Source: a virus | Reading direction: 5' to 3' (one strand) | Length of the DNA: 64,000 nucleotides | IMG/VR virus record: IMGVR_UViG_3300027899_001695 | Coordinates: 36,208-100,207 of that record | Shown: positions 1 through 64,000 of the stretch, one piece after another | Layout of the letters: each line of letters opens with the position of its first letter | Numbering within the stretch: the stretch's first letter is position 1 | Translations under genes and position numbers: made by a program | Notes under the pieces: model-generated | Told to the model about the DNA's origin: nothing | The model's input: only the letters and a program-made list of their open reading frames with translations | Database searches by the model: none

Positions 1-2
1 TT

Positions 3-2204
3 TGGAGTAGGGTATTGGAGTTAAGGCGTATTCATCCTGCTTTAATGGAATATGATTTAGATAAAGCAGGACTTCCTCGTAATTCGCATTGGTTATGCCC
101 ATTTCATCGTGAAGATGTTGAAATAGCTCCTGGTCCTTGCAAAGAGTGTGGTTTTGAGATGCTTCCTGTCATGTATATTTATAACCATCGTGGAAAGAGA
201 GTATACTTACTTGAAGAAGAGATTATTCACATGTCTAAGTTCTCTCCTTCGGAAACCTACGGTTACTCTCCTTTACTTACAATCATGCAGAAGGTTTTAA
301 CTATCTCTGGTATGGATAGGTTCTTATATCGTTATTTCTTTGAGAGAAAGGCTCCTACAGGGATGATATTGACCTATACAGATGACCCACAATCATTAGA
401 GGTGGAAAGAGCCAGAATTGAGGCTAAGATGATGGAAGACCCAACATACATGCCTTGGGTAGCGGTATCTCAGAAAACAGGACGTGGAAGAACTGACTTT
501 GTTAGATTATTTCATACTCTGCAAGAAATGGACTACATGAATGTGCGTAATGAGATTAGGGATAGAATCGCTTCTATGTATGGTGTACCACAAGTCTATC
601 TTAATATCTTTGAAGGTGTCGGAGCCATGTCTGGTCAGTCTGTTTCTGGTGATACACCATTATGGATACGCAAAGATGAAAAGTTTATTGACTTGATTCC
701 TATTGAGTCGTTGCATCATAATTCTGCTAACCAACATGACCAGTTCCCCAAGAATTTGGAAGTGCTTTCTCAGGATGGCTGGACTAAGCCTAAACATATT
801 TGGAGGCATAAATGCAGGGAAGAGAACACCCTTGCGTTTGAATTTGGTGGAGGTTTTGCTGAGACTACAGTAGACCATTCTCTTATGAAAGACAAACAGG
901 AAGTAAAGGCTTCTGATTTGAAGGTAGGCGACAGTATTGATACTGTTGAATACCCTAAATCTGAAGAATATGACTCAATGACTGAAGATTTTGCTTGGTT
1001 GTTAGGTTTTTATTCTGCGGAAGGTTCTATTCTCTTTGAAGAAGCGGGTTTAGACCTATCAAACAACAAAGTAGAGCTCTTAGAAAAGTGCCAGAGAATA
1101 TTGGAAGCTAGGTATAATAAAAAGGCTAAAATAGCTTTCTATGAAGGTAATGATTGTGGTAGGGTGCTTATTTATGGTAATAGCATTGTAGAAGATTTTA
1201 AAGGTCTTGTATACTATGCCTATAATACTGTTAGTAGCAAAGACAGCAAGCCTATACGAGTACCTAAGTTAGTCCGAAAGGTTCCTACTCAAGTTATTAA
1301 TGGTTCTTCTGCTATTAAGCAATCTTTCTTAAAGGGTTACATTGATGGAGATGGTAGTGTTACTAGTGATGATTCCTATAGATGTGTTTCTACTTCATTG
1401 CTTCTATTAGCTGGTATTGAGTACTTAGTTAAGATTCTTGGTTACAATACTAACGTAGAGTTTAGAAAGAGCGATAATCAAAACTGGAACCATAACTGGA
1501 GACTTACATTTGGTAAAGGTAATAGAAAGACAGAATCAAATGTAATCAAAAGAATTCTTTCTTTACCCGCAAATAAATATGTCTATGATATTGAAACTGA
1601 GAGCCATACGTTTGTTGGTGGTATCGGCTGTCTTGTTTTCCATAACAGTCAGCAGTTAAAGGTATTTAGTAACATTATTGACGCTGACCAGAGACGCTAC
1701 AATGAGAAGCTATTTCCACAGCTATTAAAAGCTTTCCATATAACGGATTGGAGTTTGAAGTTATTACCACCTGAAGAGAAAATAGATTCAATGGTGCTTC
1801 AACAGGCACAACAAAGGGTAGCAATAGCTACGCAGATGATGACATTGGGCTTTCAGGTTGAATTAAAACCTGGAACTAAGAATATTAAGGATTTGGACTT
1901 TATCTTTACAGGTAAAGTTGAAAATCCAATGCAGGCCATGATGGGAGGTGCTGGTGGTGCTGGTGGCATGCCCCCGCTACCTCCAGGTGGAGAAGGAAGC
2001 CAAGGTGGAGAAGGCGCAGAGGGTGGAGCATCAGGCATGACCACCGCACCACCTAGAGTTCCAGAAAAGGGTGTGGAAAAAGCAGAAGGAATAGAACACT
2101 ATGCTTGGAATAAGCGAAATCCGAAGGAAGAGGCTGTTAGTAGAGATATTGAGGCCGAGAAGATATATCAAGGAAAGAACTTAGAGGAGCAGCTTGAACC
2201 ATAA
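3..2204 (+). CDS. Phage portal protein (5' partial), interrupted by an intein
   Basis: Frame open from window start. Portal-like motifs (IIHMSKFSPSETYGYSPL, MDYMNVRNEIRDRIASMYGVP), Gly/Pro-rich C-terminal tail, lies upstream of head genes. Confidence 0.85.
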   Translation, partial: WSRVLELRRIHPALMEYDLDKAGLPRNSHWLCPFHREDVEIAPGPCKECGFEMLPVMYIYNHRGKRVYLLEEEIIHMSKFSPSETYGYSPLLTIMQKVLTISGMDRFLYRYFFERKAPTGMILTYTDDPQSLEVERARIEAKMMEDPTYMPWVAVSQKTGRGRTDFVRLFHTLQEMDYMNVRNEIRDRIASMYGVPQVYLNIFEGVGAMSGQSVSGDTPLWIRKDEKFIDLIPIESLHHNSANQHDQFPKNLEVLSQDGWTKPKHIWRHKCREENTLAFEFGGGFAETTVDHSLMKDKQEVKASDLKVGDSIDTVEYPKSEEYDSMTEDFAWLLGFYSAEGSILFEEAGLDLSNNKVELLEKCQRILEARYNKKAKIAFYEGNDCGRVLIYGNSIVEDFKGLVYYAYNTVSSKDSKPIRVPKLVRKVPTQVINGSSAIKQSFLKGYIDGDGSVTSDDSYRCVSTSLLLLAGIEYLVKILGYNTNVEFRKSDNQNWNHNWRLTFGKGNRKTESNVIKRILSLPANKYVYDIETESHTFVGGIGCLVFHNSQQLKVFSNIIDADQRRYNEKLFPQLLKAFHITDWSLKLLPPEEKIDSMVLQQAQQRVAIATQMMTLGFQVELKPGTKNIKDLDFIFTGKVENPMQAMMGGAGGAGGMPPLPPGGEGSQGGEGAEGGASGMTTAPPRVPEKGVEKAEGIEHYAWNKRNPKEEAVSRDIEAEKIYQGKNLEEQLEP
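639..1646 (+). mobile_element. Intein with LAGLIDADG homing endonuclease in portal
   Basis: Begins SVSGDT (Ser1), block B TVDHSL, LAGLIDADG motifs WLLGFYSAEGS and FLKGYIDGDGS, ends VYDIETESHTF...VFHN followed by extein Ser. Confidence 0.92.
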
Positions 2205-2317
2205 TGTATTTATTATGTATAGCATGTAATCAGAGAAGCCATCTTAGTTTATGGAAACGTATTGGCGTTTATACATTTGCTTGCCCACATTGTGGAGCAA
2301 CTAGAGTCGTTGATTAA
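2204..2317 (+). CDS. Small zinc-ribbon protein (37 aa; not in ORF track)
   Basis: ATG overlaps portal stop (TAATG); CIAC...CPHCG. Confidence 0.5.
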   Translation: MYLLCIACNQRSHLSLWKRIGVYTFACPHCGATRVVD

Positions 2318-2327
2318 GGAGGAAAGA

Positions 2328-2780
2328 ATGTCAGCAGGAGACCCTATTAACTATACAACCAACTCTACAAGTATTAACTATTTTACTACAGGAGCATACA
2401 TAGACGACACAGACCCATTTAAACGTTTAATTGCTTGGAAAGGTCTAAAGATTCGTTCTATATCTATTCTTGGTAACACTATCAGTATTGAGTGTTATAA
2501 AGGAAAGAAGACATATTTTGTTACTATAGACGAAGACTTTGTTAAAGTATTTAATAATAAGAAAGAAGTTATTGATACTGTGCCTATTCCAAAGGTCTAT
2601 AAGTACCAACCTAGCACAATAACGACTGGAGGGAACACTTGGATTTATCCAACTACTACTGACCATACGACTGCACTACCGTCTAATAGTGTCGTCTGGA
2701 GAGATAGCACCACCCTTGACCCTAAATGGACAACAACCAGCAATAATACTGCTGCAGGGTATAAAATATCATTCGAATAA
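2328..2780 (+). CDS. Hypothetical protein (Thr-rich termini, internal DPFKR motif)
   Basis: ORF; AGGAGG RBS before ATG 2328. Confidence 0.6.
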   Translation: MSAGDPINYTTNSTSINYFTTGAYIDDTDPFKRLIAWKGLKIRSISILGNTISIECYKGKKTYFVTIDEDFVKVFNNKKEVIDTVPIPKVYKYQPSTITTGGNTWIYPTTTDHTTALPSNSVVWRDSTTLDPKWTTTSNNTAAGYKISFE

Positions 2781-2807
2781 AAATAAAAAAGGGGAGAAAA
2801 GAAAGAA

Positions 2808-3473
2808 ATGATAGCACCTATTAATCGACTACGCAGGGATGAAATCGCAGAACTGGCAAAGGGACGTTGCAAGCATGGGCATACTTACTTGGAGCATTAT
2901 AATTGTTTCAAGGCGGAAAAAGGAGAAGGAGAAAAGATTGGCTTCTTTGACATTGAAGCATCCAATCTAAAGGCAAACTTTGGTATAATGTTGTCGTACT
3001 GTATTAAGGAACACAATAGTGAGAAGATGTTGTATGATGTTATAACAGAGAAGGATATGAGGTCTGGTGTAATGGATAAAAGACTGGTTAGAAATTGTAT
3101 ACGGGACATGAAGAAGTTTGATAGACTTGTAGGCCATTATTCTACTAAATATGACCTACCTTTTGTACGTACAAGGGCTCTCTCAATGGGTCTTAAGTTT
3201 CCTGAGTATGGTGAGATTAAACATACTGATACCTATTATATGGCAAAGAAATTGCTCTGCTTATCTAGCAATAGACAGGGAGTAGTAGCGGAGGCTATAC
3301 AAGGTGAGGACATTAAGACTAGGATTGACCCCAAGTACTGGATACCTGCATTACAGGGTAATGTAAAAGCTTTGGAGTACATTCTTGACCATAATAAAAA
3401 GGATACTCTTCAGTTGGAAGGAAACTATAAAAAGTTAGTTATATTTGTTAAACCACTACAGAAGAGCATGTAG
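2808..3473 (+). CDS. RNase H-like DnaQ/DEDD 3'-5' exonuclease (YprB-like) with N-terminal Cys/His finger
   Basis: ExoI FFDIEAS, ExoII GHYSTKYDLPF, ExoIII YILDHNKKD. Confidence 0.75.
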   Translation: MIAPINRLRRDEIAELAKGRCKHGHTYLEHYNCFKAEKGEGEKIGFFDIEASNLKANFGIMLSYCIKEHNSEKMLYDVITEKDMRSGVMDKRLVRNCIRDMKKFDRLVGHYSTKYDLPFVRTRALSMGLKFPEYGEIKHTDTYYMAKKLLCLSSNRQGVVAEAIQGEDIKTRIDPKYWIPALQGNVKALEYILDHNKKDTLQLEGNYKKLVIFVKPLQKSM

Positions 3474-3506
3474 TTTGAAAGTTGACACAAATGTGGGATA
3501 ATTAAG
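3472..3506 (+). promoter_or_regulatory. Putative late promoter, copy 1 of 4 (TTNA[A/T]AG-N15-[T/G]A[T/A]AATTAAG)
   Basis: Same motif and spacing at 15806, 51329 and 55319, all upstream of structural-type genes. Confidence 0.6.
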
Positions 3507-3513
3507 TAGTAAA

Positions 3514-3909
3514 ATGAACAGGGAAGAAGCTCAGTCTACTATAGTTCAGGCTTTAATAGAAGCATTAAGAGCTAGGGCACGTAATGGTTTTGAACTATCA
3601 CAATCATCATGCCCCGTTGTTACAATGACTTTGAAGAATTCTGGGTCTATAACAGACATCCCTAATGGTAGTGTGCTTAGTTATAAAGCACCATATGCTT
3701 CTATTGTAGAAAGAGGAATTGAAGACCATACGGAAATCGTTCCTGGATATGCAAGAAGGGGGCATATGGTGCGTAGCCACACCAGACGAGTACGTGCCAA
3801 AGAGGGTATTCATTTCATTGAAAACTCTCTTAAAAAGGCTTTTGAAACTTTATCTAATTCAGTAGATGGGGAATTGAGGGTAAAGTTTACAAGAGTAGAA
3901 CGTAGTTAA
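3514..3909 (+). CDS. Putative head-completion/neck protein (HK97 gp10-like)
   Basis: YKAPYASIVERG and HFIENSL motifs typical of virion morphogenesis proteins. Confidence 0.5.
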   Translation: MNREEAQSTIVQALIEALRARARNGFELSQSSCPVVTMTLKNSGSITDIPNGSVLSYKAPYASIVERGIEDHTEIVPGYARRGHMVRSHTRRVRAKEGIHFIENSLKKAFETLSNSVDGELRVKFTRVERS

Positions 3910-3925
3910 AGTAAGGAGGATTGTT

Positions 3926-4243
3926 ATGGATAAGTATCTTGAATATCTTGTGACTCGTTTAATCGAGTGTATGAGTTTATCGGTTCCGAAGGATAAATTG
4001 GACCAAGTATCGGCATTGATTACACGTCATGCTGCTGAATTGTTAGAACAAGTTAAAGCTTCTAAAGATGCTGAGTTTATTAAAGCCAAATTTTCCAATT
4101 TCATTAATAAAGTACTTAGTACTATAGAAGCACTTGATTTGGCAGAAACGCAGTATAAAGCTGTGCGTAAGTTAGTCTTATCAGAAATTCATGGCTGTTT
4201 GGATATGATAATAATAAATTTGGGGAAAAAAGAAGATGGATAA
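3926..4243 (+). CDS. Hypothetical helical protein
   Basis: ORF with AGGAGG RBS. Confidence 0.6.
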   Translation: MDKYLEYLVTRLIECMSLSVPKDKLDQVSALITRHAAELLEQVKASKDAEFIKAKFSNFINKVLSTIEALDLAETQYKAVRKLVLSEIHGCLDMIIINLGKKEDG

Positions 4244-6428
4244 TAATGAACGACCTGAAGACATGTTTATAAATGACCCAGCACAAGCGGAGGCTATGAA
4301 ACTTAGTTCTCCGTATGTTGCTATGTTTGATGATTACATGAAGAAGGGTGAGGGATTTTATAAAGATATTCCACAAGTAGGGCAAGTACCAGAAGTTCCT
4401 GGATTAGGAGGTGTGGGTGGAGTACCAGAAATTCCTAATATGTTTAAACGTATGGAGAAATCTAGAGAGGTTAAACATTGGGAACAGAAGATAAGAAAGC
4501 AGGGATTATATAATGAATTGAGCCACATGAATGCCTCTCAATTGGATGGAATGATTAATCGTATTGAGAAGGCGATAGAAAATAAATCTACAAAGAGGGT
4601 TACTATGAAAAAACAAAAAGCAATGATTAAAAGCTTTTCTCCTGACTTGAGGAAAGCCTTATTGCGTAAAGGTATGTCTATAGATGATGTTAGGCATGTT
4701 GAAAATGAATTTAAGACTAATCTTCCTCCTGAAGCTATTAATATAATGAATAGTTATGTTGATACTGCGGTTAGGAAAGGTTGGGGCGGTGCTGCAGTTG
4801 GGGGTCTATTAGGAGCAGGTGGTGGCCCTCTTGGGATTGCTATTGGTGCTTATATTGGTCATAAATTAGGCGAAGCTGTTGGTAGAGGGCAAATATCGTC
4901 TAAACAGGCTAAAGTAGCGAAAGAAGCAATGCTTCAGAGGTCACAGAATGAGTTAACAAGCCAAAAGATTATTGATAAGGCATTACAACAATATTTAAAT
5001 GGTACGGCTGCTGCAGGTGGCCCTGCTGCTCCGCCTAGTGTGTCACAACAAATACTGGGTAGAGTAATGGATAGATTCTTGCCACCTAAGACGGCTACTC
5101 CTTCTGCAGGTGCAGGACCGACTGCGAGTACTTCTGGTACTACAAGTGGTGCTGGGTCTGCTGCAGGTGCAAGTTCTAATACAAGTACTGGTGCTCCTCC
5201 GCCTCCTACTGCTGGTGCAGGAGCAGGAGCACCTTCTCCTTCTGCTAGTACAGGGGCACCTTCTGCTGGTGCAGGAGCAGGAGCACCTTCTCCTTCTGCT
5301 AGTACAGGGGCACCTCAGACTGGTGCTAGTGCTGGAGCAGCTCGTTGGCAAGCTAATGTTCAAGCAGGTTTGAAAAGGCAAGCTGCTGCACACAAAGCAG
5401 CACAGACCAAAGCAAATAAGCCAAAACAGTCTACACAACAACCTAGTCAGCAACCTGTAGATGGGGGGGCACCCCCAGGTCCTAAGCCTGTTCTTGGTGG
5501 ACGTAAACAAAAGAAAGTAGAGACACCACCTATAGAACCTGAAGTAACACAGTCAGAAAAAGATGCTTCTAAGAAAGGTAGAATACCTAGGAAACCGAAG
5601 AAACCAATGGATGCAATGAGTGAAGCATCTGCGAGACTTGCTGCAGGAGAGGATGAGGATACTATCATGAAATGGATGTTAGATAATAATATGACAGATG
5701 ACCAAATTGGTCAAGTTATGGAAGAGAGAAATAAACAGGCAATGGGCAAAATGATGAAAGGAGAGGTGAATCCAATGAAACCACAATCACCTATTGAATT
5801 AAAAAAGGCTATTTATAGTGTAAATAGGGCTATAGAGATGATAAAGAAAGAGGCTCCTTGGACTAAGGAAGACCCATCAATGTCTCCTGCTCAAGAACAA
5901 TCTGGCGGAGGAGAAGAGAAAGATATTAAGTGGCTTTCTCATGCATTGGAAGGTGGTGGGCTCGATTCTTTATCTAAACACCCTGTAGTGGGAGAAAATA
6001 TTGGGAATGCTGCTGATAAGGTAGGTTCCAAGTTCTTAGAGAAGATACAATCAATGGGTAAAGAAGGTAGTTTTGACCATGCTGACCCTAAAGCGATTGG
6101 TTTAGCTATTCTTGAATCTATTGATGGTATGGCCAATGATGCTGGTGATGAGAAGATAGGAAAAGCTTGGACAGGTGCAATGGCATCTCTTATTGATAAA
6201 TATGGTAAGAAAGTTGTTGCAGATGTTGCACAAGGTCTTGCTCAAGAAGGTGGACAAGGACAATTCCGTAAAGCAGTTGCTGAACCTATTGGTCCTACGC
6301 ATTATCCTGCCAAAAATAAAAAAACGGCTAAAACAGATTTTGGTGGGCAATCTGAAGTATATGGTGATGGAGCCAATATGGATACAGAGTCACTCACTGA
6401 AAATAGCAAGATGTTAGAAACTGAATAA
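4236..6428 (+). CDS. Putative internal head protein (glycine zipper, low-complexity linker, many hydrophobic-X-K-[SAG] sites)
   Basis: Lies between portal and protease; MEKS, IEKA, LRKA, LRKG, VRKG, IDKA, LKKA, IGKA, FRKA motifs. Confidence 0.55.
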   Translation: MDNNERPEDMFINDPAQAEAMKLSSPYVAMFDDYMKKGEGFYKDIPQVGQVPEVPGLGGVGGVPEIPNMFKRMEKSREVKHWEQKIRKQGLYNELSHMNASQLDGMINRIEKAIENKSTKRVTMKKQKAMIKSFSPDLRKALLRKGMSIDDVRHVENEFKTNLPPEAINIMNSYVDTAVRKGWGGAAVGGLLGAGGGPLGIAIGAYIGHKLGEAVGRGQISSKQAKVAKEAMLQRSQNELTSQKIIDKALQQYLNGTAAAGGPAAPPSVSQQILGRVMDRFLPPKTATPSAGAGPTASTSGTTSGAGSAAGASSNTSTGAPPPPTAGAGAGAPSPSASTGAPSAGAGAGAPSPSASTGAPQTGASAGAARWQANVQAGLKRQAAAHKAAQTKANKPKQSTQQPSQQPVDGGAPPGPKPVLGGRKQKKVETPPIEPEVTQSEKDASKKGRIPRKPKKPMDAMSEASARLAAGEDEDTIMKWMLDNNMTDDQIGQVMEERNKQAMGKMMKGEVNPMKPQSPIELKKAIYSVNRAIEMIKKEAPWTKEDPSMSPAQEQSGGGEEKDIKWLSHALEGGGLDSLSKHPVVGENIGNAADKVGSKFLEKIQSMGKEGSFDHADPKAIGLAILESIDGMANDAGDEKIGKAWTGAMASLIDKYGKKVVADVAQGLAQEGGQGQFRKAVAEPIGPTHYPAKNKKTAKTDFGGQSEVYGDGANMDTESLTENSKMLETE
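5209..5315 (+). repeat. Tandem 54-bp coding repeat (AGAGAGAPSPSASTGAP x2)
   Basis: Two near-identical adjacent copies. Confidence 0.9.
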
Positions 6429-6437
6429 GAGGTAGTT

Positions 6438-6722
6438 ATGGAGCGATTGGCTTCCGAATATGACCCTAAGACAGGGCAGTTTACGTTTACAGTAGGCGAT
6501 GAGTTAACGGCTGAGATATCTCCAGAACAATATGTGGAGTTTATATCTCAGTCAATGATGCTTGTCCAACACGTTGTAGAAAATTACTTTAATGGGTCAA
6601 TGAAGAGGTTTATCAAATCAACTGAGCATGCTCCCTCAATACCCATAGATTCGGCAGATTTAGTAGAAGACTTGGATAAATGGTTGAGACATAAATCAAC
6701 ACATATAGATTTTGGAGCATAA
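6438..6722 (+). CDS. Hypothetical protein
   Basis: ORF with GAGG RBS. Confidence 0.6.
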   Translation: MERLASEYDPKTGQFTFTVGDELTAEISPEQYVEFISQSMMLVQHVVENYFNGSMKRFIKSTEHAPSIPIDSADLVEDLDKWLRHKSTHIDFGA

Positions 6723-9700
6723 TATGACAGAAAGAACTATATTGTTGTCTAGAATTGAACAGATAATGAGACTTGGTAAAAAGAAAGAGCCTACTGTTGC
6801 AGACTATTTAAGTCAGTTTGATATGGATCGGCTTATTGATACAAAGAATCCCGCTAATAATGATTATAGAAGAGAGTTTGTTAATAGTTTCTTTAAACAT
6901 CTTCCTATAGATAGACGACCTATGCTATTACTAGGAAGGTCAGGTCCCCAGGTTCTAGCCTACATTAATACAGACTCCAGTTTAGCCAAAAGACATGCCC
7001 CAGTTATGATAAGATATGAAGCTGCTATGGAAAGACAACTTCCTTTAGTTAGTGTGAAGTTATTTAATGATAAATTTAAAGATATGAGTCAAGTGGCCGC
7101 AAATTTGCAACCTTTTAGTGAAACTAAAGCAAATAATGTCAATAAAGAAGCTTTCATAAATAAGTGGGCAACTAGATTAATTTCTGATTTAAAAGCAGGA
7201 GAATTCGCACCTGATAAATTTATAGGACATGGTTTAGATGAACAAGAGTTAGCAAACCTTCCAACTAAAGTAAAACTTGTTCCAGGAAATAAGAAAGGAA
7301 AAGCAGTAAGAATCCCTAAAGAAGAACGAGAGCATCGACATTTATTACCTAAAGTTGATAAACCATTGGGAAGTGGAAAGCAACCTTTAACCAAATATCA
7401 TCCTCGTGGAGCAAGTGTTCATAATCAAAAGTTATGGAGAGCTATACATCGTGCTTTACAAACACCAGAAGATATAAAGAAATTAAGTATGGAAGTAGTC
7501 AATGCTACTCCGTCTAATCAGAAGTTTTATAGTCCCTATATTGACCCTGAAACTGGGCAATTAAAAGATAGAGTTCCTAAAGATGTAGACCAACAGTTTC
7601 ATCAAGATATGAGAGACCTTATTGAGAAAAAGGGGCAAGAGTTTCATGATAGGTATATAATATCTCCAGAATATGTAGATGATGATGGTACAGTGCATCC
7701 TGCACATCCAGAGTATAATGGAAAAAAGGGGGATAAAAGCAATGCTGGAGAGTGGTCCAAGAAAACACCAGCGGATGTTAAAAGGGCATATTCCCAAGCT
7801 GAAGGAGAAATAACAGGACATCTAGAGACATATAAGGAAGATGAGAAGCTTAAAGAAGATGCAACTATAGATTCAGGAGAAGAGCCTCCCGTAACTCCTT
7901 GGTATGAGCAACTTGGAGTAAAGGTACAACGAGAAGGTCAAGTAAAAAATGCAACAGGTATCTGGACAGATTCAAAAGGTAAGAAATACCGTCTTAAAGG
8001 CGATGAGGTTTATCATCACCCAAAAATTGGTGATATTATTGTACGAAATCTAAATGGAATGAGAACTCGTATTTTTGCTCCAGGTATAAATAGAACCTTT
8101 GTTAATAGTAAAGGTATCCAAGATATTATTAGGATGTATTTTGAACGTAACCTTCCGATACCTAAAGATTATAAACCTTATTTAATAGGGTATGAGGATT
8201 GGAAACAGTTAGCAGTTTTAAGAGAAGAGATTTATCAAGATGATTTAAAAAAGGCAAAAACAGAGAAACAACGTCAGAAACTTACGACTGCTTATGAAGA
8301 TTGGAAAAAGAAATTTAGAGGAGTTAGTCTAAAAGCTAGAGAAGAAGATTCTAAAGAATGGGGAAACCAAGACTTAGAATCGCAGTTACTTAGAGATAAT
8401 ACAGACCCTAAGTTTGATATCAAGCTTAGAGAGTTTCAAGATTTACAACATGAAGGGAATTCAAATGAGATACAAAGAAAGGATTTCTATGATGGTTTTA
8501 CACCTGCTCAAAAGGACTTCTTTGACCAATTTAAGAAGAATCTTACTACTAAAATAAAAGCCCTTAAACAAAAATTTGATGCAGAACAAGACTTAAATAT
8601 ACCTAATCCAATGGATATTAATTTTAGTCCATTAGATGCAGGAGAGGCTAGACTTCCTTATATGAGTAATAAGGACCGTTTACAGTCTGATAGCGATAGA
8701 GAGTACCAAGCTCTTAAAGACAAAGCTGCTGAAAGTATAAAAAATACACCTGCCTTTCAAGAGTTCCATAAATGGTCTGCTTTACATGGAGAATTAGCAA
8801 GTAAGGGGTACAAACATGTAGCATTAGATGATGCTGCAGAGGCTGCTTATGACAAAGCTTTATTAGATAGAACCGAAGCAGAAGAAAAGGCTGCGGAAAA
8901 GAAACAAAAAAATAGATACAAGAAGTACAAGGAAGCGGACGAAAATAAAAAAGGTGCTATAGGAACAACAGAAAGTAGCCAAGGAAAGAGTAACCCTACA
9001 CTTACTAAATTTGAAAAGCGTCAATTAGAATGGTTAAAAGCTAAAAAAGATATAGCAAGAACTGCGGTTAAACTTGAATATCATAAAGCTTTCGCTAAAA
9101 TATTACAAGAAGCATCTCCTACTAAAGAACGTAGAATTTCGCATGTTGATAATTTACTAAGTGATGACGGTACTTATACATATGATGCAACTGTTGATTC
9201 AGATGGACAAATAACAGATATTAGGAATAAAAAGCAACTTAAGCCTAATCAAATAAAGGCTTTTAAAGAGGCCAATAGTCCATCTATGTACAAACGTTAT
9301 AATCCTGCAAGTGCTGCAGCTTATGATAAAGCTTATGCAGATAGAATGAAAAGTATGCAAACAAAAGATATTAAAGATATTAAATCAGATAGGGCAAAGA
9401 AAGTAGGCATAGAGCCTCTTTCAGATAACCCAGACCGTGGTTTTGGAGACCCTAGTCCTCATAGAGATTGGCAAGACAGATTAGATAGAGCTATAACAGA
9501 AGCCATTAAAATTGGTACAGAAACAAAAGATTGGACAGAATTAAACCGATTATACGATGCTTTTCCAAACGAGAAGATGCATTATAGAAATACTCAAGAC
9601 CCACGCAGTAAAAGAAGTGGGGCATATGCAAAACGAGCAAATCTGGCGTTTGATAAGAAAAAACAAGAAGAAGCTGCAGCCAATGCTGCTAAAGCTGCTG

Positions 9701-10521
9701 CTAATGTACCTCCTCCACCTCCTCCAAAAGATAAAACTGCAGAACGAGATTCCGCTATTCGTTGGGAAATTGAAAGAGCCAAAGAAACTTCTAATGCAAG
9801 CGCAAAAGAATTTGCTCTTGAAGCGAGTCAAAAAGGTATAAGAGACCCAAAAGAAAAACAAAAATATATTGATGATGGAATGGACCAGGCTTTTAATAGA
9901 GAGCTTATGTATATTGGAAAGAAGTTTGGTGTAATTATTACGCCCTCTGCGCCTATAAAAACTAAACCTGAGAAACCGATAAAATCGCCTGAAGGTAAGA
10001 GACGTGAAAAGGACCCTACTAGACCTTGGGTAGAAGAGAATAAAAATAAAGTAACTTATAAGATAGAGGAACTTCCACAAACTGTTAAAGAACAAACAAA
10101 AGTTAAAGATAAAGCACGTATTAATGCTGGAATTAAACATCTTGAAGATAAAACAAAGAAGCTTACTGCTAAGAAAGTTGAAGCACCTGTTCCAGAAGAG
10201 GAGGTACCTGAGAAACCTAAAACTTGGCAAGAACGGCTAGCTACTATAAAGGCTGAACGAGCAAGTTCAGCACCTGCTTCTACCCATGTGGAAACGAAAA
10301 AGAAAGAGACTACTTCAGAAGTTGGAGTCACTAAACAACCTAAAACTTGGCAAGAACGGTTAGCTACTATAAAGGCTGAACGAGCAACGGCAACTCCTCC
10401 TATTCCCAAAGCTGAAAAAGGGCTGACATGGCAAGAAAGATTAGCTAATATAAAGGCTGAACGAGCAAAAAGTACTTCTAAGCAGACTTGGCAAGATAAG
10501 TTATCTACTATAGGGAATTAA
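6712..10521 (+). CDS. Large Lys-rich putative internal virion protein (about 1269 aa)
   Basis: Long ORF; N-terminal amphipathic helix; four C-terminal TWQERLA repeats. Confidence 0.6.
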   Translation: MEHNMTERTILLSRIEQIMRLGKKKEPTVADYLSQFDMDRLIDTKNPANNDYRREFVNSFFKHLPIDRRPMLLLGRSGPQVLAYINTDSSLAKRHAPVMIRYEAAMERQLPLVSVKLFNDKFKDMSQVAANLQPFSETKANNVNKEAFINKWATRLISDLKAGEFAPDKFIGHGLDEQELANLPTKVKLVPGNKKGKAVRIPKEEREHRHLLPKVDKPLGSGKQPLTKYHPRGASVHNQKLWRAIHRALQTPEDIKKLSMEVVNATPSNQKFYSPYIDPETGQLKDRVPKDVDQQFHQDMRDLIEKKGQEFHDRYIISPEYVDDDGTVHPAHPEYNGKKGDKSNAGEWSKKTPADVKRAYSQAEGEITGHLETYKEDEKLKEDATIDSGEEPPVTPWYEQLGVKVQREGQVKNATGIWTDSKGKKYRLKGDEVYHHPKIGDIIVRNLNGMRTRIFAPGINRTFVNSKGIQDIIRMYFERNLPIPKDYKPYLIGYEDWKQLAVLREEIYQDDLKKAKTEKQRQKLTTAYEDWKKKFRGVSLKAREEDSKEWGNQDLESQLLRDNTDPKFDIKLREFQDLQHEGNSNEIQRKDFYDGFTPAQKDFFDQFKKNLTTKIKALKQKFDAEQDLNIPNPMDINFSPLDAGEARLPYMSNKDRLQSDSDREYQALKDKAAESIKNTPAFQEFHKWSALHGELASKGYKHVALDDAAEAAYDKALLDRTEAEEKAAEKKQKNRYKKYKEADENKKGAIGTTESSQGKSNPTLTKFEKRQLEWLKAKKDIARTAVKLEYHKAFAKILQEASPTKERRISHVDNLLSDDGTYTYDATVDSDGQITDIRNKKQLKPNQIKAFKEANSPSMYKRYNPASAAAYDKAYADRMKSMQTKDIKDIKSDRAKKVGIEPLSDNPDRGFGDPSPHRDWQDRLDRAITEAIKIGTETKDWTELNRLYDAFPNEKMHYRNTQDPRSKRSGAYAKRANLAFDKKKQEEAAANAAKAAANVPPPPPPKDKTAERDSAIRWEIERAKETSNASAKEFALEASQKGIRDPKEKQKYIDDGMDQAFNRELMYIGKKFGVIITPSAPIKTKPEKPIKSPEGKRREKDPTRPWVEENKNKVTYKIEELPQTVKEQTKVKDKARINAGIKHLEDKTKKLTAKKVEAPVPEEEVPEKPKTWQERLATIKAERASSAPASTHVETKKKETTSEVGVTKQPKTWQERLATIKAERATATPPIPKAEKGLTWQERLANIKAERAKSTSKQTWQDKLSTIGN
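10214..10518 (+). repeat. Four coding repeats (K)TWQERLATIKAERA
   Basis: aaacttggcaagaacgg.tagctactataaaggctgaacgagcaa repeated, with degenerate copies. Confidence 0.85.
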
Positions 10522-10523
10522 TA

Positions 10524-12029
10524 ATGGAAGAAGTAATGTATACATATAAGTCTGGGGAAAATGAGGTAACTTTACAGGAACAAAATGGTAAATATACGGT
10601 TATTACGAATGGAAGTCCTGTACTATCTACTTCTGTGTTCCCAGATGCTTTAAATAAGTACTATCGTGATATTTCTACTATTTCTGATGCCCAGCAAAGT
10701 GGTCATGATATGGCTATGACCTTATTTGGTAATGAGGTAGTAAAAATAAATAGAGTTATTATTCCTCGACTGGCTCAATTGGGCCATTTAAAGGAGTCTA
10801 GGTATGTTAAAATGCTAACAAAGCAGTTAGAAGATGTTATGAAGTTTGTACCGCCAAGAGAGGCAGGGGCATGGATTCCGTCTCCAAATGATGGTGATAT
10901 GAATCAAGGCACAAATGAGATTAATTTACATCCTAGTAGAGAAAGCGGTTATAAAGTAAAGAAAGTTAAACTACGCCAAGCTGATACAGGTATGCAACCC
11001 TATAATGAGTTTAATGATTTACCGCATTCCGAAGTAGAGAGGCCCACTAAGATATCTAATACATATCAACAGAAGGTTAAAACTAGAGAACAAAGACCTA
11101 TTGAGGGAGATTACTTTGAACCCGCCTATTTAAGCAAGGAGTACCAATATAATACAGATTGGACTCCTGAAGAAGAAGCGTTTGCTAAGAAATATTATGA
11201 AGAAGAAAGCGGAGAAGGTAGCTGGGATAAGTTAGATGATTGGACTAAAGGAATTGAAATTGCTAGACCCACACACGAAAATATGACCAAAGATGACGTT
11301 ATAGGAACTTTAAGAGATAAATATGTTAAACCTGTTTCAAAAGATAAGGTATTAAATACAATACCTTATAAAAACTTACCTCCGCCTATTTTAAATATGC
11401 GTAAGTCTAGAGTAGCAAGAGATGATGCCTTTGATTTAGGCGAGAAGGTAGGTGTTGATTTTAATAAGGTAGGGTTTGATGATTGGATGGAAGGGTTAAA
11501 GATAGAGCATGAGCATAAAGATGTAGTGCATGATGACCATCTTATGATTGCTAAGATTGCGAATGCCCATCTTAAAGAAGACCCTAAGTATTACACAAAG
11601 CTTAAGAAATATGTAGAAAAGAGTTTAAGAAAAGAAGCAGAGAAGATGACAGAAGGCGAACAAGCACATCAGAATATGGGATTGGAGAATAAACAGCGTA
11701 ATGGCAGGCCTCAACCACCTATTAGTGGTGGAAAGATGGAGAAAGCCGCATTTTCTCCAGATGCCCCAAAGGTTGTAACTGGCGAGACACAGGAACCTAT
11801 TGAAATTCGTAAGGAGGGAATCGGTAGTTTTTCAATTGAAAATGCAGATTATAATCCTGAGATTGACAACAATGTAGGTCGTCCAAAGAAACTTGTTTTA
11901 CGCCAACAACTGGAGGACGGAGGCGATGTGGAAGAAAATAAAGGAGAGTTCTTTAAGAACTCAAAGGATTTTTATTCATTGAAGTCTTGGATTAGTTCAA
12001 TTATCGAGGAGAAACATGGCAGAGTATAA
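10524..12029 (+). CDS. Putative internal head protein with DUF5661-like domain
   Basis: GLKIEHEH...DDHLMIAKIANAHLKEDPKYYTKL matches the DUF5661 pattern as recalled. Confidence 0.65.
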   Translation: MEEVMYTYKSGENEVTLQEQNGKYTVITNGSPVLSTSVFPDALNKYYRDISTISDAQQSGHDMAMTLFGNEVVKINRVIIPRLAQLGHLKESRYVKMLTKQLEDVMKFVPPREAGAWIPSPNDGDMNQGTNEINLHPSRESGYKVKKVKLRQADTGMQPYNEFNDLPHSEVERPTKISNTYQQKVKTREQRPIEGDYFEPAYLSKEYQYNTDWTPEEEAFAKKYYEEESGEGSWDKLDDWTKGIEIARPTHENMTKDDVIGTLRDKYVKPVSKDKVLNTIPYKNLPPPILNMRKSRVARDDAFDLGEKVGVDFNKVGFDDWMEGLKIEHEHKDVVHDDHLMIAKIANAHLKEDPKYYTKLKKYVEKSLRKEAEKMTEGEQAHQNMGLENKQRNGRPQPPISGGKMEKAAFSPDAPKVVTGETQEPIEIRKEGIGSFSIENADYNPEIDNNVGRPKKLVLRQQLEDGGDVEENKGEFFKNSKDFYSLKSWISSIIEEKHGRV

Positions 12030-15000
12030 GTGGCAAAGAAGAGAAAGGAAACAAAAAAAGAATAGAGAACGTATGCCTAAACATGGTAAGGCACAGGCAC
12101 AAATTTATTCTGATAGCTTAGAAAAGCGGGAAAAGGAGAAGAATAAATTGCTTGGTAGGATTGATAAAATGCTTATGAAGCAAACTCCTCTTGAAGACAC
12201 TATGGGTAAGAATCTTCAAACTATAAAACCGCAACAGTTAGCAAAAGTAACTAATACAACTATACCTCAAGCAGGACAACAGATTAAACAGCAACAAACC
12301 CAGAATAGGCAGGTAGGACAAAATGCTCCTCAGCAACCACCCGCACAGAGAAACATATCCTTTGGCCCTAATGGAGCAGACTTATTACCAAATGAGATAA
12401 AACAACGTCTGGATAAGTTTAATAGTCAGGACCAACTTATGCAGATAAATGAGACTGTAAATCTTAATGCTAAGAATCCGCAAGATTATGAGATGGCCAA
12501 GTATCTAGCACGGTCTGGTAGTCCAAAGGTGCAAACAATGGCATTGAATAAGCTATCAGCACAGGATTTAGATACAATGATACAACCAACGAGTCCTAAT
12601 ACAGATGCCGTAGCGATACTTGCTCAAAAGACTCAAAATCCTAGCTATATGCGTAGTATGACAAAACATACTTCTCCCCAAGTACGAATGAATCTGTTAA
12701 AGAATCCGAATATAACTGACTTGACGATGAGTGAGATGTATGATGATAATGATGACCAGATACGGAATCGGATTGTAGGACAATCAACTAATCAAGAGCT
12801 ATTACATTTATTCATTAGTGATAAGAATCCACAAATACGTGCTAGATTAGTAGATAAACTTGACCACGATGGTCTAAAGATTTTACTTACAGACTCAGAC
12901 CCTCATGTACAAGCAATGGCTAAAAAGAAGCTACAAGGTCGTTTTAGTAAAATGGAAAAGTCTGGCAACTTCCAGAAACCTAAACGCCCAATTTTTATTC
13001 AACAAGAGACAGATAGACTTGATAATAATCAGACGACCAGTATCTCTCCTGAGAGACTACCACACTTTAGTCATTTAGGAGATGTAGGTAGTAATTCTGT
13101 TAATGGTAAGACTTATAATACTCCTTCCTTTAGCAACAAGTCTCTTATATTAAAAGAGATTACTCATTTTATAAAAAAAGCGGAAGGAGAGATAGAACAT
13201 AGGATGCTCAAACCTGAAGATATACAGGCTTGGATTGAGGACCAGATTAAAAGTGCTAAAGAAGAATATCCAGATATAGATATAAATGATATTAATAGTA
13301 AGAATCTGTCTCCTTTACATTCTCGTGTTATCAAACCTATTATATATGCAAAACAATTACTTGTAGATTACCCAGAGTTAAATGCAAAAGATAGAGCAAA
13401 TATAACAGGCACCTTCAAAAATGGTAAATTAGAAGCGGTTCATTCAATAAGAGAAAGTGGTCCTTTTGGTTCTCATCTAAATGTGGTACTTTCTCATATT
13501 AAAAATGCTAATCCAAATAACCCAAATGCTTCTAAAGGTATGGGTAAGGCTGCTGCACGTAGAGCCATTGAAATTAGCCGTAATGGTGGAAAAACTTTAA
13601 CAATTAGTCCAGATACGAATGCTGCAGAATGGTGGCGTAAAAATGTAAAAGACCCTACGAATGGGATGATTACAATTAAACCTGCTGAATATGAGGGGGT
13701 GTTATCACGAATGGACACTCCTAAGATTGAAAATGAAATGGATGAAGAGTTTACATCCTATGCAGAACCTTTGAGAAAAGATAAGATAATGAAAGCTGAC
13801 AAGCAGAAGACTTTCCCAATAGAGGGGGAACAGTTACCATTGCCAGATGTAGGACATGAGTATGATAAAGAAGCTACACAGTTTCCTGTAAGATTGCCTA
13901 CTAAAGCAAATTCGTATCATAATGCATTTGGTAGATACTATCAAGGTCCAGATGGGGGAAAAAGACGTCTTGTTCCTTTAGATGAGTTAATAGATGCGCC
14001 AAAAACACATATGGCTACGAATTTAGGTATGACTGAAAGTGGACGATGGTATAGACATAGATTTCCTGATACAATGCAAGATGAAGCTGAACAACATGAA
14101 TCGAATAGAGAGTATGATAGAGAAGAGGAAAGACGTAGACTTCAACAAGAGACAGATGATGATGAAAGAGAAAGAGAATATGGTTATGATTCTGATAGAG
14201 ATGATGATGAAGATATAACAGGAGATGAGGATTATAGTAGTAGTGCAAATCTACCAGAAACAGAACTACCAAATGGGGCTATTAAACGAGGTGACCATGT
14301 GTTCCATAAAGCTAGAAATATACAGATAAATGATGAGGAGAATGAGAAGTTTTTAAGACAGGCCTCACAGGAATGGTCTCGTTATTCTAATTACAATCCT
14401 TCAACAAGTGGTAAATATGGAGGTAGAGGGGGTCGAGGTGCTGCTAGTGTGAGCATGCTACAGGGGGTTCTCGGTTCTTATTTTAGAGATGTACGTGCAA
14501 AAGAAGAGGACCCTAGTTATGAACCTTGGAATAAGTATATGTTTGTAACCTCTAAAAGAGGCACAAAGAAAAAGTTAGAAGGGGCGACTCGATATCAGAT
14601 GGGAGATGGTAATATACATATTGAATATTTAGCGTCTTCTCCACGAAATGAGAAAGGTATGCCTAATAGATTAAATGGAACTGGTAAAAGAATAATCTAT
14701 AAACTTGCTAAGATGTTAGATAAGCAATCTAAAGTTCCTGGTGGGAATCAACTGCCTTATATACATCTAACCTATCTTCCAGATGCTGTTCCTTTTTATG
14801 AAAGGATAGGTTTTAAACATGATGGGTATGGTCTTACTTTAGATACTCAGGGCATTCGTAACTTGCTTAAAAATGTGCGTAAAGATGACAAATCAGGTAG
14901 TCCTTTCTTTAGAAAGGATGCCGATGATTGGGATAATGGATGGGATGACCCTGATGATTATGCAGAAGACGAAGTTGTTAATAAAGCTGTAGGGATGGTT

Positions 15001-15141
15001 GGTGATGTATCCACTCCTACGTTCAATGGTTCTGCAGGACAGAACTATAAGAAGAAGATTGGTAGTGCTTTGCATTTCAAGGCAAGGGGAGTAGAAGGAG
15101 TCTTTGATGTAATGAAGTCTGTTAAATTTGAGGATGTATAA
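12016..15141 (+). CDS. Multidomain protein: HEAT-like repeats plus two GNAT-like acetyltransferase domains
   Basis: Repeats such as ISDKNPQIRARLV and LTDSDPHVQAMA; GNAT motifs KGMGKAAARRA...AAEWW and IEYLASSP...NGTGKRII...LPDAVPFYERIGF. Confidence 0.65.
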   Translation: MAEYKWQRRERKQKKNRERMPKHGKAQAQIYSDSLEKREKEKNKLLGRIDKMLMKQTPLEDTMGKNLQTIKPQQLAKVTNTTIPQAGQQIKQQQTQNRQVGQNAPQQPPAQRNISFGPNGADLLPNEIKQRLDKFNSQDQLMQINETVNLNAKNPQDYEMAKYLARSGSPKVQTMALNKLSAQDLDTMIQPTSPNTDAVAILAQKTQNPSYMRSMTKHTSPQVRMNLLKNPNITDLTMSEMYDDNDDQIRNRIVGQSTNQELLHLFISDKNPQIRARLVDKLDHDGLKILLTDSDPHVQAMAKKKLQGRFSKMEKSGNFQKPKRPIFIQQETDRLDNNQTTSISPERLPHFSHLGDVGSNSVNGKTYNTPSFSNKSLILKEITHFIKKAEGEIEHRMLKPEDIQAWIEDQIKSAKEEYPDIDINDINSKNLSPLHSRVIKPIIYAKQLLVDYPELNAKDRANITGTFKNGKLEAVHSIRESGPFGSHLNVVLSHIKNANPNNPNASKGMGKAAARRAIEISRNGGKTLTISPDTNAAEWWRKNVKDPTNGMITIKPAEYEGVLSRMDTPKIENEMDEEFTSYAEPLRKDKIMKADKQKTFPIEGEQLPLPDVGHEYDKEATQFPVRLPTKANSYHNAFGRYYQGPDGGKRRLVPLDELIDAPKTHMATNLGMTESGRWYRHRFPDTMQDEAEQHESNREYDREEERRRLQQETDDDEREREYGYDSDRDDDEDITGDEDYSSSANLPETELPNGAIKRGDHVFHKARNIQINDEENEKFLRQASQEWSRYSNYNPSTSGKYGGRGGRGAASVSMLQGVLGSYFRDVRAKEEDPSYEPWNKYMFVTSKRGTKKKLEGATRYQMGDGNIHIEYLASSPRNEKGMPNRLNGTGKRIIYKLAKMLDKQSKVPGGNQLPYIHLTYLPDAVPFYERIGFKHDGYGLTLDTQGIRNLLKNVRKDDKSGSPFFRKDADDWDNGWDDPDDYAEDEVVNKAVGMVGDVSTPTFNGSAGQNYKKKIGSALHFKARGVEGVFDVMKSVKFEDV

Positions 15142-15812
15142 TGGATAGTAGAAATAAGATATTAGAAGATTTATATTTTCTTCTTGTTAAAGCAGAAGAT
15201 GCGGAAGAAATGATTGAAGAAGAGGCAAAGCCTGTTAAACCAAAGACAGAAATGCAACATCATATTCTTGATAGAGTAAAACATTTTAGTAAGGAGATGG
15301 ATAGAATTCTAAAAGAAGAACAGAACATACAGAGTTTCTTACAGGGTTACTCACGATTAGCTTTGTTGTCTAAGTCGTATACTACTGATGAGGTAGGCGA
15401 CTTATATGAAACAGCTAAGAGAGTTAATCTCTTTAAAGAGTTTAATATTGCCGAACCTATGGAACAAACAAGGCTTGATAAGGTAATCTTTATAGATAAC
15501 ATTGCTCATCATTTACATCAGTTCAAGGAACCTAATGGTGCAGCGGTGTATAAGCAATTAGATAAACTTGCAGATATATCAAAATCTGCGGGAGAAAAAG
15601 AAAGAGATGATAGGTTACTTATTCTTGATAATCCTATGAATTTAAGAAAATTAGCCAAGATGAATAATCTTGAGATAATACAGAAAGGAGCCATGCTTGA
15701 TAGAGGGAGTTCTTTCTGGAGACTATTTGAGAAAGGTCTAAAAGTAGGTGTAGAAAGAATGTCGGATACAGAATTAGTAATTCTTAGAGAATGGTTGTAT
15801 TCGAAAGTTTAA
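15141..15812 (+). CDS. Hypothetical putative head-associated protein
   Basis: ORF coupled to upstream gene; N-terminal helix ending LLVKA. Confidence 0.55.
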   Translation: MDSRNKILEDLYFLLVKAEDAEEMIEEEAKPVKPKTEMQHHILDRVKHFSKEMDRILKEEQNIQSFLQGYSRLALLSKSYTTDEVGDLYETAKRVNLFKEFNIAEPMEQTRLDKVIFIDNIAHHLHQFKEPNGAAVYKQLDKLADISKSAGEKERDDRLLILDNPMNLRKLAKMNNLEIIQKGAMLDRGSSFWRLFEKGLKVGVERMSDTELVILREWLYSKV

Positions 15813-15840
15813 TAGTTGAATGTAACGTGGTAAAATTAAG
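15806..15840 (+). promoter_or_regulatory. Putative late promoter, copy 2
   Basis: AGTTTAATAG-N15-TAAAATTAAG. Confidence 0.6.
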
Positions 15841-15865
15841 TTAGTAATTAGGGAGGTACAGTAAT

Positions 15866-16642
15866 ATGTCACAAAGTGTATGGGATTCTGATTTTGGTGC
15901 TGTGTTTAAGCAAAGGTATGATATTCTTAAAGGAATAGATATAAAAAAAGGTGTCATGGGTGCTGTAGGTGGTGCAGTAGGCCATATGGTTGACCCAACT
16001 GGTGTAGTTGGTCCTGCGATTGGTGGTGGTCTTGGTGCAGAGTTGGATAAATCGGAGAAAATGGAGAAAGAAAAGATAGATAAGACAGGTTATATGGATA
16101 ATGAGTATAATAGATTAAATCCTATTGGTGGAGATAAACCTACTGCGACAGGGTATGAGCATGGTGATTCTCTACCGCCTAATCGGCCTCAACCATATAA
16201 TAGCCCACGTAGAAAACAAGATGTAAATGATGAAGATTTAGGTGATTTAAGAGTAGAGAATATGAATAAATCGCTTTATAAAGCTATTCGTTCTGTTGAT
16301 AGGGTTCTTAAAGAACTTAGAGTCGTAGATACAGGTCTTAAAGGAGAACGGGTAGGAGAGATACGCCACGACTCCAATCCTAAAGGTAGTTCTGGTGGAG
16401 GTACAACTGCTCCTAGACCCAAAGAAAGAAAATTGCCGATAAAGAAAGAAGAAGAGTTTGCTATGAGTATGAATAAGTCACTTAATAAGTCTATTAAGTC
16501 TGTTACTAAGATGCTTCATAAGCTTGATTCTTGTGGTGGTTCTACTGCTGGTTTAAATATTAAAAATGTTAAGGCAAAGAAGGATGGTGGAGGCGTATAT
16601 CCTTCAAAAACTCCTCCGAAGCCTAAAACAAGGAAGGCATAA
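15866..16642 (+). CDS. Putative internal head protein (glycine zipper; two MNKSLxKxI helices)
   Basis: GGAGG RBS; repeated helix motif. Confidence 0.55.
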   Translation: MSQSVWDSDFGAVFKQRYDILKGIDIKKGVMGAVGGAVGHMVDPTGVVGPAIGGGLGAELDKSEKMEKEKIDKTGYMDNEYNRLNPIGGDKPTATGYEHGDSLPPNRPQPYNSPRRKQDVNDEDLGDLRVENMNKSLYKAIRSVDRVLKELRVVDTGLKGERVGEIRHDSNPKGSSGGGTTAPRPKERKLPIKKEEEFAMSMNKSLNKSIKSVTKMLHKLDSCGGSTAGLNIKNVKAKKDGGGVYPSKTPPKPKTRKA

Positions 16643-16643
16643 C

Positions 16644-17123
16644 ATGACTGCATGGTATAAAGAACCTAAGTATAACGGTGCTGGTATTATAGAGCAAATA
16701 GACTTAAAGAAAGCTATACCTGCTTTAGCTATGGCTGCCGCTCCTGTAGTTGCTGAAGCTGCAAAACCAGTTGCTCAAAATCTTGGGCAAAGAGCTTCAA
16801 AGCATATAGACAAAAAAGGCATTAATGTTCCTATAACAGGAGTTCCTATTGGACCTAGATTAAAAATTGGCGGGGATAAGAAAATGGAAAAAGAGCTTCC
16901 TACAGATGCTATGACGATGACTAATAAATCCTTAGTCAAATCAATTGACACCTTCCTAATGAGAAAGGGCATTCTTCAGAAGACTGCCAATAAGTCAGGG
17001 ATGGCTCTTGGTTCGTATCAAAAATTGGGCGACCCAGTAAAGAGAATGGTAAACAATAGTGCCACCATTCAATCTCCAGATGTGTGGAGTGCTGGAAAGA
17101 AAACAACTAAAACAAAGGAATAA
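16644..17123 (+). CDS. Putative internal head protein
   Basis: ATG immediately after upstream stop; NKSLVKSIDTFLMRKG motif. Confidence 0.55.
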   Translation: MTAWYKEPKYNGAGIIEQIDLKKAIPALAMAAAPVVAEAAKPVAQNLGQRASKHIDKKGINVPITGVPIGPRLKIGGDKKMEKELPTDAMTMTNKSLVKSIDTFLMRKGILQKTANKSGMALGSYQKLGDPVKRMVNNSATIQSPDVWSAGKKTTKTKE

Positions 17124-17125
17124 GA

Positions 17126-18568
17126 ATGACTGACTTAGATAGCATACGGTATAGGTTAGAATTACTATTAACCAAAGCTACACCTATGTCTGAATATGAT
17201 AGGATGATAAATGAACCAGACTTTGGTGCAGATATTGGTGGTATTCCTAACTTTTCTTCTTCTTCCGCAAAATCTAGAAAACCCAAAGCTCCTAAAATTC
17301 CAGTAGCGGAAGAGGGTGAAGTACAGCCGTATGTGTCTAATAGACAAAAGAAAGCAGAGAAGAGACGAAAAAGACAAGCAAAATTAGACGCATTATTTGG
17401 TCAGTTTGTTGACCAAGAACAACAAGGGCTTCCTCCTAATCCTAAATTAAAAGGTCAAATAGACAAATATCTTAGAAGAATGTTTAAGGTGGATGACTTA
17501 GATAAGGAATTAGCAGGAATGTCTCCTGAGGACCCTAATTATGCATCTACTCAAGATAAGAGAGACATGGCTCATAAGTTATGTGCAATTCGTGTTAATG
17601 CGGAGAAAGCAAAAGCCAGAACAAGTATGGGGCATAAAATGGAGAAAGCTTTATGGGGGGGAGACCCAAATGCTGTTCCAGAAGAACACCCCAATCAAGC
17701 TAAACAAAGCCAACTTAACTTCTTTCCACAACATGAAAAAGCACCGCCTGTTAGACCCCAGTCAACAAAAGAAGGCCGAAGAGTATCAAGACGCCCTTTA
17801 CGGAACTCGTTAATAAAGAGCATATTTAATTTTGGTAACATGCTTGAAAAAGCAGAAGGACCAAGAGACTATTCACAACCTGTCGATAGTGCTGAGGCAT
17901 TTAAATATCGCAGGAATGTCCCCTCTGAACGAAGGGCTAATTACGAAGTTCTTAGAGAACAGGGTTTTACACCAGAAGAAGCTACTCGCTTAAAGGATTG
18001 GAAACCTGGGCCTTTAAGGACTATCATCCAGAACAAAGATAAACCCAATAGGGGGTTAGACCCTGAATGGATTGATGACCCACAACAGAAAATGGATAAA
18101 GAGTTTGAGTTACTGGATGATTATAAAAATGCGGGAATAAAGAAAATTCCAGGAATGGAACCAATTGATGCAAATGAAGCACAAAGACTAAATCAGTATT
18201 ACCAACAAGTAGGTAAACCACTTATTCATGTACCTACACCAGAAGAATTTCAATCTCAAATGTTACAATACAAAGAAATGAAGAGAGAGGGTAAAGCACC
18301 CCCTATGTTTAACAAGGCATTAGCATATTTATTTGATTTAGATATCTCTAAAGCAGGAAATGCTATTAAGGAACTTGAAGACTTTATTAGAGAGTATGAA
18401 GCTACAATTAAATCAAGACCAAAGAACTGGTCACCAAAGGATATAGCTTCGCATACTCGTATGTTAAACAATGCTAAACAGCACTTAGAGGGCTACTATA
18501 AAAATAAACTTGTAGCTCCTGAAGCTCCTAAAATGCCCTTACAACAACAGTTACCTTTGGAGTATTAA
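17126..18568 (+). CDS. Putative internal head protein
   Basis: LLTKA, MEKA, NSLIKSIFNFGNMLEKA, ISKA motifs. Confidence 0.55.
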   Translation: MTDLDSIRYRLELLLTKATPMSEYDRMINEPDFGADIGGIPNFSSSSAKSRKPKAPKIPVAEEGEVQPYVSNRQKKAEKRRKRQAKLDALFGQFVDQEQQGLPPNPKLKGQIDKYLRRMFKVDDLDKELAGMSPEDPNYASTQDKRDMAHKLCAIRVNAEKAKARTSMGHKMEKALWGGDPNAVPEEHPNQAKQSQLNFFPQHEKAPPVRPQSTKEGRRVSRRPLRNSLIKSIFNFGNMLEKAEGPRDYSQPVDSAEAFKYRRNVPSERRANYEVLREQGFTPEEATRLKDWKPGPLRTIIQNKDKPNRGLDPEWIDDPQQKMDKEFELLDDYKNAGIKKIPGMEPIDANEAQRLNQYYQQVGKPLIHVPTPEEFQSQMLQYKEMKREGKAPPMFNKALAYLFDLDISKAGNAIKELEDFIREYEATIKSRPKNWSPKDIASHTRMLNNAKQHLEGYYKNKLVAPEAPKMPLQQQLPLEY

Positions 18569-18597
18569 TATGGAAGAAAGACTGATAGGAGAATGTT

Positions 18598-18876
18598 ATG
18601 AGCCTCCAGACGTTATTGAAGTTGCCAAAGAGAGCAACGCAGAAAAGATACGACACAATAAAGTATATAACGATTGCATTTGGAGCAGTCAGTACAGTTA
18701 TGGACATGTATATAGCGTTCCTGTTCGGAGCAGAGAACTATGTATTGGCATTCACCCTGCTAGGGGTGTCGATTATTCTGACTCTGATTGATAGTGTCCT
18801 ATGGGTCTGGGTCTTGGAACAGATGGGAAGGAAAAAAGTGGAGCATGGAAAAAGAAATGGAAAGAGGAAGGAATAG
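18598..18876 (+). CDS. Two-TM membrane protein (holin-like)
   Basis: Two hydrophobic segments and a highly basic C-terminus. Confidence 0.45.
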   Translation: MSLQTLLKLPKRATQKRYDTIKYITIAFGAVSTVMDMYIAFLFGAENYVLAFTLLGVSIILTLIDSVLWVWVLEQMGRKKVEHGKRNGKRKE

Positions 18877-18879
18877 AAT

Positions 18880-19248
18880 ATGGATTGGCACGATGTAGTA
18901 GCAATAGTATCGCCTATTATGACTATATTTATATTTGTAATTGGTGGTCTTGTATCTTATTTTACTATAATTGGGGATATGAAAAATAGACTGACGAAAT
19001 TGGAGACTCAAATGCAACCATTTTGGAATTTAATAGAGAGAGAACTTCCAAAGATTATCCATTCCCCACATACACCAGAAATAGATGCCTTATTAGAGAA
19101 AATGATAGAGGGCGTATTAACTAGAGACGAGGCGATAGACCTTAAATTTAAATTAAAAGAAGAGATGGAGATACCTGATGTGGCTAAGAAATTAGCCATA
19201 GTACTGATAATAGCGAGATTGGATTCATTAATAAAGGGGGTTAAATAG
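18880..19248 (+). CDS. Membrane-anchored protein
   Basis: N-terminal TM segment followed by coiled coil. Confidence 0.55.
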   Translation: MDWHDVVAIVSPIMTIFIFVIGGLVSYFTIIGDMKNRLTKLETQMQPFWNLIERELPKIIHSPHTPEIDALLEKMIEGVLTRDEAIDLKFKLKEEMEIPDVAKKLAIVLIIARLDSLIKGVK

Positions 19249-19249
19249 A

Positions 19250-19582
19250 GTGGACTGCTATACTGTATTCGACACACTTGATATTATAACATTTATAATA
19301 CTGTGTATTACTAGTTGGTATTCTTATAAAATATATAAGTTATTACCAGCACAAATGGTAACCTTTTTATTTATTGGATTTATTCTTTCCGCTTTTTTAC
19401 AAATAGGGTTTGTAATAATTAGTTTTATACCTTTAGATGGGGAGTTTTTGATTGTAAATAGATTTATTGGAGAACTGACAGTAGCTTTAAGAGTAATACC
19501 GATTGCTTTTATTATGATTGGAACGATAAATCTGTATAAAGTAGTTACTAAATATATCAATGGAAATGGAGGTATACACTAA
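19250..19582 (+). CDS. Three-TM membrane protein
   Basis: Three hydrophobic segments. Confidence 0.55.
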
Positions 19583-19828
19583 TGGGTTGTTCAACATGCC
19601 CAATTTGCGGAGAAAGAAAACCTTGTCACGATGAGATTTGCTATAAATGTGAGTTGCAAAATCTCGATATAGGTAGAGATAAAAAGGAAGATAAATAAAT
19701 GCCGTTTGGTCTATGTTGTTGTTTCTGGACTAACCTTGGGATGGGATTAGCATTGCTATTTCCTTTTCTTTCTGCCGCAATTTTTTATATAACTAGTAAG
19801 TTCAAGAAACATGAATGTGAGGACGAAG

Positions 19829-20062
19829 ATGCCTGCTGTTAGTCGTGCACAGCATAGATTTATGGGTTTAGTAGCTTCTGGTAAGAAGAAAGTTAAAGGG
19901 CTATCTAAAGAAGATGCAAAAGAGTACATTCGTGGGCAAAAACGAGAAAATCTACCAGAACGAATTGAGAAATTTGTGCGGGAAAAGAAAGAAAAGATGA
20001 ATTTACCATATAATCAAGGAACGTTTGGAGTCTCCCAAGCAGGAGTAGGAGCAAGAATATGA
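19829..20062 (+). CDS. Small basic phage protein (MPAxSxAQxRFMG type)
   Basis: N-terminus MPAVSRAQHRFMG, a pattern recurrent in large-phage head regions. Confidence 0.55.
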   Translation: MPAVSRAQHRFMGLVASGKKKVKGLSKEDAKEYIRGQKRENLPERIEKFVREKKEKMNLPYNQGTFGVSQAGVGARI

Positions 20063-21114
20063 TAAGAAAAGACTTAGGTAACTATATGCGTTGGAAAACA
20101 ATCCAACAACAAGGACCTTGTGAAGGACAATTTGATGGAATATGCCAAGGACCGAAGGGTATTGATGTACCAATGAGGCAACTTGCACATCGTAGACCTA
20201 AAGATAGAGAGGATGCTGAAAGAAGACTTATGTCTATGAACCAAGCTCCCAATAAAAAACCAGGGCATAAACCTAGGTTATATGATTCCTTGAATAGACC
20301 TCATGCGTATCGTCATTTATGCCCTACTTGCCATCTCCATCATGATAACCATATGTTTGATGAAGGCTATCAAGAGCCTAAATGGGTGCTGGATAATAAG
20401 TTTAGGCAGCTTATTAGAGATAGAAATAAGAATAAACAAAAGATAAAAAGGCATGGTGGAATTGTTAAATCTATAAATGACTTTGTAAGAAAATTTGATA
20501 ATACTATTGACCCAAATGAGCCAAGGCAAACAAGGTATTTACATAATTTACCTTCTAGAGACACTCATATTAAATATGAAGACCCGTTTGACCCTGAAAT
20601 TTATATAGAAGAAGAATCAGATGAGGAGTACGTTCCTGAAATGCACACCCAAAATACAAGATTGCCAATAGAAACAAAAAGATATAATAAGATAATGGAT
20701 AGAATAAGCCCTCATGGAAGTCAAAAGATATTGGATAAAATTGTGGGTAAAGAAGATATACCATATGCGAAATCATTATGTAAGTCTATTAATCAATTTG
20801 TAAGAAAGTTTGATACTTCTTATCTACCACATGAAGGAACGGCTAAATATAAACCACAGAACGAAGCAAGAGCAAGAATAAATAACAAGCTTGGACCACA
20901 CTCTATGTCCAATCGTAAGCAAGAAGTAAATCCAGCCTCTTCACCACCTATGGGGTTTGGACAAAAGACTAATCCTGAAGAGCATATAGTACCTAACTAT
21001 GTACCAAAGGATAAGACCCATGCTTTCAAGTATCGTGGTAGGACATATGATGCAAGCAGAATGACACCCGAAGAGCTTTCAGACATATTATCAGAGATGG
21101 AGCAACAGATATAA
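20059..21114 (+). CDS. Putative internal head protein with HNH-like zinc-binding segment
   Basis: C...C, LAH...LCPTCHLHHD; two KSINxFVRKFD repeats. Confidence 0.5.
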   Translation: MIRKDLGNYMRWKTIQQQGPCEGQFDGICQGPKGIDVPMRQLAHRRPKDREDAERRLMSMNQAPNKKPGHKPRLYDSLNRPHAYRHLCPTCHLHHDNHMFDEGYQEPKWVLDNKFRQLIRDRNKNKQKIKRHGGIVKSINDFVRKFDNTIDPNEPRQTRYLHNLPSRDTHIKYEDPFDPEIYIEEESDEEYVPEMHTQNTRLPIETKRYNKIMDRISPHGSQKILDKIVGKEDIPYAKSLCKSINQFVRKFDTSYLPHEGTAKYKPQNEARARINNKLGPHSMSNRKQEVNPASSPPMGFGQKTNPEEHIVPNYVPKDKTHAFKYRGRTYDASRMTPEELSDILSEMEQQI

Positions 21115-22568
21115 TGAAGAATATTCTTCGTGACGTAGAACAAGAAATTGAGAGACGTGGCATCCAAGAAGATGATGTTGCAGATATTGTACAAAGTGTG
21201 CCTGCATTAAAGAATCGGAGGATAGTGGGCGGTTATGCAAGTGTAATTATGGTAGATAGAGAAGGCCACAAGATTACCAAAGAAGCTTTAGTTGATGCTA
21301 CAAAGAGATTTATGGCTGAGATTTATTATCGCCCCATAAATGTGTTTCATTGCTTGACGGGGGAAACTCAAATAAGAACTACCTCAGGTTATAAAAATAT
21401 AGAAGCAATTAAAGTAGGAGATAAGGTTTATACTCATACTGGAAAGAGCCAAAAAGTAACTAAAACGATTATGCATGAAAACAATGGCTTGGCTTTAAGA
21501 TTAGAATTAGAGAATGGTGAAGTTATTCGTGTAACAGACGAGCATCCTATCTTAACTAAACGTGGGTGGGTAAAAGCAGGTGACTTAACTACTCAAGATA
21601 TTCTTCTGCATTTAGAATCGTCTGCTAAAGAATACCATGATAAAGTACGAGGAAAGTCTTTAGTAGGTATATTTGGTATAGAGAAAGCTAAAGAAGTGTT
21701 ATTAAAAATGCGGGGAAAAAGAGAAAGTTATACTGTTACAGAAAAACATAATTCGCAACAAAGAAAAGGGCATACATGGCAAGAAGTATATGGTCATAAT
21801 AAACCTGATTATGGTGGCTGTGTTGGAGAAAAGAACCCTCAATTTGGTAACAAGGGTAGAATAACTGGAGAAAAGAACCCTAACTGGAACAATGGGGCTT
21901 CTCTTATAGCTTATGGAATAGGGTTTACTAAAGAATTAAAAGAAAATATACGAAAAGCGTGTGACAACAGATGCTTCTTATGTGGAGAACAACCCAAATA
22001 TAGTCTTTCAATACATCATATTGATTACAATAAGAAGAATAATCAAGAAGATAATTTAATTGCATTATGTAGAAAGTGCCACATGAAAGCACATAATGAA
22101 GAACGATTGGCTATTAAGAACGGAACTAATATCAAGTCTATCGAGAAGTTTTGGTATACTGGAAAGGTGTATAATCTTGAAGTAGATATAGACCACACAT
22201 ATGTAGGAAAAGGTATTATCTACCATAATTCAGATGTTACAGTTGGAAGGATACTTCCTAAGTGGGCAAACCCAAAAACAGGTCAGATAGTAGTAACGCA
22301 TGTAGATGATACTGGATGGTATATAGTTGCAGAAATTCGTGATGATGTTGAGATTGCTGATAAGGTATGGGAAGAGATAGAAAAAGGAAACTTACGAAGT
22401 TTCTCAATTGCAGGGTCTTCTAAAGATAAAACTGAGGGATATAAAGATGGGAAGTTTATGACTGAAATAACAAAGTTAGACATATACGAAACTACGATTT
22501 GCGAAGAGCCCGTTTGCCCTATGGCTAAATTTGACTTCTTCTATAATCCTAACGAAACTATAATGTAA
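21114..22568 (+). CDS. HK97-family prohead protease, interrupted by an intein
   Basis: IVGGYASVIMVDREGHKI, catalytic His (NVFH), VWEEIEKGNLRSFSIAG (catalytic Ser), LDIYETTICEEP. Confidence 0.88.
   Translation: MKNILRDVEQEIERRGIQEDDVADIVQSVPALKNRRIVGGYASVIMVDREGHKITKEALVDATKRFMAEIYYRPINVFHCLTGETQIRTTSGYKNIEAIKVGDKVYTHTGKSQKVTKTIMHENNGLALRLELENGEVIRVTDEHPILTKRGWVKAGDLTTQDILLHLESSAKEYHDKVRGKSLVGIFGIEKAKEVLLKMRGKRESYTVTEKHNSQQRKGHTWQEVYGHNKPDYGGCVGEKNPQFGNKGRITGEKNPNWNNGASLIAYGIGFTKELKENIRKACDNRCFLCGEQPKYSLSIHHIDYNKKNNQEDNLIALCRKCHMKAHNEERLAIKNGTNIKSIEKFWYTGKVYNLEVDIDHTYVGKGIIYHNSDVTVGRILPKWANPKTGQIVVTHVDDTGWYIVAEIRDDVEIADKVWEEIEKGNLRSFSIAGSSKDKTEGYKDGKFMTEITKLDIYETTICEEPVCPMAKFDFFYNPNETIM
21351..22229 (+). 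mobile_element. Intein with HNH endonuclease in prohead protease
   Basis: CLTGET start, TDEHPILT block B, GEKNPNW repeats, CFLCG...HHIDYNKKNN...LCRKCH, ends VYNLEVD...IYHN followed by Ser. Confidence 0.92.
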
Positions 22569-22579
22569 GGAGAGTAAGA

Positions 22580-22768
22580 ATGACAGTAGCAATAATATGG
22601 ATGATATGTGTAATAATATTACAAGTAGTACTAACAGTATTAATATGGAACAATGATACAAGATTAACAAGACTTGAAAAGACCAAGAAATCTTCTCTTT
22701 TCCCCGCAAAATTAAAAACAAAAGGTAAGGTAATACCCTATGTCGCACCTATTAGAAAGAATAAATAG
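22580..22768 (+). CDS. Small single-TM protein
   Basis: GGAG RBS; hydrophobic N-terminus. Confidence 0.5.
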   Translation: MTVAIIWMICVIILQVVLTVLIWNNDTRLTRLEKTKKSSLFPAKLKTKGKVIPYVAPIRKNK

Positions 22769-23357
22769 TTTAATTATTAAAGACGAGAAAACAAGAGGGC
22801 TAGTTACACCTAAAGATGTAATGGCCAAGCCTCATGCTATGGCTGGTAAAGTACGTAAGAAGCTTCGTAACGTAGAAGGAGGGCCACAAGACGAACCCAT
22901 AAGTCCTACAAAAGAACGACATAGTGGAAAAAAGGGAAAAGTACCTAAGATAATCATGGAATGGGTAAGACGTAATGGTAAGATGTTTATGCGTAGGCGG
23001 ACTATCATGGTAAATCCAGAAGAAGTTGAGTCACATGATAAAGTAGTAAAAGTATATTTGAACAAAAAGCATATAGATAACCCAAGATGGGTAGAGTTTG
23101 CGATGCAGGCCTATGCAAGAAATATTAAATTTACAAAGAAAATGGAAGGGTATGCAGTATGGCATGACCCTGAAGACCCTTTGCAGAAAATAGTATATAA
23201 GTCACATGATGATAAAAAGAAGACTGTACTGGTACATAATACAAAATTATCTGAAAAGGTATTATTGAGAGTATTTAATATTACGCAAAAAGAAAAACAA
23301 GAAGGCCTTGAAGAAGTCGAACAGCAACAAAAGAAACAAGGAATTATTCCTGAATAA
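22740..23357 (+). CDS. Basic hypothetical protein, possibly head-associated
   Basis: N-terminal LLERINSLIIKD helix. Confidence 0.55.
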   Translation: MSHLLERINSLIIKDEKTRGLVTPKDVMAKPHAMAGKVRKKLRNVEGGPQDEPISPTKERHSGKKGKVPKIIMEWVRRNGKMFMRRRTIMVNPEEVESHDKVVKVYLNKKHIDNPRWVEFAMQAYARNIKFTKKMEGYAVWHDPEDPLQKIVYKSHDDKKKTVLVHNTKLSEKVLLRVFNITQKEKQEGLEEVEQQQKKQGIIPE

Positions 23358-23362
23358 ATGAA

Positions 23363-23394
23363 GAAGCCCAGACTAAAAATCTGGGCTTTCTTTC
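23363..23394. terminator. Intrinsic terminator, probably bidirectional
   Basis: gaagcccaga-loop-tctgggcttt between convergent genes. Confidence 0.75.
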
Positions 23395-23547
23395 ATATAC
23401 CGACATCGCAACATCGGTACTTAAATTGGTGGTGTACACCACAATGCAAGAGCAGTAAACAAGAGTATTAGTCCGATTGCCCATACAAGTAATAACCTAC
23501 CAAATCCCTGCATACTGTCAGTCTCCATATTATTCATCTTATGTCTA

Positions 23548-23862
23548 TTATACTCCTTTAGAGACATCTTTCAAACTATCTAGCTTTGTATTAATTCCTT
23601 TTCCCCACATTTTTATTTTAATTGGTTCGTTATTTCCAAACTTCTTGTATACTCTGCATATCTCACAGATGGAAGTATCATCCCCTGTTGCACCGAAGTC
23701 ATTGAGTTTGCAGTAAGTCCCTTCAATTTCCCAACAATGTAGGAACGTGTATTTAGGTGCAGGACAGTCACGCTTAATCATCTCAGGACAATGGCACTTG
23801 TCCCAACAGGCTTCTGTGTCTTGCCATACACTTGTTTTGGTTTCCATTTCTATCTTATTCAT
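23548..23862 (-). CDS. Two-CW-motif Cys-rich protein (only convincing minus-strand gene)
   Basis: CWDKCHC...CPA...CWEIEGTYC...CEICRVY; AGGAGG RBS; own promoter. Confidence 0.75.
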   Translation of the reverse strand: MNKIEMETKTSVWQDTEACWDKCHCPEMIKRDCPAPKYTFLHCWEIEGTYCKLNDFGATGDDTSICEICRVYKKFGNNEPIKIKMWGKGINTKLDSLKDVSKGV

Positions 23863-23889
23863 GATTTCCTCCTACTTGATTTATACCTT

Positions 23890-23919
23890 ATTATATAGTA
23901 TAATAGGATGGTGGGTCAA
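23890..23919 (-). promoter_or_regulatory. Sigma70-type promoter TTGACC-N18-TATAAT
   Basis: Read on reverse strand upstream of 23862. Confidence 0.6.
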
Positions 23920-23971
23920 TAGAGCAAAAGGCGTAATCGGATATACGCATAAATGCTTAGAGTATGGGGTA

Positions 23972-24001
23972 GGTAGCTTCAAAACCCCCCTGTGCTATAC
24001 T
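23972..24001 (+). promoter_or_regulatory. Repeated promoter GTAGCTTCAAAACCC-TGnTATACT, copy 1 of 10
   Basis: Invariant 17-bp spacing GTAGCT to TATACT in all copies. Confidence 0.8.
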
Positions 24002-24066
24002 GTCCACAGAGAGAAAAAATGCGAAGAAAAAGACAAAAAGCAATTAAAAATGTGGAGAAAAAGAAA

Positions 24067-24270
24067 ATGCTTATTAATGAGATTAAATGTACTCTTGCAG
24101 AATGCCCTCATTATCATGCTTGGCATAATGGTAAGTATCCTACTGATGGAAGATTGTGTGCTTATTATCCTAATTTAAGTACTACTCATTGTAATAAATG
24201 GACAAGGATAGATGAATTTAAGTTGTTTTTAGCAATTCATAAGGAGAAACGAAATGTCGAGAAGTTATAA
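24067..24270 (+). CDS. Cys-rich microprotein, DPFK-tail family
   Basis: Ends WTRIDEFKLFLAIHK; GGAG RBS before ATG 24067. Confidence 0.6.
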   Translation: MLINEIKCTLAECPHYHAWHNGKYPTDGRLCAYYPNLSTTHCNKWTRIDEFKLFLAIHKEKRNVEKL

Positions 24271-24487
24271 ACATATTGCTTGTTATACAGACCATAATGC
24301 TTCTACATGGAGAAGAAAGCGTTGGGCATCCAAAGCTATTCGTAGGAAGATACTTGAGTTAGTAGATGGTAATATGTATAAGAAAATATATGAAACTTGG
24401 GCTATTTGTGATTATCGTTTTAAGGTAGGATTTAAGATACCTAACCATTGGTCATACGAAGATTTAGCTAAAGCAAGGAGAAAGTAA
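24254..24487 (+). CDS. Small basic protein (MSRSYK type)
   Basis: GGAG RBS; recurrent phage pattern MSRSYK...YKKIY..W.I.DY. Confidence 0.6.
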   Translation: MSRSYKHIACYTDHNASTWRRKRWASKAIRRKILELVDGNMYKKIYETWAICDYRFKVGFKIPNHWSYEDLAKARRK

Positions 24488-24703
24488 ATGGAATGTAAAG
24501 AATGTAACAATGCTATTGTGCATGTTGATGGAGTAACGGCCCATATACAAGGAGAGTGGCACGTAGTAGAACGTAAAGCACGTATGGTTAAAGCACATAA
24601 ATGCGGTTATCATTTAAACTGCTTTGAGTATAGGTTTGACCCTTTTAAACGATGTCTATTAATAAAAAAAGCGGAGAAAGAAGAAAATGAAAACAGAGAT
24701 TAG
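24488..24703 (+). CDS. Cys-rich microprotein, DPFK-tail family
   Basis: CKEC...; FDPFKRCLLIKK. Confidence 0.6.
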   Translation: MECKECNNAIVHVDGVTAHIQGEWHVVERKARMVKAHKCGYHLNCFEYRFDPFKRCLLIKKAEKEENENRD

Positions 24704-25322
24704 ATGGTGTTCAGATATAGGACTGTATGTACTTGATAGGTCGAAAGACTCTTGTGCTTATCGTACTACATTTTGTGTCTTGAACTGTTATAACAATAAG
24801 ATGTATAAGGTATTCAAGAATATGCTCAAGAAAGATGTAAGAAATGAAGCATATTGGGCATCACTTACACCAAAGGAATTTGCTCGTGGATTAAGATATA
24901 AGCGTCATAGTGTAGCAAGATTTAGGTTCTGTGCAAGAGGAGAGCCGTTTGATGATGGTAGTGCTGTTGTTAAGATAGCAGATATAGTATCATCATTTCC
25001 AAATATACTATTTCAGCTTCCTACAAGGGCATGGCGAAATCCTTTAATGAAACTATTAATTGAAGATAGAGTTATGAAGTTTCCCAATGCAAGAGTAATA
25101 GCTTCAATTGACCCATCAAATACAGAGAAAGAATTATTAAGTGCTCATGAATGGAGAACATTCTTCTTTGGTGATGATACTAAGCATCCATATGAGAATG
25201 AAAATCCTAATCGAGTATTTAGATGCCCAAAAACATGGCAACATATGAAAGGGCATTGTGAGATATGTGAAGCAGGGTGCTTTAATAAGGAGAAGAAACA
25301 CGTATGGCTAAAACAGCATTAG
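24687..25322 (+). CDS. Phage gp88-like radical-SAM-related protein
   Basis: CAYRTTFCVLNCY Cys cluster, RFRFCARGE, C-terminal CP...CEICEAGC. Confidence 0.65.
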   Translation: MKTEIRWCSDIGLYVLDRSKDSCAYRTTFCVLNCYNNKMYKVFKNMLKKDVRNEAYWASLTPKEFARGLRYKRHSVARFRFCARGEPFDDGSAVVKIADIVSSFPNILFQLPTRAWRNPLMKLLIEDRVMKFPNARVIASIDPSNTEKELLSAHEWRTFFFGDDTKHPYENENPNRVFRCPKTWQHMKGHCEICEAGCFNKEKKHVWLKQH

Positions 25323-25576
25323 AAATAAAAAAAGATAGGTTGTTGGGGAGACGTTATGTGCTTTATAGTGATATAAAGTGGGAATGTACTCATGACAATA
25401 AAATAATAAATAGGCTTAAAATATCAACAAAAGATGGAAAAAGTTTATATCCAAACCATTTCTATCTAAGCGACCATGACTATCTTACTGTACCAATGAT
25501 GTGTGAACAATGCTTCAAGAAAAAGCGATTGTTACTGGCATTGGGTGGAAGAAAGTTAGAACGGATAGATAAATGA
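25304..25576 (+). CDS. Cys-containing microprotein
   Basis: CEQCFKKKRLLLAL tail. Confidence 0.5.
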   Translation: MAKTALEIKKDRLLGRRYVLYSDIKWECTHDNKIINRLKISTKDGKSLYPNHFYLSDHDYLTVPMMCEQCFKKKRLLLALGGRKLERIDK

Positions 25577-25770
25577 TAAGTATAGAACATGCACAAGCCT
25601 TATGTGAACTTGTATCAGAAATACCGAAATTTCAAAATTGTAACCATCCTATCTTTTGCAAACTTGCTCCACAAGGTGGTTGTGTTGTGTGGCATAATAT
25701 AGACCCATTTAAACGCAAGTTACTGGAGATAAAATATAAGGAGAAAAATGAGCGAAACAGTATCAAATGA
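25573..25770 (+). CDS. Cys-rich microprotein, DPFK-tail family
   Basis: WHNIDPFKRKLLEIKYKE. Confidence 0.65.
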   Translation: MISIEHAQALCELVSEIPKFQNCNHPIFCKLAPQGGCVVWHNIDPFKRKLLEIKYKEKNERNSIK

Positions 25771-26062
25771 TTATTTCTGTACTTTGGAATTAGATAATAT
25801 CAAGAAATGCAGAGTACGTCTTAATACAGGAAGTCTTATGGGGTTAGGCAATAGGATTGTCTGCTCTCATAAATACAACATGTATAAAGAACTGAATGAC
25901 CCAAAGCAGTATGGCTGTGAACGAGTGTCTTCTATTGGGCAAGTAAAGTCAGAACTACTTTGTCTTATTCAAGACCCATTCAAGAAGACTTTGCTAAAAG
26001 CAAAAGCAAAAATACTATTCAAAGAATTGGCACGTAAGGAGAAGAAAAATGAAAATTCTTAA
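25748..26062 (+). CDS. Cys-rich microprotein, DPFK-tail family
   Basis: IQDPFKKTLLKAK. Confidence 0.65.
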   Translation: MSETVSNDYFCTLELDNIKKCRVRLNTGSLMGLGNRIVCSHKYNMYKELNDPKQYGCERVSSIGQVKSELLCLIQDPFKKTLLKAKAKILFKELARKEKKNENS

Positions 26063-26651
26063 AACAGAGGACATTAAAACAGCACTCGTAGCATGGCTAA
26101 AAACAGCATATACAGACAATTATGAGATAGATGCAGGACATTATTATACATCGATTCGTATGAAAGATGTAGGTAGTGTAGAGTTACATTTTCTTAAGAG
26201 ACGCCATATTCGTGTAAAAGGAATGACTGGAGAGCAGTTAATTGGTGGTGGTGTTTCGTTTAATGGTAGGCGTGATGGTGATATGCTTGTTCATGGTGGT
26301 GCTAAGAGCGATTTTGGCGTCTTTGATGAAGTAGAGTTTAAAAGACGTATTGATGCTCGCTTTAAGGGCAAGATAGAACAAGCCGAAGCTTCTAAGAAAT
26401 CACAGCAAGAATGGAAAGATAAATGTGTCACTTTAGACCCAATACTAACAGCCATTGGGTTTACTCTCGATAATAGATATTCTTGGCAAAAAGCATGGGA
26501 GTATGACCGTAAAGTAAGTATAAATCTGCGTCAAGGGTCTAAATTAAGTATAGACCTGCATAGTCAGAATATATCCGAAGAGGAAATACTAAAATTGGCT
26601 AAAGTAATAAAGGAGACTTTAAGTGGAGAACTTACAAGTAATACTATCTGA
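26049..26651 (+). CDS. Hypothetical protein
   Basis: ORF with GGAG RBS. Confidence 0.6.
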   Translation: MKILKTEDIKTALVAWLKTAYTDNYEIDAGHYYTSIRMKDVGSVELHFLKRRHIRVKGMTGEQLIGGGVSFNGRRDGDMLVHGGAKSDFGVFDEVEFKRRIDARFKGKIEQAEASKKSQQEWKDKCVTLDPILTAIGFTLDNRYSWQKAWEYDRKVSINLRQGSKLSIDLHSQNISEEEILKLAKVIKETLSGELTSNTI

Positions 26652-27006
26652 ATGTCTTAAAATGGTAGATATAACAGGAGAGGTTAAAGCTACTGATAGA
26701 GAGTTTCACTATATCTTAGATGGTATGGTGGTAGAAAATAAACATGTGATTAAACATATGTCTAAAGATATCATAGCTAAACCTGTCTTTCAGTTGTTGC
26801 ATGATTGGCTTATTTGTGATAAAATGGATTATATCATGAATAGGCAACATATCATGACAATAGCATCAGGATATTTAAGCAGATATAAAGATATATTTGC
26901 TGTTGATTTATATCCTTTAACCGCAAAAATAAAAATAGAAGAACCAGTACTAATTAAGGAGAAAAAACGTGGAAAATTCAAAAAAGCTATGCCCAAACTG
27001 CAATAG
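26623..27006 (+). CDS. Hypothetical protein
   Basis: ORF with GGAG RBS. Confidence 0.55.
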   Translation: MENLQVILSECLKMVDITGEVKATDREFHYILDGMVVENKHVIKHMSKDIIAKPVFQLLHDWLICDKMDYIMNRQHIMTIASGYLSRYKDIFAVDLYPLTAKIKIEEPVLIKEKKRGKFKKAMPKLQ

Positions 27007-27319
27007 AGAACTCGCTCCCGCAGGAGTAAACAGTGCAAATGAGTTAGCCTATCAATGTGGGCATTGTCTCTTGACTGGTGGTACTCTTGCAGAAATGGCA
27101 AGAATAGCAATAGAGAAAAAGAAGCGAGTAGAAGCTACCGCTTCCTTATTCAAATGCAAGATGTGTAATGAGAGTGTGCCATCTACCAAAATAAATCTTG
27201 CTGATACATTTCCAACTGGAATGTTAGAACTTATACATGTTTGTGATGATTGTATGCCACTTTTGGCTATATCGGAAGCAAAACGTAGGGAGAAAATAAA
27301 TGACACAAGAAGAGCGTAA
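26969..27319 (+). CDS. Double zinc-ribbon protein
   Basis: CPNC, CGHC, CKMC, CDDC. Confidence 0.6.
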   Translation: MENSKKLCPNCNRELAPAGVNSANELAYQCGHCLLTGGTLAEMARIAIEKKKRVEATASLFKCKMCNESVPSTKINLADTFPTGMLELIHVCDDCMPLLAISEAKRREKINDTRRA

Positions 27320-27692
27320 AGAGTTTGATGAACTTATATGTGGTTCAACCTGTTTTTCAAGACCTTGTTGTATAAGACGTACTGCCGCACATCAATTAGT
27401 ATATTCTGATGGCATATACCATTGTTCTATGCACTCATATTGTTCACGAGTAACGCCTGTTCGTGGTAAGATTGCTAAATGGGTAGGTCGGTATGAGGGC
27501 AAGAATGATGCTTTTAAGATTAACTTAATAAATCGTAAACTCAAAGCCTTAAAAACTGAGATTAAGGCAAGCACAATGAAACTGATTACACAAAATGGTA
27601 AAACATGGGTGGAAGTAAATGGTATGGTGGTATCGCCATCACGCTTTTCTTCGCAATGGTGGAAATTCAAGTTTGAGCGAGAAGAGAGGTAG
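27300..27692 (+). CDS. Cys-rich protein, DPFK-tail family variant
   Basis: NDAFKINLINRKLK; stop codon is the TAG inside promoter repeat 2. Confidence 0.55.
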   Translation: MTQEERKEFDELICGSTCFSRPCCIRRTAAHQLVYSDGIYHCSMHSYCSRVTPVRGKIAKWVGRYEGKNDAFKINLINRKLKALKTEIKASTMKLITQNGKTWVEVNGMVVSPSRFSSQWWKFKFEREER

Positions 27693-27717
27693 CTTCAAAA
27701 CCCCTGTGTGCTATACT
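27688..27717 (+). promoter_or_regulatory. Repeated promoter, copy 2 (followed by hairpin aacaggtgg-aaaa-ccacctgtt)
   Basis: ggtagcttcaaaacccctgtgtgctatact. Confidence 0.8.
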
Positions 27718-27850
27718 AAAGAACAGGTGGAAAACCACCTGTTACTGATAGTAGGAGAGAAAAGAAATGTTTTTATTTATCACAATAAGTTTAATTTTGG
27801 TACTGACTATGATGGTTATGTGGGCTGTATATCACATTGTGGAGTAATAC

Positions 27851-28072
27851 ATGATGACTTATAGGAGTTATACAATGAATTTATCTAAACAACACTTTAA
27901 TGAACTATGCCAATTAGCAGACTGTATTGATAAATGTGAATATAATAAAAGTAGAAACTGTGTCGCTTGGATTTTAATAGACCCATTCAAGCGTAAATTA
28001 CTTGAAGTAAAATATACAAATGCGGAGAAAAGAATGAAATGGAAAAAGCAAAACCAAATATTGGAAATATAG
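27851..28072 (+). CDS. Cys-rich microprotein, DPFK-tail family
   Basis: WILIDPFKRKLLEVKY. Confidence 0.65.
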   Translation: MMTYRSYTMNLSKQHFNELCQLADCIDKCEYNKSRNCVAWILIDPFKRKLLEVKYTNAEKRMKWKKQNQILEI

Positions 28073-28332
28073 AAATTGAACAGGTTGCTAAAATGCTTAA
28101 TATGCAACCAAAGATTAAAACAACTAAACGATGTATTATTGAGGCTTTTAGTAGTCTTATAATATGGTTAGAGGAGCCTTGCAAGGAAGAATTGCATTTT
28201 CCTGAAGAAGGTCGTGACCATTATATTCGGTATGTGAAAGGACAATATACACATCGTAAATATTGCCCCATATGTTGGAAAGAATTTAAGGAGAGTATAG
28301 CACATGATGACATTAAAAGATTTCATGGATAA
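28039..28332 (+). CDS. Hypothetical Cys/His protein
   Basis: WLEEPC...HRKYCPICW. Confidence 0.55.
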   Translation: MEKAKPNIGNIEIEQVAKMLNMQPKIKTTKRCIIEAFSSLIIWLEEPCKEELHFPEEGRDHYIRYVKGQYTHRKYCPICWKEFKESIAHDDIKRFHG

Positions 28333-28990
28333 GAGAAAACAGGGCGAACAGCCTACAACTGAGGAAGCACTTGAAATGCCTGTGGCTCAAGCTACTATTA
28401 AACGTATTGAGCGTAAAGAGGATATGGATGAACACCGCAAAGGCGTTCTAACAAGGGCAAAGATACTGGCAAAGTTTGCAGGAATTAAATTTAAGGCAAG
28501 GGAACTGGTAGACGAATGGATACTTGTTACCTATGACCTACCTGCTACTGATGCAGGTAATAAGGCTCGTCAGGATTTTCTTAGACTTGCACCACGAATA
28601 GGTGCAGTCATGCACACGAAATCTGTATACCTTATGCCTAATACGAATGAGTGTCAGACTGCTACTGTTGATTTGGCAAAGATTGGGAATGTCTATATTT
28701 GGACTTCCAAGGCCAATGATGAAGCATCAAAGAAACAGCTAACCGACCTTTATGACGAACGAATAAAAGGCGGAATAAAAGAAATAAAAGAGAGGATGTC
28801 TTCTATTCGTAAGCATATGGCTAAGGAACAGAATGGCATGGCTAATAGGATGGTAGAGAAAACGATTGATATATTCAATAATAGTGTATTCTCTGTTGTT
28901 CAACGTGGCAATGCTGAACTGTATAATCTGCTTGCTACAATGCGTGACGAATTACAGGAGTTACAGCATGAAGTGGAAAGCAAGGTCTAA
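28304..28990 (+). CDS. ChrB-N / PaaX-middle (Cas2-like ferredoxin fold) domain protein
   Basis: WILVTYDLP...RQDFLRLAPRIGAVMHTKSVYLMP followed by helical region. Confidence 0.55.
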   Translation: MMTLKDFMDKRKQGEQPTTEEALEMPVAQATIKRIERKEDMDEHRKGVLTRAKILAKFAGIKFKARELVDEWILVTYDLPATDAGNKARQDFLRLAPRIGAVMHTKSVYLMPNTNECQTATVDLAKIGNVYIWTSKANDEASKKQLTDLYDERIKGGIKEIKERMSSIRKHMAKEQNGMANRMVEKTIDIFNNSVFSVVQRGNAELYNLLATMRDELQELQHEVESKV

Positions 28991-29159
28991 AGCAGAGCAG
29001 AGAAAGCTATGCTTACTCTCTGAGTGTACTTATTCTGAGTGCTACAATAGAAACACTAAACGTGTGGCTTATTGTAGCATTTGGGATGAAATAGACCCAT
29101 TCAAAAAGTTATTACTTGAAATAAAATATAAAAAACAGGAGAAACAGAAAAATGGCTAA
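28968..29159 (+). CDS. Cys-rich microprotein, DPFK-tail family
   Basis: WDEIDPFKKLLLEIKYKK; GGAG RBS before ATG 28968. Confidence 0.65.
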   Translation: MKWKARSKAEQRKLCLLSECTYSECYNRNTKRVAYCSIWDEIDPFKKLLLEIKYKKQEKQKNG

Positions 29160-30219
29160 AGACACACCGATTACTACATCAATGATTAGGATGCGTCCTG
29201 CAGAAATTGAGGAAGCTATCGTAGGTAATTACAAGAAACGTGTTCCTCGTGCAATTATACTTGGTTCACCTGGGAGTGGAAAGACTTCTGTGCTTTATCA
29301 TATAGCAGACAACATCTTAAAAGTACCACGTTTTACATTTCAGGCTACTCTTTATGACCCTACTGAGGTTAAAGGATTGCCTGTAATGACCGAAGAAATG
29401 CGTGATGGTAAGTTGGTTAAGATTGCAAAATTTCTTCCTTTTGAAGATATGCCGTCTTGCCCTGAGGGACTTCTTATCATTGATGATATAACACATTCCG
29501 CACAACAGACACAAAATGCGTTCATGCGTCTTATTCTTGAGGGAATAGCAGGGGCATGGGATTTGGGCGGTTTGTATCCTGTTGCTACTGGTAATAGGGC
29601 GATGGATAGGGCAGGTGCAAAAGACCTGCAGACTGCTATGGCTAACCGCTTTTGGTTCGTTGAGTTTGAGGACAACTACTCCGATTGGCGGTCATGGGCG
29701 GTACAGAATGACATTCATCCTGCTATCATTGCTTACTTGGGTACTCCGTTTGGTCAAGATTGGCTAAACAAGTTTGATGCAACACATCAGATTAATCCGA
29801 CACAACGTACATGGGAAATGGCTTCACACCATATGAAGTCTATGTCAAGCAACGAAATACTCATGCGTAAATGTATTGCAGGGTGCATTGGTGATGAAGC
29901 TACTGCAAAATTCATGGGATGGATGAAAGTCTATTCACAGCTTCCCGACCTTAAAAAGGTTATGGCAGGAGAAGACATTTACGTTGATAATGTTGACGTA
30001 ATGTATGCTACTGTTTCCGCACTTGTTTCAATGGCAAAAAATGCGGATAAAAGAAAGGTTGCCTTTCAACGTTTAATTGACTATGCTTTGGGTATTCCTG
30101 ATGGATACGTTGAATTGGGTGCTTTGATTGGTAAGGACTTGTTCAAACTTGATATGGCTACGTTTGAGAAACTTAACCTTGATAAGTGGGAGTCACGTTT
30201 CGAAGAGATTGTAATCTAG
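29152..30219 (+). CDS. MoxR/dynein-related AAA+ ATPase
   Basis: Walker A GSPGSGKT, Walker B LIIDDI, ATGNR, AMANRF, TQRTWE. Confidence 0.85.
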   Translation: MAKDTPITTSMIRMRPAEIEEAIVGNYKKRVPRAIILGSPGSGKTSVLYHIADNILKVPRFTFQATLYDPTEVKGLPVMTEEMRDGKLVKIAKFLPFEDMPSCPEGLLIIDDITHSAQQTQNAFMRLILEGIAGAWDLGGLYPVATGNRAMDRAGAKDLQTAMANRFWFVEFEDNYSDWRSWAVQNDIHPAIIAYLGTPFGQDWLNKFDATHQINPTQRTWEMASHHMKSMSSNEILMRKCIAGCIGDEATAKFMGWMKVYSQLPDLKKVMAGEDIYVDNVDVMYATVSALVSMAKNADKRKVAFQRLIDYALGIPDGYVELGALIGKDLFKLDMATFEKLNLDKWESRFEEIVI

Positions 30220-30234
30220 TACAAATGTACTATA

Positions 30235-30495
30235 ATGCAGGAGAGTAAAATGAACAAAGAATGTAATGTTAGGGAAATATGCCCATTTGATTTGGAGAAA
30301 CTGGCTATCAAACAAGACACATTCCATCAAAAATGTTCCCCTGATGATACATTAAAAAAGGATGGCGACTTTTGTAGTAACGTATCATACTGTTGTGTGA
30401 TATGTTCTACAAAAGGTTGTGATGCACTAAATAAAGAAAGATGGGGCTTCAAAAGAACCTTATTAAGGATGAAATTAAATGCAAAGTCAACTTAA
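30235..30495 (+). CDS. Cys-rich microprotein, DPFK-tail family variant
   Basis: WGFKRTLLRMKL. Confidence 0.55.
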   Translation: MQESKMNKECNVREICPFDLEKLAIKQDTFHQKCSPDDTLKKDGDFCSNVSYCCVICSTKGCDALNKERWGFKRTLLRMKLNAKST

Positions 30496-30724
30496 TGACT
30501 ACCCAAATGCATTCCAACAATTAAACTTAGCACAAAAACAACGGTTATGTTTATATTGTTCTACACATGGTCTTTGTAAGCCAGCTAAAGATAAAACCCA
30601 ACGAATAGGAAATGGGTGTTATACAGGCTTTGAACAAAGTAAATGGATATGGTGTGGTCAATGGTTGGAGTTAGATTGGTTTAAAGTAGTTTTAATAACG
30701 AGGAGTAAAAATGAAAGTAAGTGA
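30479..30724 (+). CDS. Cys-rich microprotein, DPFK-tail family variant
   Basis: WLELDWFKVVLITRSK. Confidence 0.6.
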   Translation: MQSQLNDYPNAFQQLNLAQKQRLCLYCSTHGLCKPAKDKTQRIGNGCYTGFEQSKWIWCGQWLELDWFKVVLITRSKNESK

Positions 30725-30902
30725 TATACTAAATCGTCTCAAAGATACAAGAGGATTTATCAATGAACGTAAAATCTATGAAGAAGACGGTGAGTGTGAT
30801 GAAGACGAGTTAAGCAACATGGAGTTTATGCTTGAGGGCGTTGAGAGTGCTATTGAGTTCTTTGAGGAGTGGTTAGCAGAAAATGAAGACTTTGAGGAGT
30901 AA
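30711..30902 (+). CDS. Small acidic protein
   Basis: GGAG RBS; Glu/Asp-rich. Confidence 0.55.
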   Translation: MKVSDILNRLKDTRGFINERKIYEEDGECDEDELSNMEFMLEGVESAIEFFEEWLAENEDFEE

Positions 30903-31077
30903 GTAAATGAATGAGTTAGAACTGTTCTTTAGTGACTTAAATGAACAAGCAAAAAAGAAAGTAATGGAGTTTTATGGAATGGAAAGTGCAGGTGATGGTA
31001 ATTGGGAAATACTGCCTTTGTGTATTCTATGCAACGAAGATACAGAATATGTAAAAAGAGAAACGCAGGAGAGTTAA

Positions 31078-32184
31078 ATGGACGTAAAAGTAATTAGGGC
31101 AAAGGTTCAGTTAATGCTGAACAGACCATTCTATGGTTCACTTGTTGCAAGATTGCAATTAAAACCTTGGGATGGTTATACATTTGCTACTGATGGAGAG
31201 TTTCTTTATGTTCCTGCAAAGCATGACTACGATAAAGATACTCTTGAGTCAGTAGTAGCACATGAAACATGGCATTGTGCGTTGCTTCATCCATTTCGTA
31301 TTGGAAAACGTAACCATATGCTGTGGAACATTGCTTGTGATTATGCAATCAATGACCTGCTTCAACGTGATGGCTTCAAAATTCATAGTACGTGGCTGTA
31401 CGATAAGAAATACGCAGGTATGAGTGCAGAGAAGATTTATGAGAAGCTACCAAAAGATATGCAAATGCCAAAAGAATTGATAGACTTGATTGAGCGTCTT
31501 GATAAGGCAAGTAAGGGCAAAGGTAATAAGGGTAAGAACAAGTTTCCATCCAAATCTAATCAAGATTTAGAGCAAGAATGGAAAGAGAACATGGCTTCTT
31601 CTATTGAACGCAATCGTGGGCATCTTCCTGCAGGATTTGAGGAACAACTGACAGACTATATGTTCCCACAAATTCCTTGGCAAACTCTTCTATTCCGCTT
31701 TTTACAAGTCACTAAAGGTATGCAAGACTTTAGAGCATATCCGTTCCATAGGGCTCATATATGGCGTGGTATATTCTTGCCATCGTTGCAAGGTGACTTC
31801 ATTGAAATCAACGTGGCATGGGATACATCAGGAAGTATGAGCAACGAGGAACTATCAAAGGGACTTGCGGAAACAAGGGGAATGTGTGCAAACTTCGGTG
31901 GTTATCTCATTCATCTTTTTATGTGTGATGCGGATTGTCATTCGGTTACAGATATAACAGATGATTCAGAAGTACCAACAGTAGTAACAGGTCGTGGTGG
32001 TACATCATTTGTTCCTGTATTCAAGAAGATACAAGAATTGCAGTTAGATGATTTGCCACTTGTTTACTTTACTGACTTGGATGGTGAGTTTCCAAAAGAA
32101 GCAAAGGATGATACGCTATGGGTTACTTCCGAAAGGAGCAAGCATACTAAAATTCCATTCGGAGAACTTATCGTACTCAATTAA
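31078..32184 (+). CDS. DUF2201-type putative metallopeptidase with VWA-like domain
   Basis: HETWH (HExxH), WNIACDYAIN, DTSGSM MIDAS, GRGGTSF, YFTD. Confidence 0.85.
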   Translation: MDVKVIRAKVQLMLNRPFYGSLVARLQLKPWDGYTFATDGEFLYVPAKHDYDKDTLESVVAHETWHCALLHPFRIGKRNHMLWNIACDYAINDLLQRDGFKIHSTWLYDKKYAGMSAEKIYEKLPKDMQMPKELIDLIERLDKASKGKGNKGKNKFPSKSNQDLEQEWKENMASSIERNRGHLPAGFEEQLTDYMFPQIPWQTLLFRFLQVTKGMQDFRAYPFHRAHIWRGIFLPSLQGDFIEINVAWDTSGSMSNEELSKGLAETRGMCANFGGYLIHLFMCDADCHSVTDITDDSEVPTVVTGRGGTSFVPVFKKIQELQLDDLPLVYFTDLDGEFPKEAKDDTLWVTSERSKHTKIPFGELIVLN

Positions 32185-32201
32185 ACAAGAAAGGAGAGCA
32201 A

Positions 32202-32549
32202 GTGAGAATTACTGCAAGATATTCCGAAGCAAATACACATATGTATTTGTATCATGTGCCAAAATATGAATTGGCAAAGCTACTTGAAACAAAACAGTTT
32301 AGTGTTAAAGTAAGCGTGATGCGTAAGCCTACTGCTAAACAGAGCCAATACTATGATGAAAAAGAGTCTGTTGGTTATCATAAGGTTACGCTATCGCAAC
32401 AAGTAGCTACAGGCAGGTTAGATATAGTCTTGACGTCACATAGACTTACTGAGAAAGACATACTTGCCTTGAAGTTACAACCAATTCAACAGGCCGTTGA
32501 GAAAGAACGGCATCAAGCAATTACAGCCAAATTGAAAAAGGCTACCTAA
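32202..32549 (+). CDS. Hypothetical protein
   Basis: ORF with GGAG RBS. Confidence 0.55.
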   Translation: MRITARYSEANTHMYLYHVPKYELAKLLETKQFSVKVSVMRKPTAKQSQYYDEKESVGYHKVTLSQQVATGRLDIVLTSHRLTEKDILALKLQPIQQAVEKERHQAITAKLKKAT

Positions 32550-32553
32550 AATT

Positions 32554-32600
32554 GGGCGGGTCATTCGTTTAATTACGTTTGACTCGCCCTTTTTTTGTTT
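32554..32600 (+). terminator. Intrinsic terminator
   Basis: gggcgggtca...tgactcgccc followed by T-run. Confidence 0.75.
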
Positions 32601-32602
32601 CC

Positions 32603-32631
32603 GTAGCTTCAAAACCCTGCTGTGGTATACT
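32603..32631 (+). promoter_or_regulatory. Repeated promoter, copy 3
   Basis: gtagcttcaaaaccctgctgtggtatact. Confidence 0.8.
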
Positions 32632-32845
32632 GTCAGGGTAGAGAAAAAACAGATAGGAGAGATAAAATGCCAAATATAAATGGGTACTTAGTATCAACAA
32701 ACTGTCTTGATGCACCTGTTCAAATAGAAGAAATAAGAGATACAGATGAAGACTTGATAATCTTATTTGACAAACCTTTTACTTTTGCACTTTGGTTTAA
32801 TAAGAAAGAAAAAGAAATCTTAATTGATATTCTTAATGGAGCATA

Positions 32846-33211
32846 ATGATGGCAATTAGAGAAGTAAAACTATTTCAAATACCGCCAATAATAGCAGTTA
32901 TGCCTGTTATTCCAGTAACTACAACACCATGTAACAAGTATAGGTATAACGAATACGAACCTGAAATGACAAGATTTCATCCTGATGATATGACAGGAGA
33001 AGATATACCTTGGTACTTACAACCTGAAATGCAAGGCGTAGCAAAAGAGATATATGATGCTACTTCAAGTGATAGAACAAGTGCTTTTGCTTGTAAGGCT
33101 TGTGGTGTTATACCATCAGTAAGGGATAGACGCTATGTAGTTAAGACAGGCAATATTGAGTTAGCTTGTAGTGCCGAATGTGTGGCTACAATAAAAAAGC
33201 GGAAAGGATAA
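32846..33211 (+). CDS. Zinc-finger (TRASH-like) protein
   Basis: CKACG...ACSAEC. Confidence 0.5.
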   Translation: MMAIREVKLFQIPPIIAVMPVIPVTTTPCNKYRYNEYEPEMTRFHPDDMTGEDIPWYLQPEMQGVAKEIYDATSSDRTSAFACKACGVIPSVRDRRYVVKTGNIELACSAECVATIKKRKG

Positions 33212-33486
33212 AATAAAATGAATGATTGGTTATTTAACTTTTGGTGGCAACAAAAAGTAATTTCAATGTGGTTATTGCTACCAGTTATACTATTTGGTAT
33301 AATAATGCTAATAAAAATAGTGTGTAAAAAGGAGAAATAAATGAAAACGTATGAAATGCCAGTAACATTAACAATCAAGTTTGAAGCAGAGAATGAGAAA
33401 CAAGCTATGGAATTGCTTACATTCATGTTCATCAATCCTAAATTTGAAGAAAAGTTTGAAGCAAGGCTATTAGATGTTGAAGAAGA

Positions 33487-33828
33487 TTGGGGCGAGTTGC
33501 AGTTACTCAAATGAAAGAAATAACAACTATTGTATGTAAACTTGAACAGACTGAAAGCAAAGAGTATCACGCTATTGAAGCAGGTGAATGTAAACGTGGA
33601 CAAGGACTTATATATGACCACATGACAGGATATAGGTGCTTGAGAGAGAATGGCACGTTAGGACATTGTATTAGAGTAACATCTGATGGCAGTATGTTTA
33701 CGAACTTCAATGTGCGTGATGGCTTTAAGGTTAGCTTAGTAATCAATGACCTTAATCAATTAAAGACAAGCACAATAAAAAATGCGGATAAAAGAAAAGC
33801 ATTTATATGGGATGGCACAGTAGGGTAG
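33487..33828 (+). CDS. Cys-rich protein, DPFK-tail family variant
   Basis: RDGFKVSLVINDL; stop inside promoter repeat 4. Confidence 0.5.
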   Translation: MGRVAVTQMKEITTIVCKLEQTESKEYHAIEAGECKRGQGLIYDHMTGYRCLRENGTLGHCIRVTSDGSMFTNFNVRDGFKVSLVINDLNQLKTSTIKNADKRKAFIWDGTVG

Positions 33829-33853
33829 CTTCAAAACCCTGCTGTGCTATACT
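33824..33853 (+). promoter_or_regulatory. Repeated promoter, copy 4
   Basis: ggtagcttcaaaaccctgctgtgctatact. Confidence 0.8.
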
Positions 33854-33893
33854 GTGAGAGTAGCAAAAATAAACAGATAAAGGAGAGTTAAAG

Positions 33894-34649
33894 ATGCCTA
33901 CAAATCTATTAAACAATGACCCAAGACTAAGCTATCCATTATTCAGGGATGAAAACGGAAACATTCCAGTCATTAAGAGTCTAAATCGTTTGGGAAATAT
34001 CGTATATCAAATACCAAATGATAATGCTCAAATAGTCTATCGGATATTGGTATATGAAGCATCAAATCAAAATGAAGATGTATATAACAATCTGGTGGTA
34101 GCCAATCCTAATAGCTATAGACTACGATTGAATAATCAGGTAATGGTAGAACGTGTTAGTACGATTGATTATACTTATCCGTATAATAGTAATGGTGAAA
34201 GACCACGTAGATTAACAGGTTTGAAATTCAAGGTAGACGTACCTACACGTGGTTCATGGGGAAGATGGCAAAGTTATTCAGCACGAACAGCATCAGTAGT
34301 GCGTGGTACAATTACTTTTAATGCAATGCAAAATGTATTAAGGGAAGTTAATCAGTTACTTGAACACCATATAGAACATGAGAATGAACGCCAACGCCTT
34401 CATCGTATAGAACGTGAACGAATAGACCGTGAAGCTAATCAAGCAAGTGTCTTTATGAATAGTGTACTTGAACACTATCCACTTGAACCATCTGATGATT
34501 ATGGTTGGCGTAACAACTTTACGCAAGTACGTTTGTCTATTGTAATAGATAAGTATCAAGTAGCAAAAGTATTTGATGCTATTCATAATGTTCGGCATAT
34601 GCAGACCAATCCGTTGGATGCAGAATACCTACTGAAAAAGGATTACTAA
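33894..34649 (+). CDS. Hypothetical protein
   Basis: ORF with GGAG RBS directly downstream of promoter. Confidence 0.65.
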   Translation: MPTNLLNNDPRLSYPLFRDENGNIPVIKSLNRLGNIVYQIPNDNAQIVYRILVYEASNQNEDVYNNLVVANPNSYRLRLNNQVMVERVSTIDYTYPYNSNGERPRRLTGLKFKVDVPTRGSWGRWQSYSARTASVVRGTITFNAMQNVLREVNQLLEHHIEHENERQRLHRIERERIDREANQASVFMNSVLEHYPLEPSDDYGWRNNFTQVRLSIVIDKYQVAKVFDAIHNVRHMQTNPLDAEYLLKKDY

Positions 34650-34849
34650 TATGAGTAGCGGATTACGGAGAGTATACAATATCCAATCAAATACAGACCC
34701 ATTATGGTATTCAATTCAACAGAAATGGTATCTACCACGACATCATAGGATATTTAAGAAACTTTATGAATGTCCTAAATGTGGCAAACCAACTTTAACA
34801 AATAAACGTTGTTCAGACAGATGTAAAAATAAAAAAGGAGAGTTAATCA

Positions 34850-35611
34850 ATGTGCAGACTATCAGCAATCATTCAACTCGGAGAGCAGAAGGCAACACCG
34901 CTTGAGATTAAACAACTACTTATATCAATGGAAGATGGTGGCAAGGATGCGACAGGTATCGCTTTTATAACACCTGATGATATAATTTATGCCAAACAAA
35001 AGGGAAAGGCAAGTGATGTTATATCAAGCACCTTTGAAAGTGATATAGAGCAATATAGTGAGAAAGCTAATGCAATTATATTGCATACAAGGGCATCTAC
35101 TCATGGTTCACCTAATAACAATGACAACAACCATCCTATCATTGGTGAGAAGTACATACTGGTACATAATGGAATTGTTCATACAGATAGAAAATATCCT
35201 GCTAAGGGTGAAACTGATAGTGAGCAAATGCTTCGGTCTATTGAGTTTAACGGAATTGATAAAGGATTGTCTAAGTGTTCAGGATGGGTAGCAATGATAT
35301 TTGCTGATATACAGAACCTTAAAGACTTTTATTGGTTTTCAAATCCAACAGCCAGTATGTCAGCAGGACATGATAAGGAACGTGGTATATGGTTTATAGC
35401 ATCAACCTATTCCATTATTACTCAAAGTGTCATACCAAATACTATCGAATACAGTATAGCGAAGAATTCGCTATATAAATGTGACCTATCAACAGGTAAA
35501 ATGAGCATTGAGAGTAAGCCTGTGGTAAAGCAAAATTACTATGCTAATTCATCATTTGATTGGGATGGTTTTTATGCTAAAGGAAAATATAATAAATCAT
35601 ATGCTTACTAA
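34850..35611 (+). CDS. Class II (Ntn) glutamine amidotransferase
   Basis: N-terminal Cys (MCRL), GKDATG, HTRASTHG, NNHP, HNG, TDSE. Confidence 0.88.
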   Translation: MCRLSAIIQLGEQKATPLEIKQLLISMEDGGKDATGIAFITPDDIIYAKQKGKASDVISSTFESDIEQYSEKANAIILHTRASTHGSPNNNDNNHPIIGEKYILVHNGIVHTDRKYPAKGETDSEQMLRSIEFNGIDKGLSKCSGWVAMIFADIQNLKDFYWFSNPTASMSAGHDKERGIWFIASTYSIITQSVIPNTIEYSIAKNSLYKCDLSTGKMSIESKPVVKQNYYANSSFDWDGFYAKGKYNKSYAY

Positions 35612-35641
35612 GGTAGCTTCAAAACCCATTTGTGGTATGAT
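35612..35641 (+). promoter_or_regulatory. Repeated promoter, copy 5
   Basis: ggtagcttcaaaacccatttgtggtatgat. Confidence 0.75.
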
Positions 35642-35681
35642 GATAGCATAGCAAAAATAAACAGCAGGAGAGTAAAACAGT

Positions 35682-36875
35682 ATGGCAAAGAAACTAAATC
35701 TTACTTATGGTGCAGACCCTGAATTCTGCATATATGAAAGGATAACCCAACGTACTGCCGATGCATGTCATGTTATAGCAGGTGCAAGCCTATCAAGTCC
35801 CATCGGACATGATGGATGCTCTTGTACAGGTGAATTAAGGTTGCCACCTACTCATAGTGCCGAAAGTGCATTTAAGGCATTGAAAAATCTACTTAAAGTA
35901 GAATTGCCGAAACGCCTTAACCTAATAGAATATGACATTACAGCAGGTTCAGGTACTGAACACCAATGTACTGGTGGTCATATTCATATAGGTGGTTTGG
36001 GAATGAACCCAACGCATCAAATACTTAATAATATTTGGCGTTTCATATCTACACCACTTAATAGCATTTCAAGGACTGCGAATAGGCATAGGGCTTATGG
36101 GAATAAAGACGACTATCATCGGCAAGAGAAGTATGGCGGATATGAATTGCGTAGTCCGCTTTCATGGATTGTAACGCCACGCATTTCAAAGGGCGTATTC
36201 GTTATAACTTCTATTCTTGCTAATAATGCTACTACTGATTTCCCTGATTGGGATGCTCTTATTGCAGTAGCAAATAAGCAGGAACAGATTGTCATATCAT
36301 CCTATCGCAAAGAGATTGCATGGTTTCTTTCAAGTGGTACTAAACTTGAAGATATAAGCGTTATTAAGGCATGGCGTAGGCGTAATATAAGTAAGTGTAA
36401 GACTACATCACTTACTACTGTATTTCACATCATTTCATTCTCACGTGATATGAATATGAATGAGATATTCTTTACGACCAAACGCAATCCTGTTTGTCGT
36501 ATTCCTTTGCGTGTAGTCGGTGCAAGGTCAGGCCGCACATCTGAAAAAGCGGTTTTAATTCCCAATGATTGGACTTTTGTTCTACCTGATATACTTTGGG
36601 GCGTAAGGATAATCAAATGGGGACATCAGGCTGTAGGGCTTTCAAGGGCGTTGCGTGAAGATGCCGTTGAAGCGAAAAGGTTCTTCATTCAATTCATAAA
36701 GATATTGAATAGGCAAATAAAAAAACGGCAGGAAGAAGATAAACTTCCTGTTGTTCCTGTTAATCCAATAGCAACAGCATCGGTTAGAATGGAAGTAGTA
36801 GAACGTGATGATTATGACCATTGTACTGATTGTGATGATGATAGTGATTGTGATAACTGCCAGTACAGTAATTAA
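35682..36875 (+). CDS. phiEco32-type COOH-NH2 ligase (amidoligase)
   Basis: GADPEF, GHDG, ELR, GGHIHIG, YG, YELRSPLSW. Confidence 0.8.
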   Translation: MAKKLNLTYGADPEFCIYERITQRTADACHVIAGASLSSPIGHDGCSCTGELRLPPTHSAESAFKALKNLLKVELPKRLNLIEYDITAGSGTEHQCTGGHIHIGGLGMNPTHQILNNIWRFISTPLNSISRTANRHRAYGNKDDYHRQEKYGGYELRSPLSWIVTPRISKGVFVITSILANNATTDFPDWDALIAVANKQEQIVISSYRKEIAWFLSSGTKLEDISVIKAWRRRNISKCKTTSLTTVFHIISFSRDMNMNEIFFTTKRNPVCRIPLRVVGARSGRTSEKAVLIPNDWTFVLPDILWGVRIIKWGHQAVGLSRALREDAVEAKRFFIQFIKILNRQIKKRQEEDKLPVVPVNPIATASVRMEVVERDDYDHCTDCDDDSDCDNCQYSN

Positions 36876-36889
36876 GTAGGAGAATAAAT

Positions 36890-37294
36890 ATGCCGAAAGT
36901 AAAAGCAAGTACAGTAATTGATAACATCGTAAAACAGTATGCATCTATTGATGCACAAGTAAAGTTACTTGAAGTAACAAAAGCAACACTACGCAATAAG
37001 GTAATTGAATGTATGAAAACACATGATACTACTGAGTGGAGTGTAGATGGAGTTACAGTTAAATTAGTCAAAGCGGAAACTGTTAAATTCAATGATGAAG
37101 CTATGGCAGAGTTATTGGGTAGGCGTTTCAATGACATATCCGATAGGACAACCAATAGGGAAAAATTCAAATCTGCTATGGTATTAAACAGGTTTGATGG
37201 AATTGATTTTTCCAACGCTATCAACAAGGTGATTACAGATAGGCTGTTAGTTGATGGCAAAAGCACAGCAAAACTTTCATTCGTGATTGAGTAG
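36890..37294 (+). CDS. Hypothetical coiled-coil protein
   Basis: ORF with GGAG RBS. Confidence 0.6.
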   Translation: MPKVKASTVIDNIVKQYASIDAQVKLLEVTKATLRNKVIECMKTHDTTEWSVDGVTVKLVKAETVKFNDEAMAELLGRRFNDISDRTTNREKFKSAMVLNRFDGIDFSNAINKVITDRLLVDGKSTAKLSFVIE

Positions 37295-37298
37295 GGTA

Positions 37299-37328
37299 GG
37301 TAGCTTCAAAACCCTGCTGTGCTATACT
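37299..37328 (+). promoter_or_regulatory. Repeated promoter, copy 6 (drives a non-coding region)
   Basis: ggtagcttcaaaaccctgctgtgctatact. Confidence 0.8.
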
Positions 37329-37334
37329 GTTAGG

Positions 37335-37654
37335 GTAGGGCAAACAGCATCCATAACTACGGCAGGGATAATGAGTATCTAATCCAACAGCGTACAGACC
37401 GAGTGCAGTATACGGCTTTAATCTTAATTAGTATACTGATTAAGACAAGCTATTCTGCGGGTGGTGCAGTATCGTCTTAACTGATGAACATACCTTATTA
37501 TCGTTGTTTAATTGCAAGGTTAGCAGGTGGTGTTAATCAAGTGAGTGAACAGCCTGTGCAACAGTTATTTAGAAGCGTGTTTCGCTATCATGGTGGCGAT
37601 GCCCATTTGAAGTAAGCCTATACAGATGTCGGTTACTTCAAATGGGCATTTTTT
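37335..37654 (+). ncRNA. Candidate structured ncRNA of about 320 nt
   Basis: Lies between a promoter and a long terminator; no RBS-led ORF; internal hairpins. Confidence 0.45.
37599..37654 (+). terminator. Long-stem intrinsic terminator
   Basis: atgcccatttgaagtaa...ttacttcaaatgggcat plus T-run. Confidence 0.8.
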
Positions 37655-37701
37655 ATTATCTATTTATCAAATTTGCGTATTATAATTAACAGGAGATATA
37701 A

Positions 37702-38046
37702 ATGAAAGCAAAAGTCAATTTCGGTGATATTCTAATAGAGATTTCCAATGGATGCAAAAGACAGTATGATATAGAGTATTTGGGTAAGACGAATATAGGT
37801 TTCTTCCTTGAATATGGCGATTATCCTGAAATACTTACAGGTGATGATGGATATAGGTATTATGCCAGTATCAATATACTATGGTTCAAGCTATTCGTAT
37901 CATGGACATGGGGTTCATACGATATAGAAACTGAACAAGCCGTAGCAGTAGCAGATAAAATGGATACTGCTAATACATATAGCGTAGCAGATACTAAAAT
38001 ATATGATACTAAGATAGCAGTACCATTGTTTCCTGTTAGCAATTAG
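37702..38046 (+). CDS. Hypothetical protein
   Basis: ORF with GGAG RBS. Confidence 0.55.
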   Translation: MKAKVNFGDILIEISNGCKRQYDIEYLGKTNIGFFLEYGDYPEILTGDDGYRYYASINILWFKLFVSWTWGSYDIETEQAVAVADKMDTANTYSVADTKIYDTKIAVPLFPVSN

Positions 38047-38216
38047 CATCCTGCAAATAATTGAAAGGTAGGTTAAGATAATCAAATTATTTGATAGGAG
38101 AAACAAGAATTGGCTAATCCCACACATCAACGTAAGATTACATTCAAAGCACCTAAGGTAAGTACGAAAATGCCTAAGGTGAAGTTACCTAAGATAAAAA
38201 AGCGGAGATAAAGAAA

Positions 38217-38507
38217 ATGGATAGTTATATATGCCCACAATGTAACCAAATATATAAGGGATGGTCAGGGCATACTAATTGTTTTGTATGTGGTACTAAA
38301 TTAGTACCATATACAGATATAAAGGACAAAGATAAAGAGTTACCTATAACAAGTGAGTTTCCAATAGAGAATTTGCCTTATACGATTAAGGCAACACGTT
38401 TCGGTGATAGTACCATAATTACTTTTACTGATACGATACTGCATGAGCATGAAACATTTGCTATTACAGTATATGAAGACCATATATACATAAGTACAGC
38501 AGGGTAG
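38217..38507 (+). CDS. Zinc-ribbon protein
   Basis: CPQC...CFVCG; stop inside promoter repeat 7. Confidence 0.6.
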   Translation: MDSYICPQCNQIYKGWSGHTNCFVCGTKLVPYTDIKDKDKELPITSEFPIENLPYTIKATRFGDSTIITFTDTILHEHETFAITVYEDHIYISTAG

Positions 38508-38532
38508 CTTCGGAACCCTGCTGTGGTATACT
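38503..38532 (+). promoter_or_regulatory. Repeated promoter, copy 7 (variant)
   Basis: ggtagcttcggaaccctgctgtggtatact. Confidence 0.75.
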
Positions 38533-38682
38533 GTATAGGTAACAGAGAAAATAAAAAATGCGGATAAAAGAAAATGTATAGTAACGTAGAATGTATAGGT
38601 ATATTTGTACTGGCTATGACATTCCCATTATGGATTATACCTTACTTGATATATAAGTTTTATCATAGGCAGATAGTAGGCA

Positions 38683-38712
38683 GGTAGCTTCAAAACCCTA
38701 ATGTGGTATACT
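38683..38712 (+). promoter_or_regulatory. Repeated promoter, copy 8
   Basis: ggtagcttcaaaaccctaatgtggtatact. Confidence 0.8.
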
Positions 38713-38717
38713 AAGCT

Positions 38718-38909
38718 ATGATGAAAAAACAGATGAAAGGTAAAACAACCAGAGCTAAGTCTAACATGGATATGGTTCGTATAGCTAAGTGTGCAAACTG
38801 TGGTAAAAGCTATGAACAATCGGATTACTCTATACTATGTGATGCGATAACAAAGTATAAACCAGTATGCTCATTAGCTTGTAACAAGGCAATAGGTCAG
38901 GTACGATAA
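38718..38909 (+). CDS. Zinc-finger microprotein, possibly leaderless
   Basis: CANCG...CSLAC; ATG about 6-9 nt after the -10 box. Confidence 0.55.
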   Translation: MMKKQMKGKTTRAKSNMDMVRIAKCANCGKSYEQSDYSILCDAITKYKPVCSLACNKAIGQVR

Positions 38910-39143
38910 CCCATAGTAAAATAAAAAAAAGCGGATAAAAGAAAATAAATTAAATAGGAGAGTTAAATTGGATATAATTAGTTTTGGAGAAGTGTTTACA
39001 GTACAGAACATACCAGTACATACTATGAAGCTAATCATTAAAGCATTAAATTATAGTATTGTAAATGATATATATAATCCTGATGATGTAGAGATAGTGG
39101 TTGATTTGAGTAATGCTTTATATTATAAGATAGTAAGACAGCA

Positions 39144-39173
39144 GGTAGCTTCAAAACCCCCCTGTGATATACT
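39144..39173 (+). promoter_or_regulatory. Repeated promoter, copy 9
   Basis: ggtagcttcaaaaccccctgtgatatact pattern. Confidence 0.8.
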
Positions 39174-39218
39174 GTTAGGGTAGAGAGAAAATAAACATAG
39201 CAGGAGAGTTAAAACAAT

Positions 39219-39407
39219 ATGATACCATGTAACAAGTGCGGGAATACAGTCTATAGCATGAAAGGCAAGTGCCTATCATGCGGTAATCAGCAATTCAAGA
39301 GCAAGGAAACGGTCATACAGAAAGTAAATACAGTCGTTGATAACATGGTGGCCGACAAGGTAGAACGTATTTTAATGGCTCTGGTTAAGGTAAACGTATG
39401 CGACTAA
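39219..39407 (+). CDS. Zinc-ribbon microprotein (paralog of 46514..46654)
   Basis: CNKCG...GKCLSCGNQQF. Confidence 0.6.
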   Translation: MIPCNKCGNTVYSMKGKCLSCGNQQFKSKETVIQKVNTVVDNMVADKVERILMALVKVNVCD

Positions 39408-39608
39408 ATCAGGTAGCAGGAAATGTAATCCTGTGCATAGCATTTATATCCTTGCCGTTATTGATACTTGCGGTGACTGTTGCCTATATGATTATTTAAC
39501 AACGCTTGATTAAAGCTATGTCAATAGCAATTACAAGAACAACGATTATAAGAACCGATGCGAACATGGACTTGCGGACATCGGATATGTATACTACCTA
39601 ATCCCAAT

Positions 39609-39702
39609 CACGCATGACCGAATAACGGCATAGTGCGTATGTGATGCCTATATGGAGAACATCGCATAAGCGTACAGCCGTTGTTCTCATGCGTGGTTTT
39701 TT
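39609..39702 (+). terminator. Long hairpin with T-tail (terminator or structured RNA end)
   Basis: cacgcatga..gaataacggc pairs with gccgttgttctcatgcgtg, then T-run. Confidence 0.65.
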
Positions 39703-39865
39703 ATTTGCCCATTGGGATGGTCACATGGGCTCATCGTATGCGTGAACGTACATTAGATACCCCTAAGTAGCGAAGCTACTACGGGGCATTTGAATGTCCC
39801 CTAATGATATCTTCACATGGTGTTATTTGAATAGGCTTTCATATGAATTGGTATTATCCTATAGT

Positions 39866-39894
39866 GTAGCTTCAAAACCCCTGTATGGTATACT
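39866..39894 (+). promoter_or_regulatory. Repeated promoter, copy 10
   Basis: gtagcttcaaaacccctgtatggtatact. Confidence 0.8.
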
Positions 39895-39954
39895 GTTAAG
39901 GTAGAGGAAAAGACGAGCTTATCCTTTATAATAATAAATGCGAGGTACGATATA

Positions 39955-40326
39955 TTGCCAGTAGCGAAGAAAGGAAAGGGAAAGGTTGCGGAAACCAACA
40001 CAGCAAAGGTCAATACGGATAAAGCCGTTAAAAGTAAAGGTAAGGATGCCAAAACTGAGAAAGTTGAGGCGTTAGACTTATGTGACATGCTGATTTACGA
40101 CAGCAAAAACTGCACAGTCGGTACTGATAAGAAAGGCGAGTATGTGATTATCAAGGCGAAAATCGTAAAGACACAATCAGCCAATAGCTTTACGCTTGTC
40201 AATCTGGGCGGTTTCAAGTCTGCGAAGAACGCACCCGATAATATGACTGGTGCGTTTGCTGATGCAGGCGGTTATATCAACTTTCTCATCGGATATACTA
40301 AGGCGGACTTCGTAAAAGGTTCCTAA
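39955..40326 (+). CDS. Lys-rich hypothetical protein, monocistronic
   Basis: Own promoter, GAGG RBS, own terminator. Confidence 0.7.
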   Translation: MPVAKKGKGKVAETNTAKVNTDKAVKSKGKDAKTEKVEALDLCDMLIYDSKNCTVGTDKKGEYVIIKAKIVKTQSANSFTLVNLGGFKSAKNAPDNMTGAFADAGGYINFLIGYTKADFVKGS

Positions 40327-40332
40327 GACTAC

Positions 40333-40370
40333 GGGCGTGTGCGAGAAATCGCATACGTCCATTTTCTTTT
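40333..40370 (+). terminator. Intrinsic terminator
   Basis: gggcgtgtgcga-gaaa-tcgcatacgtcc plus T-run. Confidence 0.8.
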
Positions 40371-40706
40371 ACCTGTTTGGATACCCCTAAAATGGGCTTG
40401 CTATATAGCCCTAAAATAGGGGTATCTCTATTATGTACGTGGTGTGTGTGGTAGACTGTAGAATGTCCTTGCATATCTGTAGCATTGTGTCCTGTATATG
40501 TATACTGTATTCCTGTGTGATATTCCCTTCGGGAAACTTTCTTTTCTCCGCATTTTATTTTATTCTATCCTGTATCTGTGCATCGTGTGTGTGCTGTGCT
40601 GTGTGCAGGTCGTGTGGGACATTCGGCTGTGGAGATGCGGGATTTTGTGGGGATTATACGAGCTGTTACCGTAATTCTCACCAAATTAAAAATTGAAAGT
40701 AAGCTC

Positions 40707-40735
40707 TTGACAACTTAGTTATTTTGTGGTATACT
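40707..40735 (+). promoter_or_regulatory. Consensus sigma70 promoter TTGACA-N17-TATACT with extended TG
   Basis: Direct match. Confidence 0.85.
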
Positions 40736-40741
40736 AGTGGT

Positions 40742-40936
40742 ATGAATAAGAAATCGCCTAAAATACATGACACTATATGCCCAGGATGTGGTGTGTCCCA
40801 CCAAGCATATAAGCCCCAAGAGTACTGTATTGCTTGTTGGGTAAATTTTAGCTCTTTCCAAAGATTCTTAATACTAAAAAAAGCGGGGAAAAATGAAAAG
40901 AAAACAAGTAAGAAGACATTCGATAGATGTCTGTAA
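40742..40936 (+). CDS. Zinc-finger microprotein
   Basis: CPGCG...CIACW...FQRFLILKK. Confidence 0.55.
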   Translation: MNKKSPKIHDTICPGCGVSHQAYKPQEYCIACWVNFSSFQRFLILKKAGKNEKKTSKKTFDRCL

Positions 40937-41069
40937 AGAATGCCACATATTTTATACTATGAGTTCATTGGGAATTTGTTTTCCATGTTGGGAGAAAAAG
41001 AACGAATTTGCACAATGGCTCATATTAAAAAAGGCGGATAAACAAGATAATCCGAAGGATTTGAAATGA
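40893..41069 (+). CDS. Zinc-finger microprotein (not in ORF track)
   Basis: CKEC...CFPCWEKKNEFAQWLILKK; paralog of next ORF. Confidence 0.6.
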   Translation: MKRKQVRRHSIDVCKECHIFYTMSSLGICFPCWEKKNEFAQWLILKKADKQDNPKDLK

Positions 41070-41245
41070 ACCTAACAACTAAAGACACAACTTTTATCAA
41101 AAAAAGAACATTTCTATTCAAATGTAAAGATTGTGGTAATGTTACTTTAAGTAGATTGAAGTATTGTTTCTCTTGTTGGGACAAGAAGAACGAATTGGCT
41201 AGGTTTCTCATAATAAAAAAAGCGGAGAAAAAGAAAGTACTATAA
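41066..41245 (+). CDS. Zinc-finger microprotein (not in ORF track)
   Basis: CKDCG...CFSCWDKKNELARFLIIKK. Confidence 0.6.
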   Translation: MNLTTKDTTFIKKRTFLFKCKDCGNVTLSRLKYCFSCWDKKNELARFLIIKKAEKKKVL

Positions 41246-41451
41246 TGTTTGAAATGAGAGATACTTATACTTGTCATATTTGTGGCTTACCTTGTCGTTC
41301 TTTCCTTCGTTATATTAATAATGTAGTAGTTTGTGCCTATTGTCAAGATAAGGAGTCTACAGATATAAGGACCTATTTAATGATTAAAAAACTAAGAAAT
41401 GAAGACCCAACTGAATATAGAGGAGGATTTGATTATGATTGGACCGAGTAG
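41245..41451 (+). CDS. Zinc-finger microprotein
   Basis: CHICG...CAYC...RTYLMIKKL. Confidence 0.55.
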   Translation: MFEMRDTYTCHICGLPCRSFLRYINNVVVCAYCQDKESTDIRTYLMIKKLRNEDPTEYRGGFDYDWTE

Positions 41452-41902
41452 CAATGAGGAGCAGTTTGAGCGAAACCAGATAATAATAAATAAGGTATCC
41501 CAAGGCAATACAATGGAGTCAATTGGAAAGGAATATGGCATATCCAAGCAGAGAGTGGAGCAAATCTACCGCAGAGGGTTCAAAAAGGACCCAGACCTCA
41601 TGACAATTAATGAATATTGCAACAAAAAGCACATAAGCAGGAGCAAAATTGACAAGCAAATCAAGAATGGAGAGATAAACTTTGTCAAAGTGGGCAATAA
41701 ATACCTCATCAAAACTAGCTTCAAAATCACCAAAATCTGTGGAAATTGCGGAATAGAGTATGAACCTGACCGTAGATTTAGGTACTGTTCAGAAGATTGT
41801 AGAGATAATGCATTAAAAGAGCAGCATAAGAGGGCTCTATGGCGTAGATTTAATCGTTTGAAGAAAGAAAAAGATAGACTTGTACAACCAGAAGTGGTAT
41901 AA
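41399..41902 (+). CDS. DNA-binding protein: sigma70 region-4-like HTH, excisionase-like HTH and zinc finger
   Basis: TMESIGKEYGISKQRVEQI; LMTINEYC...IKNGEINFVKVGNKYLI; CGNCG...YCSEDC. Confidence 0.7.
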   Translation: MKTQLNIEEDLIMIGPSSNEEQFERNQIIINKVSQGNTMESIGKEYGISKQRVEQIYRRGFKKDPDLMTINEYCNKKHISRSKIDKQIKNGEINFVKVGNKYLIKTSFKITKICGNCGIEYEPDRRFRYCSEDCRDNALKEQHKRALWRRFNRLKKEKDRLVQPEVV

Positions 41903-42143
41903 TATACAAATGGAGGTGCAAATGAGAGGCATACGATTAATCAAGTCAAACCAAATTGCTAAAAGATATCTAAAACATTGTGGCTCTTGGTATCGAGACC
42001 CAAATGACAAAAGATTAATTGGCATCCTAAGAAAAACTAGAGTACCTTGTTCTTGTTGGATGTGTTGCAACCCTCGTAGAATCTATGGCAACGGTCATCT
42101 TGGAAAAACATTTAAGGAGAGAAAGTTAGAATACTATGAGTAA
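41880..42143 (+). CDS. Small phage protein (CSCWMCxNPR type)
   Basis: RKTRVPCSCWMCCNPRR. Confidence 0.6.
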   Translation: MYNQKWYNIQMEVQMRGIRLIKSNQIAKRYLKHCGSWYRDPNDKRLIGILRKTRVPCSCWMCCNPRRIYGNGHLGKTFKERKLEYYE

Positions 42144-42363
42144 AAAAACAGATACTTGGGCAGAGATGTTAGACGTCTTAAAAGACATCGGAGGACATTT
42201 AGCTACGGCTGATAAAAATGAAAAAGTTAAGCCAGTACATATGGAAACATGCTACTACTGCAAAGGACCCATTGAAGATGGAGTAGTCAAAGGTGGTTAT
42301 ACTTATTGCAATCTTGACCATGCGATTAAGAATACATTAAAAAAAGCGGAAGGAGAGAATTAA
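42136..42363 (+). CDS. Zinc-finger microprotein carrying a copy of the scaffold N-terminal helix
   Basis: WAEMLDVLKDIGGHLATAD plus CYYC...YCNLDH. Confidence 0.7.
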   Translation: MSKKTDTWAEMLDVLKDIGGHLATADKNEKVKPVHMETCYYCKGPIEDGVVKGGYTYCNLDHAIKNTLKKAEGEN

Positions 42364-42767
42364 TGAATAAAGAAATTAACCCAGCAGAATATCTAAAGAA
42401 GGTATTCAATTGTCCAGAAGATGATTGGGGAGCAGTAAAATTTGGGCGGATAAAAGAAAAGTTTATCAATCTTATCAATACAGAAGATGCAAGTGGTGTT
42501 CTTCTTGAACTAGCCAAAGCATACTCAAATGATGTTACAAGGTATTTTATGCTTGATGAGATGCAAGATAAGACAGACACTACAATAGAGTCTATGATGG
42601 AGCTTGGTAACATTGCAGCTATGGGGTTCATTCTCATGGGAGTCTACTATGGTTATATGCTCAAGCAGAAAGAAATACGAGAGAAACCAATCCTGGTAGA
42701 CTGGAGTTTTCTAAAAGATATCAAGGAAAGTAAGAAAGAGAAGAAAGAGGATACCGATATGGTATAA
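42363..42767 (+). CDS. Hypothetical protein
   Basis: ORF with GGAG RBS. Confidence 0.6.
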   Translation: MNKEINPAEYLKKVFNCPEDDWGAVKFGRIKEKFINLINTEDASGVLLELAKAYSNDVTRYFMLDEMQDKTDTTIESMMELGNIAAMGFILMGVYYGYMLKQKEIREKPILVDWSFLKDIKESKKEKKEDTDMV

Positions 42768-43204
42768 TGAGAATTTTTTATTTCTTTGCAATACTCTTCA
42801 TGTCTATGTTTATGATGGTAGGAATCGTTATAATCCAGCAACCTACTCCTCTTAAAGAACTACCACCTACTATTCAACAACAATCGATAGACTGGTTATC
42901 ATTAGATATGGAAATACATCTAAGCTTCTTAGAGAGGCCAGAAGACCCTATCTATGCAGCACCATATATCAATACAGGTTCACATAAATTCCATCAAGAG
43001 TGGGCAGATAACTTTGATGAAATCATAAAGTTTATTAAACGGGAACCCTGCAAGTACACAAAAGATGAGTGTCTAGAATTATTGGGCGAAGCCCAATCCA
43101 CACACGCAGGAGTAGTAAGTCGTGATTATCAAGTACTTCAATGGAACTATGACTGGTTTGAACGCTATGAGATAATCATGAAATATATAGAAACAATAAA
43201 ATAA
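42767..43204 (+). CDS. Membrane-anchored or secreted protein
   Basis: N-terminal hydrophobic segment. Confidence 0.6.
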   Translation: MRIFYFFAILFMSMFMMVGIVIIQQPTPLKELPPTIQQQSIDWLSLDMEIHLSFLERPEDPIYAAPYINTGSHKFHQEWADNFDEIIKFIKREPCKYTKDECLELLGEAQSTHAGVVSRDYQVLQWNYDWFERYEIIMKYIETIK

Positions 43205-43224
43205 AAAACGGAGAGAAAGAAAAG

Positions 43225-43749
43225 ATGAGTTTAGAAAAGACTATTCAAACATTCATCAAAGAAGGTAAAGAAGCAGAAATGCTATTTGCTACTACAGCAG
43301 CTAAACAAGGATTCGAAGTTATTAAATCCAGTAGATTGGCTGATTTACATGAACATTGGGACTATCTTCTAAAGAAAGACAATAAAAAAGTGCGGGTAGA
43401 AGTAAAAGGACTAAAAAGATTTAGCCGTAAAGATGAGAATTATATGGTAGACTATACTTGGGTGGAGTTACATGGGGTAGGAAAGAACAACCAAGGCTGG
43501 TTGTGGGGAAAAGCAGACATAATTGCCTTTGAAACTGCTCATAATAGCTTTATTCTTGTACCAATTGAAGATTTAAGAACCCTATTAATGAAAAAAATGC
43601 GGAGAGAGGGAAGGCAATATTCACTCTCAAATCCAGCAGAAATGGCCTATAAACAGTATTCTAGAGGACTTGACAGACATGATATAATAGTATGTGTACC
43701 ACTAGAAGATATATATAGGATAAAATCTGTAGAATGGAAGAAGATGTAA
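43225..43749 (+). CDS. PD-(D/E)XK family nuclease
   Basis: EGKEAE...HWDY...VEVKG motif. Confidence 0.6.
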   Translation: MSLEKTIQTFIKEGKEAEMLFATTAAKQGFEVIKSSRLADLHEHWDYLLKKDNKKVRVEVKGLKRFSRKDENYMVDYTWVELHGVGKNNQGWLWGKADIIAFETAHNSFILVPIEDLRTLLMKKMRREGRQYSLSNPAEMAYKQYSRGLDRHDIIVCVPLEDIYRIKSVEWKKM

Positions 43750-43940
43750 TTAAACCACACCCAGAATCCTGGTATAATAAGCACTATGCAGTCTACTGTA
43801 GATATTGTGGCAAGCATATACTAAGTGCCCCTTACTACGAGTTAGAACTACTAGGCCATGCTACAATGGATGGTAGTTTCTGTTGTAAAAGACATGAGAT
43901 ACTCAATAAATTAAAAAAAGCGGGAGAAAGAAATGATTAA
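43734..43940 (+). CDS. TRASH-like zinc-finger microprotein
   Basis: CRYCG...FCCKRHEILNKLK. Confidence 0.55.
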   Translation: MEEDVIKPHPESWYNKHYAVYCRYCGKHILSAPYYELELLGHATMDGSFCCKRHEILNKLKKAGERND

Positions 43941-44124
43941 GACAGCAATTGGGCTAGCAATGTTTGGTATATCTGTAGGTATAATAGCCTTGTTATACTA
44001 CTTCTTTAAGTATTTTGGAATTATTTAACATGTGGGAAAAAGTACTAGAATACTTTGGAGATAACGTAACAGCACAGAAGATTCTAGAAGTGTTCTACTA
44101 TCTGGAACAGGAGGATGAAGAATA

Positions 44125-44322
44125 ATGGATAGAACAAATACAGCCATAACTGAGAGCATTTCCTGGGTGTGCCCTATGTGTGGAAAAGGTTTTAATATGT
44201 CTCATAAAGATTGGGTGTGGTTTATTAACTGGAACCTAAAAGAAAAACAAAGCTGGTTTTATGAATTTCCATATTGTAGTAAAAGATGTAAACTACTTAA
44301 TAAACTCAAGGAAGCAAAATAA
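44125..44322 (+). CDS. TRASH-like zinc-finger microprotein
   Basis: CPMCG...YCSKRCKLLNKLK. Confidence 0.6.
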   Translation: MDRTNTAITESISWVCPMCGKGFNMSHKDWVWFINWNLKEKQSWFYEFPYCSKRCKLLNKLKEAK

Positions 44323-44340
44323 AAAAGCGGAGAAAAGAAA

Positions 44341-44556
44341 ATGGAATGCCCAATTAAGAATCATGCAGTAGAAACTGGTACATATAGAGGTAAGTCTTCT
44401 ACTAGGGATTGTAATGAAGAGAAGTGTGCTTGGTGGATGAGAGCATTTGAATGTTGTAGTATTACAGCTCTTGCTATCATTACGTACAATAAGACTACAG
44501 AGCCACTTATAGATAGAGGTTCTTTTGCCGAGTATGCCAAAGAAGATGAAGAATAA
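44341..44556 (+). CDS. Cys-rich microprotein
   Basis: CP...CNEEKCAWW...C. Confidence 0.55.
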   Translation: MECPIKNHAVETGTYRGKSSTRDCNEEKCAWWMRAFECCSITALAIITYNKTTEPLIDRGSFAEYAKEDEE

Positions 44557-44653
44557 AAAATTGCGGAGAAAAAAGAAAATGATTATATTAATGATAGCTT
44601 TGGGTCTTCTAGTAGGAATAATTCTAGGTTATCTCATATGGGGTATAAAGTAA

Positions 44654-44836
44654 ATGCCACCGAATACTCTTCCTTATACTAGTTCTACTATAGGTAGTCC
44701 TCAGAATACCTTTATAAAATGGTATAGGTGTGAGTACTGTTATAAAGAAATACAAAATGGTACTCTTAGGAACAGTCATATATACTGCAATCTTCGGCAT
44801 GCAATCCTAGGGGCACTCAAAGGAGAACAAAAATGA
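44654..44836 (+). CDS. TRASH-like zinc-finger microprotein
   Basis: CEYC...YCNLRHAILGALK. Confidence 0.6.
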   Translation: MPPNTLPYTSSTIGSPQNTFIKWYRCEYCYKEIQNGTLRNSHIYCNLRHAILGALKGEQK

Positions 44837-44993
44837 TGGGATTTATAGTTGTCATGGCCATTACGTTCATTATTATGCCCGCATTTTTTATTTGTGCATG
44901 CGTATGGATTGGTGGGAAGGTGGGTGGCACCGTTTATGATACATTTTTCAGACGCAAGGACCGTCATGAGTATATACGGGAGAAGTTTAACAA

Positions 44994-45191
44994 ATGTCCG
45001 TAATAAAAACAGAATCACATAAAGTAGTAGGTTGGGATAAATGTCATTATTGTCTTAAACACCACACAAAAGGCAGTACTATACTATATGCTATAATGAG
45101 TCAAGCTGATAATGGTTTAGGATGTCATCATTATGAAGCCTATTGTAACAAAAGATGTTTATTACTATCTGCATTAAAGGAGAGTAAATAA
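44994..45191 (+). CDS. TRASH-like zinc-finger microprotein
   Basis: CHYC...YCNKRCLLLSALK. Confidence 0.6.
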   Translation: MSVIKTESHKVVGWDKCHYCLKHHTKGSTILYAIMSQADNGLGCHHYEAYCNKRCLLLSALKESK

Positions 45192-45697
45192 TGGAATTTT
45201 TTATTGCCAATGTGGCTACAGGTAGAGAAGCACAAACTAAAGAACTATTAGAAAATAGAATCGAAGAAGCAGGTCTGGCATCTAAAGTAGGACGTATTCT
45301 CATTCCTACAGAGAATGTAGTAGCTACTAAGAAAGGCTCACGTGTAATTGTCTCTAAAAGAGTAGCTCCTGCTTATCTTATGGTAGAGATGGAAAACGAG
45401 ATAGAGTTGTTTTCTTTTATGCGAACTATTAACGGAATCTTTAAATTTCTAGGTAACCCTCCCAAACCTCTATCACAAGAAGAAACAAATCAATTATTGA
45501 CTTGGATTGTGGCTCCTCCTAGAACTCAAAAGAATATAAAAAGAGGAGATAATGTACAGATTACAGATGGGCCATTTAAAGACTTTGTAGGCATTATACA
45601 AGACATCAATAATAAGAAAGCTAGAGTCTCTATAATTGTCTTTGGTAAAGAAACTACCATTGCAATGGACCCTTTAGCTCTTGCTAAAATTTGCTAA
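45191..45697 (+). CDS. nusG: Transcription termination/antitermination factor NusG
   Basis: NGN domain (GREAQTKELLENRI, ILIPTE, PAYLMVEM, KFLGNPPKPL) and KOW (GDNVQITDGPFKDFVG...IVFGKET). Confidence 0.93.
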   Translation: MEFFIANVATGREAQTKELLENRIEEAGLASKVGRILIPTENVVATKKGSRVIVSKRVAPAYLMVEMENEIELFSFMRTINGIFKFLGNPPKPLSQEETNQLLTWIVAPPRTQKNIKRGDNVQITDGPFKDFVGIIQDINNKKARVSIIVFGKETTIAMDPLALAKIC

Positions 45698-45709
45698 GTG
45701 TGGTATAAT
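45681..45709 (+). promoter_or_regulatory. Sigma70-type promoter TTGCTA-N17-TATAAT
   Basis: Direct match with extended TG. Confidence 0.65.
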
Positions 45710-45720
45710 ATAATAGAAGC

Positions 45721-46089
45721 ATGAAGATGGAGAATCTATTAGAGAAACATTCGTCTTTCTTTTCTCCGCATTTTTATTTTGAATGTGGGGATGGCTGGTA
45801 TGATATTCTTGATGATTTCTTTAAGATGCTTTCTGTTCAGAAACTTGAAGTTACTGTGGCTCAGGTTAAAGAGAAGTATGGAGATTTAAGAATATATGTA
45901 GAATATGAGAAGGCCACACTATTAGAACACAATCTGATTAGGCAACTTATTCAAGAGACTGAAACAAAATCAAGAACAATTTGTGAAATTTGCGGTAAAA
46001 AAGGAAAAATAGAAAAGATAAATGGTTGGTACAGTTGTAGATGTACCCATTGTAGAATAATGTATAAATTACAAGAGAGTAAAATATGA
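45721..46089 (+). CDS. Conserved phage protein (QVKEKxGxLRxY type)
   Basis: FECGDGWYDIL...QVKEKYGDLRIY...CEICG. Confidence 0.7.
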   Translation: MKMENLLEKHSSFFSPHFYFECGDGWYDILDDFFKMLSVQKLEVTVAQVKEKYGDLRIYVEYEKATLLEHNLIRQLIQETETKSRTICEICGKKGKIEKINGWYSCRCTHCRIMYKLQESKI

Positions 46090-46514
46090 CAATAATAAAA
46101 GATTTAACAAAAAGGGCCCAAAGATGTGATTGTTGTGGCAATGCTAACATAATGTACTTTCTATTGAAAGACCTTTCTAGAAATCGCCACCATTTTCACT
46201 ATCTTTATGACTTTACGTTCCCACAATTGGAAGCTGTACCACATCCTACAGAGAAAGATATTGTCACATTGATATGTGAAGAGATGGGACGGAGTAAAGA
46301 AGTCATGAAAGGCATAAATGAAGGCTATGAATTGGTTTCTTACTACTGTTGGGGCTGTGCTACAAGAGGGCTAAATAAGTTCTTAATTATGAATAAGTTC
46401 CAAGAAAAGGAGGGTGATTGCCACTATTGTAACAAAAATACCTACTTTATTAAAGCAAAAAGACTAGGAATGACCAAAGGATTGGAAAATATGGAAACAA
46501 GGAGAGTAAGGTAA
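46086..46514 (+). CDS. Cys-rich hypothetical protein
   Basis: CDCC, CWGC, CHYC. Confidence 0.55.
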   Translation: MTIIKDLTKRAQRCDCCGNANIMYFLLKDLSRNRHHFHYLYDFTFPQLEAVPHPTEKDIVTLICEEMGRSKEVMKGINEGYELVSYYCWGCATRGLNKFLIMNKFQEKEGDCHYCNKNTYFIKAKRLGMTKGLENMETRRVR

Positions 46515-46654
46515 TGGCAGTATGCACAAAATGCAAAGGCGAGTCAATGTTCTCAATTCATGGTAGGTGTCTATTATGTGGTAATCCGCAGTTTCCGTCT
46601 AAAAAGAGGCCTGTAGCAGAGCCGAAAGATGTGGATAAAGAGAAGAGTGATTGA
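46514..46654 (+). CDS. Zinc-ribbon microprotein (not in ORF track)
   Basis: CTKCKG...GRCLLCGNPQF, similar to 39219..39407. Confidence 0.55.
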   Translation: MAVCTKCKGESMFSIHGRCLLCGNPQFPSKKRPVAEPKDVDKEKSD

Positions 46655-47499
46655 ATGGAGTGTCTGGTCTTCTTCTTTAGACTGGGCACTACCACTTCGT
46701 ATTAATATAGAACCAAACAATACTGCATTTGAGATTCAATTTCTCTGTTTCTCTTTTGCACTTTGGAGGAGGGAAATCTATGAAACTGATAACAGTCATA
46801 GGTAACTGGAACGTGCTCAAATTAGATGAGCAGGACCCAATAGAATATGCTGTTACAAAAGGAAAAACTTTATATCATAACCGAGAGGAAGGGGCAGCAA
46901 TAAGACTAGCAGAGTTGCTATCTAAGACTGATGGAGAAGAACTTGAAGCAGTATAATAAAATTTTAATTGAAAAAAGAAAAGAAAGTAACCAAAGAAAAG
47001 AAATAAGCTACTTCGTAGCTACTATTAATAAACTATACTATATCAAGAAGAATATATAATATATATAGAAGAACTAAGAATACTTTTTCATAATAATTTT
47101 TATTTTGGAGGAAAAGAAAATGCATAATTGTCCTGGATGTAACAACCCTTTACAGAAGAAGTATGTACCATATCATGAGAAGGAGATGGACTACTGCCCT
47201 GAATGTGGATGGAGTGAAGAAGACGGAGATAGTTATTGCTGGCCTAGAAAAGAAGGAGTTCAATTAAGACTGGAGGGAATGTAATGGAAATTTTTGTTGA
47301 CTGTGTTAAATGGTACTCAGTACTTTTACTTGGAGTAGTAGAAATATCACTTGCTCTTAGTATTGCTACATCAAAAGATTGGACTGAAGGATGGCCTAAA
47401 ATTATTTCTTTTATTCTTTTTGCGCCAATTTTATTGCTTGTAGTTTACATGTTTACTATATAAAATTTGCGGAAAAATAGAAAAAAGAAAGAAAAGGGC

Positions 47500-47529
47500 T
47501 TGACAAACCCTATAGCAATAGTGTATAAT
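47500..47529 (+). promoter_or_regulatory. Sigma70 promoter of tRNA array (TTGACA-N18-TATAAT, A-rich UP element)
   Basis: Direct match. Confidence 0.85.
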
Positions 47530-47546
47530 ATATTTACTGTGACTAC

Positions 47547-47610
47547 AGAAAGAGAGGACGGTTTCTTAACAAGGGCCGTTTTTTCTAATTTGTACCTTAA
47601 AAACAGAATA
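47547..47610 (+). promoter_or_regulatory. Leader hairpin plus rrn-type boxA-like element (TGTACCTTAAAAACAGAATA)
   Basis: Resembles rRNA-leader boxA antitermination sequences; directly precedes first tRNA. Confidence 0.55.
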
Positions 47611-47620
47611 GTCCTAGCAT

Positions 47621-47694
47621 AGGTCGGTCGTTCAATGACAGGATGCCAATCTTATATATTGGAGACAGAGGTTTGACTCCTCTACGACCTACCA
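47621..47694 (+). tRNA. trnI: tRNA-Ile(TAT)
   Basis: Cloverleaf; anticodon arm ccaat-CTTATAT-attgg; encoded CCA. Confidence 0.8.
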
Positions 47695-47698
47695 AAAC

Positions 47699-47787
47699 GG
47701 AAGGTTGCCAGAGTCTGGTAATGGCGCAGTCTTGAAAACTGAAGGAACCGAGAGGTTACGAGGGTTCGAATCCTTCACCTTCCGCCA
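47699..47787 (+). tRNA. trnS: tRNA-Ser(TGA)
   Basis: Loop CTTGAAA; long variable arm; G73. Confidence 0.92.
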
Positions 47788-47788
47788 A

Positions 47789-47863
47789 TGCGGAATAGCT
47801 CAGTAGCAGAGCATCGGCCTCATAAACCGATATGCGTGAGTGCAATTCTCACTTCCGCTACCA
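47789..47863 (+). tRNA. trnM: tRNA-Met(CAT), initiator-like
   Basis: Loop CTCATAA; 1:72 mismatch. Confidence 0.8.
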
Positions 47864-47864
47864 T

Positions 47865-47942
47865 CTGAGTGTAGCTCAGTCTGGCCAGAGCACTTGCCCT
47901 GGGAGCAAGGGGTCAGTGGTCCGAATCCACTCACTCAGACCA
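47865..47942 (+). tRNA. trnP: tRNA-Pro(TGG)
   Basis: cttgc-CCTGGGA-gcaag (C33); C1:G72, A73. Confidence 0.8.
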
Positions 47943-47943
47943 T

Positions 47944-48020
47944 ACTCTCGTAGCTCAGTTGTATAGAGCAGGATGCTTCTAACATCAAGGCCGTGGGTTA
48001 GAGTCCCACCGAGAGTACCA
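47944..48020 (+). tRNA. trnR: tRNA-Arg(TCT)
   Basis: Loop CTTCTAA. Confidence 0.85.
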
Positions 48021-48021
48021 T

Positions 48022-48096
48022 GCTCGCATCATCTAATGATAGGATACTGGGTTTTCACCCCAATAACGGTGGGTTTGATTCCCCCTGCGAGTACCA
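48022..48096 (+). tRNA. trnE: tRNA-Glu(TTC)
   Basis: Loop TTTTCAC. Confidence 0.85.
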
Positions 48097-48097
48097 T

Positions 48098-48171
48098 TTC
48101 GGAATCGTCTAGTGATAGGACAGAGGCCTTTGAAGCCTAGAACGGTGGTTTGAATCCATCTTCCGAAGCCA
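48098..48171 (+). tRNA. trnQ: tRNA-Gln(TTG)
   Basis: Loop CTTTGAA; U1:A72. Confidence 0.88.
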
Positions 48172-48172
48172 T

Positions 48173-48247
48173 TTTAGAGTCGTCTAATTGGTAGGACCTT
48201 ACGTTCTGAGCGTAAAGATTGTGGTCCGAGTCCACACTCTAAAGCCA
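48173..48247 (+). tRNA. trnQ: tRNA-Gln(CTG)
   Basis: Loop TTCTGAG; U1:A72. Confidence 0.88.
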
Positions 48248-48248
48248 T

Positions 48249-48323
48249 CTTCCTATCTTCTAGTGGTTAGGATTCCACCCTCTCAAGGTGGGGACGCCAG
48301 TTCAAATCTGGCTGGGAAGACCA
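48249..48323 (+). tRNA. trnE: tRNA-Glu(CTC)
   Basis: ccacc-CTCTCAA-ggtgg. Confidence 0.88.
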
Positions 48324-48385
48324 TAATATATAGAATTTCGTATACCTGAAATGTATGAAATGCGGGAAAGAAACAGAAGAGATAA

Positions 48386-48460
48386 GCCTCTTAAGTGTTG
48401 ATAGATACACACGTGGCTTCCAACCATGAGTAGTGAGAGCATTACTCACAAGAGGCTCCA
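48386..48460 (+). tRNA. trnG: tRNA-Gly(TCC)
   Basis: Loop CTTCCAA; U73; degenerate T-loop. Confidence 0.75.
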
Positions 48461-48461
48461 T

Positions 48462-48538
48462 AGGAGCGTAGCCGAATTGGCATAGGCAGCAGGTTTAGAC
48501 CCTGAAATCTAGGAGTTCGACTCTCCTCGCTCCTACCA
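48462..48538 (+). tRNA. trnL: tRNA-Leu(TAG), short variable arm
   Basis: Loop TTTAGAC. Confidence 0.88.
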
Positions 48539-48539
48539 T

Positions 48540-48629
48540 GCTAGCATTGCATAGTGGCGAATGCACCTGCCTGTAGAGCAGACACCCTTTGGGTAAACAT
48601 CGGAGGTTCGAGTCCTTCTGCTAGCACCA
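48540..48629 (+). tRNA. trnY: tRNA-Tyr(GTA), bacterial type
   Basis: Loop CTGTAGA; long variable arm; G1:C72. Confidence 0.9.
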
Positions 48630-48630
48630 A

Positions 48631-48707
48631 GGAAGTATAGACCAATTGGCAGAGTCATCTGCCTTAAGAGCAGAGTAGTGTCAGTTCGAATCTGACTACT
48701 TCCACCA
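48631..48707 (+). tRNA. trnL: tRNA-Leu(TAA), short variable arm
   Basis: Loop CTTAAGA. Confidence 0.88.
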
Positions 48708-48716
48708 TTTTATTGT

Positions 48717-48793
48717 GGGGGCGTAGACCAACTGGCAGAGTCGTCATCCTCAAAAGATGAATGATGTAGGTCCGAATCCTACCGCCCTTACCA
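48717..48793 (+). tRNA. trnL: tRNA-Leu(CAA), short variable arm
   Basis: Loop CTCAAAA. Confidence 0.88.
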
Positions 48794-48796
48794 TGC

Positions 48797-48870
48797 GGGA
48801 GAATAGTTTAATAGTAGAATAAATGTCTCCAAAACATTTGGTGTGCGTGCAAATCGTACTTCTCTTGCCA
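48797..48870 (+). tRNA. trnW: tRNA-Trp(CCA)
   Basis: Loop CTCCAAA; G73. Confidence 0.82.
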
Positions 48871-48933
48871 TAATTCGTAGTTATATAGAGATTAGCACTG
48901 TATAACAGTATGCGGGAATAGAAACAGTACTGT

Positions 48934-49022
48934 GGAAAGTTGGCAGAGTGGCTAATTGCAAGGGTTTGCTAAACCCTCGACCCTAAAAAGTCACGTGAGT
49001 TCGAATCTCACACTTTCCGCCA
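48934..49022 (+). tRNA. trnS: tRNA-Ser(GCT)
   Basis: Loop TTGCTAA; long variable arm. Confidence 0.92.
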
Positions 49023-49100
49023 TCAGTGAGTAGTGTTAATGGCTAGCACGGAAGGTCGTGGCCCTTCCAGAGTTGGTTCGAATCCAACCTCAACTGACCA
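49023..49100 (+). tRNA. trnH: tRNA-His(GTG), atypical acceptor stem
   Basis: gaagg-TCGTGGC-ccttc; irregular acceptor stem; lacks G-1:C73. Confidence 0.7.
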
Positions 49101-49108
49101 TATTTTAT

Positions 49109-49183
49109 GGGCTTATAGTGATAACGGGAGCACATCGCACTTGCAATGCGATAGTCAGGGTTCAATTCCCTGTGGGTCCACCA
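49109..49183 (+). tRNA. trnA: tRNA-Ala(TGC)
   Basis: Loop CTTGCAA; G3:U70. Confidence 0.9.
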
Positions 49184-49184
49184 T

Positions 49185-49258
49185 ACAGGATTGGTATAGT
49201 GGCAAAACGTCTGCTTGCCAAGTAGAAAACATGAGTTCGATTCTCATATCCTGTACCA
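49185..49258 (+). tRNA. trnG: tRNA-Gly(GCC)
   Basis: Loop TTGCCAA; atypical A73. Confidence 0.78.
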
Positions 49259-49265
49259 TTTTAAT

Positions 49266-49340
49266 GCCGCCATAGCACAGTGGTAGTGCGGTGGTTTTGT
49301 AAACCACTGACGAGAGTTCGATTCTACTCTGGTGGCTCCA
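49266..49340 (+). tRNA. trnT: tRNA-Thr(TGT)
   Basis: Loop TTTGTAA. Confidence 0.88.
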
Positions 49341-49343
49341 TAC

Positions 49344-49418
49344 GGGTCTATGGTATAAAGGCTATTACACTTGCCTGTCTAGCAAGAAATAGGAGTTCAA
49401 TTCTCCTTAGACTCGCCA
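49344..49418 (+). tRNA. trnD: tRNA-Asp(GTC)
   Basis: Loop CTGTCTA; G73. Confidence 0.85.
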
Positions 49419-49438
49419 AATCTTTTAGTGAGGTAGTT

Positions 49439-49873
49439 ATGAATGTCAGTAAAATATGTTGCGTATGTAAAGTAGAAAAACCAGTCGAAGAATTTGTTAA
49501 AAACCGCTCTAAAATAGCAAATGATGGATTAAGTTATTATTGTAGAGAGTGTACTAAATTATATCAAAAAGAGCATTATAAGAATAATAAAGCTAAGTAT
49601 TTAAAAAGGAATTCTGCCACAAGAAAGAAAAATCGTAATCTTATAAAAGATTATAAGAGAGACAAGGCTTGTATTTTATGTGGTGAATCTCATCCAGCTT
49701 GTTTAACATTCCATCATAGAGATATAAAGAATAAAGACTTTGATATAGGAATAGCTGCTGGATGTGGATTTGGCATAAATAAGATTAAAGAAGAGATAGC
49801 TAAATGTGATGTTTTGTGTGCTAATTGTCATCATAAATTGCATTATGCTGTTAATTATAGAATGCCCTCATAG
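49439..49873 (+). CDS. HNH endonuclease inserted in tRNA array
   Basis: GAGG RBS before ATG 49439; CCVC...CREC N-terminal finger; CILCG...LTFHH...CDVLCANCHHKLH. Confidence 0.85.
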   Translation: MNVSKICCVCKVEKPVEEFVKNRSKIANDGLSYYCRECTKLYQKEHYKNNKAKYLKRNSATRKKNRNLIKDYKRDKACILCGESHPACLTFHHRDIKNKDFDIGIAAGCGFGINKIKEEIAKCDVLCANCHHKLHYAVNYRMPS

Positions 49874-49938
49874 TGAAACGGATATCACGTGAAGCTACGA
49901 ACTTCAAATTGCGGATTCGATTTCTGCTGAGGGTGCCA
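49864..49938 (+). tRNA. trnR: tRNA-Arg(ACG)
   Basis: Loop CTACGAA. Confidence 0.85.
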
Positions 49939-49939
49939 T

Positions 49940-50014
49940 GCTCCTATAACTCAATGATAGAGTACTTCTCTCTTAAAGAAGACGTTGTAGGTTTGAGTCC
50001 TACTGGGAGCACCA
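49940..50014 (+). tRNA. trnK: tRNA-Lys(CTT)
   Basis: Loop CTCTTAA. Confidence 0.88.
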
Positions 50015-50015
50015 T

Positions 50016-50089
50016 ACCTCCATAGCTTAACGGTAAAGCAGTAGGCTTTTAACCTATTGATGTGGGTCCAATTCCCTCTGGGGGTACCA
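50016..50089 (+). tRNA. trnK: tRNA-Lys(TTT)
   Basis: Loop CTTTTAA. Confidence 0.85.
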
Positions 50090-50090
50090 T

Positions 50091-50165
50091 ACTCTCGTAG
50101 TTCAATGGATGAACAAGATTTTCCTAAAATCTAATATGTGGGTTCAAGTCCCATCGAGAGTACCA
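50091..50165 (+). tRNA. trnR: tRNA-Arg(CCT)
   Basis: Loop TTCCTAA. Confidence 0.85.
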
Positions 50166-50166
50166 T

Positions 50167-50241
50167 ACACCCTTGGCCTGATAGGGAAGCAGCTCTTTTA
50201 CACGGAGTGATATGTAGGTTCGAATCCTACAGGGTGTACCA
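50167..50241 (+). tRNA. trnV: tRNA-Val(TAC)
   Basis: Loop TTTACAC. Confidence 0.8.
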
Positions 50242-50242
50242 T

Positions 50243-50316
50243 ACTGGAGTCGTTCAATGGTAGGATAATGTGCTGATATCACATTGACGTAGGTTCAACT
50301 CCTTCCTCCAGTACCA
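50243..50316 (+). tRNA. trnI: tRNA-Ile(GAT)
   Basis: Loop CTGATAT. Confidence 0.85.
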
Positions 50317-50329
50317 ACAAGTTTTCATG

Positions 50330-50404
50330 GGGGCAGAAACCAAATGATTTAGGTAGCTGTCTGCAAAACAGAATGACAGGGTTTGATTCCCTGCTGCCCC
50401 TCCA
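50330..50404 (+). tRNA. trnC: tRNA-Cys(GCA)
   Basis: Loop CTGCAAA; U73. Confidence 0.85.
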
Positions 50405-50406
50405 AT

Positions 50407-50482
50407 AGTCCAGTAGCTTAATTGGTAAAGCACGGAGCTGTTAACTCTGGGGATGCTGGTTCGAATCCAGCCTTGACTGCCA
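50407..50482 (+). tRNA. trnN: tRNA-Asn(GTT)
   Basis: Loop CTGTTAA; G73. Confidence 0.88.
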
Positions 50483-50483
50483 T

Positions 50484-50560
50484 GCTTAGGTAGCTCAGTC
50501 TGGTAGAGCACTTGCCTGAAGAGTAAGGTGTCGTTGGTCCGATTCCAACCCTAAGCACCA
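50484..50560 (+). tRNA. trnF: tRNA-Phe(GAA)
   Basis: Loop CTGAAGA. Confidence 0.9.
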
Positions 50561-50599
50561 TGAATATTAAACACTTGCATAGGTGTGGTATAATAGAGT

Positions 50600-50929
50600 A
50601 TGAAAAAGAAATACTTTTTAGTATGTGGGCATTGCGAAAAACGAGAGGCAGAGTTTGTATTTATAGACTCTTATGATGAGTGGTGGAATGATAGACCCTG
50701 CTTTCCTGTATGTAAGAAATGTAGGCTCTATGAGAAACTAAAACGAATGGGAGAACAAATAAGACAAAATATCGCAATGTACACTATCAAACAAATTAGA
50801 TATATAGGAATGGAGGATATAGACGACCATATCATTACAGTACAGGAAAATAAGAAACTGTACAAGGTCAGAGGAACAGTAAAGCGAGTTATAAAGGAGA
50901 AAATACATGATAAACGAAGAAGAAAATAA
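50600..50929 (+). CDS. Zinc-finger protein
   Basis: CGHC...CKKCRLYEKLK; preceded by TGTGGTATAAT. Confidence 0.55.
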   Translation: MKKKYFLVCGHCEKREAEFVFIDSYDEWWNDRPCFPVCKKCRLYEKLKRMGEQIRQNIAMYTIKQIRYIGMEDIDDHIITVQENKKLYKVRGTVKRVIKEKIHDKRRRK

Positions 50930-51329
50930 ACCACAGGACCCAGGACTTCCGTATAAAAAGAAACGAGTGTATCGCAGGAAAAATGCGGGGAAAAAAGAAA
51001 TAAAACCTAAAGCAGACATGACTGAAGAAGAGGAAGAATTAGCAGCTAGGTCTAAGTTTTGTACTAAGGTAAGAGACATTCTTGCTATAGATTATAGAGA
51101 TACTACAATAGCTAAGTCTCTTGAACAAGATGATGAATTCATTTCTGGGCAATGGAAGAAAATAGGCAGGATAGTAATGCCGTTTGTAGCAGGTGGGGTT
51201 GCCTTAGAGGGACCACAGTCAACTGTTAAGAATGCTTTTGTCATTGGCTACTATCTTGGCTCATTAAAGTCACAGCATAATAAAGAAGTTGAAAATTTTA
51301 ATAAAAAGTTTGGAATTCTTTCTGAATAA
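50907..51329 (+). CDS. Hypothetical protein
   Basis: ORF with GGAG RBS. Confidence 0.6.
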   Translation: MINEEENKPQDPGLPYKKKRVYRRKNAGKKEIKPKADMTEEEEELAARSKFCTKVRDILAIDYRDTTIAKSLEQDDEFISGQWKKIGRIVMPFVAGGVALEGPQSTVKNAFVIGYYLGSLKSQHNKEVENFNKKFGILSE

Positions 51330-51364
51330 GTTTTGAAAGAAGCGTCCTCTGTAGTATAATTAAG
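51329..51364 (+). promoter_or_regulatory. Putative late promoter, copy 3
   Basis: AGTTTTGAAAG-N15-TATAATTAAG. Confidence 0.65.
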
Positions 51365-51442
51365 TCTAGACTAGGAAACATATTCCTTTTCTAGGCTTTT
51401 TTATTGCCTAAGAAAGATTGAAAAAAAGGAGGACTAATATTT

Positions 51443-52222
51443 ATGAACGGACAAATGTGGGGCGAAATGCTCGATGTCTTAAAAGACATTGGAGGTTATT
51501 TAGCCAAGGCTGACACCGAACAGACTCGTGCCAGTATCGACAAGGCTCCGAAGATTTCTGAAGAGCAGAAACCTATTAAGGGTGATGGCGATTTAGTGCA
51601 TGGATTTGCTCCTGGTAAAGGCGTGGCTAAGTCCTTACGCAAGGGAATGGATGTAGACATTCCAGAGGAAGGAAGCGAGAATGAGAGTTTTACTCCTAAG
51701 GATGAGGAATCTTCAAAGTTTGCCAAAGAGTTTGGTGAAGAGGAAGAGTATGGCGATGAGGTAGAAGATGATGGGATGGGTGGAGATGATGAATATGCTG
51801 AGGAAGAGGAAGAAGAAGAGGAAGAGGAAGGCGAAGGTGGCGAAGGTGAACCGTCTATGGAAGACCTAAGTCAACTAAAATCACTCCTAAAAGACATTCG
51901 CAAATCTCTTATTCAGCAAGCTAAAACTGTTACTAGCAATAGTGGCATGATTAGTAAGGCAGACCTGAAGAAGGCTATACAGCCTATGATTAAAGAGGAA
52001 GCTCAACGTATGATTCGCAAGATGGGATTCAATCCCTCTAGGGCAGATATTGTACGTTTTGGCGTTGAAGATAGTGGAAACTTGATTCAAAAGAGCATGG
52101 ATAGAGAGAAAGCACAGGTAGATAAGAATGCGGATACTGTGGAACAACTGTCTGGTTTGTCATGGCAGAAGCTGGGGCAGATTAGGGAAAACCTTGGACA
52201 GTTTAATCCCTTTTACAAGTAA
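51443..52222 (+). CDS. Capsid scaffolding protein
   Basis: Directly upstream of MCP; acidic tract; many hydrophobic-X-K-[SAG] sites (LAKA, VAKS, LRKG, IRKS, ISKA, IQKS). Confidence 0.75.
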   Translation: MNGQMWGEMLDVLKDIGGYLAKADTEQTRASIDKAPKISEEQKPIKGDGDLVHGFAPGKGVAKSLRKGMDVDIPEEGSENESFTPKDEESSKFAKEFGEEEEYGDEVEDDGMGGDDEYAEEEEEEEEEEGEGGEGEPSMEDLSQLKSLLKDIRKSLIQQAKTVTSNSGMISKADLKKAIQPMIKEEAQRMIRKMGFNPSRADIVRFGVEDSGNLIQKSMDREKAQVDKNADTVEQLSGLSWQKLGQIRENLGQFNPFYK

Positions 52223-52249
52223 TTAACAAGGAGGTTAAGATAAAATATA

Positions 52250-53647
52250 ATGGCTAATGAAATGTCGTTAGGCGAATATCTAGCTCAGGCTCAGAGGAGC
52301 ATGGGTGGTGGTCAGTTTGGTAGGGTTTCTGGACCTATGACGGGCTACATGTTTGGGTCTGACGCACTTCGTAAGGGTACGCCTGTTGGTGGCGGAACTT
52401 ACCTAGACCTTGCACAGAACACATTCACCGCAACATACGGTAAAAAGGTCTGGGACGCTTTGAACAATAAGACCGTAACTTTCAACGCAATTAAAAAGGT
52501 TGATTGGGGTCCTACAGTAGGTTGGAGACTGAGGACAGATAGAGGTGTTGGCAGGTCAAGTCCTGTGACTGAAACTGGCAACCTTCCTGTAATCGATGTC
52601 TCAAACTATATTGGTGTTTATAGCTATCCGAAACAACTCGTGACTACTTTCGGTGTGAGTCTGAAGGCTCAAGCGGTATCAGCCCTTGAAGGTGGTATCG
52701 GAAACCAATTCTCTGTGGAGCAGGAAGCTTCATCTCGTGACCATGTCAAGGAAATCAATGGCGAAATTATGTGCGGTAGTGCTTTCCAGTGTATCACTAC
52801 ACCTAGTACACCTGCTGCAACAGCCTTTGCTGTTCCGCCAGCTGCGGTTACTAACTTTAGAGTTGGGGATACTGTCAATTTCTGTGATGCTACTGACGGG
52901 TCTTTTAAAACTACAGGTGGTGTAATTTCTGCTATTAATACTACTACAGGTCAATGTACTATCTCTGATGCAGGGTTTACTCCCGCAGATGGGGATACTG
53001 TATATGTAGTAGCTAGAAATGGTATCACAGGTCTTGATGATGCATGTATGGCTGATGGTTATACGATTGCTGCAGCTGGTTCTGCAAAAGCAAATGTGTA
53101 TAACTTCACTACTCGTGTGGCTGGGACATATTCTGCGGGTGCAAACTCACAGGCGTATGCTGCTGGTGTAGCTAGGGACTTGACTCTTCCTTTGGTTGAT
53201 GCAGGTTTCCAGACCATTCGTCAGAATGGTGGCGAGCCCAAGCTTATCGTAACTGGTCTTGACCAGTATGATAATTTCAACCAGTTTCTACAGGCACAGC
53301 AGAGGTTTGTGGACGTTACGGACTTTATCGTTGGTGTTGGCGATGATAGGACATATCCTGGTACTAGGGCTGGTTTCCAGCTTGCTACGTACAGGGGTGT
53401 CCCCATTCTACCTGACCCTGATACGGCTAAGTCGTATAATCTGGCAGACACCGCTCTTGGTTCTGATTTCTATATGTTAGATACGGACTATTTGGAACTG
53501 GCAGTAATGTATCCTACTCAATACGTTGAGAATAGGGATTACTTCGCAGCCAATGCTCTGGTTATTCGTGGTATGTTTATTACCATGATGGAACTTAGGG
53601 TTCTTAGGCCTGATTTAATGTACAAGATTTCTAACCTTAACACTTAA
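52250..53647 (+). CDS. Major capsid protein (HK97 fold)
   Basis: TYGKKVWDALNN...WGPTVGWR, SRDHVKEIN, NGGEPKLIVTG, ATYRGVPILPD, YMLDTDYL; putative propeptide ending LRK/G. Confidence 0.88.
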   Translation: MANEMSLGEYLAQAQRSMGGGQFGRVSGPMTGYMFGSDALRKGTPVGGGTYLDLAQNTFTATYGKKVWDALNNKTVTFNAIKKVDWGPTVGWRLRTDRGVGRSSPVTETGNLPVIDVSNYIGVYSYPKQLVTTFGVSLKAQAVSALEGGIGNQFSVEQEASSRDHVKEINGEIMCGSAFQCITTPSTPAATAFAVPPAAVTNFRVGDTVNFCDATDGSFKTTGGVISAINTTTGQCTISDAGFTPADGDTVYVVARNGITGLDDACMADGYTIAAAGSAKANVYNFTTRVAGTYSAGANSQAYAAGVARDLTLPLVDAGFQTIRQNGGEPKLIVTGLDQYDNFNQFLQAQQRFVDVTDFIVGVGDDRTYPGTRAGFQLATYRGVPILPDPDTAKSYNLADTALGSDFYMLDTDYLELAVMYPTQYVENRDYFAANALVIRGMFITMMELRVLRPDLMYKISNLNT

Positions 53648-53757
53648 GTCTAATACAGTTTGACCATACCTTAAAATGGCAGGCAGGATAATCCCACGAA
53701 GCGTGGCTCATAGGAAAGGTGGAAGCCTATGGGATATAAATTATAGGAGGCTTTAAT

Positions 53758-54081
53758 ATGGCAGCTACTACAATTACTTCAGTTACACCTATTTCAGGTG
53801 GTAATACCGTCTTTGGAAATAAACGAATTGTTATTGCAGATATTGTGTTTGATGGTGGAGATTGGCCTGCTGCAGGTTTAGCATTGATAGGGTCGAGGTT
53901 TGGTATGCAAGCATTAGATGCTGTAATAGTTTCAGGTTGTGCAAAATTAAACTACAAATGGGCATCAGATGTTATTAATGCCTATGTTAGTACTACTGCA
54001 GGAGCTGCGATGACTTCTGCTTCTGGTATTGCGAATGATGAAACTATAAGAGTTACCGCAATCGGTTATGGTCTTAAATAA
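53758..54081 (+). CDS. Putative capsid decoration protein, paralog A
   Basis: Follows MCP; VFGNKRIVIAD...WPAAGLAL...AIGYGLK. Confidence 0.65.
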   Translation: MAATTITSVTPISGGNTVFGNKRIVIADIVFDGGDWPAAGLALIGSRFGMQALDAVIVSGCAKLNYKWASDVINAYVSTTAGAAMTSASGIANDETIRVTAIGYGLK

Positions 54082-54093
54082 GGAGGGTGAATT

Positions 54094-54414
54094 ATGGCTA
54101 CAGTAATTAGTTCAATTACTCCTATAGAAGGAGGCCATACTGTTTTTGGTAACAAAAGAATCTGTATTGCAGATGTAGTTTTATCTAGTAGCACATGGCC
54201 TGCAAGTGGTTTAGCTTTAACAGGTTCTGATTTTGGAATGTCTGCTCTAGATACTGTATGGACTTGTGGTGGAGCTAAGGCCAACTATAAATGGTCTTCC
54301 AATTTACTACAGGCCTATGTTAGTACTGGAACATCTGCTGTTATGGGATTAGCCACAGGCTTAAATGTAGCAGAAACTATAAGAGTAGTCGCAATAGGTT
54401 ATGGCTTAAAATAA
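54094..54414 (+). CDS. Putative capsid decoration protein, paralog B
   Basis: Tandem duplicate of paralog A. Confidence 0.65.
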   Translation: MATVISSITPIEGGHTVFGNKRICIADVVLSSSTWPASGLALTGSDFGMSALDTVWTCGGAKANYKWSSNLLQAYVSTGTSAVMGLATGLNVAETIRVVAIGYGLK

Positions 54415-54490
54415 GGAGCGTAAAATATGGCTCTTATTAGTATTATTCAGACCGAGAGAATAGAGAAGTTGATTAGAGTAGGTAATATAT

Positions 54491-55057
54491 ATGGGACTTA
54501 AAAGTGTACAAATAATTGCTGATGACCAGACAGAAGTAGCTAGCAAATTACAAACGTTGATAGATACTTATGATGTGTCCAGTACTGAAGTTAAAACTGT
54601 TGAGATTTCTCCCTTCGGTGCATTAAAGTTTTTAATTAGTTTAACCTATGCAGATAGCTCTTTGAAGACTCTGGAAATTCTTTCTTCTAAATTAGGAATA
54701 TCCGTACTTGCTCCTAAAATAAAAGTTGTTGCACAGAGGGCTTTAAGTACTACAATTGGATTAAAAGCGGCTTTTGTAGATTCTTATAAATATTATAGGA
54801 AACTAACAACAAGTCTTGGTTTAACTGTATCTTTTGCTTTAAATATAACTACTAAGATAACAGGTATCGTGGGGCTTAGTGCTTTAGTTCCTGTAGTTAG
54901 TTTAGTTTTAAGTAGGGCTTTAAGTACTACAGTAGGTTTAGTAGCTTCTATGGACTTTTTAAACATAGTTAGATGTAATAGTTTTACTAACAAAACAGGT
55001 TTAAAGATTACTTGGAGAGCTAATTTAAATGGAGTTGAAATAGAACCTTTGGTTTAA
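54491..55057 (+). CDS. Putative structural protein with RALSTTxGL repeats
   Basis: Internal repeats; structural module context. Confidence 0.55.
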   Translation: MGLKSVQIIADDQTEVASKLQTLIDTYDVSSTEVKTVEISPFGALKFLISLTYADSSLKTLEILSSKLGISVLAPKIKVVAQRALSTTIGLKAAFVDSYKYYRKLTTSLGLTVSFALNITTKITGIVGLSALVPVVSLVLSRALSTTVGLVASMDFLNIVRCNSFTNKTGLKITWRANLNGVEIEPLV

Positions 55058-55071
55058 TTTAGGAGGAAAAT

Positions 55072-55320
55072 ATGGAAAAGGATGTATTGAAAGGGAAAAA
55101 GATGACTAAGGAAATTACTTTTAAGACAAAGAAAGGAGCTACTGTAATAGCACGAGAATGGGTTACAGACCCAGAGATAAAAAAAGCGGAAGAAACGAAA
55201 AGGTATCTTGAATGTAATTTCTGTCACGAAAAGGATTATGAGCAACATCATAAGGAATCAGGCTCTTCTTGGTGTAAAACATGTGGAAGATGTTTTCCTG
55301 CAATATGGAAGACTGAATAG
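55072..55320 (+). CDS. Zinc-ribbon protein
   Basis: CNFC...CKTCG; AGGAGG RBS. Confidence 0.55.
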   Translation: MEKDVLKGKKMTKEITFKTKKGATVIAREWVTDPEIKKAEETKRYLECNFCHEKDYEQHHKESGSSWCKTCGRCFPAIWKTE

Positions 55321-55354
55321 TTTTAAAAGTATAAACATATAGTATATAATTAAG
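55319..55354 (+). promoter_or_regulatory. Putative late promoter, copy 4
   Basis: AGTTTTAAAAG-N15-TATAATTAAG. Confidence 0.6.
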
Positions 55355-55378
55355 ATAAAGATGGAGGATATGTAAAGA

Positions 55379-55708
55379 ATGCCAGAAGTACAGACTCAAG
55401 TATCGCCTTTTATGGCTTATGAGCATAGGGATAAGGATGGTAATATTATATCTATGGGCTCTAATCGTATAAAAAGAGGCGGTAAAATACAATTTGTACA
55501 AGAGACGGGAAAGGGAGTAAAACTGTATGAATCTCTGCAGTTATTATCTGATGGTAGACTGTTAGAAGAAAAGTTTTATACAGATGGAAAGGAGACAGAA
55601 AAGCTTACTTTTGCATATGATGAAAAAGGGGAGCTTTTAACTGTTACTGATAAATTGGGCGTTGTTTCCCTTTCACCGATAGCGGTGGAAAAAGAAACAA
55701 TTAAATAA
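55379..55708 (+). CDS. Hypothetical protein
   Basis: ORF with GGAGG RBS. Confidence 0.6.
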   Translation: MPEVQTQVSPFMAYEHRDKDGNIISMGSNRIKRGGKIQFVQETGKGVKLYESLQLLSDGRLLEEKFYTDGKETEKLTFAYDEKGELLTVTDKLGVVSLSPIAVEKETIK

Positions 55709-55721
55709 GGAGGATTAACAA

Positions 55722-56180
55722 ATGGCTTTTGTAAGTAATTCAGGTTATACCGCAGTAGCTAAAAGGATAGTATATCCAGATAGCACTAATACTTCTTTTC
55801 CTTTTGCATGGATGGAAATTGGTAGTGGTAGTAATGCTGCTACAGATTCTGTTGCTTTGCAGTCAGCTATGGCCAATGCTACTACAGACTCAGGCTTGAT
55901 TAGGGCTTCAATGGATGTAGGAACTGGTACTGCTGCAGACGGCAGGTATATTGCAACTAGTACAGGTACCGATTCCGTTAATGGAGATACTGCATGGTTC
56001 AGGAATACCTGGACTTGTAAGGTTACTTCTATTGCATCAGGGGTTAAAGAGTGTGGTGTGTTTAATTCAGCTACTAATGGTGACATGCTAGCTTATGGTA
56101 CATTCCCAACCGCTATCCCTATGGGTACAGGTGATACGCTCCAGGTAACATGGAGTGTGCAAGTGAAGACAGGCGCATAA
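55722..56180 (+). CDS. Putative virion structural (tail/collar-like) protein
   Basis: IGSG...VKECGVFNSATNGDML...GDTLQVTWSV pattern. Confidence 0.6.
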   Translation: MAFVSNSGYTAVAKRIVYPDSTNTSFPFAWMEIGSGSNAATDSVALQSAMANATTDSGLIRASMDVGTGTAADGRYIATSTGTDSVNGDTAWFRNTWTCKVTSIASGVKECGVFNSATNGDMLAYGTFPTAIPMGTGDTLQVTWSVQVKTGA

Positions 56181-56217
56181 GCGCATAAGTGCTTATAACT
56201 AAATGAAGTAAATTGAA

Positions 56218-56250
56218 GGAGGAGGATGAGGAAACTTATCCTCCTCTTTT
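56218..56250 (+). terminator. Intrinsic terminator
   Basis: gaggaggatgag-gaaa-cttatcctcctc plus T-run. Confidence 0.75.
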
Positions 56251-56268
56251 AACTTAAAGGAGGAAAAG

Positions 56269-56910
56269 TTGGAAAGAGATAACAAAGGAAGGTTTATAAA
56301 AGGGCAGAGAGCTTGGAATAAGGGATTGAAAATGTCTGAAAGGTTTAAGGAAGCTTGTAGAGTAGGACATACGGGGATAGTGCTTTCAGACTATCATAAA
56401 TCTAATATTTCTAAAAGTAATAAAGGTTTAAATAGTGGTAGCCATAATGGAATGTATGGTACTAAATATATTCGTAGTAGTTTAGTAACTTGTGAGCTTT
56501 GTGGAGAAAAGATTAAATCTAGAGCAATGGGGCAACATAGATTGTTTCATGACCCAGAATACACTCAAAAGAGGTCAGATAGAGCTAGAGAATATCGACT
56601 TACTCAGGTTTTACCCAATAAAGATACTTTACCAGAAAGAAAATTACAAGATTTCTTAACTAGCCAAAATATTAAATTTATTAAACATAAAACAATTCTT
56701 AATTTCTGTCAACCAGATATATTTATTGAACCTAATATCTGCATTTTTGCGGATGGCGATTATTGGCATAAAAGACCCAAAACTACTGAAAGAGATGAGT
56801 ATGTAACAATGAAACTGCTTAATAATGGTTTTGTCGTTCTTAGGTTTTGGGAACGTGAAATTCATAATACATTTAAAGATGTGACAGATAGATTGCTTAG
56901 AATTGTATAG
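56269..56910 (+). CDS. NUMOD3-containing DUF559/Vsr-like homing endonuclease
   Basis: AWNKG, HKSNISKS, NGMYG; TLPE...PDIF...DGDYWH...VLRFWE. Confidence 0.78.
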   Translation: MERDNKGRFIKGQRAWNKGLKMSERFKEACRVGHTGIVLSDYHKSNISKSNKGLNSGSHNGMYGTKYIRSSLVTCELCGEKIKSRAMGQHRLFHDPEYTQKRSDRAREYRLTQVLPNKDTLPERKLQDFLTSQNIKFIKHKTILNFCQPDIFIEPNICIFADGDYWHKRPKTTERDEYVTMKLLNNGFVVLRFWEREIHNTFKDVTDRLLRIV

Positions 56911-56919
56911 GGGGTTCGT

Positions 56920-57609
56920 ATGAAAGATTTTGAAATTGATATAGGTGACGAAAAGATAGCAAAGATACAATGCGAAGATGATTGTGCAATATCTACAGGC
57001 AATGTATTACGTGGTGAGTATGATATAGATGTTGGCTTTTCTGGTAGGCCAGTTATTTTAGATATTGGAGCAAATATCGGAGCTTTTGCTATTTGGGCTT
57101 TAAAAAGATTCAATCCAATTAAAGTTTATTGTTATGAACCGTTGAAAATAAACTTTGAGCAGTTAAAAAGGAATGTTGAAAACCTTCCTACAAACTCTAC
57201 CGAATTTATGTTAGTAAATGCTTCCGTTGAAGCTCCTACAAATAAGCTATATTTAAATACACAAGGAACCGCTTCTTCCAGTTTTTATAATTTTACAGGT
57301 AAATTAGAAGAATTTGAAGAAGTTGAACATAACCTAACTGTAGAAGAGCTCCCAGATTGTGGAGTACTAAAAGCAGATACAGAAGGTTGTGAAAAGGAAA
57401 TTATTACAAAATATATGAAAACTCATAATAGACCAACTTTAATTCTTTTTGAATACCATAGAGACTTAGATAGAATTGAATTAGATAGGTTTTTATATGA
57501 GTTTGGTTATAGGTTGTGCGGTGGTTATTTCTACGGATTAGGCTTTGGAGTAGCTAAATATATAAGCTATAATTGTATTACAACTCCAAAAGAACAGTTA
57601 TTAAGATAG
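56920..57609 (+). CDS. FkbM-family methyltransferase
   Basis: ILDIGANIG, YCYEP, LKADTEGCE, FEYH. Confidence 0.88.
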   Translation: MKDFEIDIGDEKIAKIQCEDDCAISTGNVLRGEYDIDVGFSGRPVILDIGANIGAFAIWALKRFNPIKVYCYEPLKINFEQLKRNVENLPTNSTEFMLVNASVEAPTNKLYLNTQGTASSSFYNFTGKLEEFEEVEHNLTVEELPDCGVLKADTEGCEKEIITKYMKTHNRPTLILFEYHRDLDRIELDRFLYEFGYRLCGGYFYGLGFGVAKYISYNCITTPKEQLLR

Positions 57610-57618
57610 GAGGATAGT

Positions 57619-59679
57619 ATGTTAAAGATTATTTGGTATTCTACAGTTCCTTATTCTAGTGTAGGCTATGGGAATGCTACTAGAGAAATTCTTCGTAGAT
57701 TTCGTGATGCAGGACATCAAGTACGATTGGCTACAAAACATGCTTTAGGTGGAAGTGTGGTAGTGGATGGTATAGACTGTTTTGATGGGGGAGAGAGGGA
57801 TTTAATTAATATCATCCGTAAAGAAGAAGGATATGATTATATTATATCTATGTGTGATGATTGGTGTCTTCCACCCCCCTTTAAATTTGATAATTGGATA
57901 AATTGTTGTTTTCTGGATGCTCATATGATGCATCCTAGATTATTAGAAGCTTCAAAAAGGTCTTTACATACTATTGCTATGACTAAGTTTACAAGAAGAG
58001 AATTAGAAACTAACGGAAGACCTTGTTTCTACGCTCCTTTAGGAGTAAACACTTCTACATTTAAACCAGACCCCCAGAGAAGGAAAGAGTTTAGAGAAGG
58101 TAGATTTTGGACAGATGAAACCTTTGTTATTGGTAGTCTTGGTTTAAACTATAGCTCTGATAGAAAGAATTTTATTGGGCTCCTGCAAGCATTCAAGATA
58201 TTCCATGAAAAGCATCCAGATTCTTTACTCTATCTTCATACGGATGTTATGGGCACGGCTTCTCATGGCCTTCCTCTTCAATGGATAATAAATAATTTAG
58301 GATTTAAAGAAGACGGTACTGGGGCTGTTCAGTATGTTGTTCAAAAGCCTTACCATCTATGGGAGATTTCTGAAGAAACTATAATTCGAACCTTCAATGC
58401 TTTTGATGTATTTTGTTTTCCTACAATGGGAGAAGGTTTTGGCATGCCTATTATTGAAGCACAGTCTTGCGGAGTTCCCGTAATTGTACCAGATACTACT
58501 AGTTGTAAAGAGCTTCTTAAAGGTGGTTGGTTAATTGAATGCGAGCCCTCTGATATGGAGTTTTCCGTACATCTTGCATGGATTATGAGAACTAGAGTTA
58601 CTAAGATAGTAGAAAAGTTAGAAGAAGCTTATACTGAATGGAAAAGCGGAAAGATAAAAGAAAGAGGAATTCAAGCAAGAGAAGGTTCTCTTGAATATGA
58701 TTGGGATACTATTTATAAAGAACATTGGACACCTATTTTTGATTATTTGGATGCTGAGAAAGTAGGTAAGATTTTCGATTTTCCAAAGAAGTACCCTGAT
58801 TATCAAATGCTTTATAATGGGTTTGGCCAACTATACCAGATTGGAAATTGTGAAAACTATGAACATGATAAGGTTTGCTTTACTATGAATATGCCCAGAC
58901 TCCCCAATGAACCAGAAGATGAGACAAGACCTTTATTGATACGTAGCTATCCTATATTTCCTGATAGTTCTGGTGAATTTTATGTGCATACAAAATGCCC
59001 TGTATCAAAATTTATGCCCCCTAGATTTGTAAAACATTGTGCAAGTGTATGGAAAGAGGTGCTTTCTTATCCAATTATCAGACAAGAAGTACAGAAATTG
59101 TGGGAAGAAAAAGTAAAAGATAATTCTGAATATGCAAAATTATCTGATATTATTCCTGCTTTTGATGAAGGTTATAGTAAATTCTTACAAACTTTCTTTC
59201 AAACCACTTTTAAAATTGGGCCTATTATAAGTGCTTTTCTACAGGATTGCAGTTCTTTTGTAGATGTAGGTTGTGGTGATGGAAGAGTATTAAAACAAAT
59301 AAAAGAATTAAAACCAGACGCTATTATAAAAGGTACTGAAATTAATAACTATTGGATTAATGGAGAAGAGGTAGTCTATGGAGATATGCTAAAGTTACCT
59401 TTTAAAGACGAAGAATTTGATTGTGTATTTAGTATAGACGTACTCGAACATACTTCAGAACCTTTAAAAGCTTTAGACGAGTTGTTTAGAATTGCTAAAA
59501 AGAAATTAATATTATGTGTGACTCCTGTCAATGACCTTTGTTTTGAAGAAGACCCTACTCATGTCGTTAAGTGGGATCTGGAACAATGGAAACGTGAAAT
59601 AAATGTTTTTGGTAATATCCAAGCAATTGGGCCAGATAACACCGCTTGTACTTTTATTGTTGAAAAAAGAGGAGGATAA
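57619..59679 (+). CDS. GT-B (GT4-like) glycosyltransferase fused to class I SAM methyltransferase
   Basis: PTMGEGFGMPIIEAQSCGVPVI; C-terminal VDVGCGDG...LPFKDEEFD...DVLEH. Confidence 0.88.
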   Translation: MLKIIWYSTVPYSSVGYGNATREILRRFRDAGHQVRLATKHALGGSVVVDGIDCFDGGERDLINIIRKEEGYDYIISMCDDWCLPPPFKFDNWINCCFLDAHMMHPRLLEASKRSLHTIAMTKFTRRELETNGRPCFYAPLGVNTSTFKPDPQRRKEFREGRFWTDETFVIGSLGLNYSSDRKNFIGLLQAFKIFHEKHPDSLLYLHTDVMGTASHGLPLQWIINNLGFKEDGTGAVQYVVQKPYHLWEISEETIIRTFNAFDVFCFPTMGEGFGMPIIEAQSCGVPVIVPDTTSCKELLKGGWLIECEPSDMEFSVHLAWIMRTRVTKIVEKLEEAYTEWKSGKIKERGIQAREGSLEYDWDTIYKEHWTPIFDYLDAEKVGKIFDFPKKYPDYQMLYNGFGQLYQIGNCENYEHDKVCFTMNMPRLPNEPEDETRPLLIRSYPIFPDSSGEFYVHTKCPVSKFMPPRFVKHCASVWKEVLSYPIIRQEVQKLWEEKVKDNSEYAKLSDIIPAFDEGYSKFLQTFFQTTFKIGPIISAFLQDCSSFVDVGCGDGRVLKQIKELKPDAIIKGTEINNYWINGEEVVYGDMLKLPFKDEEFDCVFSIDVLEHTSEPLKALDELFRIAKKKLILCVTPVNDLCFEEDPTHVVKWDLEQWKREINVFGNIQAIGPDNTACTFIVEKRGG

Positions 59680-59680
59680 A

Positions 59681-60700
59681 ATGAACTATGAAGTTTCTTT
59701 TTCTACTGCAATTTTACCAAAGGCCTCTATGCCAACAACTCCCGTAGCCTTACTTACAGGAATAACTGGGCAAGATGGTTCATACTTAGCCGAATTTCTT
59801 TTATCAAAGGGCTATGAAGTACATGGTCTTGTAAGACGTTGTTCTACTATCAATACAAAGAACATTGACCATATTCTAGATAAACTAATACTGCATTATG
59901 GAGATTTAACAGATGGGGATTCAATTGATTCTTTATTATTTGAACTTCATCCAACTGAGATATATCATCTAGGAGCCCAGAGCGATGTAAGAATTAGTTT
60001 TGATATTCCAGAATATACTGCCGATGTAGTAGCATTGGGCACCCTCCGCATGCTGGATGCTGTACGTAAATTCTCTCCCGATTCTAAATTCTATAATGCA
60101 GCTACGTCAGAACTGTATGGAAGTGCCATGCCTCCACAAGATGAAACTACAGTAATGCACCCCAATAGTCCGTATGCTATTGCAAAGCTAGCCGCCTATG
60201 AAATGACAAGACTTTATAGGGAATCCTACGGATTATTCGCTTGTTCTGGTATTTTATTTAATCATGAGAGCCCAAGAAGAGGAGATAACTTTGTAACTCA
60301 GAAGGTAGTTAAAGGCCTCATAAATTGCAAGTTGGGTAAACAAGATAAATTATATATGGGTAACATTGACTCAAATCGAGACTGGGGATATGCAAAAGAG
60401 TATGTAGAGGCCCAATGGATGATGCTACAACAAAAGGCCCCAATGGACTTAGTTATTGGTACTGGTGAGGTACATACTGTAAGAAATCTTTTAGAAGTTG
60501 TAGGTAAGTATGTTAAAATAGAATGGTCGAAATATGTAGAGATTGATTCTAACTTATACAGACCTACTGAAACTAATTACTTACTTGCAAATGCAAAAAA
60601 AGCGGAAGAAAAGATGGGATGGAAATCAAAGATTAAATTTGAGGAATTGGTTAAACTTATGATTGATGCCGAATTAAAAAGACAAGGGGTTGAAATATGA
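59681..60700 (+). CDS. gmd: GDP-mannose 4,6-dehydratase
   Basis: ALLTGITGQDGSYLAEFLL, YHLGAQS, SPYAIAK, GILFNHESPRRG, RDWGYA; GGAGG RBS before ATG 59681. Confidence 0.95.
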   Translation: MNYEVSFSTAILPKASMPTTPVALLTGITGQDGSYLAEFLLSKGYEVHGLVRRCSTINTKNIDHILDKLILHYGDLTDGDSIDSLLFELHPTEIYHLGAQSDVRISFDIPEYTADVVALGTLRMLDAVRKFSPDSKFYNAATSELYGSAMPPQDETTVMHPNSPYAIAKLAAYEMTRLYRESYGLFACSGILFNHESPRRGDNFVTQKVVKGLINCKLGKQDKLYMGNIDSNRDWGYAKEYVEAQWMMLQQKAPMDLVIGTGEVHTVRNLLEVVGKYVKIEWSKYVEIDSNLYRPTETNYLLANAKKAEEKMGWKSKIKFEELVKLMIDAELKRQGVEI

Positions 60701-60996
60701 CAGTAGGTTATGTATCTTCTTCTGGGGCAAATACTGCAACAGGGGCTTATTTTAATATTGCTCCTGCTGATACTACAGAAATAGTAGTTCATAATATATA
60801 CTGTGGTGGTGCTGCTTTAATTTATTATGGTTCTGGTACTGCTACTACTGCCTGTGCTCCTGTGTATTCTCTCAGTTCAAGTGGTTGGGTAACTGGCATT
60901 TTTATGCATGCTTCTAGTGGTCAGTATGTAATGGTTAAGAATAATGGAAGTGCTAGTGCATATTTTGCTTATGACGGAATTTTAACTCGTGATTAA
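60697..60996 (+). CDS. Small Ser/Thr/Gly-rich structural protein
   Basis: Composition and context. Confidence 0.55.
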   Translation: MTVGYVSSSGANTATGAYFNIAPADTTEIVVHNIYCGGAALIYYGSGTATTACAPVYSLSSSGWVTGIFMHASSGQYVMVKNNGSASAYFAYDGILTRD

Positions 60997-61004
60997 GGAG
61001 ATAT

Positions 61005-62420
61005 ATGCCATTATTTGATGCTTATACAATAAACAATACAGGTCTTGTAAATGCGGTTGTACAGAATGTAACTGTTTCACCTTATAATAGTTCTACTGCA
61101 GTTCTTGCTCCGACTGGAACTTTTACAGGTACAGGTACGTCTACTCTTGGTGTTGCAGGAATTCAAGTATCTCTATTTGCTAATCAGAATTGTACGGTAT
61201 ATGTAGAGCAGTCTGATGATAATACAAATTGGGATATTTCAGATATATACTATTATAAATATCAGACCCATCCGAATTTTGGTAAAACAGTTCAAGCAGT
61301 TACTTCTTACTTTAGAGTACGAGTCCAGAATGATAGTCAGACTGCTTCTGCTACTACCTTTAGGCTTCAGTCTTGTTTATGCCCAATTGTAGAAGCACTA
61401 CCAAGAAGTTTGGATGCAAATGGGTATTTAGAAACTTGTGTAGAGCATATAACGGATGAGTATGGAAGTACGGTAAAAATTGCTCCAGTAGGTGCTTTAA
61501 ATACTTCAAAGCTATCAATATTGGTGGGAATCCCTTTTTCTGGAACCACGATAGATTCTAATTTCTGGCAAGCAAGTGTTGTAAGTGGGGCTTCTGCTGT
61601 TCAGGTAGGAGGTGAGTTTTCACTAAATACAAATGCGTCTACTACTGGTGCTTGTGCTTATTTGCAATCTTATAGAAGTGCTAGATATATTCCAGCAAAT
61701 AATCAATATGTAAGGTTTCAATTAGATTGTGGTAGTACTACTGGTACTGGAACAATAAAAAGATGGGGAACATGGACATCTTCTGCAATCGGTGCTTATA
61801 ATGCCCCACAAGATGGTTGTGCTTTTACTGTGTATAATGGTGTTTTAGCACTAGAGACATTTAATAGTGGGAGTGCTACAAGAATAGATAATGGTTCTTT
61901 TAATGGGGCCTATGGAACTACTGTTAATATTCCTCCTTCTGGAACAAATCTTTATGAGATTGTATATACAAACACTTCTGTTTTATTTATGTATAATGGT
62001 AACTATATTCATAAAGTTTCGGCTGCTGGGTCTCCTTGGTCTAGTACTTTAACTTTACCTATTAGAATGGAAGTTTATAATGCTTCTGCTACTGTATTTA
62101 ATACTTCAATTAAAACAAGAAGTGCTTCAATTCATAGATTTGGGGAACTTTCTTCTTCTCCGCTTTTTTATTATGCTTCTGCTGCTGCAACTGGAGTAGT
62201 ACTAAAAAGAAGTGCGGGAAGATTACAACGAGTAATAAATATGGATGATGGAATAGGTACTTTAACTCTCTATGATGGTGTTACAACTACTGCTCCTTCT
62301 GTAACAATAGGTGCTTTTGATATTGCAAAAGTTTTAGGTGCTTTTGAATTTGGAATTGATTTTTATAGTGGTTTAACCATGACAACTACTCGTAATGCAG
62401 TTATGGTTGTGTATGAATAA
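61005..62420 (+). CDS. Putative virion structural/fiber protein (beta-rich, lectin-like)
   Basis: Ser/Thr/Gly-rich beta-strand patterns. Confidence 0.6.
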   Translation: MPLFDAYTINNTGLVNAVVQNVTVSPYNSSTAVLAPTGTFTGTGTSTLGVAGIQVSLFANQNCTVYVEQSDDNTNWDISDIYYYKYQTHPNFGKTVQAVTSYFRVRVQNDSQTASATTFRLQSCLCPIVEALPRSLDANGYLETCVEHITDEYGSTVKIAPVGALNTSKLSILVGIPFSGTTIDSNFWQASVVSGASAVQVGGEFSLNTNASTTGACAYLQSYRSARYIPANNQYVRFQLDCGSTTGTGTIKRWGTWTSSAIGAYNAPQDGCAFTVYNGVLALETFNSGSATRIDNGSFNGAYGTTVNIPPSGTNLYEIVYTNTSVLFMYNGNYIHKVSAAGSPWSSTLTLPIRMEVYNASATVFNTSIKTRSASIHRFGELSSSPLFYYASAAATGVVLKRSAGRLQRVINMDDGIGTLTLYDGVTTTAPSVTIGAFDIAKVLGAFEFGIDFYSGLTMTTTRNAVMVVYE

Positions 62421-62459
62421 AAAGGCGGAAAGGAAAAGAAGAAATAGGATTATATTAAT

Positions 62460-63881
62460 ATGGGTAGTTTATTTCATGATACAGTAGGTACTGATTTAAC
62501 TCAAGCAGAGTGGGAAGCAACAGGAGTACATAAGTTTGGTCCTGCTACTGCTGGTGATATGCCTTATGCTAGTGGTGCAGGTACTGGTGTAGTTCTTGCA
62601 GGGCTACCAATTGGTGCTAGTGGTACTATTCTAACTGTATCTGCTGGTCTCCCTTCATGGAATACTACTCTTAATGGTGATTATACAATTAATGGTGGCA
62701 TAAATGTAACTGGAAATATTACAGGTGCTGCTGTATCTGGAACTACTTCTCTTTTCTCTCCTTCCGCCACTTTTGGTACTGTGAATGCTACAGGTGCTGT
62801 AACCGCTACTGGATTAACTGTAAATGGTGGATTGGATGTAACTGGTGGAATTTCTGGTACTCCAAGCGTATCCGCAACTTCTGTTAGTGGTATTACTGGC
62901 ACATTTCCTACTCTAAACGGCGGTACTTTCAATAATACTGGTAATGCCAATGTAACAGGAACATTGGATGTAACAGGAGTATCTACATTTGCTAATGTTC
63001 ATGCTCATAATGTAACAGGTGTAACAGGTAATGTATCTGCTACTACAGGTAATTTTGCTAATTTATCTGGCACAGTTACTACTGCAGGTACTCTTAATGT
63101 AACTGGAAATATAGCGGTTACAGGTACTGTAGATGGAATAGATGTTGGAGCACATGCAGTAGCAGATACTGGGGTTCATGGGGTTAGCACAGCATTTATT
63201 GCTAAAACTTCAAATTCTGACCAAACAGTTTCTTGGGACATGTCTGAGCAACATTTAGGACTTGAGCTAATAACTAATAAATATGATAGAAGTATAGTAG
63301 ATTATCTTATTTCTGGCTATCCAGCAGCGTCATATGCAACTGGTATCTCATCAAGTGCTACTATAAGTATGGCCTTTGGTAATCTTAATGTATCTGCTAA
63401 TGGTGCTGGGGCTACTGGATATATAGGCTATCCTGTTGCTAGTTTTTATATAGGCAGGGCTAATTATAGTTCATTTTTGGGAGTATCGAATGTTTATATA
63501 TCTACTACTGCAGTTAATTGTGAGATTTTTGTAGGTTATGCTTTAGCTGATGCTCATTGTGTAGACTATGATGATACTACAACTCATATAGGATTTTTAT
63601 ATTATATTAATGGGGCAACGACAAAAGTATATGCTACTAATGCTAATGCTACAACTCAATCAAGAACTGAATTAGCGGACTTTAATTTGGGTGCTTATAA
63701 TAACCTATCTCTTAAAGGCACAGGAGCTAGTGTAGAATGGTATGTAAATGGAGTGTTAGCACACACAGAAACAGATTATCTATTTACAACCGCAGTTACT
63801 TGGAAAACTAGTTTAATAGCTAATGAAGCGGGGGGTATTTATATATCACATAGAAATCTAACTATGGGATATAACTTATAG
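62460..63881 (+). CDS. Putative tail fiber protein
   Basis: Repeated (L/I)NVTG beta-helix-like motifs; ITVTGTVDG-type motif VTGTVDGIDV. Confidence 0.7.
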   Translation: MGSLFHDTVGTDLTQAEWEATGVHKFGPATAGDMPYASGAGTGVVLAGLPIGASGTILTVSAGLPSWNTTLNGDYTINGGINVTGNITGAAVSGTTSLFSPSATFGTVNATGAVTATGLTVNGGLDVTGGISGTPSVSATSVSGITGTFPTLNGGTFNNTGNANVTGTLDVTGVSTFANVHAHNVTGVTGNVSATTGNFANLSGTVTTAGTLNVTGNIAVTGTVDGIDVGAHAVADTGVHGVSTAFIAKTSNSDQTVSWDMSEQHLGLELITNKYDRSIVDYLISGYPAASYATGISSSATISMAFGNLNVSANGAGATGYIGYPVASFYIGRANYSSFLGVSNVYISTTAVNCEIFVGYALADAHCVDYDDTTTHIGFLYYINGATTKVYATNANATTQSRTELADFNLGAYNNLSLKGTGASVEWYVNGVLAHTETDYLFTTAVTWKTSLIANEAGGIYISHRNLTMGYNL

Positions 63882-63892
63882 GAGCAATAATT

Positions 63893-64000
63893 ATGAAATG
63901 GATAGATAAAGAATTAAATATATCAGAGTTAGAATCATTAATAGGGGTCAAAATTAAAGGGATGCGAGGAGGGGGCCTTCAGACAGGGGAATTTATTGAT
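63893..64000 (+). CDS. Hypothetical protein (3' partial)
   Basis: GGAG RBS plus ATG; open to window end. Confidence 0.45.
   Translation, partial: MKWIDKELNISELESLIGVKIKGMRGGGLQTGEFID

Follow-up and report, generated by a model that had tools for sequence, protein, structure and literature searches.

Putative prohead-protease sites and a scaffold-like helix recur in predicted head cargo proteins of a freshwater phage

Why do about a dozen otherwise unrelated proteins of one phage, mostly encoded between the portal and head-protease genes, share a short amphipathic helix that ends in lysine? The proteins are encoded in the 64,000-nucleotide stretch analyzed here (termed the window herein), which comes from the 100-kb genome of an uncultured freshwater phage. 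A preliminary description of the window had proposed that the helix is a packaging tag and that the prohead protease cuts after the lysines, separating polyproteins into payloads. All 13 peptides quoted in it were found in the open reading frames (ORFs) to which they had been assigned. As it had claimed, BLASTP comparison of the carriers with each other gave no extended similarity, and the shared element is thus a short linear motif. Since an HK97-like Lys site and a helix shared with the scaffold recur on unrelated proteins, the capsid probably takes these up as cargo, to be cut apart inside it. The proposal was supported in part: with a probability of about 0.6, judged from sequences and structure models, the block (∼4.2 to 23.4 kb) encodes head-internal cargo or ejection proteins carrying predicted S78-protease cut sites and a scaffold-like loading helix.

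The head genes of the window are as follows.

15 to 2204, + strand: portal protein, C-terminal part (Pfam Phage_portal; the gene starts upstream of the window)
21114 to 22568, + strand: S78 (HK97-type) prohead serine protease (Pfam Peptidase_S78, Intein_splicing, HNH)
51443 to 52222, + strand: scaffold protein (position beside the major capsid protein [MCP] gene, acidic core, conservation)
52250 to 53647, + strand: MCP (Pfam SU10_MCP)

The S78 protease that an HK97-type set of substrates requires is encoded in the head module. Its Peptidase_S78 match (25.9 bits; cut-off, 21) lies on the C-extein, and an HNH intein splits the gene directly behind the catalytic His; intein-free orthologues, among them one of ∼191 amino acids (aa) in the relative G003, aligned over their full length and keep this His. 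The HNH domain, previously counted among the payloads, is thus the endonuclease of this intein. The portal gene is likewise interrupted by an intein, of the LAGLIDADG type (Pfam LAGLIDADG_3, Intein_splicing). Most carriers do lie between portal and protease, but the protease gene does not form the right end of the block as had been assumed, and the 22740 gene (carriers are named here by their first nucleotide) is located downstream of it.

HK97 gp5 is cut after K103, and mature gp5 begins with S104; residues 101 to 105 read FNK/SL (a slash marks a known or predicted cut), almost the same as the MNK/SL of the window. In the HK97 delta domain (104 aa), 4 sites compare with 0.77 expected (P = 0.005); mature gp5 has only 1 (0.69 expected). 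The window's scaffold resembles this delta domain in being rich in φ-x-K-[SA] (φ, hydrophobic): it is the site-richest protein of the genome (8 φ-x-K-[SAG] sites versus ∼1.4 expected; z = 5.6), and the scaffolds of five relatives (26 versus ∼7) are likewise the proteins richest in the site. The scaffold N-terminal helix (51464 to 51511) ends in L-A-K/A, and a central helix, L-K-S-L-L-K-D-I, follows at 51866 to 51910. The MCP has a single φ-x-K-[SAG] site, LRK/G (aa 40 to 43; 52367 to 52378), conserved as φ-[RK]-K/[QG] in eight relatives. The portal has 9 sites versus 3.6 expected, and its tail carries VEK/A behind a Gly/Pro-rich linker; φ-x-K/A also occurs in the portal tail of the relative G001. 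The scaffold helices, LRK/G, and VEK/A had all been reported before and are all present. MNK/SL, KMEK/S or A, and LRK/G share the features of the prototype site: a hydrophobic P3 residue, a P1 Lys, and a small P1′ residue. The protease family is that of HK97; unlike the phage described here, HK97 has neither a separate scaffold nor a cargo block, whereas here ∼19 kb between the portal and protease genes encode additional predicted substrates, and the MCP has a propeptide of only ∼42 aa. The C-terminal part of the HK97 protease reportedly targets it to the procapsid.

The carriers and their main motifs are the following.

4236 to 6428, + strand: 730-aa cargo or ejection protein with a glycine-zipper segment, Pro/Ala/Ser-rich repeats, and a conserved C-terminal domain
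4449 to 4460, + strand: RMEK site, aa 72 to 75 of the 4236 protein
5799 to 5852, + strand: helix tag with L-K-K-A-I core, aa 522 to 539 of the 4236 protein
6712 to 10521, + strand: 1269-aa protein, N-terminal helix tag at 6739 to 6783
10524 to 12029, + strand: 501-aa protein with DUF5661 (Pfam, E = 4e-17), KMEK at 11733 to 11744
12016 to 15141, + strand: 1041-aa polyprotein with leader, HEAT-like repeats, GNAT1, acidic spacer, GNAT2, and conserved C-terminal piece
15141 to 15812, + strand: 223-aa protein, N-terminal helix tag at 15156 to 15194, conserved domain
15866 to 16642, + strand: 258-aa, mostly low-complexity protein with a glycine zipper, KMEK at 16058 to 16069
16644 to 17123, + strand: 159-aa protein, DLKKAI at 16701 to 16718, KMEK at 16881 to 16892, helix tag at 16923 to 16970
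17126 to 18568, + strand: 480-aa protein, N-terminal helix tag at 17141 to 17179, KMEK at 17636 to 17647, internal helix tag at 17804 to 17854
20059 to 21114, + strand: 351-aa protein, two near-identical helix tags at 20461 to 20496 and 20770 to 20811
22740 to 23357, + strand: 205-aa protein downstream of the protease, N-terminal helix tag at 22749 to 22784 (the best-scoring tag)

The 4236 protein gave no Pfam or PHROG match and has 12 φ-x-K-[SAG] sites versus 4.6 expected; its C-terminal domain, conserved in the relatives G001 and L061, begins immediately behind the helix tag. The 15866 protein has 7 sites versus 1.7 expected and two M-N-K-S-L helix tags (16265 to 16315 and 16472 to 16525). 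The 6712 gene probably starts at the ATG at 6724; its product ends in four tandem W-Q-E-R-L-x-x-I-K-A-E-R-A repeats and is poor in sites (2 versus 5.8 expected). The earlier picture of polyproteins diced into payloads does not fit several carriers: the 15866 and 16644 proteins are not enzyme polyproteins but small, mostly disordered proteins, as the 20059 protein probably is as well.

Motif counts were compared with shuffles of each protein that keep its composition. The tetrapeptide [LM]-x-K-[SA], often followed by I, L, or V, occurs 25 times in the cargo block versus 8.4 expected (z = 5.9; ∼3-fold) and is also enriched in the cargo blocks of two distant relatives (20 versus 5.4 and 10 versus 4.5 expected), with no such excess in the remainder of each genome; the three phages share little sequence. 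Enrichment of the broader [ILVMF]xK[SAG], which had been suggested as a test, was found in the block (53 versus 29; z = 4.4), and the remainder of the genome (G000) was near expectation (114 versus 103). The non-cargo proteins of G001 showed a slight excess of φ-x-K-[SAG] (124 versus 108), and a few non-cargo proteins, mostly small, also have a per-protein excess; the pooled non-cargo rate of [LM]xK[SA] was ∼3-fold lower than that of cargo (∼1.2 versus ∼4 per 1,000 aa; G000 and G001). Among the 20 possible P1 residues, K alone was enriched in all three genomes; the excess is Lys-specific and recurs in both divergent relatives. No excess was seen for the reversed pattern or for φ-x-E-[SAG], and K[SA][LI] was enriched but not the same pattern with E or R replacing K. 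[KR]MEK was found 6 times in the block versus 0.23 expected, with a seventh copy in the 16644 gene.

The shared helix is 12 to 16 residues long. Its internal form, S-L-x-K-[SA]-I-x-x-φ...K, matches the conserved central helix of the scaffold, and the amphipathic S-L-x-K-[SA]-I-x-x-φ stands at N termini and module junctions. The N-terminal form is L-L-x-R-I-[DEN]-x-φ-φ-x-K. The first 20 aa include an N-terminal helix in the scaffold and in four carriers (6712, 15141, 17126, and 22740); the helix is also present in G001_15072, which ranked at the top of 180 N termini. A matrix was trained on 13 window tags, carried by cargo-block proteins or by the 22740 protein, together with the scaffold N-terminal helix, with the scaffold central helix left out; when all of G001 was searched, the best match was the central helix of the G001 scaffold, and the second best was the N terminus of a cargo protein of 1006 aa whose C-terminal part is an ADP-ribosyltransferase (ART). 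A narrow hidden Markov model (HMM) built from 8 internal tags gave no match in the relatives. Codons differ between helix copies of different genes, indicating that conservation acts on the peptide and not on the DNA.

Could the similarity have no function and merely reflect a Lys-rich composition of helical or disordered proteins, together with a few internal duplications? The general helix pattern, φ-x3-[LIVM]-x2-φ-φ-x-K, is a generic amphipathic one and weakly specific (8 versus 2.6 expected in the block; a modest excess in G001, where non-cargo proteins also exceed expectation, 26 versus 15.6), and in the 15866 and 20059 proteins the two helix copies use the same codons, as expected after a recent duplication. 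This explanation is nevertheless disfavored and very improbable: composition-keeping shuffles were exceeded at z values of 4 to 6 in two independent genomes and 2.7 in the third, other P1 residues and the reversed pattern are flat, KMEK recurs in six to seven copies, and conserved motif islands stand inside variable linkers. The two signals are not independent of each other, since some of the excess tetrapeptides are those of the helix core, L-x-K-S-I.

The placement of several motifs can be followed in the 12016 polyprotein, whose domain layout was drawn from AlphaFold, Foldseek (GNAT and armadillo matches), and homologue alignment.

12145 to 12183, + strand: helix tag 1, aa 44 to 56, ending the conserved leader
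12949 to 12960, + strand: KMEK, aa 312 to 315, where the last HEAT-like helix ends
13135 to 13182, + strand: N-K-S-L helix tag 2, aa 374 to 389, immediately before GNAT1 (aa 392 to 567)
13783 to 13794, + strand: KIMK/A, at the left edge of a ∼390-aa insertion, in a disordered stretch of the model
14974 to 14985, + strand: VVNK/A, at the right edge of the insertion

The AlphaFold models of the 12016 and 17126 proteins are of low confidence overall (mean pLDDT, 47 and 54), although the HEAT-like repeats and GNAT1 were modelled with fair confidence and the second GNAT-like region more weakly. In both models, a folded region ends at KMEK or close to it, and the tag is a lone helix in a disordered linker. 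The 12016 model has a helix at 296 to 312 and a helix at 375 to 390 inside the disordered stretch 310 to 391; the 17126 model has helices at 4 to 18 and 139 to 177, near whose end KMEK lies and confidence drops, then a disordered stretch and a helix at 227 to 240. KMEK and the tag are conserved islands within a variable linker: KMEK is conserved in all five homologues of the 12016 protein (in one as KMQK), and pairwise identity is 0.68 in helix tag 2 versus 0.50 and 0.35 in its flanks. The expectation that motifs fall at modelled domain borders thus held for linkers in these low-confidence models but not for some sites in likely folded parts, for example, one in the GNAT1 CoA loop and LSK/S in the 15141 domain.

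Where genes are fused or split in the relatives, or have gained a GNAT cassette, the breakpoints coincide exactly with motif sites. The ∼390-aa insertion (acidic spacer and GNAT2) is not present in the aligned homologues; P0008 has a GNAT cassette exactly between PEMK and EF, and P0007 has leader, HEAT repeats, tag, and C-terminal piece without a GNAT. The 12016 leader and helix recur on proteins with different bodies, and the 15141 protein is fused to the upstream polyprotein in L061, P0008, and P0009. Homologues of the 10524 protein are fused behind another module, its Met1 aligning to aa 218 of G001_12448 and aa 232 of L061_5910, just past the junction helix. These positions at module borders fit the earlier suggestion that the Lys ending the helix is a cut site, but a cut is likely also at the helix start, N-K/S-L, which would leave the helix at the front of the module that follows. 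The distance from helix core to terminal Lys varies (+5 to +12), so this Lys may not be a defined site.

A less probable reading, which still deserves weight, is that the lysines are prohead-protease sites and the helix does not load the cargo but is an extended recognition or docking element for the protease or merely presents the site, the cargo entering the procapsid otherwise, for example, by portal or MCP binding. It would explain why the site L-x-K/S-I is contained in the helix core, why the helix occurs on every predicted substrate including the scaffold, and why a similar helix, L-I-Q-K-A-I, begins the HK97 delta domain; T4 protease specificity, too, is influenced by secondary structure, according to work cited in PMC12991175 (ref. 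35). It does not account for stand-alone KMEK sites without such a helix, nor for N-terminal copies located 3 to 6 residues from Met1; cleavage so close to the start would take off next to nothing, unless the helix itself were the propeptide. It also sits poorly with a protein encoded elsewhere in the window.

42136 to 42363, + strand: 75-aa zinc microprotein with a copy of the scaffold N-terminal helix (42157 to 42222) in its first 29 aa

This microprotein keeps the helix, but Thr replaces the P1 Lys.

Another view is that these basic, amphipathic helices act in the host after injection, for example, in membrane binding or oligomerization, and that their proximity to head genes is incidental. 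Glycine zippers in carriers such as the 4236 and 15866 proteins, which probably insert into membranes, would agree with this, but the best-conserved copies are in the scaffold, which stays in the producing cell, the motif stands at module junctions beside protease-type sites, and Arg shows no excess matching that of Lys; we regard it as unlikely.

The closest known systems include T4, in which internal proteins IPI to IPIII and Alt carry a capsid-targeting sequence (CTS) that the head protease, gp21, removes (Mullaney and Black 1996, cited in PMC9024508 and PMC9026906). Like the CTS, the tag is found as a short N-terminal amphipathic peptide on unrelated, here predicted, injected proteins and ends in a motif that the head protease cuts, or would cut, in scaffold and MCP; G001_15072 pairs it with an ADP-ribosyltransferase (compare T4 Alt). 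Unlike T4, the phage encodes an S78 protease of HK97 type and not a gp21-family enzyme cutting after Glu in L/I-x-E, P1 is Lys, tags are also internal at polyprotein junctions, and the tag resembles the scaffold's own helix. In the giant phages phiKZ and SPN3US, the prohead protease processes many proteins inside the head, among them ejection and inner-body proteins, at a short consensus (PMC5694885, PMC7411985, PMC10052503), and their ejected proteins are likewise stored in the capsid; however, those phages have a T4-like protease, an A/S/G-x-E motif, and genomes of >200 kb, and a reusable helix tag at module junctions has not been described for them. The N-terminal ∼30 residues of P1 DarB suffice to bring a foreign protein into the capsid (PMC9024508). 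DarB, an anti-defense effector with an N-terminal packaging signal, parallels the tags here, but the P1 MCP is cut after Glu and a common motif across P1 cargo has not been reported.

Polyvalent proteins of phages and conjugative elements are giant multidomain effectors (GNAT, ART, metallopeptidase) that are encoded with head genes, predicted to be packaged and injected, and proposed to be self-processed by an embedded metallopeptidase (Iyer, Burroughs, Anand, de Souza, and Aravind 2017, PMC5512222). The 12016 protein likewise combines several unrelated effector domains in one polypeptide near head genes, and the relatives encode ATLF-like metallopeptidase, ART, GNAT, and DUF5661 domains typical of polyvalent proteins (PMC5512222), with DUF5661 and metallopeptidase occurring together. 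The HExxH metallopeptidase was recognized in G001_18085 by a Pfam ATLF match and in L061_5910 and L029_6112 by sequence motif only; a motif search of the window's cargo block found no HExxH. Unlike in polyvalent proteins, the module borders bear prohead-protease-type Lys sites and the helix tag. Another peptide, P-G-E-x2-P-x-G ... G-x-R-G-G-x-Y-Y (GPRGG type), has three copies in G001 and occurs in L061, L029, and P0008, with none in the whole G000 genome.

From these motifs we infer how head-internal cargo might be loaded and released. The block proteins would be polyvalent-type injected effectors and glycine-zipper ejection proteins riding inside the capsid. The putative S78 cut-site core would be [LM]-x-K/[SA]-[ILV], with the stereotyped forms KMEK/[SAE], DLKK/AI, and MNK/SL, and the grammar, fullest in the 12016 and 17126 proteins, would read [module]-KMEK/-spacer-(N-K/S-L helix)-K/-[next module]. 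Against this model, it is not obvious why each module should need a tag of its own if a polyprotein enters the capsid whole. The helix may bring each precursor into the assembling procapsid, with or instead of the scaffold; the protease would then degrade the scaffold, trim MCP and portal, and separate the modules, which at infection would exit with the DNA.

The window covers the right-hand 64 kb of a freshwater phage record in IMG/VR (100.2 kb), and the plus strand holds nearly all genes (named here by their start coordinates in the window). The gene order is portal, about 19 kb of other genes, and prohead protease, with the tagged gene 22740 just past the protease. The otherwise unrelated proteins encoded between portal and protease are termed the cargo block; with the 22740 gene they span about 4.2 to 23.4 kb.

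Head genes of the window
15-2204: portal, with its start upstream of the window and a LAGLIDADG intein inside (Pfam)
21114-22568: HK97-type S78 prohead protease, interrupted by an HNH intein immediately behind the catalytic His (Pfam)
51443-52222: scaffold, 29 kb beyond the protease
52250-53647: major capsid protein (MCP), likewise 29 kb beyond the protease

The preliminary description had listed an HNH-like protein among the capsid payloads, which we rejected because Pfam places the HNH domain in the intein within the protease gene. Inteins are found in three head-module genes: the portal (LAGLIDADG), the protease (HNH), and a 1200-aa terminase-like gene upstream of the window (31639-35241 of the whole phage genome). 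The terminase and protease inteins have near-identical blocks in common, and the protease intein sits at a different site in the relatives G001 and G004 and is absent from G003.

None of the ten larger block proteins matched Pfam at the curated cut-off except for DUF5661 in the 10524 protein, and a PHROGs search of ten cargo proteins gave no match; small conserved genes at 2808, 3514, 18880, and 19811 had weak PHROG matches. No relative of the MCP or the DUF5661 protein was found among deposited phages, the 15141 protein by itself matched no viral contig, and relatives of the 2808 exonuclease (L024 and L025) lie in unrelated gene contexts. Three small membrane proteins are encoded inside the block at 18598-19582; in two relatives, G001 and L061, the first of them also adjoins the protease, and a weak holin-like PHROG match was obtained for one. 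At 5220-5315, a near-perfect tandem repeat, G-A-G-A-P-S-P-S-A-S-T-G-A-P, is part of a long Pro/Ala/Ser/Gly-rich tract in a 730-aa protein.

The starting observation was that the cargo proteins share an amphipathic helix and hydrophobic-x-Lys sites, read as a packaging tag and as prohead protease cuts that separate polyprotein payloads. All 13 quoted peptides were found in the window, in carriers without other mutual similarity, so that the observation is confirmed; its interpretation is partly supported. For comparison, we used three relatives in which the order portal, cargo, protease is kept: G001 (complete record, 106 kb), L061 (from a 69-kb metagenome contig), and L029 (distant, high-GC). 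Their cargo proteins are mostly unrelated to those of the window or <35% identical to them. Expected site numbers were taken from shuffles that keep the composition of each protein.

Candidate cleavage sites in the cargo block, observed versus expected
[ILVMF]xK[SAG]: window, 53 versus 29; G001, 44 versus 22; L061, 29 versus 19
[LM]xK[SA]: window, 25 versus 8.4 (z 5.9); G001, 20 versus 5.4 (z 6.4); L061, 10 versus 4.5 (z 2.7)

The pooled non-cargo proteins were near expectation for the broader pattern (114 versus 103 in the window, 124 versus 108 in G001, and 18 versus 15 in L061), with an excess per protein also in a few individual non-cargo proteins, mostly small. A scan over all 20 residues at the position preceding the putative cut (P1) showed enrichment for Lys alone in the window, G001, and L061, and the reversed pattern was flat. 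When residues around Lys were counted without a prior pattern, the cargo proteins favored L/M at −2, S/A at +1, and I/V/L at +2, and the other proteins favored E/R/K at +1; likewise, K[SA][LI] was enriched in all three cargo blocks, and its E or R versions were not. The enrichment test proposed in the preliminary description thus came out positive in all three genomes, and the excess is specific to Lys at P1.

Head proteins served as positive controls. The scaffold, which the protease would be expected to cut in such a phage, is the site-richest protein of the genome (8 sites versus ∼1.4 expected), followed by the scaffolds of four relatives (4 to 5 sites versus 1.1 to 1.6 expected each), with conserved positions. 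The MCP has one site, at residues 40-43, of which the position and the phi-[RK]-K sequence (phi, hydrophobic) are kept in eight relatives, and in both the window and G001 the portal tail carries phi-x-K/A after a Gly/Pro linker (the slash marks the candidate cut). In the delta domain of HK97, 104 residues hold 4 sites where 0.77 would be expected (p 0.005); the mature part has 1. The established maturation cut of HK97 lies within FNK/SL; M-N-K-S-L, the same site with Met for Phe, begins two of the window's internal tags.

A second stereotyped motif, unlisted in the preliminary description, is [KR]MEK with S, A, or E as the next residue; the block has 7 copies, and one more is found elsewhere in 25,000 residues (6 of the 7 lie in the counted gene set, versus 0.23 expected). 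In all six KMEK-bearing proteins inspected, a tag-like helix, as read by eye from the sequence, follows 11 to 77 residues downstream. Internal helix copies have S-L-x-K-[SA]-I-x-x-[FV] in common, and N-terminal copies L-L-x-R-I-[DEN]-x-phi-phi-x-K; both forms have the same hydrophobic register (i, i+4, i+7), and both match the scaffold central helix, L-K-S-[LI]-L-K-D-I, which is conserved in five scaffolds. Copies in different genes do not use the same codons, and only the two within-protein pairs, in 15866 and 20059, look like recent duplications. A DNA-level repeat or recombination signal was therefore rejected, and the signal acts on the peptide.

An HMM from eight internal tags was too narrow, recovering only its own seeds in the phage genome and nothing above noise in the relatives, and was replaced by a position matrix and regex tests. 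The matrix was trained on 13 tags (cargo-block proteins and the 22740 protein) and the scaffold N-terminal helix, with the scaffold central helix left out. Its best match in the whole G001 genome was the central helix of the G001 scaffold, and its second-best match was the N-terminus of a 1006-aa cargo protein with a C-terminal ADP-ribosyltransferase, an architecture that parallels T4 Alt. A generic helix regex was only moderately enriched (8 versus 2.6 and 8 versus 2.4) and was less specific than the site. An all-against-all 14-mer comparison of the proteome recovered only within-protein tag pairs, a pair formed by the scaffold and the 42136 protein, and tandem repeats, since pairwise similarity is too weak for a degenerate motif. 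The protease N-terminus (K-x-L-L-x-x-V-E-x-E-I), similar to a tag by eye, was dropped because it was unranked in a matrix scan of N-termini. The 42136 protein (42136-42363) is a 75-aa zinc microprotein whose start is 73% identical to the N-terminal 22 residues of the scaffold, with Thr at the position of the P1 Lys that is invariant in the scaffold; its role may be that of an uncleavable passenger directed to the capsid, or of a decoy.

Sites and helices lie at module borders. The start (Met1) of the 10524 protein corresponds to residue 218 in G001_12448 and to residue 232 in L061_5910, each time a few residues past a junction helix ending in phi-x-[KQ]-A. In L061 and in the protein P0009, a 12016-type leader and helix are joined directly to a 15141-type domain; in the window, 12016 and 15141 are two genes, and 15141 starts with its own helix. 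Relative to P0009, the protein P0008 carries an additional GNAT cassette, placed precisely at the junction of PEMK and EF, with a second phi-x-K/EF at the cassette end. The GNAT2 module of the window is a 390-aa insertion with the edges KIMK/A and VVNK/A, and the protein P0007 consists of leader, HEAT repeats, tag, and C-terminal piece without a GNAT. In a five-sequence alignment, KMEK (0.87 pairwise identity) and the tag (0.68) form islands in a linker at 0.50, with the GNAT beyond at 0.30; another alignment, A1, yielded no conserved stretch usable as a query.

In the AlphaFold model of the 12016 protein, overall confidence is low (mean pLDDT 47), but two domains are usable: HEAT-like repeats at ∼125-310 and, at 392-567, an alpha/beta domain with a Foldseek match to GNATs (E 4e-4). 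KMEK lies just after the last HEAT helix, residues 310-391 are disordered save for a helix at 375-390, which is the tag and abuts GNAT1, and KIMK/A and VVNK/A fall within disordered stretches. A single-sequence model of the 17126 protein (mean pLDDT 54) has a similar order: an N-terminal helix (4-18), a helical domain with KMEK near the end of its last helix (139-177), and, beyond a disordered spacer, the tag, which forms an isolated helix (227-240).

Several further observations concern module content. Between the window and the homologues P0002-P0005, leader and HEAT repeats of the 12016 family are 82-87% conserved and the GNAT (window 13189-13716) only ∼30%, and P0005 has a different GNAT in its place, a pattern expected of an effector under diversifying pressure. 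In G001, an ancestral polyprotein gene was apparently divided in two by a zinc-ribbon/Vsr-like homing endonuclease gene (20755-21528; L019 755-1528), which lies between the GNAT portion and the 15141-type domain. A 14-residue helix (W-Q-E-R-L-x-x-I-K-A-E-R-A) is repeated four times in tandem at the C-terminus of a 1269-aa protein (window 10216-10521), in the place of the relatives' junction helix before the DUF5661 module.

In the relatives, modules are preceded by a different, GPRGG-type peptide, P-G-E-x2-P-x-G ... G-x-R-G-G-x-Y-Y.

Occurrences of the GPRGG-type peptide
G001: 15072-23289 (L018/L019)
L061: 5910-9182
L029: 6112-9857
P0008: in the protein

The peptide is without a Pfam match. 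It is absent from the window's genome, which suggests that one tag can stand in for another and that the Lys site is the constant element. In L029 (109-13498), K-H-(L)-P-G-x-H-D-Q-x2-H-G is repeated about six times at module borders, and the protease is part of a fusion with a ∼1000-aa polyprotein, one segment of which is DUF5661-like.

Cargo and ejection proteins of an HK97-type head thus appear to bear two marks, S78 cut sites and, heading each module, a helix like that of the scaffold. That they are cleaved and encapsidated is inferred, and so, most of all, is what the helix does: it is a candidate loading signal but may instead dock the protease. A more far-reaching reading, to which we give a probability of roughly one in three, is that a plug-and-play loading code operates in HK97-like phages that have a separate scaffold. 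Under this code, any protein module with an S78 site and a copy of the scaffold helix in front of it would co-assemble with the scaffold core and be freed by the protease. Functional analogues are the T4 CTS (PMC9024508 and PMC9026906), P1 DarB (PMC9024508), and the phiKZ and SPN3US ejection proteins (PMC5694885, PMC7411985, PMC10052503), with Glu-specific proteases in each case.

For large injected polyvalent effectors, self-processing by an embedded metallopeptidase has been proposed (PMC5512222); this domain was not found in the window's cargo block, and for HK97-type phages putative cutting of Lys sites at module borders by the ordinary head protease offers an alternative. The value of this computational result lies in clean comparative evidence together with scaffold mimicry. 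If the loading code is true, it would explain the packaging and processing of polyvalent proteins and provide a designable tag for protein delivery via phage capsids; a helix sufficient for loading would be a small tag to package foreign proteins in HK97-like capsids. Adding or exchanging effector cassettes at duplicated cut sites would then need no other adaptation, and such insertions are how effector repertoires could reshuffle quickly in the arms race.

Follow-up and report, generated by a model that had tools for sequence, protein, structure and literature searches.

In Bacillus phage G, a small zinc ribbon has undergone a lineage-specific expansion to about 35 copies, and the authors of that study suggested that the proteins act as specific transcription factors or else bind DNA in a structural role (Iyer et al. 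2021, Viruses 13:63, PMC7824862). Judged by analogy, this expansion is the closest published precedent for the genes described here. A second described system is the MoxR AAA+/VWA-metallopeptidase pair of group 2.2 jumbo phages (PMC7824862), represented by PHROG 1297/1314. The phage pair is widespread without the microprotein family described here and has been proposed to act in virion assembly, with no small tagged partners described. Finally, the effector-associated domains (EADs) of bacterial MoxR-vWA ternary conflict systems are small common helical modules that link variable proteins to a core of which MoxR and vWA are parts (Kaur et al. 2020, eLife 9:e52696, PMC7159879); by definition, one EAD copy is fused to a core component (PMC7159879).

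We analyzed a stretch of 64,000 nucleotides (the window) from the 100,207-bp genome of an uncultured freshwater phage. The genome contains 10 small, basic, Cys-rich genes whose products have one common short helix, D-P-F-K-x-x-L-L. As in phage G, many diverged, tiny, Cys-rich paralogues occur in a single phage genome. The family differs in having no sequence similarity to phage G or any other deposited phage, and its constant helix is common to two classes of head, at approximately 10-15 copies in a 100-kb phage. Moreover, the larger class (class 1) lacks the paired CxxC knuckles of the phage G zinc ribbons and is predicted to be helical. The proteins encoded at 29152 and 31078 belong to the MoxR/VWA pair, and three family copies abut or lie between these genes (29152-30219 and 31078-32184), the location beside a MoxR-vWA pair that is typical of EADs. 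The concept of a small common helical module on variable proteins is also that of the EADs. In contrast to EADs, the tail is no domain but one helix of 15 residues, no large protein of the genome carries it, and the setting is a phage rather than cellular defence.

Members of the family and their surroundings

The features of the locus were as follows, with E values for class 1 copies from an HMM built on alignment A2.

23969..24001, + strand: promoter-like repeat GTAGCTTCAAAACCC-N5-6-TGTGNTATACT (family D1), heading the first operon with family genes
24019..24270, + strand: class 1, 83 aa, tail IDEFKLFLAIHK; first gene 3' of the promoter-like repeat; P0001; E 7.7e-14
24488..24703, + strand: class 1, 71 aa, tail FDPFKRCLLIKK; E 2.1e-13; orthologue P0007
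25573..25770, + strand: class 1, 65 aa, tail IDPFKRKLLEIKY; E 1.3e-22; three tandem copies here in relative L001
25748..26062, + strand: class 2, 104 aa, head motif C-E-R-V-S, tail QDPFKKTLLKAK; missed by the class 1 HMM (E 1.2)
27300..27692, + strand: class 2, 130 aa, head C-S-R-V-T, tail NDAFKINLINRK followed by ~50 additional residues
27851..28072, + strand: class 1, 73 aa, tail IDPFKRKLLEVKY; the copy modelled with AF2; E 4.8e-23
28968..29159, + strand: class 1, 63 aa, tail IDPFKKLLLEIKY; P0002; E 2.8e-20; stop overlaps the ATPase start by 8 nt
29152..30219, + strand: MoxR-like AAA+ ATPase (context gene); AAA_5 8e-7, phrog_1297 1.7e-54
30235..30495, + strand: tail-only relative, 86 aa, 8 Cys, tail WGFKRTLLRMK; start 16 nt after the ATPase stop
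30479..30724, + strand: class 1, 81 aa, tail LDWFKVVLITR; E 2.2e-18; orthologues P0006 and P0018
31078..32184, + strand: DUF2201_N putative metallopeptidase (5.5e-29) and DUF2201 VWA-like protein (1.2e-16) (context gene); phrog_1314 2.6e-79
33487..33828, + strand: class 2, 113 aa, head C-I-R-V-T, tail RDGFKVSLVIN
40724..41451, + strand: four tandem small CxxC...CxxCW proteins, tail F..[FW]LI[LI]KKAxK; distant class 1 relatives via the C-terminal half

An earlier, sequence-only reading of this DNA had reported about 10 small ORFs with a common tail next to an AAA+ ATPase and a DUF2201 protein. An ORF check and a regex scan recovered all of these ORFs on the + strand (window 24019-33828), each with D[PWGAE]FKxxL[LIV], and the profile matches confirmed the two neighbours as AAA_5/phrog_1297 and DUF2201_N plus DUF2201. 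The start of the first gene is most likely not 23992, where the earlier span begins, but 24019 (the 83-aa form, P0001), 3' of the promoter-like repeat. For the copy noted at 28968, the ORF list has a start at 28866, and the database matches correspond to the 63-aa form (P0002). Overall, about one-eighth of the small genes in this 100-kb phage belong to the microprotein set.

The six-frame regex D[PWGAE]FK.xL[LIV] gave eight matches and a looser form gave ten, all within these ORFs (window 24.2-33.8 kb). Across the six frames of the 100,207-bp genome, the loose motif matched only twice more, at GFKNTLAL (in the primase) and DPFKRLIA (window 2412), both inside larger proteins; the bare core, FKxxL[LIV], occurred four more times in ~128,000 six-frame residues. 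The motif set is not due to chance, since at least four extra matches fall in ~3,300 coding residues versus four in ~128,000 six-frame residues. The sequence at 2412, DPFKRLIAWK, had been proposed as a relative. However, it scored E 0.048 with a tail HMM, no better than the reversed-sequence null (0.0096), so the relationship is unsupported; its host protein is 172 aa long and has no Cys-rich region N-terminal to the motif.

Further copies of the promoter-like repeat, starting at 27685 and 32599, head family operons, for a total of 10 copies up to 39862. Scans of 23.4-34.2 kb for sigma-70 promoter and terminator consensus sequences revealed no enrichment over shuffles, and no public sequencing run was listed as an RNA source for the phage. 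The four tandem genes at 40724-41451 aligned with class 1 (hhalign E 1e-4, prob 58%), and the class 1 HMM matched 40724-40936 at 3.2e-5. A second Cys-rich family, C (42136-45191), has the pattern C-x-Y-C ... Y-C-x-x-x-C/H and a sub-threshold YacG match; it was considered as kin of the microproteins and set aside, as there was no profile relationship. The phage also encodes a NusG-like protein (45191) and a sigma-region-4-like protein (41399).

Variable heads and a constant tail

Six of the ten copies, class 1, have a common whole-length scaffold with four conserved Cys and a Trp. Specifically, the four Cys together with W, D, F and K are kept across the 21 sequences of alignment A2, with the ligand spacing L-C-x-L, x2-8, C, x3 or more, C, x7-10, C and no paired CxxC. 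The remaining four copies align with class 1 over the 15-residue tail only (hhalign E 7e-6), and class 2 was not detected by the class 1 HMM. The "divergent Cys patterns" of the sequence-only reading thus do not apply to the six class 1 copies but do hold between the two head classes. Similarly, one fold conserved along its whole length, which that reading had named as evidence against itself, is found in the six class 1 copies only.

The contrast between a variable head and a constant tail stood up at three levels. In addition to the two head classes that align over the tail only, the tightest subfamily shows at least 90% conservation at 11 of 13 tail positions (43-55) versus 6 of 42 head positions; the conserved tail sites include charged residues expected to face solvent, and the head keeps scaffold residues only. 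Between orthologues, identity was 0.88-0.94 in the tail versus 0.36-0.54 in the head. Each of the ten proteins is basic, with a pI of 7.7-9.8 and a net charge of +1 to +11, and the 14 tail residues hold 1-6 K/R, with at least three in nine of the ten copies. A basic charge is common among small phage proteins.

The AF2 model of 27851-28072 (pLDDT 72.7) was all-helical at moderate confidence, with helices at 13-23, 38-42 and 45-72; confidence was highest at helix 1 and the beginning of helix 3. For the class 2 copy at 25748-26062, the pLDDT was 42, and the head model is therefore uninterpretable. The tail was helical in both predictions.

Three known zinc-binding folds were considered for class 1 and rejected. 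The zinc ribbon places two CxxC-type knuckles on beta hairpins, whereas class 1 lacks paired CxxC motifs and its AF2 model is all-helical at moderate confidence. In the treble clefs of the FCS/TRASH/YacG type, a small zinc-binding unit is followed directly by a helix. Their C-x2-C ... [FY]-C-x3-C/H pattern is absent from the class 1 alignment, and the sole treble-clef match was TRASH_HVO_1752_C for 24488 (E 0.022, 15 bits versus a cut-off of 27). The ZAS anti-sigma domain has H-x3-C-x2-C in a helical bundle of ~90 aa; class 1 has H-x4-C, then a Cys at variable distance, and there was no Pfam match.

Distribution and copy number

Among 1.84 billion proteins, the family matched only 19 cluster representatives, all of 59-104 aa. 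It had no match at or above the curated thresholds in Pfam, PHROGs, NCBIfam or PDB sequences, and tblastn of 27851-28069 against 50,697 phage records yielded zero matches at E up to 1. A PDB sequence profile search returned nothing below E 0.3, Foldseek returned nothing at E <= 0.001 against PDB and BFVD, and ESM Atlas gave no usable feature match. The best VIA-align wide hit (Z 4.5) was to generic helical hairpins. Thus, the structure and profile searches found no fold or sequence relative of known function. The earlier statement that this is not a described family agrees with these results: the family is real and undescribed, and it was found only in viral and metagenomic DNA.

The copy number differs among relatives. 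The closest related phage, G001 (106 kb), has a single member, adjoining the primase, versus ten in the phage studied here, and at the site of the gene at 25573, relative L001 has three genes in tandem. Diverged paralogues are thus many here, whereas relatives have few or only one. Contigs from relatives carry other sequence in place of 24002-24252 and lack colinearity at 30191-30711; one relative's contig joins 29130 to 25738. Scans of viral contigs with the ATPase alone and with the microprotein alignment, and a scan of genome contigs, found no relative, a metagenome scan found one 1,278-bp contig only, and deposited phages had no blastn match to the ATPase-DUF2201 stretch. ATPase homologues with 55-94% identity (P0028-P0067) do exist, several of them on contigs of 12-26 kb. 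In G001, small Cys-rich proteins lie on both sides of the MoxR/DUF2201 pair and end in a motif of their own, M-L-x-K-L, which differs from the tail in the window. A candidate window-like tail in G001, D-F-K-Y-K-L-M-M-L, was not supported, because the tail-only HMM found nothing above the reversed null in that genome.

Readings of the constant helix

The explanation we favor, at somewhat less than even confidence, is that these genes encode an enlarged set of small binders, clamped by zinc and sharing a contact helix, in which the heads specify and the helix touches one ligand. The sequences suggest a lineage-specific expansion of basic, probably zinc-binding proteins of 63-130 aa, whose genes would be transcribed, along with numerous further pre-late genes, from a single class of promoter-like repeats specific to this phage. 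In the head, the only fixed residues are those of the putative metal scaffold: class 1 keeps four Cys, a Leu and a Trp, and class 2 has another Cys frame. The constant basic helix, D-P-F-K-x-x-L-L-x-x-K, begins at the Asp-Pro cap and would form a contact surface common to all copies. As a first guess, the common ligand would be nucleic acid or some conserved component of the machinery for transcription or replication, of either host or phage. Through its fast-evolving head, each copy would have a second specificity of its own, and the set may serve as small regulators or adaptors that related phages gain, lose and reshuffle. Beyond the head-tail contrast, the basic charge, the varying copy number, the place of the G001 member beside its primase and the phage G precedent speak for this reading. 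We infer zinc binding, an interaction role for the helix and the kind of partner from these patterns.

Against a shared contact, the tail's F, L and L may do no more than pack against the head. The corresponding alternative, which we consider unlikely but substantial, is that the tail is the last structural helix of one small fold, that the proteins are independent small binders with no common partner and that class 2 is a much-diverged class 1 of which just the helix can still be recognised. The whole-length alignment of six copies with four conserved Cys, the hydrophobic F/L/L and the peak of AF2 confidence at helix 1 and the start of helix 3 all agree with this, as does D-P, a classic helix N-cap. 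The N-terminal helix of 27300 (E-F-D-E-L-I-C) also resembles that of class 1 (E-H-A-x-x-L-C), and the class 2 motif C-x-R-V-[ST] sits where class 1 has its last Cys. However, the charged and probably exposed K47, K49, E52 and K54 are conserved like the hydrophobic sites while the head surface varies freely, and the tail is retained on heads that carry an insertion of 10-15 residues and lack the Trp. The strong tail conservation in the tight subfamily could be due in part to recent duplication or gene conversion, given that DNA repeats D2/D3 are 63-77% identical and that a relative's contig joins 29130 to 25738.

Docking of every copy on the neighbouring MoxR-like ATPase or DUF2201 peptidase/VWA protein, with the heads delivering different targets, is improbable. 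The arrangement itself invites it: family genes flank the ATPase, one ending 8 nt inside its start and one beginning 16 nt past its stop, two copies are placed between the ATPase and DUF2201, and the flanking copies share one promoter-defined operon with the pair (27685-32599). In G001, the pair again lies amid small Cys-rich proteins with a common, though different, C-terminal motif. However, the co-occurrence expected from the sequence-only reading was not borne out. The pair is present in 669 deposited phage records, and DUF2201 was matched by 283 metagenome proteins, versus 19 representatives of the family; within 10 kb of nine more distant viral MoxR/DUF2201 loci, no member was found. G001 has its ATPase and DUF2201 genes side by side, with its only family member ~50 kb away. 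In one relative's contig, colinearity is lost over the two family genes that separate the pair, and seven of the ten copies occupy other positions or operons. Across the genome, the tail HMM found the motif on no large protein; the ATPase scored no better than the reversed-sequence null, and the DUF2201 protein was outside the top 25 matches. The published view of the pair, as a virion-assembly chaperone (PMC7824862), also argues against docking.

Conservation of the tail as DNA, for ribosome binding, for regulation or as a point at which recombination shuffles cassettes, is very improbable and largely refuted: repeats D2/D3 overlie the tail in four copies, a relative's contig joins the tail of 28968 to the end of 25573, and a different tail in G001 (M-L-E-K-L) overlaps the Shine-Dalgarno sequence of the next gene, but 52% of identical tail residues are encoded by differing codons, mean identity over the 14 codons is 42% for amino acids and only 49% for nucleotides, and the distance to the following start ranges from 11 to >50 nt, with motif DNA unlike Shine-Dalgarno sequences. 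The motif is placed 8-53 codons before the stop. Because codons differ at conserved residues and next-gene spacing varies, the tail is conserved at the protein level, as had been proposed from synonymous variation. Indeed, in the single orthologue pair for which DNA was compared, 25748-26062 and its L001 counterpart, dN/dS was 0.11, which reveals purifying selection on that pair.

Phages draw their host-takeover and counter-defence factors mainly from small pre-late proteins, most of which belong to no known family. Extending the panel of zinc-clamped binders with a contact helix, it is conceivable, albeit doubtful, that D-P-F-K-x-x-L-L is a portable docking tag that plugs fast-evolving zinc-clamped heads into one partner (the host RNA polymerase or replisome, or the phage MoxR/VWA-peptidase machine), yielding an exchangeable adaptor library, and that the same principle operates with other tails in many large uncultured phages, including G001 (M-L-x-K-L). 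The layout of a fixed helix and free-running heads also occurs in a relative, with another tail. If the helix is only structural, the family would be one more lineage-specific expansion of a zinc mini-protein. If it is a common plug, the family would provide a tiny natural scaffold for binders, and identifying the socket would explain how a whole class of phage "dark matter" genes acts.

Head classes and the common tail

All ten ORFs picked out by the sequence-only reading are present, and a six-frame regex scan of the window confined the tail motif, D[PWGAE]FKxxL[LIV], to them. A scan of the whole genome using a loose form of the motif returned just two extra matches, one in the primase and the other DPFKRLIA at 2412; the latter had been called related but scored at the level of the reversed-sequence null.

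24019-33828, + strand: the ten family genes, named here by start position
40724-41451: four tandem genes with CxxC...CxxCW and the tail F..FLILKKA.K, distant relatives of class 1 via the C-terminal half

The class 1 alignment contained 21 sequences, the six window copies and metagenome homologues, in which four aligned Cys, a Trp, and the D, F and K of the tail were invariant or nearly so. The corresponding HMM recovered the six copies with E-values of 1e-13 to 1e-23 and missed 25748, 27300, 30235 and 33487 (E of 1.2 or worse; reversed null, 0.15). Three of these four, class 2 (25748, 27300 and 33487), have another head motif in common, C-x-R-V-[ST]-x2-G, and 10-15 additional residues ahead of the tail. 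Profile-profile comparison of the two groups yielded a probability of 84% (E = 7e-6) over an alignment limited to 15 tail residues. The proposed variable head and constant tail therefore hold between the classes, where heads differ and the tail is one; within class 1, there is instead one scaffold with variable loops.

AlphaFold2 produced a moderate model from the class 1 alignment (pLDDT 72.7) with three predicted helices, residues 13-23, 38-42 and 45-72, the third beginning exactly at the P of D-P-F-K. In the closest subfamily, 11 of the 13 tail positions (I43-Y55) were ≥90% conserved; in the head, this level was reached at just six of 42 positions, namely L19, W40 and the four Cys. Orthologue pairs followed the same trend, with identities of 0.88-0.94 in the tail versus 0.36-0.54 in the head.

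Spread, turnover and genomic setting

When 1.84 billion representatives were searched in full with HMMER, 19 proteins matched at E ≤ 1e-3, all of 59-104 aa and none fused to another protein, on metagenome contigs from JGI, ENA and Logan. Individual paralogues each have their own orthologues. The family had no match in Pfam, PHROGs, NCBIfam, PDB sequences or the ESM Atlas, structure searches using Foldseek (PDB, BFVD) and VIA-align were without result, and it was found in none of the prokaryote genomes of 185,579 species. The family itself is undescribed; expansions of zinc mini-proteins are a kind already known from phages.

A metagenome contig of a relative, L001, is syntenic with 25304-26100 and carries three tandem family members (L001:241-837) at a site where the window has one. 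For the 104-aa copy, 25748, dN/dS was 0.11 versus its L001 orthologue. The third L001 member ends K-E-K-N-E-R-N-S-I-K, identical to the end of 25573-25770; this common end points to a duplication or recombination event at the tail. Relatives' contigs, taken from freshwater and sediment runs, offer hints only, as joints were called at 80% likeness and some sides are short: 24002-24252 is swapped for 139 other letters (two studies), colinearity is lost over 30191-30711, which holds both members located downstream of the ATPase gene and upstream of DUF2201, and in one contig the 28968 tail is joined directly to the 25573 end.

The full record, of which the window is the final 64 kb, comprises 100,207 bp from a freshwater metagenome assembly, and no close relative was found among deposited phages. 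The phage encodes a portal and carries nearly every gene of the window on the + strand. Small Cys-rich proteins are abundant, with a Cys content of 3.5% for proteins up to 140 aa in length versus 1.3% for larger ones. Based on a sigma-70 region 4/HTH protein and a NusG/KOW homologue, the phage encodes its own transcription factors.

21114-22568: prohead protease split by an intein-like, HNH endonuclease-bearing insert (PHROG matches to protease and HNH)
23548-23862, - strand: 104-aa Cys-rich ORF, one of very few on this strand, pointing away from the first promoter-like repeat
23969, 27685, 32599, 33821, 35609, 37296, 38500, 38680, 39141, 39862: ten copies of the promoter-like repeat GTAGCTTCAAAACCC-N5-6-TGTGNTATACT
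29152-30219: MoxR-like AAA+ ATPase
30036, 33777, 38553 (all 100% identical) and 38924 (95%): 21-nt repeat AAAAAATGCGGATAAAAGAAA, two copies lying within coding sequence (the ATPase and 33487-33828)
30711-30902: very acidic 63-aa protein, no Cys cluster, between basic family members and DUF2201
31078-32184: DUF2201 putative metallopeptidase/VWA-like protein
34850-36875: class II glutamine amidotransferase (GATase_6), then a phiEco32-like COOH-NH2 ligase type 2
41399-41902: single protein joining sigma-70 region 4, HTH and a MYND-like Cys cluster
45191-45697: full NusG/KOW homologue
47699-50560, + strand: array of 25 tRNA genes

The promoter-like repeat combines an extended -10 element with a fixed upstream box, which resembles the MotA box (TGCTTtA) of T4 middle promoters.

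Other small proteins also share tails. At least five proteins of 60-75 aa at 42136-45191 (also 38718-38909; genome 27582-27845) form a separate family with a TRASH/YacG-like C-x-Y-C ... Y-C-x-x-x-C/H pattern and its own end, L-x-x-L-K-x-A; one matched Pfam YacG (gyrase inhibitor) below threshold (E = 1.2e-4, 22 bits versus a cut-off of 25.5). In a related IMG/VR phage of 106,335 bp (IMGVR_UViG_3300037067_004979), [MLI][ML]xx[LM] forms the C-terminal end of 24 of the 96 small proteins, versus 6 of 96 interior control windows. These tails are [KR]xxMLxKL-like (e.g., in the stretch L002:3904-14016 of this phage), some bearers being Cys-less, and many surround its MoxR/DUF2201 pair. Their Leu codons vary, but CTG GAG AAA in the middle also serves as the Shine-Dalgarno sequence for the gene that follows 2-16 nt further on.

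Possible roles of the shared helix

All ten proteins are basic (pI 7.7-9.8, net charge +1 to +11), with 1-6 Lys/Arg per 14 tail residues and at least three in nine of them. Because conservation in the tail is as strong at charged as at hydrophobic positions, and because both types of head retain the tail, we tentatively favour the helix as a shared contact surface over a mere packing element; that it is purely structural appears unlikely.

The sequence-only reading correctly identified the MoxR-like ATPase and DUF2201 protein and proposed that the tail docks adaptors either onto this machine or onto a host protease or RNAP. Three family members adjoin or sit between the two genes, and all belong to one operon as judged from promoter-like repeat boundaries. 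Nevertheless, docking onto the pair is improbable. The ATPase is widespread (669 phage records), as is DUF2201 (283 metagenome proteins), and nine viral loci with ATPases 28-31% identical have no family member within 10 kb. In the related phage, the best relative, whose ATPase is 53% identical, nothing separates the two genes of the pair, and the sole family member adjoins the primase. Homotypic coupling of the EAD type (PMC7159879) is not seen, since no large protein has the tail, and the published proposal for such pairs in phages is a role in virion assembly (PMC7824862). A DNA-level cause of tail conservation is very improbable and largely refuted, as 52% of identical residues are encoded by different codons, the 14 tail codons are 42% identical in amino acids and 49% in nucleotides, and the motif lies 8-53 codons upstream of the stop and 11 to >50 nt from the next start codon.

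With the helix as a contact surface, the set would plausibly, if tentatively, constitute a collection of small regulators or adaptors, each clamped by zinc. Every member would touch one common ligand, for which the first guess would be nucleic acid or else a component of transcription or replication, in agreement with the suggestion of Iyer et al. for the zinc-ribbon expansion of phage G.
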